Origin: Obrimoposthia wandeli
Lineage: Eukaryota
Length of the DNA stretch: 64,000 nucleotides
Reading direction: 5' to 3'
NCBI GenBank assembly: GCA_977020255.1
Contig: CDROCS010002342.1
Span: 310,001-374,000, forward strand
Position 1 is the stretch's first letter; every line of letters starts with the position of its first letter. Shown here in pieces: positions 1 to 64,000 of the stretch. The notes beneath the pieces were generated by a model. It had not been told where the DNA came from and searched no databases. It worked only from the letters and a program-made list of their open reading frames with translations. Made by a program: the position numbers and the translations under genes.

Positions 1-59
1 TGACTGAAAGTAACTAAAGTATCTAGTACCCAAATTTAAAGTTTTTTATTAGACCAGTA

Positions 60-560
60 TCACAAAATACTGAAAAACTGATTCGACTAATTTGTAAAAT
101 TTTTCCTTAAAAATTGATCCCGTGTGTGATCTTGCATTGTTTTGTAGAATTGTAGGTAATTCTGTATATCTGTTATAACTGATGGCCTCTGTTTGAAATT
201 CCTGTAACCATAATAGCTAACGTGGAATGTTTTTCCTAAATCAATATTCCACCTCAAATCATTACTTTTCCACCTCCGTATCGATCAAAGTTCTTTGATA
301 CAGTCATCAAGGAATCATTTTGTTACCAATTGTCGTACCATCATTTATCCATAGTAAAATCTCGACTGGTCAGTCCACAGTATTTTATTTCAAAACTGCT
401 TGGATAATCTACATGTTGCTTACACCAATATAAACGTCGTTGTCTAGGTAAGAACCGATTTGAACACTCATGACTTATCGATGACTATCAATAGACGGTG
501 GTCACCTCCTTCAAATGTCTTTTGAGGTCTCATATTTCTACAATTTATTTCAATACTGAC
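60..560 (-). mobile_element. Degenerate Tc1-like transposase relic
   Basis: Minus-strand fragments KILWTDQSRF, YGGGKVMI*GG and LQNNARSHT resemble Tc1 motifs; many stops. Confidence 0.65.
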
Positions 561-741
561 ATTATGTTGATGTTGTCTTCACAATTTTTACATAGTTTTC
601 TGCGACACGTGTTTGATAGTTACATTTATCATACTAAGTACATTTAATAATCTAACAGAACAAAATAAACTAACCCGACTAATTAAATTGATAAAATTGT
701 CACAATTTTCCGTTAGCATGACAATAAACTATGTTGTCCAG

Positions 742-851
742 AACTGGATTGACGAATTGCTGGTCTGGGATTCCACAAGATACTCAAATATCTCGAAGGT
801 CCGAATTCCACACGATCTGGCCTGGACTCCAGACATCGTACTATATAACTA
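742..851 (+). CDS. nAChR alpha-type subunit exon (ligand-binding domain, loop A): NWIDELLVWDSTRYSNISKVRIPHDLAWTPDIVLYN(Y)
   Basis: Cys-loop receptor motif WxPDIVLYN; tccag acceptor before 742; gtgag donor at 852; phase 2 joins the next exon to give LYNYADE. Confidence 0.95.
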
Positions 852-874
852 GTGAGTTCGACAACACTTTTGTT

Positions 875-1096
875 TCAATTTAATTTAGAATGTTGCCTGT
901 TTCTGTTGAACGAATTCCAGAAGGAGAGCACCCGCATAAGTTTCAGACAGAGGTCAGCCTCAGACTCAAACATGCTAGTCTCGGATGATATGTACTTGAG
1001 AAAGACGAGCTCTTTCCTCGCTGCAGATGAGGTACTAACCATTAGTAGGGTTAGCTCATCAGCTCGTGTGAGTGTCCCATACGAAATATCAAACAA
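875..1096 (-). mobile_element. Possible hAT (Buster-like) C-terminal relic
   Basis: Only weak resemblance of LKYISSETSMFESEADLCLKL to the hAT dimerisation-region end. Confidence 0.25.
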
Positions 1097-4000
1097 AAAT
1101 CCATCCGAGAGCGCTGATCACAGATTTTCAGAACAATACATCGATAAAATAAAGGCATTAAATTTAAAAGGTACGTTAACAAAATCCGTAACGTCTTTCT
1201 AATTGTGTGTTGGACATGAGAGAGCAGCACCCAATTGTGTTACATTTTAGCGTTGATCGTTTATTTACCGTAACACCCAAAGGTTATAGCGCCACTGATC
1301 ATATTAAAAGAAGCAAAAATACACTGTGTTTTAAATTGGGGTAACATAGCTCGTAATATTGGCCAAATATTGTTGATCATTGTTACCAGTTGTAAGTTAT
1401 TTTCATAAATTAAACGTTAAGGAATACTTCTTATTCGTTATAGAACAATAAATGTTATGAAATATAACACTGAATGATTATTTCTGAATGGGGTTGTCGA
1501 TTGTCATCGCTGTTCAGCTCTATTCACGAAGAAGAATGTCGCCGACAGACAAATAGTAATTAGTGGCTCTTCAGTCGATAATCGAATGACTTCTTATCAA
1601 GGAGAGAGAATTCATTCTCGGGTCCGGATTTGGGCCGTAGGCAAAGTTTGCGGAGCATAATTCAATCGATGTATATAGATATAATATTGGGGTAGAAAGA
1701 AAAGTGAGCCAGAGCGACTTGAAGAGAGATTATTATGGGATTATTGATACTTCAGCAAAGTTGAAACCCAATTTTCCCCTTACACTGTCGAAATTGATGA
1801 CTCTAAGGCTCGTTTATGGGAAATGGCCATGCAATCGTCTTTACCGAGAGATTGAGCAGAAATTTATTGTGTTGATGCGTCCTGATAGATTTATTGGAGG
1901 CCAAAATGTCTATTGGGAAAACTAGAGACAAATCTGGGGAATATATAATTATCACCATCAGAGATAAAAATTGTGATTTAATCATTTTTTATTTGTGTTA
2001 CAGGATATACGGCGTATCTTCACACTTTGAGTTCTTCTCTAAACTGTACAATTTTTGATTTTCTCAATCTTTTCCATTGGAATTATATATTTTTAAGAAT
2101 TTTGGTAAAGTTTATATCGAGCCCTGTGCATTCATTGAATATAAAAAAGTCTTGAAAAATGAAAAGGTTGACTTTATATTTATTTAACAAGAACTACTTA
2201 AATTACAATGATTAATAATGAATTTCTAAATTAAATCTCCATGACAAAAATGTTGACATTTCAGTATGGAAACTTTATAAAGTGCTCACACGTTATGCTA
2301 TAAATAGTACAGTACTGACTTATTTTTATGAGCCTATATAATTAAGACTGATCAATTGTCATTTTAAATATATTTGAGATTGGAATTAGTTAAATTTAAT
2401 TATTATGCAATCGAAAAATCATCAATTAAATGTTTTATATAATTTAAAATAATAAACCGAAAACTGGAAAACATTTTGTAATATCTGACATTATTGGGTA
2501 TCATCTTTCAGAAAGTTGGGATCATCAATCCTCAATCTATTATCATTTTTATGCAAGAGGAAGAAAAAAAATCAGATAATTGGTTTAGGATTAACAATCA
2601 TTTAACAATTTATAACGTTTCCAGACTAAAATATCACCTAGTATATTAATTTCTTATAGCACTTCAATCTATACATTCGTTATTTCCCTTTTAGTAGAAT
2701 TTCTTAAACAGGAACATCTTCAAAATATGTAAATTAAGAATCAAATAGGTCATTGAATAGTTGAAACTGATAGGTATATTTTATATCAAAACAGAAAATA
2801 CATATACTTTAATACTTTTATTTATAAGTAATACTTTTATGTTTAACCTTTCAAAAGTTAAAAAATTAGAATTAATTACACAAAAGGCTGAACAAATACT
2901 ATTTATTTAAGGTGAAAATGATTAATTTTTGCAAAATAAGTTTTAAACCACAAATAAACTGTATTCATTTGAATGAATATTATTTATCATAACCCTTGTT
3001 AACTGAATTAGTTAAAGTAATAAATATTTTCAGTTATTTGCATTTTATTTTCAACGAACTACAGATGCCAAAAAGGACTAGATTAAAAGTCTTAAAAAAT
3101 GAGATTTAAAATGATATAAATTTCTCTCAAGTTAGTGATTTCCTATCAAAAAGAGTTACTTGTTAGTTAATCTGAACATTTTTTTACTTCTCTTTGTGTA
3201 TTATTTTAAAATTCATGTATTTTTAAAATAAAATTAAAAATCGAATCATATGATACTAGGCATTTTTAAATTTTCATTTGCAGAAAGCATTTTTTAAAAT
3301 GTTTTCCTTCAACAATCTTTGATTTAAAACAATATTATTCAGTTTACTTTTTACTTAACAGAGTTTGTAATTTACGTATTTTATTGAAAAATCAATCTTA
3401 CATTATACTATTATGCTATTCCTTATAAATACAATTCGTAAATTATACATAAGTATTATTTTTTCAATGGTCAGTCAACTCTGATTCCCTTTTACTTCAT
3501 AATTTCAATGGATATTTTGTTGGCACAACTTGCATTCTTATAGATTGTTTTTTATTATTATTTTTTTTTTTTTTAAATTATTTTCATTTTCATTTAAAAA
3601 TGAACATACATCAATGATAACGATTCATTTCTTTGATGGTCGTTTTATAAGTAAAAATTATTAAATTACAGGAAATCAATTTTTATTTTACCTATAATGT
3701 GTTTTATAAACCAAATAACTTAAATTATTTCTTTTTTTAAAAATATTTTAATGAATTACAAAGTAGCTTCATATGATATATAAAAATTAATTTTTATTTT
3801 TATTTTCAAGTTAATGTGATTAGAGTATATATAGAATACAAATTTATATTCATAAATCAATTGATAAACACTAATGGGATAAATTTAATAAAAATTCAAA
3901 TTATTTTAATTCAATCTGAACAAAACCCCAATTTTAAATAAAAGCTTTTAAAAATAACAATAAATAAAATTTGGTTAGATAAATTTTGTACTATTAAATT

Positions 4001-4379
4001 GATTAAGGATTAAATTAATTTTGAAATATATTTCTAATTTAATTACCTCTCAAATAATATATAAATTGTTGCTATTTATAATGTGTGCATAAGCTTTTAC
4101 GCTTGTTAAAATGTTTTTACATTTCAGTATTTCATAAAAAATTGAATTTCTTATACATTTAAATTACAATGAACTTCTGAAGCTACTTATTGTTGCATAT
4201 TGTCCATTGAATTTGAACTATTTCTTATGTAAATAAAAACACATACATATACAATTTTTATTGAATATTGATTTTTATATTTTATAAAGTAAGGGTTTTT
4301 ATTTTATTATACAGACAATATATATAAAAGATTATTTTGGAAAATATTGATCGGGACATCATAATTTTATATTATGAAA

Positions 4380-4847
4380 ATAACAGAAGTATAATCTGAT
4401 TAATATTTGAATATTTTAAAAAATGATGTCAAATGTCAAAGAGTTCTTGAAAACAACTTTCAGTCAATCACGGGTAATCAGTAGGCATTTGAAATGTCTT
4501 GGCCTCCCAGAAGCCTGGATCTTAATCCAATGGATTTTTACTTCTGGGGTTGCCTGAAATATAAAGTGTATGAAAAATTGTTTAACTCATTGGATCAATT
4601 AAAAGAAAGAATTAAATTCTGTATTGAAGAAAGGAAACTATTAGATTTTGAAACAGTGATAAAAAATGTACCGTTAAGACTTGAGGCAATTATTGAACAA
4701 AATGGCGGACATATTGAACATTATGATAGATTTATATAAATCTATTTTTGTCTACAATCTATTTATTAGAGTTTTTGATAATATATATATTATATTGCTT
4801 TGTGATTTTAATTAATAATAGTTTCTTTCTCTGTGGGACACCCTGTA
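4380..4847 (+). mobile_element. Tc1/mariner-superfamily relic (transposase C-terminus and right end)
   Basis: WPPRSLDLNPMDFYFWGCLK motif (4494-4739); terminal GGGACACCCTG followed by TA at 4846. Confidence 0.8.
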
Positions 4848-5929
4848 GTTATGTTGGTTTTGACTTGAATAAAACAATGTGTGGGGAAAATGTTATAACA
4901 AATAAATTTACGTCTTTTTTGTGTCTAACAAATTTTCTACCAATCCCTCTTCTCTTCCCCACCATTATGCAAATGTTTGTAGGTATATTAGGTATATTCG
5001 GTTCCGCGAAGTTCAGATTCAAAAAGAAGCAAAAGCGTTTCTCAAATGAACTGGTGCGTATCTTCATTAAATCGAACAAACAAGACACAGACTTCACGAG
5101 TCAGCGACTTTGTCGTAGTTTACAGATGTTGTGCTTTTGCTGAAGAATGCTGTCAAAGAATATTTATAATTAGAGACTGTGTTTGTTTGTTTACAACTAT
5201 GAGGATAATAATTTTAATTACTCTTTCAACAAAACAAAATATATTCAGGATATTTTAGGCATCATTAATTCGACTTAACACTGATACTTTTATACTTTTT
5301 ATGTTGATATTTATAGGGTAATTCAAAATATTTTAAAAAATCCTAGCATATTTGAAATTATTAAAGTAAAAATCATAATTTTGTAAAATGTAATGCAAAT
5401 TTGTTTTAATTTAACCATTTATAATTTTTTAAAAAAACGGTAAATTTTCTATGTGGTGAAGAAATAATGCTTTATTATTCTTCTAAAACAATTATGGTCT
5501 GACAACTCACTGGCAAAGCAAGACAGATATCGAACTTTTTATAATGGAAATCACCAATCGACAAATGTGGGGATTCTGGCATAGTAGGAACCCTTCAATA
5601 TATATATATATATAGAAATACTATGCAAGTGTACTGACTGATGAATTTTAAGTAAAATTAAGAAAATATTTGGGAATGAATCTGTTTTTGCCATATATAG
5701 AAGCCGATGAATGTCTCACAAATAAAATTAAATTGATCAAAAATAAAATGGAAGATGATATGGCCACATGTTTCACTAAATAGTGCATTAAAGGATATAA
5801 AATCCTTGTTGACGCGGGAATTAAATACAGTTCCATAGAGTATAGGCGTCCTTGTGTCCACATCTCCACAGAAATTAATTCCCGATTCTATGATGTTCAA
5901 AATCAGATCAGTGTTCCGAGAGATTAACA

Positions 5930-6340
5930 TTTCTAGTGGACAAAGAACAGCAATAGGAGACATGCGTATTAGTGGTGTGAAGCGGATGAAGCAGCAGAGG
6001 CAAAACCGATACTGGAATTCCACCAAAAAGGTTATGATAACTGTTTGGTGGCCTATGCGGGTTTTATACACTACATCCTTTTGAATGCAGGTAAAACAAT
6101 TGTTCCAGACTCATTAAAAATTATTATAAAAAACAATCCCGTTTAGCTAATCGAAAAGGATCCATTTTGCTCCACGACAATGCCTAAATGCGCACTGTGA
6201 TTCAAACGCACGATAAATCAAGGAACTTTAATTATTAAATTGTTTCACATCCTCCATACTCACTGGACCTGACTCAACCGATTTTCATTTTTTCAAGCAT
6301 TTATTGTCATTTCTGGACGGAAGAAATGGGATTATATATA
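5930..6340 (+). mobile_element. mariner transposase relic
   Basis: Motifs KVMITVWW, GSILLHDNA and HPPYSLDL across frameshifts. Confidence 0.85.
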
Positions 6341-7214
6341 AAGTATAGAGTCAGAGGCATGCAACTTCTTCGACCCTAAAAATCGAGAATTTTTTGCAAT
6401 ATGTTTTGAATTTCTTACAAAAAGCTGTAAAAAATGTGTAGAATCAGAAGAGTATTATTTTGATTATTTATTGTTTTAAATTGTGTGTTTATTTATATTA
6501 TCTTTTTATATATTTAAAACTGACATTAATACGGCAACAATTAAATTCAAAATTTTCTCAGATATTTATTGCATAATTTTCATTTTTAAAGAAACACATG
6601 AAATAGAAATATAAATATTTTTTCTGTTAATGAAATATCATATTTATTGTTTTCTTTGGAGAGAGCGTTATTTAAAAAATTTCATCTCGTCAGTTTCTAG
6701 AAAACACATGTTTGATACAAAATAACGAGTTCAAACGAGTGCAAATAATGTCTAACTCGAATCTTTGACGGCAACAAAAAGTATATGGTCGGATTTGTCT
6801 GTTCGGAATCTTTTATTAGTGTACTTTTGTAGTTTGTTCAGAGCATGTAAATGTCTGGAAAATGTTCAAAACCTACTTTAAAATCGCCATATAAACATTG
6901 TTAAATTAGTTTTATGTATTCAAACTAAATACACAACACATAGTTCTTGTTCCTTCCTTCATCCTTGACCTTTGACTGGAGATTTCATGGGAAAATTAAG
7001 TTCTTTAACATATCATACATTCATTCAGTCACTCTTGCAAACGTACTAAAATCAAATAAATATTAAAGTTTGGTATAATATTTAAATATAATTATATTTG
7101 ATTTTAGCCATCTCACAGACATAAAATAGTAATTAAATGCTTTGATTCATAATGTCGTAATCATGATGTGAAACTATCACTAAAAGTGGTCTGATAATTG
7201 GCCTGGGTTTGCAG

Positions 7215-7550
7215 TGCAGATGAGCGATTGAAAGAGAATCGCAACGTGATGCTGGTGGTCAAAAATAACGGGGAAGTGAATTGGATACCGCCTGCTCTCT
7301 TCAAAAGCAGCTGTAAGATCGATATAACAAACTTCCCCTTCGATGAGCAAGGATGTCATCTGAAGTTCGGCTCATGGACGTATGATAGCAAGCAGCTTGA
7401 CATGCAGCTCAAGGACAACAAAACAGAGATTAGCACTGAGGTCTACACTGAGTCCAATGAGTGGACCATCGTACACAAACCCGGCTGGCGCAATCTCAAG
7501 AAGTACCCTTGCTGCGCAGAGACCTTTCCAGACATCACTTACATCCTCTA
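7215..7550 (+). CDS. nAChR exon with Cys-loop (CKIDITNFPFDEQGC), loop B (FGSWTYD) and loop C (KKYPCCAETFPD)
   Basis: C-x13-C loop; vicinal cysteines mark an alpha subunit; tttgcag acceptor and gtgag donor; 336 nt with consistent phases (1+333+2). Confidence 0.97.
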
Positions 7551-10500
7551 GTGAGTGATTATCTTATTCCCTGTATTTGCTCCGAAGTTATACTAGATAA
7601 ACTAAAAAATCTTTCTAAATCATTTTTTTGTTTTTCCTCAAGTTTGAAAAGGACAACTTTTTGAGACTTGTGAACAAATTTTCAGACTATCACTCTAGTG
7701 CGACGGGAGTTGCAAAGACGTCCCTCATATTTTTTAACTTTTCAAAGATAATCACAATATTCTTGGTCAATGTATGGTATGATCTTAGTGTGTCGATCTT
7801 CAAGTGTCCAAAACCCTTAAAAACTGTTCAAAAATATTTCCTTTATATTCAAAACATTTATTTTAAAATTTTTTGTTCTTTATTAAAAAGTTTTAAAATA
7901 AGTTGTACATAATTTTGGTAAAAAATGTTTGTCTTAGAAAGTTTTTCATAAAAATAATTTTTTTTCAACTTTTAGTTTGTTGACATGATGAAGCGAAGTT
8001 TTTACCTACTTCTTACCTTAGCACCTTTTTCTAACAATTAAATTTTTGTTGTTGTTGAAACTTTACAATAATAGTACGGTAAACTAAAATAAATGATATA
8101 ACTTGAAGTTCATAAATATCATTAAATTATATTTAAAATGTGAACGTCTGAAATATTTTTTACCAAACTATTTTTAAGTATCTTCTCAAATGGTCGATTA
8201 TTATGGCCATTTTTGTGTGCAAAAGTGAAATAAACGCTAGAAATATTGTAAAACTACACTATGCAATTGCAAACTTGTTTTACTTACATTTTAACTTTTA
8301 TGAATTTTATTTGAATGCTAATTTCAAAAATGCAATTTATTGTTTCTAAATGTAAAGGTTTTTAAGTTATAGGCATTTCAAATTTCTTTATAAATATCAA
8401 CAATTGTTGAATAATATCCTACATATATGTCACTATATCCATCAACATACAAATAGAAAACAATAAAACAGTATTTTTACTATAATAAACCTATATTTGG
8501 ACTTGTTTCCATAAATTATCTTTCAAAAATGAACATTCTATATCTACATTCTATTTCTACTTTGTTTATTTTGATTATAATGCACTAATCTCCCAAAATA
8601 GTCTTACGTCATAGATTCATCCCAGTTGCTCTGATATCGTTTTTTCATACCTGAAATGTCTTGACATGTTCTTCTTCTCATATGAAATCTCTATAATTTT
8701 CAGTCTGCACACTGCCTTAAAGTAATAAAAAAACATTGTGAAAAGATGGCTTCCTTTTTAGAAATACATATCAATCAATTATATTTTTATTCACTGTAAC
8801 TTTTTTTGTTGAAACTTGCAACCTATCGCTTGATAATAGTGCTTAATATATTATTTATTTTTGTATTTGAAACTTTACCATATAATATTGGTGAATCACA
8901 TAATGAAATGTAATATGAGTATATTTTATAATAGTTTCATAACTAAATAAGGACACATTTTAAAAATTAAAATTTTTAAAAATTCATAAAATAATAAAAC
9001 AAACCATTTTACGATATTCTATTAAAAAATAATAAAGATATTGTTATAGGTTTTATAAGAAAATAATACTTAAATCACAAGTTGCTTTTTATCATTATCT
9101 CTTTGTAAGTTAAAAACTGGGTATGATTTTTCAAAACGTTTTTTTAAAATTAATTGAACATTAAATAAAATAAATATCCCATTAAATATACTTTTGAAAA
9201 ACATTTATTTACCTCATTCATCTTTAAGATAAACTTCGATTTAAAGTTCTATATGGTAAGATTCTGTTTCCCTGTGCTTGAGCCAAAATAAGACAACTTG
9301 AGAAGAACAACTTATGGTAGAAATAAAGTGTCTGGATAAAAAGCTAAACTAGCGATTGAAGTTCGACATAGGCAACATAAAAAGGATTGTTGCCATTGCC
9401 ATAAGGTACTTATTTTATTTCAAGGTCAAAATATTTAAAATATTAATTGGCTTAAGACGAAAATATTAAATGAGATGAATATCGATTTAATTCACCTTGA
9501 CAGGGAAGTTGTTGTCCCAGCACGTTACACATGCTGTCTCGGGAATGTGATGGGAGCTGAATAATTTATTGCCCGTTCAGAATAACGTCACATATTCTCT
9601 CCCGTTGATGGGACAAATCGATATCGAGTGTCTCGGGTTCGGTTGAAGAGATTCCCTGATTATTCATACTCAGTTTCAGTTTCCTTTTCAGATCGTCACT
9701 ATTAATTGGGACCACTATCATCAAGGTGAGCTATATGCTCAACCAATTTCAAAAAGTGAATAAATGGATCCAGTTGCCAGTAAATTCAAGACAGAAGTTT
9801 ATCTTACTTTCGTGTCAGCGTGTCTGTGTGTTTGTAGATGAACTTATTTATGCATACAAATCAAAATCAATAATTTCTTCCTACTGGGATTGTGATATGG
9901 CATTACATCAAAGTTTATATATATAATGGGGTTCTCTACTCAACTTATAAGTACCATATATGTATGCCTTTAATCCCCTTCTGAAAACTTTTATTTTCGA
10001 TTTAACTAAGGAGTCTTTTACAAGGGTCCAAAAAAAATTAAAATTTTATATAAAACACAAATTTTACTTTATTCTATCATTATAAATAAGTCAATTTAAC
10101 AAATAACAAAACTTTTTCTTTTTAAAGGATTGTTGTGGATAATACACAGAAATTTTTAAAAAATTATAAATAATTAGATTTATTCATGGAGTTTTACAAT
10201 TTTAGACTCGTCACTTAAATTATCTAACAATTTCAAAGAATGACTCCAGTGCAGTATTGTAAAAATATGCCTTTGAAAATATGGCTAAAACTCTTATTTT
10301 CCCACAATATAAATGACCTAAAATTACCCAAAGGGTCAAAGATGCAAAATGTCAATTTACATAAAACTAAATTTCAAGCAAAGAAAAAATAACCACCAAG
10401 AGTTAAATTTGAGAACAAGACGTAGATTATGATAATTGAAGCCTCAGTTTCAAATGCTAGTATACGTTTTGGTTTGTACCAAATACGAACGAGTGATTGA

Positions 10501-10799
10501 CTAAGAATTTAGGTAACTTGAATATTATTTAAAAGAATAGAAAATAGTATAGTTATTTAAAAATGTTATATTTTAAAATTTCGTATTATTTAAGAAGTAT
10601 TTGAAGTTCACGAAATGAAGAATTTGTAAACTAAGGATATGTAAGAAAAATGTGATAGTCGTTATATTCGCCAAGAATTTCAAAGTTAGTTTCGAAATAA
10701 ATAAGTCAATTTTTTTTAAGTGATATATATTAATTAGGATTAATATTTTCTAAAGGGCTTCCATCCACCAGTACATCGTCAATATCACCACCAATGACA

Positions 10800-11480
10800 T
10801 AAGCCTTTTAAAATCAGTTGCTAACGCACTCTATATATTGAGTTAATAGAATTTACAATCCACTCCAAAGTTATTTCATACTAGGCTCTTTTCATATGAC
10901 CTGTTTTGATATTTGAATTATACTTAACTATCATCCACTTCTCCCATGTATGTTTGATTTTTGATATAAAACTCTTGTTAATCAAAATATTCAGTGGTTT
11001 AAGCAATTTGGTCATATCTCCTGGAATTGTAGCAATAGAAAATACTGTCAAATGAGCCGATGCTGAATTTAAAATCAGAACAGATGTCGGCTTGGAAATG
11101 ACAGGAAACATATCTACTTATAAATTTCCTATTTTACTCATCCCTTTTCATTTGCATAATCGACTATCAGATGTAGATACTTATCCTTTGAAATAGCTTC
11201 CTGTTTAAAAATTACCATAGGGGAATTTTATTCCTGTCTGCGATGACAAACTAATTTTATACTCCTGTGGTGATAAGTTTTACAGCATTTTCCCCAACTG
11301 ACTCAATAGTACAATTTGTAGGCATGTTGAAGCACAAAGGCACCTCATCCATATTGCTTATGTGCTTTGGATTTATATTTTTAGCCTTATTCTTTAAATA
11401 AATTTTAAAATATTCAAACTTTTCAATCCAGTTATTCAGCAGTTCTGGGCTATTTCGTTGTATAAAAGGAAAACATAGCT
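10800..11480 (-). mobile_element. pogo/Tigger-type transposase relic
   Basis: Minus-strand NMDEVPLCFNMP, IPPMVIFK, IPGDMTKLLKPLN and KTGHMKR resemble the pogo DDE domain. Confidence 0.8.
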
Positions 11481-12346
11481 TAATAAAATATAGTATATAT
11501 AATAGTATTGGTCTGTGCTAAAAAAAAGAAGAAATTGTTTCCAATTTTAATTATTTTTGTGTATGTGGGCTATATATGGACGTGGACTAAACACAGAAAA
11601 TTAAATTAATTCAATGCTCATGAACCTTCCAAATATTACTGACCCATCGTTTACTCGTTTACTAACCATTCTGAGCAAGTTATGATATTCCAAAAAGGCT
11701 TTTTATAAGCAAATAAATCTCTGAATAAATGATGAAGAAAACATATTACTCTTACAAGGGAAGTTATCGAAGTGGAAACCACAAATCTTCATATTTATAA
11801 AATATTCTCAAAAATATTTGTCAGAAACAAGTTTTAAAAATTTTCTCCCAAAATCATTTTCAAAATTTAAATAGATCAAATTTGAAATTTAGACATAATA
11901 ATAATGTTTAATTGGTACGTTGCTAACAATTCGATAAGTATTAAAGAACTGTTTTAAAATGCAATTAATTCTACTTAATAAAGTTATTTTGATGTTAAGT
12001 AAAGTTGAAAAGATGTATCAACTCCCAAAATTTACTAAGGATGAAATAATTATAAAAAAAGTAATCAATCATTTCAATTTTAAAAATAGGGTTATATTTC
12101 TTATAATTTTAACTTAAATACACAAATAAAAAGTATATTATTATATAGATTGTATTAAATATGAAAATAAATGCTTAGAAGGTAAAAACGTAAATGTTTT
12201 TGAAAAATTTGCGATTTCTACCATCGATCAATTTCTATTTTTAGTTAGAGCTTTAAAAATTTCAAAATATAATCTATTTTAAATTTATACTACAAAAATA
12301 TAAAATTAGTTACCACATCAGAGTCGAAATTTAAAGAATATTGATA

Positions 12347-12530
12347 CAGTCAGACCTCTACATAACGAACACTCTACATAACGAACACTTTTTTTTAACG
12401 AACGGTAAACCATGTCTTATTGTAGTTTATTTTGTTTTATAAATAAAAGTTTATTAAATTGTTCGTTCCTTTTTTTAACGAACATGGAATTTTTTGAAAA
12501 GTTGGTGTTCGTTATGTAGAGGTCTGACTG
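12347..12530. mobile_element. 184-bp pogo/Tigger-type MITE
   Basis: Perfect 26-bp TIRs CAGTCAGACCTCTACATAACGAACAC, TA on both flanks. Confidence 0.92.
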
Positions 12531-12822
12531 TACTTGCAAAGGGCTTTGAAACAGTCCTGTCAAGAAGTTTGATGATTAAGAATAATATCAAATAAATAAA
12601 CATAGTAAAGTTCATGTGCATATCTTTTAAAAGCTTGATTCTATTGCTCTCTTAAATAATAGATGGTTATGTTTAAAAACTTACAATTTATTAGTGCACA
12701 GAGATGTAAATTTAGGTATGTTCCCTCGTTTTTAGTACACTTTACGCTATTTTATGAAGATGTATGTGTATGTATGGGAGAGAGAGAGAAGTTGTACTTG
12801 ACAAAACTTATATTTAATGCAG

Positions 12823-12941
12823 TCTGAAGCGAAACCCCGCCTTTTTCACGTATCTGCTTCTCTTGCCATGCGTGCTACTTTCCAGCCTGACGCTCGTTAT
12901 TTTCTGGCTACCCCCAGAGTCTCCCGCCAAAATGGTGCTCG
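12823..12941 (+). CDS. nAChR exon, TM1 and TM1-TM2 linker: LKRNPAFFTYLLLLPCVLLSSLTLVIFWLPPESPAKMVL(G)
   Basis: Translated by hand; aatgcag acceptor, gtacg donor at 12942; frame continuous with flanking exons. Confidence 0.95.
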
Positions 12942-13779
12942 GTACGTTTGAACTTCTCCTTATATCTGTAATATTGACTCCTACCTGGCATGTAAAGTGT
13001 GCGTTTACAATTTTTTGAAACATTTTTCATATTAAATATGCAGATATTATATTTTGAATATTTCAATGATTATTTTCAGAAATATCTTATGATAATTACA
13101 TTGTATAAATCTAAATTTAATTCAACATTTTAATAAAAAGTCATAAAAAATATCACACTAACATTAAATTATATTTGATGCACTATTTGATTTGCAAAGC
13201 CGCAGAAATCAATCATCATTCTTTCATCAGTTTCATCCTCTTTTCAAATCATTATTCGATACATTTTTAATATTCGCTTCAACGTAAACATCTCATTTTA
13301 TTTAGCTTCTGAAAGTCGAAGGAATATGCTTCTCGATATTTTGCCTGGTCTACAACAAGATTTAAATGAAACAAATTTAATATGTAATGGTGTTAATTTA
13401 TTATTTTAAATTAGAACCAGTGATACACTTTTAATGTTCTAAAATTCGATTAATTCAAACTTTCCCTTTACTTTTGATATAGTAACTATTCAACATAAAA
13501 TAACACAATTTGTGTGGCCTACCAGTGAGGATAGCTATTACTTCCAGATCGAATTAGTTCAAATATTGCATTTATAACATTAATCAATAGGTAATTTTCA
13601 AAAGTTGAGCACAATACGGAAAAAAATCTTATAATCACATATACTACTAACATTCATTAAATATTTATTCATTCAATTAGTAATTCGTTTGATTACCTAT
13701 TAATGAAAGTAATATTAAAATAATATAATAATATATTGGTAAAGGTTTCTATTGCTAACTAAATATAAGTAATATTATT

Positions 13780-13900
13780 ATTAACAAATGGTTAGATCCT
13801 GTTTCTAGTAACTTGATTTTCCATTCATAAATGGTAGATTTAGGGAGCGTTTCGTTATTAAATTCAACACTTAATCTCTCTACAATCTCATAAGCTACCA
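13780..13900 (-). mobile_element. Tc1/mariner N-terminal HTH relic
   Basis: LPKSTIYEWKIKLLETGS resembles the transposase HTH end. Confidence 0.45.
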
Positions 13901-14544
13901 ATTGTAAAATAAACAAGCTGTAGTTAGTTTTCTGTACATTCATTTTTCATTATTTGTAAATTTAATAATCAATTGTAATATTATAAAAAACTGAAGTTAA
14001 TATTTATTTCCATTTGAATTACTTTGTATGACCATTGAACCAACAAAGCAGCAAAATGTGGGTCCATTTTAAATTAAAATAGTGATTCTCAAAACGGCTA
14101 CAAGCATTTGAAGTCACCTGGAATTTAAAATCAACTTTTCTACTGTTAAAAAAGATGGTTGGATATTAAAATAACATTGTCATGATTAAAAGCAGTATTT
14201 AAATTGTATGATAGCATAAAAAGACAAAAGGTGAGATATTTATTTAATATATAATATACACTGATTTGCCAAGCATGTCCTTGTGTAAATATTGAAAGAA
14301 AATTGCTGTACGATTTTCATTGGAGAAATCTTGAAATTCTAAATCTTGAGTTGTTGCTTAAGCCATTTGTAAAAGTAAAAAACAAACAAAAGTAAAAATG
14401 AGTGTTTTTAAATACAACAAAGCACGTTTACTCAATTAATTTATATATCAATTGATGTGTATATTTTCACAAAAATTTATGTGGTAAATATATTTACAAA
14501 ATTATTATTAATGGCCATTTTATATTCATAACCTTTTTCTGCAG

Positions 14545-14631
14545 GAATGAACATATTCGTTGCTTTCTTCCTCCTCTTGTTGCTTCTAGCTGAGTCTACA
14601 CCATCAGCTTCGACCAGCGTACCATATATTG
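14545..14631 (+). CDS. nAChR exon, TM2 and TM2-TM3 loop: MNIFVAFFLLLLLLAESTPSASTSVPYI(G)
   Basis: ttttctgcag acceptor, gtgag donor at 14632; LLLAE..P..S..VP.IG motif. Confidence 0.95.
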
Positions 14632-16309
14632 GTGAGAAATGATGTACTGCTTCAATACATCTTATTGGAGCACATTAACACACTATTATAAACCACAAGT
14701 CAACTATATTCAATTTTATCAATGACATTTTATGAATAAGGACTAATTTTATTGTGACACTTCAAGATGACATGAAAAAACAATTTCAATAATTTAAAAG
14801 TACATTCAAAATGTCGGAAAAAATCAAAAACATTTTAGCTTAATGATTTCCATATTTTAAAATTTATGATATACATTTATATTTTAATATTTAATATCGT
14901 CAAATGTGTAAAATTTACTTTCATTTTTATTTTGTGTTGTTTTTGTATATTTTTCATTTAAATATTTATTATTTTATTATATATGGATTAATGGTTTTTG
15001 TCAAATATAGTATTAATATTACAAAACAAAATTATTATTAAAACTAATTATACCAGAATTGTACGGAATTTCAACGTATTAATGTAGACTATAAGATAGT
15101 TACGTATGAGTAACAGGTTATATATATATTTCTAATAGAGAAATAAATTAAAACAGAGAGTTTTTATTTCGAATAAAAATTAAGTGAAAGTTCTGAGAAA
15201 GAATTAAACAAAAAGTTTCAATCGAATCATTATAGAAGCAATTTCACAATTTAGATAATCACTTTTCTGCAATTGAAATTCGAAGAATTTCACATCGGTC
15301 CAGTGACGTCAATCGAATTGGGAATTAATTCAACTAAAGTAAATGAATTCTTGGGAGAACCGGGTGAGATTACGGCACTGTTTAATCGATATGTTCATCG
15401 GTGTTTTGCTTCAGCGCTTCGAGAATTTCTGCAATTATTTAAATTGTGAAGTTTAATCTTCCTTTTATTTGGAACTAGGGAAAATAATGAAATATTAACC
15501 GACAATTTGAACTTTATCGAGGATTTGAATGATCTATATTCTAATAACGCAAAATAGTCTGATATGGCTCAAATTAAAGCTGAGGATTCTTGATTAATTG
15601 ATTTTCGTTTTAGGTTTCGGTTTACTTACAAGTTAATTCTCTGATATATTCAAGAATATTTTATTACACTGCCTCAGCTATTACAGGCTAGTTACAAGTC
15701 TGCAATAATTAAGACAAAACGATTACATTTAAACAGAACGATTAGAAATGAGTTTTATAAAACTACTTTTGAGTTTCTTCAAATCAGAATAAAGCTGGTT
15801 CGTGTCGATTGCAATTATCAAACTGATTAACAAATTTGCAAATAGCAACAATGAATTTTAGCCAATGTGCAGGTCAATGAAATTCTGATAGCGACTTTTA
15901 GTTACATGGCAAATGAAAATTTAATCAAATTATTATGGGTTTACCAAAGTTTCGATATCTATTGTTCGGTATCTTCGTTAGGGTCATACTCGTACTGATA
16001 CCGATTGCTCTGTCATCTGACCGATTGCTCCTATTTCACACTGACTAAAAAGGTTGCTAACAGATTGACAAGTAGATTGACTTATAATACAAAATTCAAA
16101 CACATGACCTTAAAAAAAACTTTAAAAAAAACGATGACCTAAGACTAACGTATGTATTTTCATTCTACCTAGTAGTTTAGAGATTCGCCTTTTACGTCCC
16201 TTAGGTTCTAGCTTCCGAATAAACTTTACTTTACGAGGGCCAATTTAAACTGATCCTTTTTTACTTCAATTTGAGATATCAAGCTCCGTTTGTTTATCAA
16301 AACAACTTT

Positions 16310-17846
16310 TGTTGGGGTTTCTATATGAAACTAGATCCAACGTGAGTTCTTTATCAATCGGGCTTGCAGTTGTTCGTGGCCTATTTAAATTTTTCTTGCC
16401 TGTCTCAATATCTAATCTGAAGGTTTAGTGTAAGGTGTCGTGGGAGATGTGTAAGGAGTTGTGTGCACAGGGTAATGGAAAATTTCCCTTATTGTGGTGT
16501 AGTGGTTAGAGGGTTGATATTTGCCTGATTTTAGGTGGTGTATTCTAAGTAACACTGCTTGATTGTAGGAAAATTTTATTCGTTAGCTTACTCGAACTAC
16601 GTTCCTAAATATTACAACAACTAATCCTATGTCACTTCCCTACTTCACACAATTTTAATTAATCGATTTTAATCGTACCTATTAATTTTACAAGTTTCTA
16701 AATTCGGTGAAATTTGCTCTAACCTTTAGGGTCTAGTCCAAACTTCGGATGTACGAAAATTAACGTACTCGAGATTACTTGAAATAAAACTTATCCAAAT
16801 TACTGTAGATCAATATTGACAACTTCGGTTTTACTTATTAAATTTATCGTTAATCGATATCATTGAAATGTTTTTATCTCTCAAATCAATTGAACCAAAC
16901 GCTTTTAATTTATCAAAATCAATTGAACAAAATGCTCTTTACAATTTTCAAAATCAATTTAACAAAACGCTTTTAATCTCTCAAAATCAATTTAATTAAA
17001 CGCTTTTTATCTCTCGCCCTTCTCACCTTCCTTTAGTCCGTGGTATGCGTTCGTCCGTCTGTGAAGTCTGGTCTTTAGTACAGCTGAATTCCTTACGTTT
17101 GTTGGTCTTCCTTCAACTTCTGGAAATCAGAAATAACAACTTCTCTATTTAGGATTTGATTACCTTTCTCCTTGACGACTTGTGGCGATTTTAATTTTTT
17201 GGAACTGAGCACTTTCTAAACAAATTCAATTTTCAGGAATAATTCAACTTCTATGGTAATCAAAATAAATTTCTTTTTACTGAATTCTTTACCTCGACTC
17301 TATTTAATACTTCTGGAAATAATGTGACAATTTTCAGACTATTCTAGAACAATCAACTTCTGATTTCAGTTTCTCAATTCTTACGCTCAATTTGCCTCAA
17401 GTTGCACGCGTGATTGTGATGGATCTGACTCGGAAACTTCCTTTAAGTAATTTTTCCTAAGTGCTTTTCCTGGAAAGAGTAGATAATTTCCCTTAACTAA
17501 AAATCTTCTTACCTCCGGTTGATTACTGACTGGAGACGCTAATGGATAATGACTGGAGACGCTAATGGATTATTGGCTTCCTTTTTCTTTAATTACTCTT
17601 GGTTTTCGTTAATTACACTCTGTACTTTTTGGGCCCTTTTATAACTTAAACTTTCCCTTATATACAACACATCATACACTTGACCTCTTCAAGGTCTTAA
17701 AATACTTTTCGATTTTATTTCCTCCATTTTTATTCTAATTGAAAATTCTATTAAATTTTTTATTCTTTTAGCCTTGCTTTCAAGGTTTTATTTTCATATA
17801 TAAATAATTAATTATTTCTATAAATCCTAAAATCCTAATCCTAACA
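16310..17846. mobile_element. Family A solo-LTR-like element A1 (subfamily beta), nested in an older family A copy
   Basis: TGTTGGGGTTTC...CCTAATCCTAACA; TSD CTTT/CTTT. Confidence 0.9.
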
Positions 17847-17849
17847 CTT

Positions 17850-19070
17850 TTACTTTTCCAATGTAACTTTTCTTGTTTATATAACTTTTCTTTTTTCGAT
17901 ATAACTTTTCACTTTCTATAATGACCAAACTTACAAAATTCTTACGTACTTTCTAAATGATCAATTACAATTACATTGATCCAAATTATTATGCTTTTTT
18001 TTATCAATAGTGATTACAAATACACTGATCAAAATTATTACACTCTTTTCTAAATGATCAATTACAATTATAATGATCCAAACTATTATGCTTTTTATCA
18101 ATAGTGATTACAAATACACTGATCAAAATTATTACACTCTTTCTAAACGATCAATTACAAATATAATGATCCAAATTATTACGCTTTTTTATCAATAAGC
18201 AATTACAAATACACTTTTTACTACATTCTCTCAAATCACTCTATTATTAAAAATTAATTGTCCGGTAGGTCCACAGATTCCGGCTATTCTATATTAAGTT
18301 CCTCGTGTCTTGGTTGTTAACTCAATCAGGACAGATTCCCTCTAATTGTTCACTCCTGTTATCTGGCGGTTCCGTCTAGTTTGTCTGGCCCCTTTTTTGT
18401 CCTGTATAACCGAAATTAAATTCGTTTTTTCACGACGACGGATCTCTATATTTTTTGCTCTAATAAGTTAATTCTCACTTCTCGTAGTCCTGGATTTAGC
18501 TACTTTTTGGATATTCAATCAATTTCTCGAGAGATTATTGGCTTTGTTTTTTGTGCAATTTTCTTTTTGTCGATTTTGCTTTTATACATCTACCTTAAAT
18601 AACAATTTATCTACTCCACTTAAGCTAACTGCTCTTACCATCATCTGGATGGATGCCGGCTGTTTCAGTTCGCATGAGTCTTCAGACAGCACTTAGTTCT
18701 GTCTCGGATTTCTGTCGGCTGGTTCAGTTCCCAGCGAGCGTAGCTTCTTATAGTTCTGGATTATTCTTAATTGATATTCAACTTCGATTTCTCTTTATTG
18801 GGATTTGTATTTGCCTTCGCACGAAACTTTTCTTAATTTTATTTTTTGTCGATTTTCGTAAGTTGTAATTTTTTGATTTTTACTTAATTTGACTTTAACT
18901 TTCCAATATATCACGCAACGCACATGACCTCTTCAAGGTCCTAAATTATTTTAGTTTAGTTGAAAACAATTTTATTATTTTTTGTTTTGTTTAACCTTAA
19001 TTCAAGGTTATACTTTTTTCTTTTAAATAGTCGATTTTATTTTTAATTTTATTAATTCCCAATCTTAACA
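17850..19070. mobile_element. Right part of an older family A copy interrupted by A1; left end not located
   Basis: Has minus-strand donor (18638), TATA (~18905), both palindromes, ends ...ATCTTAACA; tandem repeat at ~17950-18210. Confidence 0.7.
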
Positions 19071-19364
19071 ATAGGTAATTATTCTCGTTGTCTTTCTAAT
19101 TTATCTCCGATCCAAACAAAGAAATTTGTCTGTCTCATTTTAAATAGCTCTTCTTTGTGATTCTTTTGTTTAAGTATTCTAAGTCGTCTGTGTTGCTTCA
19201 TTCAATTAGGTATCTACTGTAAGTCCGTGAATAGTACGGTTTAGATAAGTGTGATTCTATAATACAGTTTTTACTTTGCCAATTTTAAAAAAAAATTATT
19301 AATTTATCAATGTTTTTAAATTTACAGTAAGTTCTTGTATAAAACGGCTTTTAACTTTTGATTA

Positions 19365-19644
19365 TATATATGTTACAGTCAATCTGTGAAATCAGCCATT
19401 TCATGAAAAGGCTAAAAAATTTCAGCCAATCTGTGTAATGATGAATAGTATAGTTTATGATGTGGATCAGTTGAATAAGTAGCCGACGTCGGATGAAACT
19501 GTATCAACAGTAGCCAAATCTGTCATCAACTTATTCAACTGATCCACATCATAAACTATACTATTCATCATTACACAGATTGGCTGAAATTTTTTAGCCT
19601 TTTCATGAAATGGCTGATTTCACAGATTGACTGTAACATATATA
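19365..19644. repeat. Foldback element: 116-bp perfect inverted arms, 48-nt spacer
   Basis: 19365-19480 is the reverse complement of 19529-19644; flanked by TA runs. Confidence 0.93.
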
Positions 19645-19880
19645 AAGATACAAAGGAAAATCGAGAAAACGAAAATGTTGTGCTCATAAAAATTCACTTT
19701 AGATGAATTATCAATGTTAATTAACAAAGTAGACGTTGTTTGTGAATTAATCATTACCGTGGACCTAAACATGAACGAGGCATGAAATTTAGAGAGGCGT
19801 TACAAAATGAAAACGGTGTAAACAACTCTGGTAGTATTTCTCAAAATAAATATATTATTTATTAGTCTTTATGGTTATAT

Positions 19881-22582
19881 TGTTGGGGTTTCTATATGAG
19901 ACTTATATAGATCCTCTTGAATGCGGAGGGCCCCAACGTGAGTTCTATAGAAGCAGGTCTTAAAGTTGGTCGTGGCCTACTTAATGTTATGGTTGCCTGT
20001 ATCAATTGCTTATCTGAAGGTGTTTGTTTTGATGTCTCTTAATCTGAAGGGTTTAGAACAATGCTTTCTAATGTATTAAATCGTTTATTGTTAACACACT
20101 AGACTAAAACGAAACAATACGTTTACGTACGTATTTTCTAAAAAGTTGTAGTAAAATTCCTAAGACTTCTGAAAGTCTCTACACCAGTGGGGATGAACCA
20201 CGTATCGATTTTAAGTTTAGGGTTGGTTGGTCACTAGAGTCTTGACTCTAAAAATGAGAGTAACTTTAACTTTATAGATTTTGCAGAGCTGTTGCTCTAA
20301 AAATAGGGAAGGAGTTTAGATAGGTTTTAAGGTAGTTTTACAGAATTTTGTAAGATTCAATCTTTAAATTAATATCAGAAAATTCAAAATGTTGATCAAT
20401 TTCAGTAAATCCAAACTTTAAATTAATATCGGCAATTCAAAATATAATTCAATTTCACTAAGTTCAACTTTAAATTAATATCGGCAATTCAAAATATAAA
20501 TCAATTTCACTAAGTTCAACTTTAAATTAATATCGGCAATTCAAATATAAATCAATTTCACTAAGTTCAACTTTAAATTAATATCGGCAATTCAAAATAT
20601 AAATCAATTTCACTAAGTTCAACTTTAAATTAATATCGGCAATTCAAAATATAAATCAATTTCACTAAGTTCAACTTTAATTTAATATCGGCAATTCAAA
20701 TATAAATCAATTTCACTAAGTTCAACTTTAATTTAATATCGGCAATTCAAATATAAATTAATTTCACTAAATTAAATTCAAAATGTTAATCAACTTCACT
20801 AAATTCAACTTTAATTTAATATCGGCAATTCAAATATAAATTAATTTCACCAAATTAAATTCAAAATGTTAATCAACTTCACTAAATTCAACTTTAATTT
20901 AATATCGGCAATTCAAATATAAATTAATTTCACCAAATTAAATTCAAAATGTTAATCAACTTCACTAAATTCAACTTTAATTTAATATCGGCAATTCAAA
21001 TATAAATTAATTTCACTAAATTAAATTCAAAATGTTAATCAACTTCACTAAATTCAACTTTAATTTAATATCGGCAATCCAAATATAAATTAATTTCACC
21101 AAATTAAATTCAAAATGTTAATCAACTTCACTAAATTCAACTTTAATTTAATATCGGCAATTCAAATATAAATTAATTTCACCAAATTAAATTCAAAATG
21201 TTAATCAACTTCACTGCTCAGCAGTCCCACTCTGCCTCTCACATCGCTCCCGTCTTCAGTTCCTCGATTTATGGTCCACTGAGAGCGGTTACTAATGGTC
21301 CGGAAAACTCCGCGGATTGAGGGGATGCGCTGCGATTGAGCTACTGCGGATTGCTGTGATGCCTCTGATCTAGTTCACTTGTCCTGGTAGTTTCCGTGGC
21401 TACTTTGCTGTCCGATTGCTGGTCTGGTGGCGCAGTAACGAGTTTGCTGGAGAGATGGCTCGATCGGAATCCTTCTATTATATCTATTAAATTTGTTGGG
21501 AATTTGCGTGATTTACCTCCTAGTTTCTTCTGTCTTCTTCTAACGATTCTTGAAATCGGCGAGATCCTACGAATATTCCGCTTGTTGTTTCTTGAAATCC
21601 TGGTGCGACGGCAAACTGCGAGCGATAGATAACTTGTGGGCGACTGCTACGTTGGCGAATTTCTTCTCGGAATTGGCAATTTCTTCTCGGAATTGGCAAA
21701 CTGCGAGCGATAGATAACTTGTGGGCGACTGCTACGTTGGCGAATTTCTTCTCGGAATTGGCAATTTCTTCTCGGAATTGGCAAACTGCAACTTCTGATA
21801 ACTCTTCTTCTCTAGCAAAATGGTAAAATTGTGGCGACCGCGACATTGGTGAACTGCTATTTATATTCCACGATCGATTTCCAGGTTGGCGCACGGTACT
21901 GCTGGCAACTGCAACTTCTGGAGTTGGTGTGTCGATCAACTGCTATCGACGCTCTGATTCTCGGAATTGGCGAACTCCTGACGCTAATTGCTTTTGCTGC
22001 GGCGCGAGTTGATTGACCTGCGGAGATTCGTTTCTCTCGCTGGTCCGATCCTGACGATGGCTGTTGCTGGCTCGATGCTAGTTGGCGCGATGATGACGAA
22101 TCGATTTGTTGCGGCGCTGTGGGAACTAATTAATTTCCTGTCAAGAACATGTCAGCTGGCACACAATCTAAGTGCACTTACTTTGATGCTGTAATTGATG
22201 CGGCTGCAGCTGTTTTGGGCTCCCACGATGACTTACACGATATTTCGATTTTCTAGAGATCCTAAATTGAGGTCACGAATCTAACTTCTGATTTTCTGGT
22301 CTAATTTGATGTTTGTTTCGCAGATCTTAATTGATGTCTTGCTATCTTCTATTTTCCGTTGATGATTATTATATTTTTTTGGGGCCCTTTTGTTTTGATT
22401 TAACTTAATATATACTCATGCATTACACACGACCTTCGTGGTCCTTTAATATTTATTTACTATTTAACAATTTATTTTTGATATAAAATTAAAATTTATT
22501 TAATTTTAACCTTGCTTTCAAGGATTTTCATTTTACTATAAAATCAATTTATTATTTAATTTTTCAATTCCTAAACCTAACA
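19881..22582. mobile_element. Family A element A2 (alpha), 2.7 kb
   Basis: TG...CA termini; TSD ATAT/ATAT. Confidence 0.92.
20405..21215. repeat. Minisatellite in A2: ~52-bp unit then derived 83-bp unit
   Basis: Unit starts at 20460/20512 (52 bp) and 20801/20884/20967 (83 bp). Confidence 0.9.
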
Positions 22583-23294
22583 ATATTATTATTCTTTTAG
22601 AAGCATTTAATTGTTTTTTACATTGATATATATGGTAAAATCGGTTTCAATTATTACTACAAATGAGAAACAAAGTATATTCTAAACGGAAGTGTTGTTT
22701 CCAACAACATGGGTTGTATTAGGATTGTTAATTATGCTGTGATCAGTCTCTTTGGGACTGAGATTCCTCGGATTGTTTCCCATTGATGTGTTGGGGTTTC
22801 TATACGAAACTTGGTACAGATCCTCTTATGTGCGGAGGGCCCCAACGTGAGTTCGAATAGAAGCAGGTCTTAAAGTTGGTCGTGGCCTACTTAGTGTTAT
22901 GGTTGCCTATCTCTTGTACTATCGGAAGGTATTTGATTTGATGTCTCTTATTCTGAAGGGTGCAAAAACAACTTGTTCTAATGTAGGAAATTGTTTATTG
23001 GTAATTCACGTAACTAAACACAACAATACGTATTTCTAAAAAGTATGGTAAAATTCCTAAGACTTCTGTAAGTCTCTACAACAAGTGGGGATGAACCACG
23101 TATCGATTTTACGTTCGGGGTAATCGAGATTTTAGAGTTATTCTTCTTCCTAGGTTGGTTAATCTATAACGCAACTCTCTTAAATTTCTTCGACTTGACT
23201 TCTTATGTGTGGATAAAGTTTCTTGAATGGGTAACTCTATCTGTTGTGTATTCGACCACGAATTGTCCACTGTGGGCAATGATTCTCCTAAAAA

Positions 23295-23700
23295 CCTAAT
23301 TGTCAACGATGACAATGAAAACTTGCTTCGAATTGTCAACTAGGACAATGAGTGTTTGTTCCGAATTGTCAACTAGGGACAATGAATGTACCGAATTGTC
23401 AACTAGGGACAATGAGTGTTTGTTCCGAATTGTCAACTAGGGACAATGAGTGGACCGAATTGTCAGCTAGGGACAATGAATCTTATGGGAAAAAACTCGT
23501 ACAACTCCTAATTGTCAACTGGGGACAATGAATATGATGGACAATCCTAATTGTCAACTAGGGACAATGATTTGGTTAAAGAGGCAAATCCTAATTGTCA
23601 GCTAGGGACAATGAATATGTTTAAAATATGTTACAATTTCGAATTGCCAACAAGGGGCAATGAATGTATCCTAATTGCCAACTAGGGGCAATGAATGCTC
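23295..23700. repeat. Array of 11 dyad repeats AATTGTCAACTAGGGACAATGA with variable spacers (in A3)
   Basis: Read directly; inter-repeat spacers about 5-30 nt. Confidence 0.9.
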
Positions 23701-23821
23701 TAGTCGGTGTTCTTACCTATGTTACTCGAGATTCCTGTAGTACTGGTGAGTCTGGATACGATCGTCTTCAATCAACTGCAACTTCTTTCGAGCTTTTCAA
23801 ATTTGGATACTGATTCAATCT

Positions 23822-24205
23822 TTAGACACTTTTCAACTTTAGACTTTTCAAATGTGGAATAACTTTCTCGGCAATTTGGCTTTTACTTTAGACACTTTTC
23901 AACTTTAGACTTTTCAAATGTGGAATAACTTTCTCGGCAATTTGGCTTTTACTTTAGACACTTTTCAACTTTAGACTTTTCAAATGTGGAATAACTTTCT
24001 CGGCAATTTGGCTTTTACTTTAGACACTTTTCAACTTTAGACTTTTCAAATGTGGAATAACTTTCTCGGCAATTTGGCTTTTACTTTAGACACTTTTCAA
24101 CTTTAGACTTTTCAAATGTGGAATAACTTTCTCGGCAATTTGGCTTTTACTTTAGACACTTTTCAACTTTAGACTTTTCAAATGTGGAATAACTTTCTCG
24201 GCAAT
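23822..24205. repeat. 66-bp tandem repeat, ~5.8 identical units (in A3)
   Basis: Unit starts at 23822, 23888, 23954 and onward. Confidence 0.92.
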
Positions 24206-25483
24206 TCTAAATTAATTTAATTCAATTTAATTCACCAACTTGACTTACTGGCTTTTCTGCTGGTTCTATTTTGTCTGTTGTGTCAACTTGGGTTATGAGT
24301 CAACGACTTATATACTCGATTATGGGTTGTCAGTCAACTCTTGACTGCTTCTGTTCTTCCGGGATTATGGGCTGTCAGTCAGCAATATTGGACAGCTGAA
24401 ATATATCAAGTACGGCAGCTGAAAAAAAATCAAGTTAGCTTACTGCACGAAAATGTGCTTACCGTTTCTTTGATTGACGTTCGTAATTTTCTAAATTGTT
24501 CCCTTTTGCTTTTTGCACTTTTGGTTAATTAACTCTAAACTTATATATCCTACACTATACACGACCTTCGTGGTCCTCCTAATTTTTATCCTAACTTCCA
24601 CTAATTTTAATTTTGAATCTAAAATTAATATTTAATTTAATTTTCAACCTTGCTTTCAAGGATTTTTATTTTAGTATTTAATCGACTAATTATTTTAATT
24701 TCTTAATTCTTAAACCTAACAGATGTGTGGGTACCAAGTTGCTGATGGTTCTCGTTGACGAGTTGAGTCGCTACCGCTTGTACAGTCTTGATACCTCCTA
24801 CGTAATGATTTGTTGCTGGGTTTCTTTTTAACTGTCTCTGCTGGTTCTTATATAATAGTTTATATCACCAGTTCTTATATAATGTATGGCTTCTTGTTCT
24901 TCGACTCGTGTAGTCACTTCCCAGAAGCGACAGAATTGCAAAAATAATGTAGTGATTAGGTTGGATCGATAAAATTTAATATATTATCTGTTGATTTAAT
25001 AAACCTAAATGTGAAATGCTAATTTGCATATAGCGATGGAATGATGTACAATCTAGATAATTATTATTTTTTATTTACTGTTAATAAATTTTAGTCTTTT
25101 TAGGAAGTTTAAAACGTACTTTTTTATTATGTGTTTGTGCTCCCCTAAAATAATTAACCACTTAACGTCTCTGATATGCTTTTTCACTTTATGGATGGTT
25201 GATATTATAATATTGAGCTAGCAAGGCTGGATCGTTTGGAGGATGAGGCGAACATTAATTTGTTTGTTGATTGTACAAAATCGGCCGCCATTCTGTTGAT
25301 AACTACTGGGTTACTGCCGAAAGGTAATTGTTACAATTGTTTTCACGAAATTGTCGCTACTGGTCGGAAATCATCAGGACAACTTTGTGTAAAATGAAGA
25401 AATGTATGCTCATGTGATTTTGTCGTCGTATCATGAAATGAATCAGTTTTTGTCAATATTAGTCAGGACACAGTTGATTCATA

Positions 25484-27346
25484 TGTTGGGGTTTCTATAT
25501 GAAACTGTATTCTATTATATATCCTCTTTAGTGGAGGGCCCCAACGTGAGTTCTATAGAAGCAGGACTTGTAGATGTTTGTGGCCTACTTAATGTTATGC
25601 TTGCCTGTCTCAATTCTTATCTGAAGGTTTGTTGTTTTGTCTTAATCTGAAGGGTTTAGAACAACGCTTTCTAATTGTAGGAAATCGTTTATTACTAAGC
25701 ACACCAAACTAACACGAATTAACACGTCTAAGTACGTTCTAAAAATTACAATAAAATCCCTAAGACTTCTGTAAGTCTCTATACAAGTGGGGATGATCCA
25801 CGTATCGATTTTAGTTTAGGGTTGGTTGGTCACTAGAGTCTTGACTCTAAAAAATGAAGGCAACATTAACTTTATAGATTTTTAAGTCAACTTTAATTCT
25901 TCAAAACTTTATGATAACAATAAATTCACTGTCAAAATCTTTCTCAAAAACTTTATAGACTTTTAATTCAACTTTTAATAAATTCACTTTCAAAATCTTT
26001 CTCAAAAACTTTATAGACTTTTAATCAACTTTTAATAATTTCACTGTCAAAATCTTTCTCAAAAACTTTATAGACTTTTAATTCAACTTTTAATAAATTC
26101 ACTTTCAAAATCTTTCTCAAAAACTTTATAGACTTTTAATTCAACTTTTAATAAATTCACTTCCAAAATCTTTCTCAAAAACTTTATAGACTTTTAATTC
26201 AACTTTTAATAATTTCTCACCAATCCGATGGGTATGTCTGCGTCCGGTGCGAGTTTGGTCCACGTGGTCCGTTTCCCGTACGATGCGGCGAGTTGGCTTT
26301 CGCTCCGATGTCTCTTGTTTGAGATCCTCCTCTGCTTCCCGATTGAGGGCTGATTCTGATTCTTTAAATAATTGATGCTTTTTATTCACAGGTTTCCTAC
26401 CTGTTCTGTCTTCTTTCCTGTTTTCGCTGCTTGATATTTCAAATCTGTGATTCGGATTCTGGGCTTGGCTTTGGTAGCAGAGCGTGGTTGGAAACACAAT
26501 TTCTGGGATTCTGCTTTTCAGTTCAATCTGTTCAAACTTGGGAGCAGAGCGTGGTTGGAAACACAATTTCTGGGATTCTGCTTTTCAGTTCAATCTGTTC
26601 AAACTTGGGAGCAGAGCGTGGTTGGAAACACAATTTCTGGGATTCTGCTTTTCAGTTCAATCTGTTCAAACTTGGGAGCAGAGCGTGGTTGGAAACAATT
26701 TATGTGATTCTGCTTTTAATCCGTCGTGCAAATGTACTCTTCTTTTATCCTCGAGACTCGATGACGAATTGCTGGCCTCTGCACAAATCCTAACTTCTTC
26801 TAATGCAATTCAATTAGTAATGCGACTAAAGCACTTACTACTAGGCAATTGGCTGCTGGCGGGTTCCCACAATATTTCCCGCGCTAATAGCTCGGTAATG
26901 GATTTCTCTTCTTACGGCAGCTGCTTGGCTCCCACAATATTTTCCTGCGCTAATGGTTAATAGCACTTAGCCTAATGGATTTTCTTACCTTGATCCTGGA
27001 TGGCTGGCGTAGTTCCCAGCGTCAATGATTCTTAATCAACTTCTTCTGTTTTTCTTCTAATAATTCTTAATCAGCTATTTAATTATCTTCTGTCTTTCTT
27101 CTAATTTGTCTTCTTTGTTTTTTGTGGCTATATCTTTTTTGGGGCCCTTTGCTTTAGTTTTAACCTCTATATATATTCACGCATCATACATGACCTTCGT
27201 GGTCATTAATATTTAAATTACCATTTTAATTTTCAATAATTTAATTCTAATCTAAACTTTATTTTAATTATGACCTTGTTTTCAAGGATTTTATTTTACT
27301 ATAAATTCAATTAATTATTTAATTTTACCAAAACCTAATCCTAACA
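25484..27346. mobile_element. Family A element A4 (alpha) with ~58-bp x5 and 67-bp x3.4 tandem repeats
   Basis: TG...CA; TSD CATA/CATA; 67-bp units at 26477, 26544, 26611, 26678. Confidence 0.92.
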
Positions 27347-27962
27347 CATATATAAGTAGTTGTCACACCTTTTTATTATCCCGAACTCTTGGTCAAAACG
27401 TCTGAATCACCGTACTCTGGTTTCAATACTGCTGTCTTCCCTCCTTTTAAATTTTGTCTTATTTCTTTAAATTTTGTGTTGCAACCCTGTCGTATTTTTG
27501 TGTGTTTCCAGTTGTAAATTAATGTTAAAATCGTCGATTATAATTTAATTTTCTCTATGGAAAATTAGTTTTAATATTTATGCCCTGTTTTGTGACTGTA
27601 TCTGAAAAAATAATTAGCGTATTTCTTTAAACGTTATAATAAACTCAAATTTTGATTATTGAAATAATCAGTCTCGAAGATCTTCTCTTTCGAGACGTTT
27701 TTCATTCTCTTTCATCTGTGAAAGTTATCAGATCCATCTTCTTCTGTGTTTCAGAAATTTCTGTTGGAATGCTTTTCAATCATAGTGCTTTTAAAGGGTT
27801 GGAATCCTCCACGGGATGCGGTTGTTCAACATGTCTATATTATATAGGACCTCTAGTGTAGACGTGGACGTTAACACGATGAGTACCAAATTATCATAGG
27901 TACTCATCTTGGTTGATTTTTTGTAAATGACTACCGTGTATAATGTACCCACACAGTTTTTG

Positions 27963-27967
<5 letters not shown>

Positions 27968-28015
<48 letters not shown>
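27968..28015. repeat. (TA)n microsatellite
   Basis: Direct reading. Confidence 0.95.
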
Positions 28016-28017
<2 letters not shown>

Positions 28018-28047
28018 TGGTGTGCTAATCAGCTTAGTTCATGGGAG

Positions 28048-28250
28048 TGTTGTTATCGGAGTTGTTACATTAATTAAGGTAGCATCCAATTTGTGAGTTC
28101 TTAACATAATAGTACTCATTGAATGGTCTCACCTAACGATGCTTCAATATTTGAAGTTTATTTACCAGTTATCAGTAGCTTACAGTCACATATCGTTACT
28201 TTAAGTTACTATTTTACTATATATATAATGAACATTTAACAAGAAAAAGT
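28048..28250 (+). mobile_element. Degenerate family B short-LTR-like left end
   Basis: TGTTG...GTGAGTTCTTAACATAATAG similar to 46971 and 61240; right end not found. Confidence 0.5.
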
Positions 28251-28627
28251 GAAATAAAAAAGGTTATATCATAAATAAATCAGAACAAATTACATCAAAA
28301 GACAATTTTTTAATAATGCAATAATGTAAGGTTTTCAAATAGCTCAACATTTAATATGTTTGTTTTTCTACATTCTGGAAATTATAATTTAGTCCAAAGG
28401 CCGAAAATTGTCTTTCAACCGGAGCTCTTGATGGACTAATTGTGATTTATTTTAAAAATTCACTTTTTATTTGAGGATGCGAATGCCACAACATTTCAGC
28501 TACATTTGATTTCTGCATCGATTTGTTTTTGTTAAATTATTAATTAAACTATTTATAAAATCTTGAAATACAATTTTCATTTATAACTGAGTACAATTTA
28601 TAAAGATATTTAGTAGAACCATACTAT

Positions 28628-28855
28628 TGTTGAGGCTAGAGTTATATCATCTCGTAGCTCTAGGACTCTAGCTCGTGAGTTTTTAATATAGCAGGTCTTA
28701 ATCTCAAATCTGAAGGTGAAACAATCAGTATGGAAATTCGATCTTTCTCCAACGAAAAACCGTTAGGGAAATAAAGTACAAACAACAGAATAAGGATATT
28801 GGCGAAACGCTATTCGGGTTTGTTATATAATTTAACCTTTTACGTATCAAACACG
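28628..28855 (+). mobile_element. Truncated family C left end
   Basis: TGTTGAGGCTAGAG...CTCGTGAGTT...TCTCAAATCTGAAGGT shares motifs with the family A left arm. Confidence 0.55.
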
Positions 28856-29134
28856 TGTTGGGACTACAGTTGTTTCGCTTCTTAAATAGCTGACATTTTG
28901 TTTAAACTCACAATTTTTTTGTGATGAGTTTTGTGATTTGGATTATGCAGAAATACCATTTTTAGGATTTTGAGTTTTTATAATAGGAACACCTGTATAC
29001 CCAAAACGTCTAACCTTCCATGTTTGAGAATACCAGGCTTTCACACAAGTCATATTTAAGTCACAACTCAAGAACCGTTTAGAACTCACGAACTAGAGAC
29101 TTCCATAGAAAGAGAAATAACTCTAGTCCCAACA
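28856..29134 (-). mobile_element. 279-bp family C element, inverted relative to all others
   Basis: Both ends TGTTGGGACTA; the minus strand has CTAGTTCGTGAGTTCT and TATAAAA; no clear TSD. Confidence 0.65.
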
Positions 29135-32100
29135 CGTATGTTACCTGGTGTCCTTTGCACTTTTACATTAGTCCCGATCTATCCTGTTCTCCCTTGTGAT
29201 AGGTTTGGATGCCCTTCTCGGTCGTAAGTGACAAGCTTTTGGTTGCTCCTCTGAAATTGCCGTTTATGATTTTAATGAATTCATGTCTGCCAGTCGGCAG
29301 CTTATATACATGTTGTTTAAATGATACCTCTTCTCGTTTTATAATTACTTTCTTCTACTCAATTGACTCCTAAATAGAAAGTCTGTCTATTCAGCTTATA
29401 ATTGTGGTTCTGGCTGGAACTCTTTTTGATGTAATTTGGGTTTACTTTTATTATATACCCATAATTCCGGCTCATATTTGATTCCATTTTCCCCTACTTA
29501 CCCCCTAATTTAAAATTGTTATTTTAATTTTAATGTTAAAGGTCAGTTTGTCTACCTATAAATACCCTGATTCATTATTTTGTTTCAATCCTTATTCCCG
29601 TGTACTAATACTAGGATCATTATGGGTATGTGAGTTTAAATAGGTATGTAAAATGTAAATCTAATCATATAAATGTGAATTTAAGGATATTTAAAATAAT
29701 CGGCCTTTGAGGTACTTTTGGCTATTCCAGCAAGCTTCTCATTTGAGCTCCGGTAATACTCGCTAAAAATTTGTGTTCAAACTTATTATCGTCGTCAATA
29801 TTATTGTTCCATTTTTGTTCTTTTGGCGTTGCTGCTTTCTTTTTTAGAGCATTTTCCGGCCAAAAGGACGCCGCTCTGGTTATTGCTTGCCATTTGCCTT
29901 CTCCATACAATCTCTGTAGGCCTAAGGTCTCACTGACAGTGACTGTGACTTTCATACTCCTTTCCTCTGCTTCAGATGACTATTAGTTTTTGTTTCAGAG
30001 GTCACCTGAGGTTAATTAACCCAAAAATAAAGTAAATTAACTCGATTTCGTAATTTTAACAATAAAGCCTATTTAGTTTAATGTTTTTCATTTTCTTGAA
30101 CTTTTAATGTCTCTGGTAAAGACTATAAATGTGAGTCATTTATTTATTTATTTTATTTTTTGTTCATTTCTGGACCTTAGCATACACATAGTTTACTGAG
30201 ATTAATACTGTTCCTATCTACTATCTTGCGAAGGTACATACATGGGTTGTTATTGTACGTTTTATAGTGGTGAAAAAGACTCTATTTAGTTCGAATCTAA
30301 TGTTATTAATGGATTGTCATATTTAATGCACTCTCATCTCTAATAGACTGTTCTTGGTGCTTGCTTGTTTTGAATGGATTTGTTTCTCACAACTAAACTG
30401 ATCGTTTGCTCTCATAAATGAATTTTCTCATCAGTTTTTTCACTCTCATACGACGGCCCTAATGGTTCGGATGCCAATATTTTGCATTGATACATCCAAC
30501 TTCTGTTCTCGCTACATCCCAAAATTCCAAACTCATCTTTCCTCTTTATCCAATTAATTCTAATTAATTACCGTATGTTCGATTTTGTAAATAGTTTTTT
30601 TTAATAATTTCATCATTTTAATTGTAAAATGTTTTAAACTATTTATTTTATTGTATTTTCTTTATCTGTAGTTTCCTGGGAAGCAACACATTGGATGATC
30701 TACCAGGTAACTGACTATCAGAAGGTTACAACTTAAACAAGAGTATACGTGGATCGCCTACACAATTATGGATCTGAATCAATTCAGCACCTGCACTCAG
30801 TCTTCAATCAAAAATTTAAGAAGTCTGACAAAGATTCTGGGCGCTATTTTTATTTAATTCACTCTCTGATTTCGATTTCACCGGTATGAACTGATTTAAG
30901 ACTGACTTGTACAAAAGTTCAATTTAGCTCCTTCCTTGTTTAGCTATTTGTCGTTTCTAGTTTGTCGAATAAGATAACCACTCGAAGTCAGATGAATTGA
31001 AAAGCAAGTTAAATTGAGTTCTAGACGCCTTCATACTCACTTTATTTGTACTATAACACAATTTACAGACGTACTTGTCAATTCTTTACAGAATAGGACA
31101 TACTGAAAGGCATACGCTAATTTGCCTCAATATCTGAAAGCAAATTGTTCGATTTTTAAGACTCGTCGAATTTTTTCAAAATTTATAATGCTGCCCTCAG
31201 GCTAATATAATGGTTAATTATTCGACTATTCAAACACACATGAGTATGTAGATATGTCTGATCTGGTACAGTCCCCACCCTAGTGTACAGAGTTCACACA
31301 TTTCATTCTAATTGTACCAGCGATTCAAGTTTTCGCGTCTTTTGCGTACACATTCCAATACACTATGAGATCAGAATATGAACCGAAAGTTGCACAACTT
31401 CACAACTTATCCGATGATGCAATTTTCAATTTCGAAATATTTTTCACAAAATCAATATATAAAATGTAGGTCAACTCTTATTTTCTCCTCCGTTATACGT
31501 CTGACACGCGTGGAATTGTGACCAAAAAAGCCTCTGCTCATTACGCGTCTAACACGTAAAGCATTGCAATTGTCAGTGCAATAATGTACCAAATTAGGAT
31601 GTACACTAGTTCTCTATAGTAAAAGCCGTACGAAAACGAATTCAGCATATAACCACAAAGACGCTGTTAAACATACATTACAATAGTATTATAGTATACA
31701 TTTATACGTAGTCATGACGTCAAGTATATAAAACTTTGAAAAAATATTTATACTCCTAGGGTTTATCGTACATACAAAATATTTTTTTTTTTAATATGTT
31801 CAAAATAGATATAAATTACATTAAAAATATTAGACGCATGGAAATTAGCAAGCTGCAAAAAAAGTTCTAGTAAAAAATATCTGTAATGGTAAAAAGCAAA
31901 AAAGTCAAGAACATAAATGTATTATGGTCAAATTATTTATTAATGTAATGTACTTATAGTATATTTTATTATGTGATTCAGCACAATTGCTTAATCATGT
32001 AGTTGACCATTCAAATGAGCCAATTAGAGGCTAGGAGTGGAATTTGCACTTTAAACGGCTTGGAGTTTGGATGTGGGGCTATATAATAAATATACATTAA

Positions 32101-32201
32101 TGTTATGCATGCAGTCGTGAGATTCCAAGTCGAACTGTAATAAATCTCTTTATTTATCTAAGAAATCTTCAACACATGTTAACCTTATATATTGATGATA
32201 T

Positions 32202-34109
32202 TCTTGGGGTTTCTATCTGAAACTGTTTCTAATATAGATCCTCTGAATGGAGGGCCCAACGTGAGTTCTATAGAAGCAGGACTTGTAGATGTTTGTGGCC
32301 TACTTAGATTATGCTTGCCTGTCTCTATTCTTATCTGAAGGTTTGTTATTTCTAAATTTGAAGGGTCTATAACAACGCTGTCTAATTGTAGGAAATCTTT
32401 TGTTACTAGAAACACTAAGCTAAACACGTTCTAATTATGTTCTAAAAATTACAATACTATTCCTAAGACTCTCACAAAGTCTATACACAAGTGGGGATGA
32501 TCCACGTATCGATTTTATTTTAGGGTTAGTTTGTTACTAGAGTCTTTACTCTAAAATGTGGCAAGGTTAAAGTGGTAGGGTTTTGGGGAGCTGGTTGCTC
32601 TAAAATGGAGATTGAGTTTAGAGAGCTGTTTGCTCTAAAATAGGGAATTGATTTTAAATTAGGGAATTGATTTTTAGTGAGCTGTTTGCTCTAAATTGGA
32701 AAAAGATGGTTTAATAAATTTATGAGTAGTTTAGAGAGCGGATGTTCTAAAATAGGGAATTAGTTTGGAGAGCTTGTTGCTCTAAATTAGGCAAAATATT
32801 GGACAGTGTATAGGCAAAATATGGGTAGTTTATAGGCAAAATATGGGACAGTTTATAGGCAAAATATGGGACAAAATCTATGTAAAATATGGGACAAATT
32901 ATATGCAAATATAGGACAAGTTAAATGCAAAATATGGGACAATTATATGCAAATATGGGACAAGTTAAATGCAAAATATGGGACAATTATATGCAGAGAT
33001 GGGACAAGTTAAATGCAATATATGGGACAAGTTAAATGCAAAATATGGGACAATATATCTTCCACTTTTCTGTTCACAGTATTATCAGTATTTTCACGAT
33101 TTTTATTTCAATATAAGATCAACGAACGATTTTTAATTCTTTAACACTTTTACGACTTTTACTTTCAACTCAATCTACTCCTCTACTGCCACGTTTGGCT
33201 CTTACCTCCTCCGAATAATCTGCGCGTCCGGTCTCGATTGGCCTCCTCAAATGTCGGCAGAGTTGCACTGCTCAGTTTTCGTTCTAGGTGCTGTAGTCGC
33301 ACTGCTCGGTTCTCGTTCTAGGTGACGATTCTGACAATATATCTCCTTGGCTGGATTGGCTGCTCTCCTTCTTGTCTTTAGTTGGGCTCTTGTTTGGACT
33401 TCGGATTCGGTCTCAGAATCGATCTCCAATATTTCTTCGTTTCTGTCTCTACTCCGATTTGGCTGTTCTGAGTTGAGCACTCCAATCGATTTCCGAAATT
33501 CAACTGACTGGAACAATCGAGTAAATTTGCTTTTAATTTATTTAGTTACCTTCTTAGTTACTCGCTTTTATATTCTCTTCTGAGGATGAGGCTATTGCGA
33601 TTCTCCGTGTCACAGATTCCTAAAATAAATAATCACTTGGACTTAAAATAAGTGCAATCACTCTGCTGTCTGGGATCCGGCTGGACGGTTCGCAGCGTCC
33701 TTGGTTAGCGTCGCTAATGGATTGCGGGAGTTTGTCGCTGTCTTTAGTGGATGGAGTTGCTGTCTCTTGCTACTGGTTCTCAGTGGGAGCTGGATCAACT
33801 AGTAAGTGCTTCTGTCTTCGCGCTAAAGGACGAGTTAGAATTATATTTCCTTAATTAGTACTTTACCTTAATTCGAATTTCTTGCTTTCTTCTTGTATTG
33901 CTTTTCTATACTATGTCGTCTTAGGCCCTAAACTCTTCTTACATATACTGTATCAAACATGACCTTCATGGTCCTAATTATTTAAATTTTACTTTTAACA
34001 ATTTAATTTTAATATGAATTTTATTTTAAATAAAACCTTGCTTTCAAGGATTTTTATTTTAGTATAAATTCAATTAATTATTTAAATTAATTAAAACCTA
34101 ATCCTAACA
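32202..34109. mobile_element. Family A element A5 (alpha); left TG mutated to TC
   Basis: TCTTGGGGTTTC...CCTAATCCTAACA; TSD ATAT/ATAT; ~21-23-bp repeats at 32780-33055. Confidence 0.9.
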
Positions 34110-36036
34110 ATATGTGTTTATAGTTGGTGTCGTGACAAATGAATTTGTGTGTGTTATACATAATAATAATTCAAAATCTGCATACGCGATGAATTTTTCT
34201 GATATAGTCAAACTTTGCATAATTCGTTTCAGCCATTCACCTTGTTTACTAATCGAGCATAATTCAAAGTTTTGGTCATTTGTAGCCTGCTTTCTAAATC
34301 CATGGAGATATGTATGGCATCACTTACAACGTATCCCACTTTCATCATGATTTAAAAACCAATATAAATATATTACTGCTAACTAATGAAAATTATAGAG
34401 AATATTTATCCAAATATTCAAACAATTACTTGACCAACTTTAATAAAGGTTATTAATGATGTTACAAATACTATAAAGAGCACTTTTTTAATATTTACTC
34501 AAATGAAACTGATAGATAGGCCAGTTTTTCAAATTGTAGGTCCTTCGGGTAGTGGTACACTCTTTTGGTTTGTAACTTGTGAATAGTAAAATATTAAGTA
34601 AGTTAATCGCATTTAAATTAAAAGCAACAAACTTGTCAAAATTACAATTATCCTTGGCTTTCAAAGAATGTTTTTGAAAGTAAAAATAATATTTAACAGA
34701 ACGTTTTGAAACAAAACTATCGAATGCATGTAACGAAATTTCTATTTACATTAGCTTAATGCAACTTTTACTTGTGGATGGAAAAAGTGTTCCATTTGTT
34801 GGAACCAGAGCTATTGAATTTCTTAAGGAAGCCTCTAAAGTGTGATTTCTTAAAATATATATGACTTGTGTGGAAGGCCTATTTTGTATAATCTGGCCGG
34901 ACCTGTATTCAGTTCCTTCTTCTAATGCAGCCGGTTTCGGGACTTGTTTAGTTGCTGTCTTTGACCTTGACATTTTCAATTCCACTGAATGTATGTCTAT
35001 TGATTCTCTACTACAGCTCAGCGACTGTTTCCTCAGCACCCTCACGTGACTATTAGTAATCGTGTCAGGGCTATCTTGATGTTAATAAACTTTATTAACT
35101 CATTTAAGTTCCCTAATTTTGTAGACTTTTTATTTTATTTAAACTTCATTTAATATTTATCATATCCTTGGCATAGAGAAAGATAGAAAATGTTGGGAGA
35201 TTTTAAGTATGCCTTGGTTCATTTTATTTAGAATTAGAATCTATTTTTCCTTATCTTTTACTTGATTACTACAAGCTATTGCGGTGTTGAGATGAGAAAG
35301 AAAAATAGTTAATATAAATATATTGCTGAAGAGGAGCAGGATGAGGTGCGATGATCGAGATATCCTAGAGTGATCCTGAATAGTGTATAGCATTGAATAA
35401 GTAGAATTTATTTTTCAAACAGCTGCAACAAAATGATGAGTACTGCCAGCTGACCTTCTCTAAATTTTCCGAAATTATCTCAGGGGCCTGAAATAATATT
35501 TATTTTGTTTTTGTTGGGTTTTCACAGGAATACATTTTTTAATTTATATGTGTGATCATTTTACAGAAATATATATGACTATTAATGAATAATTCATTGA
35601 TTAAATACAAATCTTTCTCTTTTATTATTTTCAATAAAATACCAATAAATATATATAGATTATTTGTTATCGAATTATTATTTACTATGGCTTAAAAATT
35701 AGAATGTTTTAATATTTATTATCAAATTGTCATCTACTTAATATTTTTGTCAAAAACAGTTTTCAAAGCATTTAAATTCATGTTATCAATAATTAAGGCA
35801 TGTTCAATATTATTTTATTGGATTCTTGTTTTCTGATCGATACAGGCTTTGAACTCATTTATTAAGCTGTAACCTGCAATTGTAACATTAATACACATAT
35901 TTCTATTCTATAAATAAAAATTAAATGTCTATTTAGCCGATGGTGAAAAATTTACTACAACTACAATTTGAAAAGGTTAGTTAAATGCATTTATATGTAC
36001 AAACCAGTATTTCAGAACCATAAAAATATATATACA

Positions 36037-36130
36037 TGTTGAGACTAGAGTTGCTACACCTGGATATATGAGCTTCCAACTTGTGAGTTCTTAGGAAAAT
36101 ATGTCTTACTAAAGTAGCATTTGGATTCGT
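36037..36130 (+). mobile_element. Family C-like left end
   Basis: TGTTGAGACTAGAGTT...CCAACTTGTGAGTTCT; extent unknown. Confidence 0.5.
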
Positions 36131-37626
36131 CTCAAATCTTATGTCAACGAGAAAATAGTCTCTCTACTATACTGTTGGGTCGACGTTCAGGGTTTATTTG
36201 GAATGTAAGCTGCGTTATGTCGTTGTATTTTGGTTACTCACAATATTGATAATTTAGAACGACAATCTTAACGAGCAATAAAAATCGGTATCCAGCAAAA
36301 TACGAGAGTTCGAACAATTACAAAAGTAAACAAAATCGTATGTTTTGGCACAGCAAATTATTTATTAAGAACAAAATTCCTAAACTGAATAAAACGAATT
36401 ATTATTACAATTATTCGGTATCTTGTAAGTTTCAATATGTATTCATAAACAGAAAATTGTAACGTCGCTTGCGCATATTTTTAAGAAAGCCTTTGGGTTC
36501 TCGCAATAAAACTTCCCATCCTTCAATTACACAGCCAGCTCTAGAAAACTCATACAATATTTCATATTTGGCTAAAGATGGGTAATGTGATTACTTCGAT
36601 TATAAAATGATTTCTAATTTTCATTAGTATGTGTTTTCTTAACACATATCTGTTGATACCAATAAATTTGAAATTTGATATGATAAAGTTTATTTTTCCC
36701 TGAAAGTTATTGCTAAATTTTCTATCCAATTATCCTAATTGCTTCTCATCCTCTTAATATTTTAGTTCAGAATTTTAAAGTTAATTCTTTATTAGGGTTA
36801 ATAAGGAATTTTGTGATAATTAATGTAGATTTTGGCTTCTTGGATAAATTTTTATTTTTAAATTTGTTTCTAAATTTCAACTTTAAAAAATATATTTATT
36901 TATATTAATATTTTAAGGATTTATTTTAAATATTTATTTAAATCGATCGGATACTCCGTCTTGACATCGTCATTCTCCTGCAACATTGGGAAACTTTTCC
37001 CTGTTGTTATTCTTTGTCTTAATTTTCGATTTAATTATCACGAGAAGATTCCATGGATTGATTTCAGAACAGCGTGAGAGCTAATTTTTTGTTTATAATG
37101 GATTTTTTTTCTTTGTTTCTGTTGTTGTTCATAAAACTGACATTGATCTACTTCACCAAAGATTTTTGGTACATTAGACGGCAAAACTTGCTTGCATTGG
37201 TCTTTGTTTCTGTAAAGTTTCGAAATTGCATCCCAGATAAAAAATTAAATCCCACTTAAACTTTAAGTGTCGGAAATTCCCTTAAAAATATTTCAATCGA
37301 ATTCACAATTTAATATCGGCCATTTGATTCAATATTTGTAATATTTTTTAGTGTTCTTGTTCCCAACACCGAAGACCAAATCTACTACTCATTGCTGCCG
37401 AACTGGGAGAACGGTCACTTGTTGGCTTACCCCTTGTATGATTCATACGTTCCTTTAATTACAGATATTCTTCCTTAGCATATCTACACTGAAGCTAATT
37501 TTATAGGGAGTGAAGTCATTATTAAAAGTGTTTTTTTCTACTGCAATTTTAATTTCTTAAGATTTTGTAAATGCTGACAGATAATTTTGGTAAATTGAAA
37601 TTGTCTGCTCGATGAGATTTCCGAGT

Positions 37627-37696
37627 CCTTCACAGCTCAGTAGGGAGAGCAGCTGATTGCAAGTGGGAGATCCTGGATTCGATTTCTGGTGAAGAT
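37627..37696 (+). pseudogene. tRNA-like remnant (GCA at anticodon position) or tRNA-derived SINE head
   Basis: A-box-like AGCTCAGTAGG, D-stem GCTC/GAGC, B-box-like GGATTCGATTTC, acceptor CTTCAC/GTGAAG; anticodon stem does not pair. Confidence 0.55.
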
Positions 37697-40429
37697 CGTT
37701 TCAGTTTATCCAGGAGGTCATTTATAATATAATATAATAACTAACTAATCAAGTCAATGAAATACAATTTTTCAAAACTATTTTCGAATATATTTCTTCA
37801 CGAAATCATCTTTTTAATACTAAAAATACTTATTAATGTTATGTAGTGACCCACATTTAAGAATAATAGTTTTAAAATATTAATTAATTTTGTGTAAAAT
37901 TCACCTTTTTACGAATAACTTTTAAAAAAAAGACCTTATATCAAAATCTGAACTACACATAAATTAGTATGAAATATTGATTTATTTCATGTATGCTTGA
38001 AAGTTTTCCAACTTTCGTATTAAGAAAGATCCACAAAAATGGGATTTTTGTTAATTAAAACTTTAATTAATTAAACTTTAAAGAAGCATTTCTAGACATC
38101 TAAAAGTCGCAAATAAATGAACAGAACATCATTTTAAAGCATAAATTATTTTCAATTGAAATATGTACGGCTCATCAAAATCCCACCTTTGGGTAAAAAA
38201 AATCCTAATGTATAAGAAAGTACATAAAACTTTACAATACTAACAGGCAAACACACCTACGAACGAATTACCCGATGGAACCTAAGTGGGCAAATTATCT
38301 AAAGGACCAAAACCCATTTAGATTAAACTAATCTAAATCAAAAGCCCCGACAGGAAGACCCTGGCACTACATAGAAATTAAAAGGATATAAAAAACCATG
38401 GTTTTTGGAAATAGATAATAATAGTTTTACTGGACATCGTGAGGACCTCCTACTAATAATACAGGTCCTTATTTATTATTTATTTTATTCTGTTTTAAAT
38501 TTTAAAGTGTTCATCATTTTTTATGTTAAAGTGTTAAAATTTTGTTAAAGTACAAATTTGTCCCAACAATATTAACAATCATCCAGCGAGGCTCCAGCGA
38601 CATGAACTTTAATTTTCTTTATAGCTTTTTGAAATTATTTTAAAATATCTAGATTGGTGATTTAAGATTTCTAACGAAATCTAGATATAAATATAAATCT
38701 AGCTTAACTGAAATTGTTTCAAAAATATGAAATTGTTAAATTTTCATTTTGTTGCCTACAAATTTGTCAACGCAATTATTTTTACATAACGGCCCAAATA
38801 TGTCATTTGTCTCTTGTATAATCTAATTTATCGGGAACGTTCCATTTGATTCCGTGTTAGATATCCACTCAATTTTCATTCTAAATTTTAAAAATATCTG
38901 AAAATGTAATTTTATAATTAATGTCATCGATATACTGAGCATTGTAAGTTCACTAATATTCACTAATTTTTTTAAAATAAGAGAGTTTAGGAATCATCTT
39001 AAAACCAATACAGGCAATTTGCAAAAAATAAAAAATTGTTTAAATTGAAAGTTACATTTTTTAAAAGGTTAAAATCTGAGATTCATTAGCAACCTTATTT
39101 AAAAGTATTCTCAGCAAATGGTCTGTAATTGTGACCTCTTTTGTAGTTAATGAAAGTTTATCATCGTAAATAAACTGTCGAAATGTAGTATCAAGGGACC
39201 ATTCCCAACTAGGCATATCTGAATATTAAAATAATCAATTTTAAATAAAGTTAAATATTTATAAGTTATCACTTTATCATTCACAACTACAAAATACCTG
39301 TAAAAATTAAGAAATTTTGAATATATCAATCAAACTAATTATATGTAAATGCTCTTAAATAGTCAAAATTTCAAACAAAATTGATTTGAAAAAAATAGCT
39401 TCTACAATTATGCACTAATATGTTATAATATGTTTTTCTTATAAATAAAACTTAAGTTTTTAATATTAATGACTTATAATGATTTTGAAGTTTAAATAAA
39501 TTTTTGTAACATTTATTTATTTTACAAATAAAATCAATTTTAAATCTTTTATTTTTTATAAATAACCAAAATAAGCCTATAATTGGAAATATTACAAATC
39601 TTAAAATGTTTTTTGGTATAGTCAGACATCTCATATAAACATTTATATTATGAACAAACTCTGCATTTTTGGTTCATAGACCCACTTTTTTCTTTGAAAG
39701 AGTAACATGAACGTTCAAATTATAAACAGTGAACATCTAATAGTATAAATTTTCCGTTTTTGTGTTGAAAAAAACTGAACAATTGGAATTTTTAAATAAT
39801 ATTGAAAAATTACTCTTTTATATGAACCTTTATATTATATTTTAAATGTTTAACTTTTTCTAAATGAAGCAAACAAATATAGTGAAAAAATAGAAAAAAA
39901 CACTGATTTAACTATATCACAAAAAGGGTAATTTTGATTTTTTTATAAAAAATAACAGATTGAGTCAAAGATACTTAGCAAGAAAGTTAGATCTATCTTT
40001 GGGTATATATGGTATAATTAAAAACGAATCAAAACTTAAACAAGAAGAACATTGTGATTTTAAATAAAGTTTACTAAAAGTCAATCAGATCGATTTACCA
40101 TTATACGAATTAATTCAAATAAAAATAATATTTTAATAACTGACGATAAAATTAAAATAATGGCTTTAATGCCACCAAACGCAGATGGCATTGAGGATTT
40201 TGAAGCTTTAAACATTTGGATTGATCAATTAAAAAAATACATCGAATTATTAGAAAAAAATGTACATAGTGAAGGAAATCTAATAAAATCTGAAACAATT
40301 TCGGAATTTTGGAACGATTCTGAATGTCGGAATTTGTTGTTTCTGATTGTGTATTGTACAGATATGTTCTGTCTGGTTGTGTATTTTGTCTACCATGTCG
40401 GCTAAATAGTTGATGTTCGTATATTGTGT

Positions 40430-42000
40430 CGTGATATTTTAGTACCTGGTGTCTTTTGGCAACTGTTTTAGAAATCCTTCTAATAATATGTTAGTCTTCT
40501 CGTTGTTTATAAGAGGGTCTAATTGTTTAAAGGTGTTTTAAAGTTATTTTATATGTCTGATGGTTTTGTTTCATTGGTGCTTTTGGGTTAATTATATTTT
40601 AATAGCTGTGTGTTTGTGGCTGTTTTTGTTTATGTGTGTTATGAACTCTTCTATAGGTGTGTCTAAAAAGAGAATGTCATTAATATCCTCAGCAATTTTT
40701 TAAAAAGTATCTGAAGGTAATTTTGACATTAATTTCTGTAGAATTTCGTGTTCTGATAGGTCGTATGTTTGTTTTAGAGTGTTGTGTGTGTTGGGGTTTC
40801 TATATAAAACTCTTTGGTTCAGATATAGATCCTCTGATAGAGGCCCCCAACGTGAGTTCTATAGAAGCAGGACTTGCAGTTATATGTGGCCTACTTAGTT
40901 TGGGCTTACTTGTCTCAATTCTTATCTGAAGGTTTGTTATGTCTAGGTGTGGTGGGTCTGTAACAACGCTGTTTAGTTGTAGGAAATCTTTATTCTTTAA
41001 CACACTAGTTACGTTCTTAAAATGACAACAGCTAATCCTAAGTACTTTTCACATAGTCTCTACACAAGTGGGGACGTTTCACGTATCGATTTTAATTGTT
41101 GGTTTTAGTTCAACGGAGTATTCACTCTAAAAATATGGGCGACGTAATTTAGTTAATTTTAGTAGAGTTATTTACTCTAAAAATATGGGCAAATTAGTTT
41201 GTTTATTTTATAGATTATTCACTCTAAAAATGTAAGCAACTTTAATTCAAATTAATTCCGTTCCAAAATATAGACGATTTTGTCGGATAATTTTAATTCA
41301 ATTTATTATGGAATTCAAAATCGTTTTCTTTACTTATTAATTCTTATGAAAATATAGGATACACAATTCAATTTGTTATAGAATTTAAAATAGTTTTCTT
41401 TACTTACGACTTTTCACTTTCTCACCTCTTATTTGTCCGCGTATCCGGTCAATCCAAATCCACACTCCGCCGTCTGTGAGGTCACGAATTTATCGCTGAC
41501 TGCGTCGCTCTCCGGCTTAATGTCTCAGAATCGATTTTCAAGGTCCTTACGTTTCTGCAAAATTGTATTGAATAATCTAACTCTCCGATTCTTGTTCCTT
41601 CTCACCTGAGCTTCTAGAATTTGGTTGCCTGTCGTCTAAGTACTTGAATTCGTAATATATGTTTTTTGTGCGCAAATCGAATTCGACTTCGTTTATATAT
41701 GTTCCTAGACGAATGTTATTAATTAATGCCACTTAACTAAGTGGTTCTTACCTTGAGTCTGGAGAAGACAGCACTCCTAAATATTTTCCAATTTTATTTC
41801 TTCATTTTTTATTTTATTTTAACCTTGCTTTCAAGGATTTATTTCACTATTTAATAAATAATTATTTTCTGAATTTTATTAATTTCCTAATCCTAACATA
41901 TGTGGTATATCCATTGAGTAGAGGTGTTGTTGTGGTCGGTGAAGTACGTTGGTATTGTGATGTTGATTGTTATAAATTTTTGCATAGTTGTGACCAGAGG
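40430..42000 (-). mobile_element. Gypsy gag-like relic interrupted by A6
   Basis: Minus-strand IPTYFTDHNNTSTQWIYH...LKQTYDLSEHEILQKLMSKLPSD resembles the Ty3/Gypsy capsid pattern; stops present. Confidence 0.35.
40789..41898. mobile_element. Family A element A6 (alpha), internally deleted for the inward TATA and palindrome 1
   Basis: TG...CA; TSD TGTG/TATG (1 mismatch). Confidence 0.85.
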
Positions 42001-42700
42001 TTAAAAGATCATGAATCAAAGAGATATATTGAGAATTATAGTGGACGTTGATATTCCTGACACAAAATATTGGGAATGGTTTGAGGACGAGGAGAAAGAT
42101 GTATTGATTATTTATTTAAATTTTAAGATATAAAACGATTTTATAATTTTAAAATTTAAACTTTACAATTAATCAAAACTCAACTCTCTTTGGAAATGCA
42201 TTAGGCTGATATGCTCTTGATCATGAAAATCGATATGAAATCAATTTCAATTTTTCATTTTCATATTTATCACATTAAGTTCAGGCTTTTCCCTTCCCAG
42301 GCTTCATTACCACCAGCATCATAAAAAATAATCGTCATCATCATACTTATTATCAACATAACATAAGAATATATATTCATACATATTTGGCATATATTAA
42401 GCATAGATTCGTCGTCAATTTAATATTATTAACATATAAAATTAATTTGAATATGGATTCAACATGTAAATATTATTAAATTATTTTTTTATTTTTAAAT
42501 ATTATTAAATCTTTTTGGTTATTTCAATTTATAATCAATTTAACAGATTCCACTAAAACGAAATTGAGAAATCAAATAGAAGTTATAACAATATTTTCAT
42601 AATTTGTAAAATTTGTATTTCAATTATCCTTTTCCCCACCTAACACAAATTTAAAACTTTGGATTGGAGCATTGGTATTTTGTGAGCTGAGTATCATTTT

Positions 42701-44275
42701 TGTTGGGGTTTCTATATGAAACTGTGTTCTAACATAGATCCTCTTTAGTGGAGGGCCCCAACGTGAGTTCTATAGAAGCAGGACTTAAAGATGTTTGTGG
42801 CCTACTTAATGTTATGCTTGCCTGTCTCTAAGTTTATCTGAAGGTTTGTTGTTTCTATTTTGGAAGGGTCTATAACACGCTGTCTAGTTGTAGGAAATCT
42901 TTTATTACTAAACACACTAACTAAACACGTCCTAACTACGTTCTAAAAATGACAAACTATTCCTAAGACTTTTTACAAAGTCTCTACACAAGTGGGGATG
43001 ATCCACGTATCGATTTTAAGTTTATGTTTGTTTTAGTTGCTAGAGTCTTTACTCTAAAAATAGGGATTGATTTTAGAGAGCTGATGCTCTAAAATAGGGA
43101 ATGAGTTTAGAGAGCTAAGTTTATCGAATGTAAAATTAACTTCTTTTTCTCTCAGTTTATCAAATATAAAATCAACTTCTTTTTCCTTAGTTTAACACAA
43201 ATTAGTTACCAAAACAATAATGCAAATTCAGTTTATCAAATGTAAAATCAACTTCTTTTTCTTTAGTTTAACAGAAAAATGAGTTACCAAACAATAATGT
43301 AAATTCAGTACATCAAATGTAAAATCAACTTCTTTTTCTTTAAAAACTTCAATTTAGTATAACAACTAATATAGCAATTTTATGAGTTACGTTTTTACCT
43401 CTAGTTCTTCCTTTGTTCCGCTAATTGATCTCGACTCTCGTCCCAATTCTGGTAGTTGCACGATTTAGTTGCACGATTTAGTTGCACGATTCAGTTGCAC
43501 GATTCCGTTGCGCGATTCAGTTGCGCGATTCAATTGCACGATTTAGTTGCACGATTTAGTTGCACGATTCAGTTGCACGATTCCGTTGCGCGATTCAATT
43601 GCACGATTTAGTTGCCCGATTTAGTTGTGTCCCTGCAAGTCCAAATCTTGCTTTTATAGGATTCTACTAAATTCTCTCTTAAGAAAATTAATTAATGGCA
43701 CTTAGCTAAGTGCACTTACTATCGTCTATCTCCGGAGCAGTCTGGGATCCGGTTGACGGTTCGCACTTAGTAGTCTCGAGTCAGCTGGATCAATTCTCAG
43801 CTACAAAGCGAAATCTGAGCTCCTGTTGATATATTAAATTGATAGTACTCAACTAAATTATACTTCTCCTTGCTGCTTGTCGGTTGCTGGAGAGTGCCGG
43901 CTGGATCAATTCTCAGCTACAAATGTATTGGAGTCTGGGACTAAGTGCGTCAGTGGTATGGTTTCCACGGTTTGTTACTTACTTCTTCTTGTTTTTCGTT
44001 AATTGCCTTTTCTTGATTTCTGTTAGTTACTTTTCTTTTTCTTAATTAACTCCATATATTTCTCATTTTTGGGGCCTTTTTGATTAACTTTAACTTCTTT
44101 ATATATTACACATTAAACATGACCTAACCAGGTCCTAATATTTTCCCGCTAATTTTATCTTTGAATTTAATTCTTATAATTAATTTATCCTAATTTATAA
44201 CCTTGCTTTCAAGGATTTTTATTTCAATATAAATAGTTTAATTATTTTAATTAATTTTAAAACCTAATCTTAACA
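42701..44275. mobile_element. Family A element A7 (alpha) with 13-bp GTTGCACGATTYA x~13 repeat (43455-43625)
   Basis: TG...CA; TSD TTTT/TTTT. Confidence 0.9.
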
Positions 44276-44301
44276 TTTTAAAGCTCATCATTTTACGAAA
44301 T

Positions 44302-45885
44302 TGTTGAGACTACAGTTATTTAATTTCTTCTGAAATCATCTAGTTCGTGAGTTCTTAATTGTATATAACTTGTGTGGAAGGTTTATCCTATGTAATCTCA
44401 AAATTTGAAGGTTAGTTGTTTTGGGTGTGTAGATGATCGTATTATAAAACACACAAATCGTAGCAGAGTTTAAATTTAATTTCAGTATACGTGTTGGGGT
44501 TTTCTAATAAAACCTGATTATTAGAATCCTCGTATGGAGGCCCCCAACGTGATTTCTGTAGTAATATGGCTTACATATGGATGTGGCCTACCTATTTTCA
44601 ATTATCTGAAAGTTTGACTCACTATCTAAAGGTTTTCTATTTGTGCTGCTTTTTTGTTTTGTAGATACTGTGTTTAGGGTAACTGGGGGACCCTAAAACT
44701 ATTGTTTTGTTGTGTAGGATTAATGTACAAGCCAGTTAGGCCGATTTAGATTTTCGATTCAAAAAGGGTTTGTGATACACATCACATAACAATTAGCAAA
44801 ACTAAACAAGAACCAATCGACATTGACAATATTCCTCTGAATATATCAGGGTTTGGACTACCGTTTTGCTGGTTAATTCTCGGCTAACCCATATATGAAT
44901 CGTCCTCGGTGTACTAATCCCGTTTGCAGGGTTATAAGAACAAGTTATGATCGAGCTTTTACTATTGTTCTTTATTTAGGTAACACACTGTGGAATGAGT
45001 TTTAAACAGAAACCACAACTAGTTCTCCACTTATACTCCTCTTAATTCGCAAATACTCAATGGTGGCACTCCTATCGTCTTAGTTATAATTCTTGAAACA
45101 CGTATTATTAAAAAATTATTATTGGGAAATAACTTATTAATGTTGAGTGAATTACTAAATTGATACAGATTATTACTGTAAATGAATATTAAACAATCAC
45201 TAATTGATACAGATTATTACTGTAAATGGATATTAAACAATCACTAATTGAATCAGATTATTACTGTAAATGAATACTAAACAATTACAAAACTGATAGA
45301 TAGTTGTCCTTATGTGCTTGACAGTTAACTTCGGAATTCGTTCTGATGTTGTCCTCACTGTGTGATAAATGTTCCAACGATTGTATGATCCTCTACTGCG
45401 TCTTGTAACTACGATTCACTTCTGGAATACTGGATATCATCGATATTACTGCAGTCCGGATCTGATAATTGCATAATAAATCGACTGCATTTTTATAATG
45501 TGACTTGCGTTTCTGCGCTTACTAATTCGATCGAAATTTGCAGATAAATTATTGATTCTATTTTTAGAGTTTTTACGTTGTCACTTATTTCTTCTAGTCT
45601 CAATTTTCTTCAGCGTTTTTTCATTTTCCTTGTACTTATATACATATCTCATGACCTCTCAAGGTCTCAATTTATTTAGTAAACACATCCTAATTTATTT
45701 CTAAAATGTATTTTCTTTTAATTTGTTTTATTCTAACCTTCAATATTTCGAGGTTAATTTAATACTATAAATAAGTATGTATTTATTCATTTTACACTAT
45801 TCCTAATCTAACATACGAAACTAATCGCAGATTACACAAAGCCTGTTTCATGTTTATAAGTAGAAAGCAAGTTAAATATCCAACA
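44302..45885 (+). mobile_element. Family C short element split by A8
   Basis: TGTTGAGACTACAG...CTAGTTCGTGAGTTCT left end; ...ATATCCAACA right end; no TSD recognised. Confidence 0.55.
44492..45813. mobile_element. Family A element A8 (gamma)
   Basis: TG...CA; TSD TACG/TACG. Confidence 0.9.
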
Positions 45886-46970
45886 TTAAGTTATTTGTTA
45901 TATTTTAGGTTATTCCAGATGGGTTCATCTTGTAGGTTAAAAATGACTAAGACCGTCACATATCTGTGATTTTAAGTAGCGTTTAAAAAGACCGTGAAGG
46001 GTTAATGATAACTTTATTTTTCAAAAATTTAAATTATAACAAGTTATATTCTATTTAAATTCAACAAATCGGTCTTACGTTAATGATTGTTCCAGTCGCA
46101 GAAATAATTTATGGCTGTTTTTTTAATTCTATGTTCCTCAAACTTTTGTTAACAACAATTCTTCATGTTTCCTTTTTACTCGTATTTGTTTGTTGCTACT
46201 ACTTATAATCAGCTGCATCTTTGTTACTCTAAATTTCTCACGATTTCCCTCACGTGCCTGAGGCCAATTAACTCTCTTTAGTTTTCTGTCCTTTACGGTT
46301 TCTATTTAAATCCATTTTCTTGGCCAGAACTATAAGTGAACCAATTTTTATTTAATATTTTAACTGAACTTCAACAAATTATTGATTTTTTTTCTTTATA
46401 ATTATGACCTACTAAATTAGGATATATTTTATCAATCAAGTGGGTTGCTATCAACTTAGCGATTTCAACATGTTCTGACTTATCATGTTTGATACTTCCA
46501 ACTCTTTGGTTTGCTCTGAATTAGATCCTGAATCTTAAAACTAGTTGGTGACGGTAAACATTTTAGTTTTTAAAACTAAAATTAAACAATTAATTTTACT
46601 ATCACAACCTACCAATTGTGAAGAAATTTTGGGTTGATTTGCATAATTTGATATTGAATAATACTAAATAGCGCCAACTTTCTACAACCCACTGAATGAT
46701 TAATGAATTGCATAAAATTGAAGTTTAAAATTATAAAATGTTAGTTGAACTCATTTTTGTGTTTAAAGATAACCTGATTTTAATAGCTATTCTATAATTC
46801 TGGTATTCTAACCTGATAGATAAATACAGCTGTGGTTACAACAGTTGATTTGTCAATATTAAATTAAATACCCAGAAAGTACAACTAATCCGTATTTGAC
46901 ACCAATTATTGTTAAAAAAATTGATAATTTGGTTTATTCTACACATATTACAAAACAATATAAAAGTTGG

Positions 46971-47496
46971 TGTTGGAGTTATTTCACTAGTTAGGTTAAC
47001 ACCAGATTTTATGAGTTCTTAACATAATAGATCTTATTGAAGGACCTACCTAAATAACTAAAATATTAATGTTTTTTCTAACAAATTGTGAGTAAATATC
47101 TCTACAGTAACTCGCTATTACTTATTTACGATAAGCAAAACAATTTAAATGATTACTACTTATTTATGATAAGCAAAACAATTTAAATGATTATTACTGA
47201 TGCTCTATTGATTTTAATAATAGGGTAGATTCCTTGGTCTATATAACTTCAAAATGCAAGTTATTCTGAACTACTTCTATAGGGTTTTATCAAAACACGT
47301 TATTATAACCCACTTTTATTTAACACAATAATATAAGTGGTATACAAGCAATAGGGTAGTACAATAGTCAGTTATTTAGATAAAATTAAATTAAATGTGT
47401 AAACTTTAATACAATTTTTATAAAAGATTACTTCAATTAATATTCAAATTCAAGACGATATAAATTGTATCAAGTATAAAACTTATTAGTTTAACA
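46971..47496 (+). mobile_element. Family B short LTR-like element (~0.5 kb)
   Basis: Collinear with 61240-61408 + 63169-63459; TGTTGGAGTTATTTC...TTTAACA. Confidence 0.7.
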
Positions 47497-47512
47497 ATTG
47501 TTAGTGTACTAT

Positions 47513-48847
47513 TGTTAGGGTTTCTATATGGAACTTCTAGATCCTCGTATGGAGGCCCCCCAACGTGAGTTCTATAGCAATAAGGCTTGCAGTTGTTCGT
47601 GGCCTATTTAGATTTTTTTTGCCTGTCTCTAATCTGAAGGTTTTTTGATCTGTGTCGTGGGAGATGTGTAAAGAGTTGTGTGCACGGGTTACTGGAAAAT
47701 TTCCCTTATTGTGGTGTAGTGTATGAAGGGTTGGCACTAGCCTGATTGCAAGGGTTTGTTCAAAACAACACAGCTTGATTGTAGGAAAACTTTATTTTCT
47801 AACTCACTCAAACTACGTTCCTAAAAATTACAACAATTAGTCCTATGTCACTTCACTAAACTTCACACAATTTCTAATCGGAAGGTTTTGTTTACGATAT
47901 GTGTCGTGGGAGATGTGTAAGGAGTTGTGTGCTAAGGGTACATGGAAAATTTCCCTTGTTGTGGTGTAGTGTATGGTGGGTTGATACTTGCCTGATTTCG
48001 AGGGTTCGTTCAAATCCAAGACTCTTTAACCAACTTTTAAATTTCAAAATTCTTTTGAATCAACTTTAAAATGCAAACAAATTCTTTAATCAAATCTACC
48101 AAGATTATTACTTCAAAATTCTTTTAATCAAATCTATCAAGAGACGGCTTCCTCCAAACCTCTCATCTTCATCTTGGACTTCGGGGTATCCTCTCGTCTG
48201 TCGGTTCTTCCTTAAACGTCTGGAAATCAGAATAATAACTTCTCTATTAAAACTCGATTACGTTTCTTCTTCACACTCTGATCCGTTATTGATAACAAGC
48301 AAGGATTTATATTGGTAATTCTGATCCGTTATTGATAACAAGCAAGTGTTGGCTCCACTTTTTTAGAATGCAATTCTTCTGCTCCTTTATATAGTCTCTT
48401 TTTCTAAAAATAATTAAATTGCTTATCTTAAGTGCACCTACCTCGCTGTTTAGATGCCGGCTGACTAATTCGCAGTGTCTTCGTTACTGCACTAATGGAC
48501 TGGCTGCTTCTTCTCAGAGTTCGACTCTAATGGATCGGCTGCTTCTCAGGTTTTCTGGAATTGTTCTTACTTTTCTTCTTAATTACTCTCTATTTCTTTT
48601 TAATTACTCTCTATTTGTTCTTAATTACATTCAGTTCTTTTTGGGCCCTAAACATTTCCTTATATACAACACATCATACACTTGACCTCTTCAAGGTCCT
48701 AAAATATTTGTCGAGTTTATTTCCTCCAATTTTATTTTAATTAAATTTCTATTTAATATATTATTCTTTTAGACTTGCTTCCAAGGTTTTATTTTCTTAT
48801 ATAAATAATTAACTATTTCTAAAAAATTTTAAATCTTAATCCTACCA
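47513..48847. mobile_element. Family A element A9 (beta)
   Basis: TGTTAGGG...CCTACCA; TSD CTAT/CTAT; internal duplication at ~47880-48010. Confidence 0.9.
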
Positions 48848-48899
48848 CTATGATTGTTATATATCAAGTGAGGTTTTTATTGTGCCGTGTCTATGTTTT

Positions 48900-50857
48900 T
48901 GTTGGGGTTTCTATATGAAACTTATAGATCCTCTTGAATGTGGAGGGCCCCAACGTGAGTTCTTATAGAAGCAGGACTTAAGGATGGTTGTGGCCTACTT
49001 AATGTTATAGTTGCCTGTCTCAATTCTTATCTGAAGGTGTTTGTTTTTCGATGTCTCTTAATCTGAAGGGTTTAGAACAATGCTTTCTAATTGTAGGAAA
49101 TCGTTTATTGTTAACACACTAGACTAACACAAAGCAATACGTTTACGTACGTATTTCTAAAAAGTTACAGTAAAATTCCTAAGACTTCTGTAAGTCTCTA
49201 CACAAGTAGGGATGAACCACGTATCTATTTTAAAGTTAAGGTTAGTTGATCCCTAAAGTCTGGACTCTTAAAAATGAGGGTAACTTTGACTTTATAGATT
49301 TGAATCAACTCTAATTCTTCAAAATTTTATACTTTTCAAATTACGATAATTCAAAATCAATTATTTTCTAACTTTATACTTTTCAAAATACGATAATTCA
49401 AATCAATTATTTTCCAACTTTATACTTTTCAAAACACGAAAATTCAAATCAATTCTGTATCAACTTTATACTTTTCAAATTACGATAATTTAATTCAATT
49501 ATTTATCAACTTTATACTTTTCAAAATACGATAATTCAATTCAATTATTTATCAACTTTATACTTTTCAAATTACGATAATTCAAATCAATTCTTTATCA
49601 ACTTTATACTTTTCAAATTACGATAATTCAAATTAATTATTTATCAACTTTATACTTTTCAAAACACGATAATTCAAATCAATTCTTTATCAACTTTATA
49701 CTTTTCAAATTACGATAATTCAATTCAATTATTTATCAACTTTATACTTTTCAAAACACGATAATTCAAATCAATTCTTTATCAACTTTATACTTTTCAA
49801 ATTACGATAATTCAATTCAATTATTTATCAACTTTATACTTTTCAAAATACGATAATTCAATTCAATTATTTATCAGCTTTATACTTTTCAAATTACGAT
49901 AATTCAATTTAAAATCAGATTTCACTAAAACTTAGGAGTGAAAAACAAGTTTACAATCAGTTTAAATTAGCAGTCCACTCTGCCTCTCACCTCGCTCCTG
50001 TCTTCAGTTCCTTGATTTATGGTCCACTGAGAGTGTCTACTACTGGTTCGGAAAACTCCGCAGATTGAGAGAATGTGCTGCGATTGAGCTACTGCGGATG
50101 GTTGTGATGCCTCTGACCTGATGCACTCGTCAGTTGTTTCTGTTGCTACTTTGCTGTCCGATTGCTGGGTATGGTGACGCAGACGAAGGATTGTCGGATG
50201 GATCGATCCGAATTCGTTTCGCGTTTCTTCTCTGTTTCTTTTTTCTGGCAACTCGAGTTACTATGTTGGTATTTATAGAAAGTTACCTCCTAGTTTCTTC
50301 TCTGAACGCCACTAATTGAGTTGCGCCGGGTGTCGCTAATTGAATCCTCTGAAAATGTAGTGGATTAATTTTGCACCTAATTTTAAGTGCTTTACCTTGT
50401 CTGGAATCCTGCTGCTCGAATTCTCGCTCGCTTCTCCGCTGTGACGTTGATTTGCACTAATGGACTCTTGTCTGAGTGCTCTTCTTAATTCTAAGTTTTC
50501 TTCTTTTTTCTTCTCGGCCCTATATGTTGGTTTGGAATTCCTTCTCAACAATTTTCTTCTTAATTGGATTTTTCTTCTTTTTTCTTAATAAACTTTTCGC
50601 AATAATCTTCTTAATTAGATTTTCGTTTTTCTTAATTGATTCTTGTTTTTAGGGGCCTTTTGCTTTTAATTTTAACCTCCTATATACTGCACATCATACA
50701 TGACCTTCGTGGTCCTTAATATTCACTTTACCTTTTAATTTTAACAATTTAATTCTAATATTTAATTTTATTTAATTTATAACCTTGCTTTCAAGGATTC
50801 TTATTTCACTATAAATTCGATTAATTATTTTATTTTTATCAATTCCTAAACCTAACA
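48900..50857. mobile_element. Family A element A10 (alpha, close to A2) with 46-bp x~13 repeat (49325-49910)
   Basis: TG...CA; TSD TTTT/TTTT. Confidence 0.92.
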
Positions 50858-51424
50858 TTTTAAACTAAGGGGATAATAAAAATATAACGCCTTAAATAAT
50901 ATTTTTAATGCTATTTAAAAAAGTTCTATAAAAAAGCATTATATAGTGATATTTTTTAAATGTGATAATAATTTTGTCAACGTGCATTTTTGATACTTAC
51001 TACATGTTTTTTTCATAAAAAAAATAAATCTAAATTGCTCCGACTTTCATGATTCATTGACGATCTTAAGCAAGTCTTAACCATTCTGACATAACAATTA
51101 GATCGTTCATTAGTTGCAATAAACACCGGAAAACCGAGCACGATTTGAATAAGTTTTGTAACAACTAAAACAAAACAAAAATGCGGTGTCTAAAGAAACT
51201 TAAATTACTTACAAGAATAAATAATCACAAGATTGTGCGACAAAATAGAGTGAATTGCATTTTGTTTTGTACTACTGTCCTTCTGTAACGCATTTATCGC
51301 ATAAATATTGATATAGAAAACATGCAAAGGCAACGAACCACCAGAGGCTATCATGAAGGATTTTGAAAGGAGTAGAAATAGGAGGAAAGGCAAAAAATAT
51401 AAAACTAAAAGACAAACATGAATG

Positions 51425-54019
51425 TGTTGGGGTTTTCTAAATATTTACCTTAGAATCCTCGTATGGAGGACCTCAACGTGAGTCCTATAGATATAGGTAT
51501 TATTGATGTTCTAGGCTACCTAGTCTGATTTGTTTGAAGGTGTATTTATGCTGTGTTTGGAATTATATATAGGTTATTGGATAATTTCCCAATAAGTTAG
51601 TGTAGTTTAATGTTGGACTGATTTGTAAAGCAATTGAATTAGTTTGGGTAAGCCTAAACCAAAAATGTGTAATTTTTGAGCCAGATGACTTCTGCAAATC
51701 GATTTTTCCGGTGTATGTGATGGTTTGTTTTTGGACAGATTTGGTCTTGGGTTTCCTCCCAGTATTTTAAATTAATTAACTTTCAGGAGCGTAACGTGTC
51801 TTCAAAAAAAATAGTTGTATTTATTCAACATTTTATTCTATATAAGCAGTAGGAAACTAACACTTAGCGCACATATGCAAAATTAGCAAAACAACAAACG
51901 TACAAATATAACAACTAACAACTTCTTATAACAACGTCTTGTGTCACAGAATAATATGTAATTTTCATTTCCCCGTAATTTCGTCCCTTTTATTTATTTT
52001 AATTTTTAATATTCAGGATTATTAAAATGTCCTTTGTCAGAACTATAAATGTTGGGGTTTCTATATGAAACTAGATCCTCGTATGGAGGCCCCCAACGTG
52101 AGTTATATAGCAATAGCGCTTACAGATGGATGTGGCCTGTTTAGATTTTCCTTACTCATCTTAGTTTCAAGTCTGAAAGTTTTTTGTATTAGTGTATGGT
52201 GGATTGTGGACAGAGTTGTGTGCACAAGGTACTAAAGGGTTCCCTTATTGTAGTGTGGTGTGTCGAGGGATTTATAGTGCCCTACATCTATATGTAGTTA
52301 CCTGAATTAATCCAGTCAACTGTAGGAAAGAACTATATTATTATACCAAACTAAAAATATTTCTAACAGTTTACAACGTAGGGCGTTTAATAACAATTAC
52401 CTTAGTCACACCGAAAAATCGAAGAGCTGACCACCTATTTGATTTTACTTCTTACTCAAGTCCTCCTAGTCAATCAAAATGTGTTTGTCAGTCCAGTCCT
52501 CTGACTAACAAAACAATTTTGCTTCGAACACAATTTAATTGATTTCCAACGATATAGCGTGTCGTTGAAATACAAAATTTCCCGTAATAATTTTAGATTA
52601 GTTCGGTGTCGGCTATTGGGCGTTTAATCAAGTTATTTTGTTTGACTGGTTCAAAATGTCCGTAGTTCGATTAGCCCAGGATTTTCAACGGTAACAATAT
52701 AACTTCTAACTTCAGTTATTGTATCTCTGATTTGTAGTTTATATAAGTTAACTTTCTAAAATATTTGATTAAACTTTCGCTTAAATTTAAGATGAATCCA
52801 ATTCTTAATTACTCAAATGTGTTTCACTTTATATAGGTTTAATTTTCAAATGTTCAATTAACTTTGATTAAAATCAAGACAAATTCGATTCTTAATTACT
52901 CAAAAAAAGGGTTCAATTTATATGGTTTCAAATTCTAAATTCCGTACAGATGATTTGGAGGTCCTGGTGGCTTGAGTCCTCGTCCGTATTTGTTTCGTTG
53001 GCTGGTGGGATTATGCTGTCCGCTCTAGCTCGATTTGCGGTCCTCAAATCGACAGGGCTTCCTACACGATTCGGTCTCAGTTGTAATTTGCGTGGTTCGT
53101 GTTTCTTATCTTGCTGGTGGATCCTGTTACTGCTTCTTCTACTTGTCAACTCTGCTTGGTTGTTTCAACAAATTCTGTTTCTTCTCTTTCATGGGTTTAA
53201 ATCGATTCGAAATTGGTAAATTATGTACCCGTTCGCGACTTTTAGTCCTAATTCTGCCGGTGTAATTAATTTATGTTTTATCTTCTAATATAGAGCCGTA
53301 CAGCAGCTCACAGTTTGTGTTTGTCTATTATCAGACGATTTCTTCCAAATCCATTAATCGGATCTCTGTAGGAATAATTCGTTAATGGATTTTCTTGTCT
53401 ACAATTATACAATCTGTTCGAGATTCCTGGAATGAATAACTGAGCCTCAAATTAATGCATAGATGTCGCAATGTTAATACTGACTTGCTGCAAATATTAC
53501 TAAATATATTATAATTTAAACATGTTTCTTCGTCTTTATTTTATTATTCCTGGAATTACTTATTTCACTTACTGTTTTCTTAATCGGTTGCCGGCTGTTC
53601 TGTTCTCAGCAGCTGGATTCTTCTCACGAATGGCAATTGATTTTCTTGCACTGGCTTCTTAATTAACACTGGCTGCTTCTCGGTTATTGTTAATTTTTTT
53701 TGAATTCCTTGGGCTATTTTAGTAATTTTAAAATCTCTTATATACCTGCACAAGAAACATAACCCTTCAAAGTCCTAAAATTATTAAATCCCATTTTATT
53801 TAATTTAAATTTTTTTAGTTATTTATTTCACTAATTTCACTTTCTTTAACCTTACTTTCAGGGTTATATTTTCTATATATATATATATATATATTAATTA
53901 AAATATTAAAAAAATATTAATTAAAAAATATTTCATTAAATTCGTCCGTTTTTGGACCCATTAACACATTGATTTCTTTATTTTATTATTCTAATGGATT
54001 TTGCTGCGTGAACCTAACA
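51425..54019. mobile_element. Family A element A11 (gamma, degenerate) hosting A12
   Basis: Left TGTTGGGG; right AACCTAACA at 54019; TSD AATG/AATG. Confidence 0.7.
52050..53936. mobile_element. Family A element A12 (beta) nested in A11
   Basis: Left end intact after TAAA; right end degenerate, TAAA at 53937-53940. Confidence 0.8.
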
Positions 54020-54757
54020 AATGTAATATTTTTAATGTTAGCTATTGGTAAAATCCACGTCGTAGAAGCAGTATCGATGGAGTAGCTATCAGCGTGGTAA
54101 TTATTAAATACACCTTCGGTGATGTCATGTTCTTATACAAGACTCATGTTCAGATCGGACACATGGAATTGCGAAGGGTAGAGCTCCACATAAGAGTTTG
54201 TAGAAAACCTTGTTCAACAGTGGTTTCTGTCACACAACTTGACGTATCTGGGTTAACAGTACCACTATTCTCGCATGAGAAGAAACATATGTCGAGGTGT
54301 CGCTGCGTCTTGAGATACTGCAAGCTCTTGCGTTTTCGTGATCACGACCAGAATTGAAGCATGCCAGTTGGTGTTGATTATCAAACTCAGTGGACATCTG
54401 TATCGTGCTAAACTCCACTTATCCCTGCTTCACACAATAGTACGATTCAATTCTAGTATTTATTCATCATTTTATAGTACTGTGTCAATTTTCTTCGCCA
54501 CAAATATATTCCTAAATTTTGATATTTTTAAGTAAATTTCAATTAATGTAATTTATTTATTTTCATTCATTTTAATCGTCATTGTGACCTCGAGTGAAAT
54601 TCAAATTACTTGATATTTTAAATGTATTTAATCCTTATGTTAAATAATAATTAACCATATTTTAGCTTTTCCTGCAAAATTATCTTTCAGCTGAAATTGT
54701 AAATCAATTATTACAATGTCTGGAAATTTGAATATGTAAATTATTCAATCAAGCAAA

Positions 54758-56191
54758 TGTTGGGGTTTCTATTTGAAACTCTTAAATAGATCCTTGTATG
54801 GAGGCCCCCAACGTGAATAGGGGGAGTTCTATAGCAATAGGGCTTGCAGTTGGTCGTGGCCTATTAAATTTTTCTTACCTGCCTCAATTTCTAATCTGAA
54901 GGTTTTGTTTTCGATCTTTGTTGTGGAGATATATAAAGAGTTGTGTGCACGGTTACTGGAAAATTTCCCTTATTGTGGTGTAGTATATGGTGGTTTGGTA
55001 CTTGCCTGGTTGTAGGGGTTTGTTCAATTCAACACTGCTTAAATGTAGGAAATCTTTATTCTCTAAACTCACTCTAACTAGGTTCCTAAAAATTACAACA
55101 ATTAGTCCTATGTCACTTCACTAAACATCACACAAATGGGGATGTCTTGACGTATCGATTTTAATCGGTCTAACAAATTTACAAGTTCTTTACTCTTTAT
55201 TTCAAAATACAATTTCTCTTTTAGTCAAAACACAATTTATCTTTTAATCAAAACGCAATTTATCTTTTTTCTTTAAATTCAAAATCTCTTTCAGTTCTCA
55301 TTTTAAACTCAAAATCTTTAGAACCCAACCCTTTCAGTTCTCACTTTAACACTCTTTACTTTAAAATCAAAATCTTTCAGTCCTCTCACATTTTCTTTGG
55401 AGCGTCTGTTGTCTTTCTGGTATGTCTGAAAAGCAGAATAATAACCTCTTTAATTGGCCTTTTCTGTCGATTCCAAGATGAAAAAACTCGTTTATATCTC
55501 TCACCTTTTCTCGGCTCGTCTGTTTATTTCACAATCTTCTTTTATGAGCAAATCTTCTTTTCTTTATCTTTGAGTCAATCTTCTTTTATAATTAAATCTT
55601 CTTTTTTGTGTTAAGCCACTCTTCTTTTATAATTAACTCTCTTTTGTGTGTTAGGCAACTCTTCTTTTATAAGTAACTCTCTTTTTTGTGTTAAGCAACT
55701 CTTCTTTTATAAGCCTAAATAAAACAATTAATTTACACTTAGTTTAATGCGCTAACCTTGCAGTCTGGCTACCGGCTGTTGGTTCCCTGTTCGTTCTTCA
55801 CTGCTAATTCTGGATAAAGTCGTAGTGGCGCTTAAAGGGTGCTAATGGATATTTGTAGTTACTTTTGGGTTTCGTCTTCTCTATACTCTGTTGCTTTCTC
55901 CCAGATTATCTTAATTGACTGCCTTGTATTTGTCCCACTATTCTGTACTCTGTTAATTGATTCTAATTTTCGTTCTGGTAATTTCTGGGCCTTTTATTTT
56001 ATTCCAACTTTCTTATATATAACGCAAGAAACACGTGACCTCTTCAAGGTCCTAAAATACTTTTTGATTTTATTTTATTTAATTTTAATTTCTATTTTAA
56101 TTTTCTTTTCTTTTAACCTTGCTTTCAAGGTTTTATTTTCTTATATAAATAAATTAATTATTTTCAAAATATTAAAATCCTAGTCCTAACA
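54758..56191. mobile_element. Family A element A13 (beta); no matching TSD
   Basis: TGTTGGGG...CCTAGTCCTAACA; flanks CAAA vs AATT. Confidence 0.85.
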
Positions 56192-56619
56192 AATTTATTA
56201 GAAAATTCATGACCATTAACAGTTTGTAGGAATTTTGGTTTGTAGAAATGTCTGGTTTTACCACTAGTGACGTTTTGGGAAGTATTCTTCAACAAAAAAT
56301 GTTTCAATACGTTTTTACAATAAATACTCTCGCGTTACATTTTTTAAATATTTTAAAAAGTTTCCTAAAAATAGCTAACAAACAGAGTATCTTGATAAAT
56401 ATCATTTTTTTAATATTAAAAATGCCTGAAACCGTGTTTTCAGTACTGTTAAATATGGCTAATTATACTTCTCAAAATTTGGTTAGTTAATAATTATATT
56501 TTGTTAAAAAGAATTAAATAGTAAATATGATTAAATTCAATTTAATTGAACACAAAATATTTAATAATATCTTCAGTTTCTCATTATTATCCGTCTCTTT
56601 CTCATCTGGTTCTCGTCAA

Positions 56620-56830
56620 TTTTTAGTCTGGACTTTCATTTGCTGACTTGAGTGTTGTATCCCACTTTTGAGGTTGCATAGATGGAATGACGATTTACCC
56701 TTGCATGAAACAACTTCATAGGAACCCTTAAAATGTGCTTTATCTATTTACCCTTGTCTTCCACATAAATTCTGATTCTTCAAGCCAACTAAATCCTATT
56801 TAAATTTCAAAATTAGTTGGTAAAATTAAA
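56620..56830 (-). mobile_element. Gypsy integrase C-terminal (GPY/F-like) relic
   Basis: Minus-strand DLVGLKNQNLCGRQG*IDKAHFKGSYEVVSCKGKSSFHLCNLKSG. Confidence 0.5.
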
Positions 56831-57290
56831 TAGAATTCAAAGTATTATTACGACCTTGGTGGCCTGCCCTTGCTTTTTAAGTTATGCTTTCACCATCGTC
56901 GTGGAACAGCTTACAATTTCTTCTTGCTTATTTGTTGATACAACAAACTGCAAACACTTACATTTCTACAGATATTTCAAAGCAGCATCTTGCAGTCCGT
57001 ACGTTTTGCTTAATTTTCATATATTTGATTTCCCCCACAATTTTATTTACAGTATTCTAGATATGTCCCATTTAACACAAATTATTCAACATCTGCGTTC
57101 ATAATTATTTAAAGAGATACTTATAAATATTTAAATTCATTTTGGAGGTCAAAAAGACTTTTAATACTTTTAAAATCATATGATAGTTTAATAAGTAAAT
57201 ATTAATATCACTAAAATATAATAAAACTCATGGGCTTTGATAAAAAGATTAAGAGCAGTATAATTAACCTAGTGTTAATATGCTCTAGAG

Positions 57291-59623
57291 CAGGCATGTC
57301 AAACATGCGGCCCTCGTCAAGCATTGATGTGGCCCACGCATCGAATGTTGATTTAATAGCTAAATTATATAATATTGTTCTTCAATCGCGTATGTATAGT
57401 AGTTAATATCTATCACACGATCGAAGCATATAATGTGTTCGTGCATATATACATTTATATTAAATCAAGTGAGTAATCATCGAATAAAATACATAACACC
57501 GTAAATTTTCGATGAAGAGGCGGTTTCGAAGATAAGTCAAATTTTTAAAATAATATTTTTTTATTAAAAAATAGGTATTGTTTTAATATTTCAATTTTTT
57601 TATTTGTGATCCCAAAATGACTAATAATCCTCCAACAAAGAAAATGAACGAAGAAGGGCGACTGTTTCAAGAAAAGTGGGAATTGCAGTATTTTTGCACA
57701 ACAGTAGACATGAAGATAATTTGTTTGATTTGTAATAACAGTATCTCCACACCCAAAGAATACAATTTGAGAAGACATTACACAACGAATCATCAATCTT
57801 GCGATAAATATGAAGGCGCAATGCGTGTATCAAGACTCGAGGAACTTAAAGCTAACTTGGCACAGCAACAGACTTGTTTTACGAAAATTCAGAAAGATAA
57901 TGTTGCTTCTGTTACTGCAAGCTATGAAATCAGCCTAATGATCGCTATGAGTGGTAAATGTTACAATGACGGAGATTTCGTAAAGATATGCCTTGTAAAA
58001 ACAGCTGAAATTGTAAGTCAAGAGAAAGTAAACGTATTCAAGAATTTTTCATTGACCAGAAACACTGTTGCTGAACGAATTGATGAAATGTCAGATGATT
58101 TTAAACTACAATTGAAGGCTATATCATCGACTTTTGACTATTTTTCTATTGCCATTGACGAGACTGCTGACATTACTGGAATAGCACAGCTTGCTGTCTT
58201 CATTAGGGCATGCGACAGTGAATTTCATATATATGAAGAACTGATTGAACTTGTTCCTATGTATGACACCACAACAAGCCAGGACATCTTTGAGAAAGTC
58301 GAGCAAGTTCTGCATGATTATGAACTTGATTTGAGTAAACTCGCATGCTTATCTACAGACGGTGCTGCGAATATGGTTGGTAAGCATAATGGTGTTGCAG
58401 CCAAGTTACGAACAAAAATAGAAAAATTGGATTCAGATGCGGCATTTACACATTTTCATTGTATTATCCATCAGCAAAATCTGTGTTCAAAAATTTAAAA
58501 ATTGAATCACGTCCTTTGCTTTGTCACAAAGACAGTGAATTTTATCAGAGGCCGTGCTCTCAACCATCGTCAATTTAGCCAGTTGTTGAAAGATATGGAT
58601 AATCAGTTCACGGATGTCCCATTCTTTACAGCAGTCCGCTGGCTATCATGTCACAAAGTGTTGAAAAAATTTTATTTATTGAGACAAGAAATAATAGTGT
58701 TTTTGGAGATGAAAGGTCAAGACACAAATGAAATGAAGGATGAAAGTTGGCTCCAAGATCTAGTTTTTGCTGTAGATATTACTGCCCAGTTAAATGATCT
58801 TAATTTCAAATTACAAGGCATAAACAAACTCATCACTCAGTTGTATGATGACATCAAGTGTTTCATTACAAAACTGAAGTTATGGAGGTCACAGTTGTCA
58901 AACGAAAATTTAGTTCATTTTCCAACATGCAAAGAGCTGATAAACACTGCCAATAATGAGTCTGTTCGTAGCTTCGCTAAATATGATAATCACCTAACAT
59001 TGTTGTTAAAAGAATTTCAAAAAATATTTCGTGATTTCTCATCTTTTGAAAACAAGTTTGCTTTGTTCTCAGCACCATTCGCCTTTGATGTCGCCAATGT
59101 AGAAGAAAGCCTGGATATAGAACTGTTAGAAATGCAGTCGTACTCTGCTCTTAAAGCAAAGTATCTTGAAGTCGGGATTCAAAATTTCTTTTCATACCTT
59201 CCAAAAAAATTAAAAAATTTCAGAAAGTTTGCCACAAAGATCATGGCAATGTTTAGTTCTACCTATGTGTGTGAACAGTTATTTTCATTCATGAAAGCTA
59301 CAAAAACATCTCATAGAACAAGGCTGACAGAACAGCACTTGTTATCACTGATCAAAGTGGGAACTGCTCAGGCATTTAAGCCAGACATTCCAAAAATTGT
59401 CAATCAAAAAAGATGTCAAACCTCAGGTCAAAAAAAGTAAAGATGATGAAAACGTTACCAATAAATAAACATTTATAATTTTTATACATTATGTTTTGAT
59501 GTGAATAAAATTTTATTTTTTGTCAAACAACTTTTATTTTTTATCATTAAATTTTAATCCGACCCGCGAAAGCCGTAAATATTCGAAATCCGTCCCGCCG
59601 GTGATTTGAGTTTGACACCCCTG
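57291..59623 (+). mobile_element. Full-length hAT (Charlie/SPIN-like) DNA transposon, 2333 bp
   Basis: TIRs CAGGCATGTCAAAC / CAGGGGTGTCAAAC (12/14); 8-bp TSD CTCTAGAG on both sides. Confidence 0.95.
57617..59440 (+). pseudogene. hAT transposase (GTF2IRD2/SPIN-like) with one in-frame stop at 58496-58498
   Basis: BED-like CLIC...H...H; IDE, STDGA, CIIH and STYVCEQLFS catalytic motifs; the two ORFs are in the same frame. Confidence 0.93.
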
Positions 59624-59833
59624 CTCTAGAGTACAATTGACTCAGATTACTTTCAACCCAGTACGCTTAAACCGTATAGGAATTACCAATAATACCTGAT
59701 TATCAAGATTGACGGTAACATTTTTATTTATTATTACAACTCTATTTTCTAAATAAAGCATATTTTAAATATTCACAACATCACAAAGCTGAGTAAAACG
59801 TCGATTTTACTAGTGCTACAACTTTCGATTTAG

Positions 59834-59952
59834 GTTTCTACTACTGTCTCAACATGATTCTGATCACGATGTCCACATTCTGCTCGGTTGTTGTGATCAA
59901 TCTCTATTTTCGAGGGGACAATCGTCGAAAGGTTCCCTCATGGCTGAAAAAG
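59834..59952 (+). CDS. nAChR exon, TM3: (G)FYYCLNMILITMSTFCSVVVINLYFRGDNRRKVPSWLKK
   Basis: ttag acceptor, AAG|gtgg donor; phase 1 matches the exon ending at 14631 (G+GT = Gly); typical TM3 and VP.WL motif. Confidence 0.93.
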
Positions 59953-60551
59953 GTGGATGTCTGAAAACCTTTCTTCGTTTAATATAGACACAAATAGCCA
60001 ATAAGGGAACTAATCGAAGGTGGAAATTACAGCTTTATATAATAAATTAAAATTTTCTTATTTAACCTCGATCAAGTTGGTTAGCAGAATAGTAGTGTTA
60101 GATTGGGAAAAGTAAAAATTAAAAAATAACAAAAATATTAAATCATTATATTATAAGTAATTGTGTTAAATAAATATAAGGTTAAATATTTTCATTTCTT
60201 ACATTTTTTTAACGAATAAATAAAAGTTTAGAAAAAAAGATCTAATAGGATATTAAATTTACTGAAGTTTGTAATTTCCTCTGGAGATAATTTTGTTACA
60301 TTTAAAAATTTGCAAATTTCGTATGCAATTCGATTCGTGGTGATTGTTTATGAGTTATGTGAGGCGCATAGTAGTAATACGCTAAAATTTATAAATGTAT
60401 ACGTTAGGGCACGTTTTTTGTTAAAATTTAATAAAACTTTATTTGACTTTTTATAATCCCTAGAAGTTAGGATTGTTTTGAAACATCATACTATGTTTGA
60501 AAGATTGAAAATTTGGTGCTTATTAATTTTATTTCCCCCTCCAAAATGCAG

Positions 60552-60741
60552 GTGATGGTGATAATTGGGCGGTTCATGCTCATGGATATAAATAACCTCA
60601 AGGAGACTAAGGAGAAAATCAACATAATCAAATCTGAGATCAAATACAACCGCAAATTCTGTAAGAAAGTCGGCTTCAAACTGGGCTCTGACCAGAGTCT
60701 CTCCCGATCCCCACAAGGAGAAACTGAGACCGTAGGCCAAG
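60552..60741 (+). CDS. Probable nAChR cytoplasmic-loop exon (VMVIIGRFMLMDINNLKE...ETVGQ)
   Basis: ttccccctccaaaatgcag acceptor; phase 0 continues WLKK|VMV like the MX helix; 3' boundary CAAG|gtcagc is tentative. Confidence 0.7.
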
Positions 60742-61239
60742 GTCAGCAGTTTTTTTATAAACTTCTTTATTTTAAAAAAAACTGCATGATTTGTCCGGTT
60801 CAGAACCTCAGTTCCTATCTGTTTCTAAAATTCACAATTTAAGCTTTATATATGTATCTAAAATATTTAGTATTTTATATTAAAATTTTTGTTTTAAATA
60901 ACCGTGAAATTTATAAAGGTTGCATTTCAACTCAAACATTAATTCAAGTTAATTAGGCAAATTTAAATATCTTATCACGACAACTATAATCTAATATAAA
61001 AAAAGTCGAAATATTGCTGATTTATTAAAGTTTAAGATTATTTTAATCTTTTTTAAAAATTAAATAGAATATTAAAAACTTCTTTAATCGATTAATTTAA
61101 GTATATGTCGCTACAAAGAGAACTTTCGCTACATGAGTTATGTCACAGTCGGTATTATATACTTTCTATTTTTGCTAGAGTTTTCTAAATACAATATTTA
61201 TTATTTGACTTATTGATACCTAATTTATAATATTTTTAG

Positions 61240-63459
61240 TGTTGGAGTTATTTCAATAGTTAGGCTAACTTCAAACATGTGAGTTCTTTACATAGTAGGA
61301 CTTACTGAAGACCTTACTCTAAATTGTCTCAAGTTTGAAGATTATTTATTCAAACGTTACGCAACCAAAGTCTGAGTAAATATCTTTACAGTAACTCCGT
61401 GTTACTTATGTTGGGTTTTCTATTGAAACTTATAATTCTCGTATGGAGGCCTTAAACGTGAGTTCTGTAGCGATATGGCTTACAGATAGATGTGGCCTAT
61501 CTGTCTTAGTCTCTGAATGTTTTCGTGCTGTGTCAGAGTCTGTGTTCAGGATAACGTGAGGGTCCTTAAAACTATTGTTGTGTTTTGTATGACTAATTTA
61601 ATAAGCCGGCTAGGCCAAATTGGATTTTAATTCAAAAATGGTCTGGCAATACCAAGATCAGGAATAGGCAAAATAAGCTGGAATCAATCGACGTCGATGA
61701 TAATCCTCTGAATGTACCAGGGCTTAAATTATCGCCTCGTTGGTTAACTCTCGGTTTAAGGGGTGGTTATTGGCTCTCTAAACTAGCGAGGTTTCAACAC
61801 TTGTTGTGATACCAAAACGGGGTTTTCAAAAGGTTTAATCGTTTAGTATTGAAATGATTTATTTCAGTACTAAACTTTGTTATTTAACAGAAAACATTTA
61901 CACTTCTAAAAATCGTAAGGGTGACACTTGCTACACTTTTATAAACTAACATATTTGTATTTTTTCTCAAAATTAACTGATCAATTCATTAAAATTTATG
62001 GATGGTATAACTATTAAGTTTACGTCAACAATAACTTTCACTAAACTCTTCAGATTATAGCTTTACTTCAAAATCAATTATATTACACCTTAATTTTACT
62101 TTAAAATCAATTCTAATACACTTTAACTTTACTTCAAATCAATTCTATTTCACTTGAACTTTAAATCTCAATTAATTTATGAACTCTTTACTTCGTTTTA
62201 CCCACCGATTCTTTAATTTTGTTGTCGAATTTCGATTGATGAACTGTCGTCCGTGCTTCCTCTGATAGTCCTTGATGATTTCGGTTCCGTATCTTCAGAT
62301 ATTCCGTAGTGGCTCGTGATCCTTCGTCTAAAGGTTTGGTCTAAAATCTTTGTCCTTAAAAATTGTGCTTTTAACTATTGGTGTTCAAACATTGTGAAAT
62401 GATTGCTTATACACCCGGTTAGTTTAGTCCGGACGTCGGCCACTTCCGATTCGGCGACCAATGCCGAGGCAGAATAATTGTTCACTGATTGATCAGGTGG
62501 TTAAATCCTGAGGCCAGATGTCGGCCGATTATAGAATTTGCGTATACCACCCAACCGCCACGTTCGGCCCAATCAGTCGAATTCTCCTGGTGGAAGGCCA
62601 GGTAATTGCCAGGTCGATGTTGGATGTTACTGGCTGCGGTGTAGCTTCTGCTCGTGCGGAGGGTGATGCCATTGCTACCACTCGCCATAATTGGCCGATG
62701 CCGTGTGTCGATTAATAATCGTTCATCTCCTTCCACTGCACTCTGGCGACTAAATCCCGAGGCTGGGTGTCACTGGGTACTCGATGGTCGGTGGCCGCTT
62801 GGGGAAACTCTGTTGGAAGGCCGGATGTCGGCCATTACTGTGCGGCTGGAGTATTCAGCTAGTTGCTGATTGCCACTGCGATATCTATATCGCCCGCCAT
62901 CGGAACTTACAATTGTTGATGTGGACTCCACTACAAAATATGTCCTTTTCCTGAGACTTCAAATTTTAATGAATACTTTTTTCTCGTCATTTTTTAACAT
63001 TGTTCTACCTTACATATAAACACATTTTCATGACCTTCAAGGTCTCAAATTAATTAGTTTTTTAATAAAATGTATTTTAAATAATTTTTAAAAATGTATA
63101 ATATATATTAAAAGGTTATTTCTTGCCTATATTTATATTTATTTTAAACCTTCCTATTTTAACACTTACTTACGATAAGTAAAACAATTCAAGTGATTAT
63201 TCCTGACGCTATCATGATCTCAGAAATGTTTTTGGGCTTTATAGCCTATATAAGATTACTGTGAATGATTTGTAATCTAGGCCTACTTAAACACGTAATA
63301 TAAAACCCTTTATTTATGTAATACAATCATATAAGTCGTATACAAGCAATATGGTACAATAACCAGGTAAGTAGGTGGTATTCAAAATAAAATGCATTAG
63401 GTTCAAATTAGTTCAAATTAGTTCAAATACAAGTTTTATATAAATGAGAAAATTTAACA
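61240..63459 (+). mobile_element. Family B element split by A14
   Basis: Flanks of A14 join into a sequence collinear with 46971-47496. Confidence 0.75.
61409..63164. mobile_element. Family A element A14 (gamma) with GC-rich interior
   Basis: TG...CA; TSD CTTA/CTTA. Confidence 0.9.
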
Positions 63460-64000
63460 ATTATCACACTCTTCAGTATTACTTTTATTTTCCCGTCATT
63501 TTCATTACCATGTGAAAAAATCTTTGCTTTTTGACCAATTACAGAAAGGTGTCATGGCATGTGTTTAAGCAGTATTCACTATTGACACTTATGTAATTCA
63601 AAAAATATAATCGAATATCCTTGACTTCTGATGATATAACGGAATTTAAAGCGGTTCCATGTTCATAAAAAATTGACTCAATTGGAAATATAAATTAATA
63701 TAATCAGGTTTGGATTTTTTTATTAAAACTGTAGATAAATGCACTCAAGTTTTCATGATATATTTAAACAAACATAAAATTATATTAAAATCTGTAAATT
63801 ATTTGTAAATGATCTTTGTGAAGAAAATTATATTCGTTGCTGTATCGATATTTACACGGCTATAGATACAGTATAGATAAAGTTATTTTCCTAAAGGTAT
63901 ATATATATATATATATTATTGAAATAATCAGATACATTAATTAATAAAAAAATCATATATTTTCAAATTCTGCATCCATAAATGCATCAGTAAAAACAAA

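Follow-up and report, generated by a model that had tools for sequence, protein, structure and literature searches.

The region is best read as at least 15 separately integrated solo long terminal repeats (LTRs) of one old LTR-retrotransposon family, comprising several subfamilies and having the minus strand as sense, a reading to which we assign a probability of roughly two in three. The promoter-, splice- and poly(A)-type motifs recurring on the minus strand most likely belong to the LTRs themselves, as their promoter, splice donor and poly(A) site, and do not represent hidden minus-strand genes. About half of the stretch from 16 to 56 kb of the window (the whole 64-kb DNA analysed) consists of copies of this single repeat family, and the copies are mobile-element insertions with target-site duplications (TSDs), not host loci.

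Insertion boundaries and element class

At least 15 independent insertions of the family were found in the window (Table 1). Read at its boundaries, each copy showed TGTT...AACA termini, and at least 12 copies comprise the + strand termini TGTTGGGG...CCTAACA; as strand ends, these are ...CCTAACA on the + strand and ...CCCCAACA on the minus strand. The two termini are mutually inverted at about 8 of their first 12 positions, and this short imperfect inverted repeat together with the TG...CA ends corresponds to a solo LTR. Perfect 4-bp TSDs flank 11 copies and include nine different sequences (ATAT and TTTT occur twice each), while one copy matches at 3 of 4 positions, in two the TSD is uncertain by 1-2 nt and a further copy is truncated. 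A TSD of fixed length, whose sequence varies from copy to copy, is characteristic of LTR retrotransposons. In one copy beyond the range of the sequence-only reading (c61409), the two flanks correspond to segments lying side by side in a paralogous repeat at 46967-47397, which is the pattern expected if the element had inserted into that repeat. The distinct TSDs and this uninterrupted paralogous repeat point to integrase-type insertions.

Several other classes were rejected. A tandem or segmental duplication of a host locus, as for a lncRNA gene family, does not agree with the individual flanks and TSD of each copy. When the window was compared with itself, in no copy did one end match the other, in contrast to the direct terminal repeats of a terminal-repeat retrotransposon in miniature or a LARD. 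Helitrons and Helentrons need TC...CTRR, a 3' hairpin and no TSD, whereas TG...CA and a 4-bp TSD were determined here, and a Penelope-like terminal repeat was discarded because the window contained no Rfam match at the gathering score and the TSD is fixed at 4 bp. Terminal inverted repeats of Ginger-type DNA transposons (TGT...ACA, 4-bp TSD) comprise tens to hundreds of bases, compared to only about 4-12 imperfectly inverted end bases in the copies. Within the 64-kb window neither a full-length element with gag-pol nor an orientation-fixing primer-binding site or polypurine tract was seen, and the protein collection, metagenome contigs and prokaryote contigs searched contained no outside copy of the family; both findings count against the preferred reading.

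Table 1. Copies of the repeat family and exons of the host gene in the window. Signals of the copies are on the minus strand, with TATA, GGGCCC-like motif and AATAAA given by their start; AG, end of the candidate micro-intron; listed, GT as given by the sequence-only reading.
Feature	Position (strand)	Length (nt)	TSD	TATA	GGGCCC-like motif	Donor GT	AG	AATAAA	Remarks
Host exon	679..849 (+)
Host exon	7216..7548 (+)
Host exon	12824..12982 (+)
Host exon	14544..14657 (+)								left border of 45-kb intron
c16310	16310..17846 (-)	1537	CTTT/CTTT	17664	GGGCCC 17636	17512 (listed)	17470	16580	ends TGTTGGGG...CCTAACA (+ strand); acceptor of sequence-only reading 17120
c19070	17847..19070 (-)					18638 (homologous block)	18594		truncated: 5' part only, no poly(A)/U5 part; left boundary not found; right end CTTAACA at 19070
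c19881	19881..22582 (-)	2702	ATAT/ATAT	22414	GGGCCC 22387	22181	22138	20089	52- and 83-nt tandem repeats across 20351-21215
c22789	22789..24721 (-)	1933	GATG/GATG	24547		24462	24419	22999	66-nt tandem repeat 23820-24206
c25484	25484..27346 (-)	1863	CATA/CATA	27175	GGGCCC 27147	26988	26950	25693	58- and 67-nt repeats in between
c32202	32202..34109 (-)	1908	ATAT/ATAT	degenerate	GGGCC 33928	33661 (homologous)	33620	one-base variant
c40789	40789..41898 (-)	1110	TGTG/TATG (3/4)			41751 (donor block)	41705	40994	shortest copy; promoter-to-leader segment gone by internal deletion
c42701	42701..44275 (-)	1575	TTTT/TTTT	44105	GGCCCC 44076	43719	43678	42906	perfect 12-nt palindrome 43707-43718, overlapping donor
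c44492	44492..45813 (-)	1322	TACG/TACG	45642		45522 (listed)			variant subfamily; GT without flank homology to family donor block
c47513	47513..48847 (-)	1335	CTAT/CTAT	48666	GGGCCC 48648	48441	48404	47796	acceptor of sequence-only reading 48220
c48900	48900..50857 (-)	1958	TTTT/TTTT	50686	GGCCCC 50657	50395	50349	49109	46-nt repeat, 12.6 units, 49326-49907
c51425	51425..54019 (-)		AATG/AATG						variant copy; c52050 nested inside; resembles main family in terminal parts only
c52050	52050..53935 (-)		ambiguous	53744		53572 (listed)			nested in c51425; left end TGTTGGGG at 52050; right end degraded, right boundary approximate
c54758	54758..56191 (-)	1434	ambiguous by 1-2 nt	56019	GGCCC 55991	55756	55715	55060	acceptor of sequence-only reading 55426
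Host exon	59830..59955 (+)								right border of 45-kb intron
c61409	61409..63164 (-)	1756	CTTA/CTTA						variant copy

Promoter and poly(A) motifs and the probable sense strand

The sequence-only reading had described a TATA-type box, a GGGCCC-like motif and an AATAAA in constant order on the minus strand, and the first two of these were confirmed as conserved. As stated, the + strand has CTTATATA, which reads TATATAAG in the minus direction, from 17657, 48659 and 56012 onward, and the TATA core is common to 10-11 of 11 aligned copies. A GG(G/C)CC motif follows 27-29 nt downstream of the TATA box in six copies and 18-19 nt downstream in two more. The stated positions 16575, 47791 and 55055 likewise mark the start of TTTATT, which reads AATAAA on the minus strand, and TTTCCTACA comes after it. 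The claimed presence of AATAAA at the homologous spot in nine copies agrees with our count of 9 of 10 main-family copies, the tenth showing a one-base variant. A CA at +10/11 and a G/T-rich stretch from about +18 to +31 complete a three-part poly(A) site. The constant order does not extend to the shortest copy (c40789), which has lost the segment from TATA to donor.

Every LTR needs a promoter together with a poly(A) site on the same strand, and here both are found, by motif only, on the minus strand, consistent with a U3-R-U5 organization. Five indirect lines of evidence favor the minus strand as sense. Poly(A) hexamers total 155 on the minus compared to 51 on the + strand, and the minus strand is A-rich (A 0.35-0.43 vs. 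T 0.26-0.31), as sense strands of retroelements usually are. The mean pairwise identity is 0.70 in the terminal block that starts at the poly(A) site, 0.59 in the 5' block and about 0.26-0.31 in the middle; the highest identity thus lies where it fits a U5. Counting against the minus-sense reading are the nearly palindromic TATA core and an AT content high enough for weak signals to be recognized on both strands.

If the + strand were sense, the copies would comprise a long variable U3 on the left and TATA, R and U5 in the last ~190 nt, while the minus-strand signals would form an antisense unit embedded in U3. We consider this improbable. The variable, tandem-repeat middle does resemble a typical U3, the TATA core gives a TATA in the + direction as well, and 8 of 12 copies have a TATAAA-like hexamer at a distance of about 50 nt from their right end. 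However, no conserved canonical poly(A) hexamer was found in the last 200 nt of the + strand, which is T-rich, and of the two terminal blocks, R-U5 would have to be the one with the lower conservation. Moreover, the most conserved motifs, which are palindromic and lie upstream of TATA in the minus direction, would fall downstream of the start. Finally, 15 sense-oriented LTRs and no antisense one in the host introns would be contrary to the known bias, the strand presented to the host gene being the signal-poor one in 15 of 15 copies on the minus-sense reading. The same observations speak against the antisense passenger gene inside U3 that had been suggested as the second interpretation of the minus-strand signals.

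The putative splice donor and a candidate micro-intron

For the proposed donors and acceptors the letters are present: GT was found at 12 of 12 positions and CAG ends at 8 of 8. As conserved signals, only part of the donors can be maintained. A donor GT in a homologous block is recognizable in at least nine copies, and of the 153 columns aligned across copies no more than four are invariant, two of them being its G and T, in windows set only relative to this GT, the site picked by the sequence-only reading. The commonest base occurs at donor positions +1 to +5 in 11-13 of 13 copies, at +6 in 5 and at +7 in 8 of 13. As a class, donor-like sites show chance density on the minus strand (61 vs. 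55.9 ± 7.2 in shuffles), the GT of c44492 stands outside the homologous block (Table 1), and that of c16310 fails to align with the donors of the two copies most closely related to it. Acceptor-like sites number about four per copy, and homology of the acceptors originally proposed is limited to three closely related copies, c16310, c47513 and c54758.

A pyrimidine tract with an AG 38-47 nt after the donor was determined in 11 of 13 copies compared to a background of 18%, and the tract sequences before the candidate AG differ between copies. Most likely, the donor represents either the major splice donor of the element, with acceptors beyond the LTR in full-length elements, or the 5' end of a 38-47-nt micro-intron.

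In an extended form of the second option, an R of 0.9-2.3 kb would contain this micro-intron near its 5' end, the intron would carry a palindromic or hairpin element (TAAGTG/CACTTA), and each solo LTR would be an autonomous Pol II unit giving a capped, micro-spliced and polyadenylated non-coding RNA of about 1-2 kb. We regard this tentative extension as unlikely. Being inside the micro-intron, the palindromic element would be carried only by unspliced RNA. An intron wholly within R should be lost from progeny unless the template is the unspliced RNA, which also counts against the best explanation. If true, the reading would describe an intron-bearing retroelement terminal repeat in an integrase-type element, and its retention would bear on how retroelements combine splicing with the copying of unspliced RNA.

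A further explanation, which we judge very improbable, is that the motifs have no past or present role and reflect chance matches in A-rich DNA together with blocks conserved for other reasons, e.g. as protein-binding palindromes, the 'donor' being one half of the TAAGTG/CACTTA inverted repeat. The chance density of donor-like sites and the number of acceptor-like sites per copy are in line with this, as is a perfect 12-nt palindrome overlapping the donor in two copies. The same holds true for the donor hairpin, which was not significant by folding (z of -2.4 to +1.0) and whose stem is present in about half of the copies only. Nonetheless, GTAAG is retained where the palindrome half is lost, as reflected by the drop at +6 and +7, and the tract and AG exceed the background, the tracts differing in sequence between copies. 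In addition, all three canonical poly(A) parts are present, and the uniform orientation described below needs strand-specific signals.

Orientation within the host gene

The copies are hosted by a nicotinic-receptor-like, flatworm-type gene on the + strand, whose colinear exons (Table 1) were located by tblastn with flatworm and other Cys-loop receptor proteins; the second, taken as 7198-7548, matches Pfam Neur_chan_LBD with E = 1.3e-32. Matches to the protein P0089 run on across the 45-kb intron (residues 215-244, then 243-283). Since there is no gap in protein coordinates between the flanking exons, no exon is missing between 14.66 and 59.83 kb.

All 15 copies showed the same orientation, which would be antisense to the host gene on the minus-sense reading, with 13 of them inside the 45-kb intron. 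The two-sided binomial probability of such uniformity is 2.4e-4 for 13 copies and 6e-5 for 15. An antisense bias is described for fixed ERVs in genes (PMC6466679). Copies in the opposite orientation would have introduced their poly(A) and splice signals into the host pre-mRNA, and selection would have eliminated such copies. The antisense bias of intronic LTRs is usually given as roughly 2:1, and the 15:0 observed here is more extreme. The uniform orientation could alternatively originate from a one-strand small-RNA (piRNA-type) source locus or from orientation-biased integration, in favor of which are this ratio and the filling of about half of the 16-56 kb stretch by one family. Planarian PIWI-bound small RNAs mainly target LTR elements (PMC8532177). 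We give this explanation the lowest probability of all; it would add to the solo-LTR reading and not replace it. Since the host exons are intact and colinear across the region, ordinary selection within the intron is enough to explain the bias. A 15:0 orientation in one intron would illustrate cleanly, in a natural setting, how insertions are purged in a strand-specific manner.

Proposed layout of the LTR

Based on the motifs, from which we infer the borders as well as any transcription or splicing, the minus-sense LTR would begin with a short U3 of about 200 nt containing the conserved palindromic motifs and the TATA box. The start region would lie at the GGGCCC-like motif 27-29 nt past TATA, followed by an R of about 0.9-2.3 kb, which would comprise a leader of 124-357 nt, the conserved 5' splice site, copy-specific tandem repeats and the complete poly(A) site. 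The best-conserved part would be a U5 of about 185-280 nt. The predicted R amounts to 55-85% of the LTR; we know of no R region near 0.9-2.3 kb, and the predicted one is far longer than any known to us. Two further points count against so long an R. A variable, repeat-bearing middle is more typical of a U3 and would fit a + sense LTR, and a 5' LTR would have to bypass the strong poly(A) site located 1-2 kb past its start, for which we can offer no tested mechanism.

The sequence-only reading had concluded that each copy is a self-contained lncRNA gene and a candidate for an undescribed system, with an extraordinarily long intron-containing R as the first option. A long R with minus as sense is favored by our data, while the long introns as drawn are not. 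Its statement that no ORF is conserved holds: on the minus strand, peptide matches between copies occurred only in the conserved 3' DNA block, in different frames. The terms 'self-contained lncRNA gene' and 'undescribed system' are overstated, since a one-strand promoter and poly(A) site belong to every LTR, the copies are TSD-flanked insertions and in several of them at least one of the signals has been lost. If our reading is right, the situation is mostly ordinary: a promoter and a terminator come with each solo LTR, and the copies retained in introns are only those pointing away from the host gene. With an R of the predicted length, each solo LTR would nevertheless be a complete transcription unit.

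Comparison with known systems

Antisense units of the HTLV-1 type are protein-coding and are initiated from the 3' LTR of a provirus of known orientation. Under the passenger-gene interpretation, the copies would share with them a spliced, polyadenylated transcript opposite to the sense strand of the element; in contrast, no conserved ORF is present here and the evidence puts the sense on minus, the same strand as the unit.

In deltaretrovirus and foamy virus LTRs a long R of about 0.2 kb holds the major splice donor, with acceptors outside the LTR; the term 'long R region' has reportedly been applied to BLV in one paper. The likeness to the copies is functional only and concerns a splice donor in R past the start site and an R that is long relative to U5, while the R predicted here would be 0.9-2.3 kb.

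According to the passage of PMC6431247 that cites Arkhipova et al. 2003, Penelope-like retroelements retain a short intron in their terminal repeat. Likewise, the terminal repeat described here would hold a short spliceosomal intron persisting in genomic copies. Penelope-like elements differ in having no TG...CA ends and no fixed 4-bp TSD, and often carry hammerhead ribozymes, whereas no Rfam family matched here.

A further comparison is with solo LTRs of the Ty3/gypsy or BEL/Pao type, including the giant planarian elements Burro/GYPSM1 with kilobase LTRs bearing repeats (PMC6431247). The copies in the window differ from them in that no internal gag-pol, primer-binding site or polypurine tract was seen, and by the share of the LTR taken up by the predicted R. 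Shared are the TG...CA ends with a short imperfect inverted repeat, the fixed 4-bp TSD and the many diverged copies, as well as the one-strand promoter and poly(A) site, the internal tandem repeats and an AT-rich host of flatworm type, with Burro being likened by these features and not by sequence.

Repeat family and insertion sites

Self-comparison showed a diverged repeat family at 16.3-56.2 kb and one further copy at 61.4 kb, with identical strand throughout. On the + strand, the copies start with TGTTGGGG and finish with CCTAACA. Perfect 4-bp direct duplications flank 11 copies (CTTT, ATAT, GATG, CATA, ATAT, TTTT, TACG, CTAT, TTTT, AATG and CTTA); of the remainder, one copy matches at 3/4 positions, two have an ambiguity of 1-2 nt and another is truncated. 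Furthermore, one LTR copy sits within another, and the flanks of the copy at 61409 correspond to adjoining segments of a paralogous repeat at 46967-47397. The copies are separate integrase-type insertions and not a duplicated locus. The repeat at 46967-47397 is an uninterrupted copy of a second, unrelated family; in another copy of that family, the LTR 61409-63164 separates the two parts (61236-61408 and 63165-63394). The regions around 28100 and 47018 also share a short similarity.

Since the left and right ends of each copy showed no mutual resemblance in the self-comparison, every copy represents one terminal repeat and not a two-LTR element in miniature. The 64-kb window showed no gag-pol remnant, no tRNA gene and no match to an Rfam family. 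Judged from these features, a solo LTR appears to be the reading that fits the copies. Tandem duplication, TRIM/LARD, Helitron, Penelope-like and Ginger elements were also considered, and each failed on the tested features. A protein search with an LTR-borne ORF and pattern scans of metagenome and prokaryote contigs revealed no copies outside the window, full-length ones included; the lone pattern match, on the metagenome contig Ga0136642_1001250 (L002; 60% GC, otherwise dissimilar to the window), is due to chance.

Host gene and orientation of the copies

The window is AT-rich with ~30% GC, which is compatible with planarian base composition (PMC11410931). Receptor proteins matched colinear exons of a Cys-loop (nicotinic-receptor-like) subunit gene with very long introns, including a Pfam Neur_chan_LBD match with E = 1.3e-32. 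Among named proteins, those of trematodes (Dicrocoelium, Heterobilharzia) come closest to the exons, with no more than ~59% identity, so that the host is probably a flatworm distant from all annotated species. Since the exons 14544-14657 and 59830-59955 are contiguous in protein coordinates according to tblastn, one ~45-kb intron extends from 14.66 to 59.83 kb.

All 15 copies are oriented alike, and 13 of them lie antisense inside this one intron (two-sided binomial probability for 13 same-way intronic copies, 2.4e-4). Antisense is the direction in which genes tolerate fixed LTRs (PMC6466679). A one-strand small-RNA source locus might also account for the extreme 15:0 orientation; this would supplement the solo-LTR reading and not substitute for it.

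Other mobile-element traces were observed as well. The same intron contains, in sense orientation, a hAT-family transposase-like reading frame with a Spin-doc zinc finger, DUF4371, a hAT dimerisation region and one in-frame stop. Its relatives are scattered over octopus, whipworm, hydra, fish and arthropods with at most 80% identity, and this patchy spread suggests horizontal transfer. By eye, a short ORF resembles the C-terminal portion of a mariner/Tc1-type transposase; it has no Pfam match. The segment 27347-32201, between LTR copies and outside the LTR family, is T-rich on the + strand, shows 10 (+) vs 31 (-) poly(A) hexamers and may harbour other antisense-oriented insertions.

Promoter and poly(A) motifs and the probable sense strand

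The sequence-only reading had proposed that each element hides a spliced, polyadenylated minus-strand unit, either as a long R region or as an antisense passenger gene inside U3. All coordinates quoted for it were exact, and its promoter and poly(A) motifs were confirmed. The TATA core is common to 10-11 of the 11 aligned copies, a conservation equal to that of the other top motifs of the family, namely the terminal 10 nt and the CCTTG...CAAGG palindrome. The GGGCCC-like motif was recovered as GG(G/C)CC 27-29 nt past the TATA in 6 copies and 18-19 nt past it in 2, where a start site would be expected. AATAAA occupies a homologous position in 9 of 10 main-family copies, with a one-base variant in the tenth. 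Downstream of it come CA (+10/11) and, on an otherwise A-rich strand, a G/T-rich stretch (~+18 to +31). By their sequence, these three parts would form a complete animal poly(A) site. No ORF is conserved across the copies. The claimed constant order of the signals did not hold for the shortest copy, which has lost the segment from TATA to leader.

Upstream of the TATA, the two best-conserved motifs are both palindromic, CCTTG-N4-CAAGG and GACC...GGTC, the latter of which resembles paired AGGTCA-type half-sites.

Five indirect lines concur in pointing to the minus strand as the sense strand. Only the minus strand carries the conserved, complete poly(A) site. Read in minus direction, the TATA has the conserved palindromes upstream and the start-region motif downstream at canonical distance. 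Moreover, the minus strand of the copies is A-rich, and the uniform antisense orientation in the host intron agrees with it. Finally, conservation is highest in the block that runs from the poly(A) site to the terminus (0.70 vs 0.59), as would be expected of a U5 adjoining the primer-binding site. On this minus-sense reading, the LTRs had been viewed from the wrong strand, and the "hidden unit" would consist of U3 (~200 nt), a predicted R (~0.9-2.3 kb) and U5 (~185-280 nt).

Each copy comprises conserved blocks of ~200-260 nt at the right end and ~350-450 nt at the left end. The middle is unalignable and contains copy-specific tandem repeats with units of 13-94 nt. Each copy has arrays of its own, situated after the donor and before the poly(A) site; in the arrays tabulated below, the units measure 13-83 nt with 83-100% matches. 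If R were that long, every solo LTR would be a complete start-to-poly(A) unit and transcription from a 5' LTR would have to pass a strong poly(A) site. An intron located entirely inside R would be expected to be lost, unless the replication template was unspliced RNA. A literature search for long R regions or introns within LTRs of invertebrate elements found none. These problems of a long R would be escaped by an LTR with + strand sense and a long variable U3, but such an arrangement is at odds with all five lines of evidence for the minus strand, and we regard it as improbable. The minus-sense layout is preferred here.

Coordinates of features within the window
Feature	Position	Strand	Basis or remark
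Cys-loop (nicotinic-receptor-like) subunit exons	679-849, 7216-7548, 12824-12982, 14544-14657, 59830-59955	+	tblastn with receptor proteins, colinear
Tandem-repeat arrays	20351-21215, 23820-24206, 25919-26216, 26471-26717, 32791-33053, 43454-43627, 49326-49907, 55579-55712		
Palindromes upstream of TATA	~60-75 and ~150-165 of each copy; e.g. 27272-27285, 48686-48700	-	positions counted on the minus strand of the copy
Perfect 12-nt palindrome TAAGTGCACTTA	22169-22180, 43707-43718		overlaps the conserved GT donor
hAT-like reading frame	57617-59440	+	
Mariner/Tc1-like short ORF	4494-4739	+	

Candidate splice signals and a candidate micro-intron

As a class, donor-like sites are not enriched, with 61 strong ones on the minus strand vs 55.9 +/- 7.2 in shuffles. 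One donor lies within a homologous block; in c47513 (the copy at 47513..48847 on the minus strand) it reads CAGCCGG and, 17 nt on, GAG/GTAGGTGCAC. In an alignment whose windows were anchored solely on this GT, the site chosen in the sequence-only reading, only 4 of 153 columns are invariant, and the G and T of the donor account for two of these. The proposed acceptors are homologous in only 3 closely related copies, and in one of these the corresponding donor is misaligned with the other two.

A different acceptor is suggested by the first AG 38-47 nt past the conserved GT: 11 of the 13 copies have a pyrimidine-rich tract ahead of this AG (6-9 of 10 bases), with a sequence that varies between copies. 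The same configuration was found from 18% of arbitrary positions in the copies, a value to be taken as a yardstick and not as a probability, the copies being related. The similarity between copies stops at about this candidate AG. Micro-introns of ~37-85 nt are abundant in flatworm genomes, with a preference for transcript 5' ends (PMC6530080, PMC13594981), and therefore a candidate micro-intron after the conserved donor is plausible in these LTRs.

The donor region also contains inverted repeats of the type TAAGTG/CACTTA. Two copies have them as a perfect 12-nt palindrome; other copies retain the spaced form CACTTA...TAAGTG, followed by TAATTA-rich sequence. This repeat might serve in protein binding or in RNA pairing; a hairpin after the donor was not significant by folding. 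GTAAG is retained even in copies without the palindrome half, which favours a splice site over a pure protein-binding palindrome.

Interpretation

Altogether, the original observation is accurate and largely non-random, but there is no support for reading it as a concealed antisense gene or an undescribed system. The sequence features would be best explained if the copies were ordinary solo LTRs, placed antisense within a host intron, whose predicted R is unusually long and which possibly carry a micro-intron. An R region of such length, with variable tandem repeats inside, is unlike any LTR known to us.

What the first reader, a model, noticed from the sequence alone, without database searches (positions are those of the whole stretch)
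16310..63164. A family of 14 modular 1.1-2.7-kb solo-LTR-like elements with conserved ends and a swappable interior
Seen: all begin TGTTGGGGTTT (minor variants) and, except the degenerate A12, end ...(C/T)TAACA or CCTACCA. Eleven have perfect 4-bp TSDs (CTTT, ATAT, GATG, CATA, ATAT, TTTT, TACG, CTAT, TTTT, AATG, CTTA). About 350 bp left and 250 bp right are conserved, interiors are largely unrelated, and three subfamilies coexist. None is attached to a recognisable PBS or PPT. Known: TG...CA with 4-bp TSD is typical of Ty3/Gypsy integrase products, and planarian genomes carry very large LTR elements. Inference: either extremely efficient solo-LTR formation, or the unit itself is mobilised.
Basis: partly seen in the sequence, partly recalled or inferred. 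Interest (0 to 1): 0.75.

Follow-up and report, generated by a model that had tools for sequence, protein, structure and literature searches.

The report
Solo LTR pile-up in one intron
A 47-kb intron of a neurotransmitter-receptor gene holds fourteen leftover end-pieces (solo LTRs) of one diverse retrotransposon family, all pointing the same way, which is a clean but ordinary pattern.

Summary
Thirteen delimited units plus one nested, degenerate unit (1.1-2.7 kb) and a 15th right-end fragment all lie on the + strand. They start TGTTGGGG-like and end (C/T)TAACA or CCTACCA. Eleven of the 13 delimited units have perfect 4-bp duplications (chance about 2e-22). One unit (E14) also has an unfilled paralogous site. 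About 330-520 bp on the left and 110-290 bp on the right are shared. Interiors are copy-specific minisatellites plus unique DNA. Left and right blocks sort into the same three subfamilies, so I see no module swapping.

No gag, pol or integrase domain was found in the ORFs tested, and no internal direct repeats, PBS or PPT. Terminal inverted repeats are at most 7 bp.

New context: E1-E13 probably sit in one roughly 47-kb intron of a + strand nicotinic-type receptor gene, and E14 in the next intron. As they lie, the units show the host transcript 17 AATAAA hexamers, against 57 on the other strand.

Best reading: these are solo LTRs of a Ty3/Gypsy-type family, filtered for one orientation by selection on the host transcript. 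"The unit itself moves" is not excluded, because one window gives no genome-wide census. The pattern is well documented here, not novel in kind.

The parts
16310..17846 (+). E1, solo LTR, subfamily C, TSD CTTT
18789..19070 (+). Ex, right-end fragment of a 15th copy ending in the canonical terminus. The interior-like tandem repeat at 17934-18215 may belong to it.
19881..22582 (+). E2, solo LTR, subfamily A, TSD ATAT; 52/83-bp minisatellites at 20351-21215
22789..24721 (+). E3, solo LTR, subfamily A, TSD GATG; 66-bp x 5.9 array with 100% identical copies
25484..27346 (+). E4, solo LTR, subfamily A, TSD CATA; 58-bp and 67-bp arrays
32202..34109 (+). E5, solo LTR, subfamily A, TSD ATAT
40789..41898 (+). 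E7, shortest solo LTR, subfamily A, TSD 3 of 4 (TGTG/TATG)
42701..44275 (+). E8, solo LTR, subfamily A, TSD TTTT
44492..45813 (+). E9, solo LTR, subfamily B, TSD TACG
46913..47420 (+). Unfilled paralogue of the DNA into which E14 inserted (a different repeat family). CTTA occurs once here and twice around E14.
47513..48847 (+). E10, solo LTR, subfamily C, TSD CTAT, ends CCTACCA
48900..50857 (+). E11, solo LTR, subfamily A, TSD TTTT; 46-bp x 12.6 array
51425..54019 (+). E12a, solo LTR with a subfamily-B-like start, TSD AATG; interrupted by the nested E12b
52050..53935 (+). E12b, nested copy, closest to subfamily C. Its right end is degenerate (AT-rich low complexity), so the end coordinate is approximate.
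54758..56191 (+). E13, subfamily C, canonical termini but no TSD (CAAA / AATT)
61409..63164 (+). E14, solo LTR, subfamily B, TSD CTTA; boundaries confirmed against the unfilled paralogue
571..849 (+). Host gene exon: Cys-loop receptor ligand-binding domain (Pfam profile positions 34-91)
7198..7548 (+). Host gene exon: ligand-binding domain (profile positions 93-209)
12821..12955 (+). Host gene exon: TM1 to start of TM2 (PF02932 positions 1-42; PDB 6uwz_C residues 213-263)
59839..59955 (+). Probable host gene exon: TM3 (PF02932 positions 61-99, below the Pfam cut-off; PDB 6uwz_C residues 283-321, E=3e-4)
57283..59631 (+). hAT DNA transposon in the same intron, with 22-nt inverted terminal repeats. 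Its transposase frame is interrupted by one in-frame stop. It is a neighbour, not part of the LTR family.

Best explanation
The units are solo LTRs of one old, diverse LTR-retrotransposon family whose integrase is of the Ty3/Gypsy type. Shown: each unit is a separate integration event with TG...CA ends (TGTNR at both ends), a 4-bp target duplication and no coding capacity. The copies belong to three subfamilies whose two conserved end blocks flank a fast-evolving, minisatellite-rich middle. Inferred: each insertion arrived as a full-length element, and recombination between its two long LTRs removed the interior, leaving one LTR between the intact duplication. Shown (the distal exon only as probable): E1-E13 lie in one intron of about 47 kb of a + strand nicotinic-type receptor gene, and E14 lies in the next intron. 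Inferred: the uniform orientation is a survival filter. Only copies whose host-sense strand is poor in poly(A) signals were tolerated in the transcript (17 AATAAA on the host-sense strand against 57 on the other). The LTRs' own polarity is not settled. I favour the - strand as their sense strand (about 65%), which would put them antisense to the gene, as is usual for intronic LTRs.
For: Termini and TSDs: with p about 2e-22. A filled-versus-unfilled paralogous site confirms E14's exact ends, and CTTA is duplicated only at the filled site. T at -2 (9 of 11) and A at +2 (8 of 11) form a symmetric target preference, as expected of a dimeric DDE integrase. TGTNR is the terminus pattern of most Gypsy LTRs (PMC2836005). 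No Pfam gag, RT, RNase H or integrase hit came from the 40 longest ORFs or from 131 + strand ORFs outside the elements. No reading frame is shared across the left blocks. Flanks are unique DNA, so the copies did not arise by duplicating the locus. Left and right blocks give congruent subfamilies. Nearest-neighbour identity is at most 94% on the left and 88% on the right, yet 47 of 48 TSD positions still match. So post-insertion decay is about 1-2% per copy, and most divergence arose before insertion. Host exons follow the order of the protein on the + strand. All 14 copies share one orientation, p=1.2e-4 under random orientation. AATAAA counts are 17 against 57. Solo LTRs and ERVs in introns are known to show a strong orientation bias attributed to transcript termination (PMC1794541 and PMC3517506). 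For - polarity: every element has at least 2 AATAAA on the - strand, 5 of 13 have none on +, and E3 has neither AATAAA nor ATTAAA on +. AATAAA on the - strand sits at one aligned column in 9 of 14 copies. The better conserved block would then be R-U5.
Against: No paired LTRs, PBS, PPT or gag-pol of this family were seen, because the window holds none and the source genome could not be searched. Membership in the LTR-retrotransposon class therefore rests on end anatomy. The TM3 exon match is weak (18.7 bits, below the Pfam cut-off of 28.1; PDB E=3e-4), and the TM2 remainder was not found. So a single gene spanning the cluster is probable, not proven. Some features favour + polarity instead: a TATATA at one column in 9 of 12 right blocks, lying downstream of the repeat arrays, and 13 G-U-type against 4 A-C-type variants in the predicted stems when read on +. 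An orientation share of 14 of 14 needs strong selection: p=0.04 if 80% of survivors share one orientation. The absence of copies from the first two introns (p=0.008) is not explained by an orientation filter.
Confidence: 0.8

Rival explanations
1. The 1-3 kb unit is itself the mobile entity: a non-autonomous element carrying only integrase or transposase recognition ends (Ginger-like or LTR-derived) and moved in trans as DNA.
For: All 14 copies are single units and no internal region is seen anywhere in 64 kb. TGTNR ends with 4-bp TSDs are shared by Ginger DNA transposons. The copies are very diverse while their TSDs are intact.
Against: Ginger elements have 40-270 bp terminal inverted repeats and target CCGG or RTATAY. 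Here the inverted repeat is at most 7 bp and the TSDs are varied AT-rich 4-mers. Single units in introns are what solo-LTR formation predicts. There are no excision footprints, and no transposase or integrase gene in the window.
Confidence: 0.07
2. The cluster reflects where and how the element integrates, not which copies survive. Either integration is tethered to a local feature, such as chromatin on earlier copies, with a fixed polarity, or the interval is a one-strand small-RNA (piRNA-type) cluster that collects insertions in one orientation.
For: There are 13 insertions in one intron and none in 11.6 kb of the other two introns (p=0.008). All share one orientation (p=1.2e-4). Some neighbours lie only 52-216 bp apart. 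Only one insertion is nested.
Against: The gaps between neighbouring copies look roughly exponential to my eye (not formally tested), and the flanks share no motif beyond T(-2)/A(+2). No tRNA or other RNA gene is present to act as a landmark. DDE integrases are not known to orient insertions relative to gene bodies. No expression or small-RNA data are available. This reading is compatible with the units being solo LTRs.
Confidence: 0.1
3. The array is a long-unit tandem or segmental duplication, and the apparent TSDs are coincidence.
For: Same orientation and regular spacing of 2-3 kb in places.
Against: There are 11 different perfect TSDs (p about 2e-22). The DNA between units is unique. The copies differ by 6-45% while the TSDs are intact. 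E14 has an unfilled paralogous site.
Confidence: 0.01

Closest known systems
Solo LTRs of Ty3/Gypsy (Metaviridae) retrotransposons with long LTRs, such as plant Ogre and the planarian Burro/GYPSM1 group
   Same: TG...CA ends with the TGTNR pattern, a short terminal inverted repeat, a 4-bp TSD, kilobase-long non-coding units with tandem repeats, and a setting in an AT-rich genome rich in LTR/Gypsy elements.
   Different: No full-length partner was seen. Identity with Burro or any named family was not tested, because no reference was available and fetching one was barred. The host species is not identified; the best named relative of the host exon is a flatworm protein at 59% identity.
Orientation-biased ERVs and solitary LTRs in mammalian introns (PMC1794541, PMC3517506)
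   Same: Non-coding LTR units in introns all in one orientation, with the poly(A)-signal-poor strand facing the host transcript.
   Different: The bias is complete here (14 of 14) and concentrated in one intron. The LTRs' own polarity is inferred, not measured.
Ginger1 and Ginger2 cut-and-paste DNA transposons (PMC2836005)
   Same: TGTNR termini and 4-bp TSDs produced by a Gypsy-integrase-like transposase.
   Different: The 40-270 bp terminal inverted repeats and the CCGG or RTATAY target preference are absent.
TRIM and LARD non-autonomous LTR elements (PMC4558846 describes a flatworm TRIM)
   Same: Non-coding, LTR-type ends, and dependent on an integrase supplied in trans.
   Different: Those elements carry two direct LTRs with a PBS and PPT between them. 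These units have no internal direct terminal repeats and no second TGTTGGGG-type start near the right end.

Membership tests
Solo LTR of an LTR retrotransposon (Ty3/Gypsy type) | 5'-TG...CA-3' ends with a short terminal inverted repeat (TGTNR at both ends) | tested here: met
   The left end reads TGTTG and the reverse complement of the right end reads TGTTA (TGGTA in E10), in 13 delimited units. The pattern is described in PMC2836005.
Solo LTR of an LTR retrotransposon (Ty3/Gypsy type) | Target-site duplication of 4-6 bp directly flanking the unit | tested here: met
   11 of 13 are perfect 4-bp TSDs and one is 3 of 4; p about 2e-22. The unfilled paralogue of the E14 site carries a single CTTA.
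Solo LTR of an LTR retrotransposon (Ty3/Gypsy type) | Non-coding unit, with no PBS or PPT attached | tested here: met
   No Pfam hits in the element ORFs tested. No shared open frame. The flanks are a TSD followed by unique DNA.
Solo LTR of an LTR retrotransposon (Ty3/Gypsy type) | The same sequence occurs as paired direct repeats flanking PBS, gag-pol and PPT elsewhere in the genome | not testable with these tools
   The source genome is not in the searchable collections: the best protein match to the window's hAT ORF is 74%, and the metagenome pattern scan gave 0 hits.
Solo LTR of an LTR retrotransposon (Ty3/Gypsy type) | U3-R-U5 layout with a promoter and a poly(A) signal on one strand | tested here: inconclusive
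   On the - strand, AATAAA sits at one aligned column in 9 of 14 copies. On the + strand, TATATA sits at one column in 9 of 12 and TATAAA in 8 of 12. Polarity is unresolved.
Ginger DNA transposon (non-autonomous copy) | Terminal inverted repeats of about 40-270 bp | tested here: not met
   Only 7 terminal bases are inverted-complementary.
Ginger DNA transposon (non-autonomous copy) | Target CCGG/CCGT (Ginger1) or RTATAY (Ginger2) | tested here: not met
   The TSDs are CTTT, ATAT, GATG, CATA, ATAT, TTTT, TACG, CTAT, TTTT, AATG and CTTA.
TRIM / LARD (complete non-autonomous LTR element) | Two direct LTRs within the unit, with a PBS and PPT between them | tested here: not met
   There is no left-right direct repeat within any unit and no internal second start motif, except the left-block duplication in E13.
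Burro / GYPSM1 LTR of planarians | Sequence identity with the described LTRs | not tested
   No reference sequence was at hand. Fetching a provirus-like element of an animal is barred, so the comparison was left out.
One-strand piRNA cluster | Dense strand-specific small RNAs from a long transcript with transposon fragments in one orientation | not testable with these tools
   Only the orientation part is seen. No expression data are available.

The most novel reading that the evidence does not exclude
The single LTR-like unit is a self-sufficient non-autonomous mobile element. It would keep only the two integrase recognition ends and a variable middle, be moved in trans, and insert with a local and directional preference. 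That would explain 14 same-sense single units from many lineages in one intron without any full-length partner.
Probability: 0.07. Interest if true: 0.75.

Novelty: new member of a known kind. Interest (0 to 1): 0.25.

Why it matters
This locus records repeated retrotransposon insertion very cleanly. It has fourteen datable events from at least three subfamilies, intact target duplications, one filled-versus-unfilled site pair and a complete orientation bias, all inside the introns of one gene. It shows how transposon insertions can expand an intron by about 45%, and how host-transcript integrity may filter which insertions stay. It does not reveal a new kind of element. Its value is as a worked example, and as a starting point for a genome-wide count of solo versus full-length copies in this family.

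Tried and rejected
- Coding capacity: Pfam scans of the 40 longest ORFs (elements and gaps) and of 131 + strand ORFs outside the elements found no retroelement domain. A tblastn with ORFs of an unrelated contig that carries an RT also found nothing, though its sensitivity is low.
- Shared ORF in the conserved left block: none.
- RNA families and tRNA landmarks: none.
- Conserved RNA or DNA structure in the end blocks: short stems are predicted, almost without covariation, and the reverse strand of the right block gave no consensus structure. This does not settle polarity.
- Looking for the source genome: an exact look-up of the hAT ORF failed. The nearest hAT homologue with DNA (L001) comes from another organism and lacks the LTR family. 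A second homologue had no DNA available.
- Metagenome pattern scan with the 22-nt left terminus: 0 hits.
- Left part of the fragment Ex upstream of E1: not found.
- Shared short motifs in the interiors: nothing convincing.
- Reverse-oriented copies: none.
- The pattern hits at 35512 and 55011 were rejected as element starts.


Full report
**Observation**

The start motif occurs 16 times with up to one mismatch, always on the + strand, against 1.25 expected. A self-comparison of the window shows that from 16.3 kb to 63.2 kb the same two blocks recur: about 330-520 bp at the left of each unit and 110-290 bp at the right. They are 60-94% identical, always in the same order and strand, and nothing similar occurs in the first 16 kb.

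Aligning the right blocks gives a common terminus...CCTAACA, with CCTACCA in E10. With the ends fixed this way, 11 of 13 delimited units are flanked by perfect 4-bp direct repeats. E7 has 3 of 4, and E13 has none. Two random 4-mers from this region match with probability 0.0073, so 11 or more of 13 has p about 2e-22.

- E12b is nested in E12a and has a degenerate right end.
- A 15th copy is a right-end fragment ending at 19070.
- Two pattern hits are not element starts: 35512 is a chance match and 55011 is an internal duplication.

**Each unit is a real insertion**

The DNA between units is unique, so the array is not a duplicated block. E14 sits inside a copy of another repeat, whose paralogue at 46913-47420 is uninterrupted. 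The two flanks of E14 align to it separately at about 80% identity. The homology stops exactly at E14's first and last base. CTTA is present once in the paralogue and twice around E14.

Around the duplications there is a weak symmetric preference: T at -2 in 9 of 11 and A at +2 in 8 of 11, with p about 0.004-0.005 each before correcting for the 20 positions examined. This is the kind of palindromic target bias that DDE integrases leave.

**Anatomy**

Both ends follow the TGTNR pattern, which Bao and colleagues describe for most Gypsy LTRs and for Ginger transposons (PMC2836005). Only about 7 terminal bases are inverted-complementary. No unit has internal direct terminal repeats or a second start motif near its right end, so the units are not complete TRIM- or LARD-type elements.

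The middle of nearly every unit holds its own minisatellites. Periods are 13-94 bp and array identity is 74-100%. One example is a 66-bp unit repeated 5.9 times without a single difference, in E3. The rest of the middle matches no other copy.

Identity matrices for the left and right blocks give the same groups:
- Subfamily A: E2, E3, E4, E5, E7, E8, E11.
- Subfamily C: E1, E10, E13, with E12b and Ex as distant members.
- Subfamily B: E9, E14, with E12a distant.

I therefore see no exchange of modules. A conserved pair of ends with a hypervariable middle is what related LTR lineages look like.

No two copies are close relatives. Nearest-neighbour identity is at most 94% on the left and 88% on the right. 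Yet 47 of 48 duplicated target positions still match, which limits post-insertion decay to roughly 1-2% per copy. Most of the divergence therefore arose before insertion, so many distinct source lineages contributed.

**Coding capacity**

The 40 longest ORFs in elements and gaps, and 131 + strand ORFs outside the elements, gave no gag, protease, RT, RNase H or integrase match. The conserved left block has no reading frame shared among copies. No tRNA or Rfam family is present.

A Cys-loop (nicotinic-type) receptor gene lies on the + strand.
- Its ligand-binding exons are at 571-849 and 7198-7548.
- The exon for TM1 and the start of TM2 is at 12821-12955. It matches Pfam PF02932 positions 1-42 and residues 213-263 of PDB chain 6uwz_C.
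- An ORF at 59839-59955 matches the next part, TM3: PF02932 positions 61-99 and residues 283-321 of the same chain, E=3e-4.

The two pieces are consecutive, non-overlapping and in the right order. The simplest reading is one gene whose intron of about 47 kb holds E1-E13 and a hAT transposon, with E14 in the following intron. LTR DNA makes up 45% of that intron.

The TM3 match is below the Pfam cut-off, and the short TM2 remainder was not found, so this is probable rather than proven. The joined-exon search was left out.

**Orientation**

Fourteen of fourteen copies in one orientation has p=1.2e-4 if orientation were random. As the units lie, the host-sense strand carries 17 AATAAA hexamers in 23 kb, against 57 on the opposite strand. 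Every unit is T-rich on the + strand, with AT skew from -0.08 to -0.25, much stronger than in the surrounding intron DNA. Intronic ERVs and solitary LTRs are known to show an orientation bias ascribed to premature termination of host transcripts (PMC1794541, PMC3517506). A survival filter of that kind explains the uniform orientation without needing to know the LTRs' own polarity.

**Polarity of the LTRs**

This is unresolved.

For the - strand as sense:
- Every unit has at least two AATAAA there.
- Five units have none on +, and E3 has neither AATAAA nor ATTAAA on +.
- AATAAA on the - strand sits at the same aligned column in 9 of 14 copies, 201-298 nt from the end.
- The better conserved block would then be R-U5, the usual pattern.

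For the + strand as sense:
- A TATATA sits at one column in 9 of 12 right blocks, just downstream of the repeat arrays.
- A TATAAA sits about 50 nt from the end in 8 of 12.
- G-U-type variants outnumber A-C-type variants in the predicted stems, 13 to 4 by my count.

I put about 65% on the - strand, which would make the copies antisense to the gene.

**What remains unexplained**

The absence of copies from the first two introns (p=0.008 under uniform insertion) is not accounted for by an orientation filter. Neither is the tight packing, with some gaps of only 52-216 bp. These may reflect constraint near the 5' exons, a preference for chromatin formed on earlier copies, or a small-RNA cluster. 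None of these can be tested here. E13 lacks a duplication, which is consistent with recombination between two insertions, though that is not shown.

**Organism**

GC content is about 30%. The best named relative of the receptor exon is a flatworm protein (Heterobilharzia americana, 59% identity). Planarian genomes are more than 70% A/T, rich in LTR/Gypsy elements and have transposon-expanded introns (PMC11410931; PMC6431247). A planarian source is plausible but not demonstrated. The genome itself is not in the searchable protein collection.

Early on I ran one metagenome pattern scan with the LTR terminus. It returned nothing and fetched no locus. I therefore left them out and list them under referred steps. 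Comparison with Burro/GYPSM1 or with Repbase/Dfam could not be made.

**Verdict**

This is a real, cleanly delimited cluster of solo LTRs of a Gypsy-type family in the introns of a receptor gene. The "swappable interior" is subfamily divergence plus minisatellite turnover, and the uniform orientation is best explained by selection on the host transcript. It is a new member of a known kind, of modest interest.

Noticed in passing
window 571-849, 7198-7548, 12821-12955, 59839-59955 (+): Exons of a nicotinic-type Cys-loop receptor gene. The TM1 and TM3 exons are about 47 kb apart, with the LTR cluster between them. The exon for the end of TM2 and those beyond TM3 were not found in the window.
   Followed up: partly
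window 57283-59631 (+): A hAT DNA transposon with 22-nt terminal inverted repeats (91% complementary) and no clean 8-bp duplication. Its transposase frame is interrupted by one in-frame stop. It is 76% identical over 1.8 kb to a contig of a different organism (L001, GC 37%), and the best named protein hit is Trichuris suis at 74%. That spread across distant animals suggests horizontal transfer of the family.
   Followed up: partly
window 19365-19644: A 280-bp stretch that is 90% identical to its own reverse complement (a long palindrome, foldback or MITE-like), about 240 bp upstream of E2.
   Followed up: no
window 46913-47420 and 61186-61408 / 63165-63438: A second, unnamed repeat family present in two copies of about 80% identity. 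One copy carries E14 and the other is unfilled. The unfilled copy has a 38-bp tandem duplication at the equivalent point.
   Followed up: partly
flanks of the 11 units with perfect TSDs: A symmetric target preference: T two bases before the duplicated 4-mer (9 of 11) and A two bases after it (8 of 11).
   Followed up: yes
window 60501-60839 (+): A 113-aa ORF with a weak, sub-threshold match to NDC10_II (E=0.004). That domain is also related to Crypton-type recombinases, by my own recollection. It may be chance.
   Followed up: no
window 23820-24206: A 66-bp minisatellite inside E3 whose 5.9 copies are 100% identical, so either the array expanded very recently or the insertion is very young.
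   Followed up: partly
right blocks of all subfamilies, about 150-190 nt from the right end: A palindrome built on GACC(T)...(A)GGTC. Its loop differs between subfamilies while the arms are kept. It resembles paired nuclear-receptor half-sites or a short hairpin. No statistical support was obtained.
   Followed up: partly
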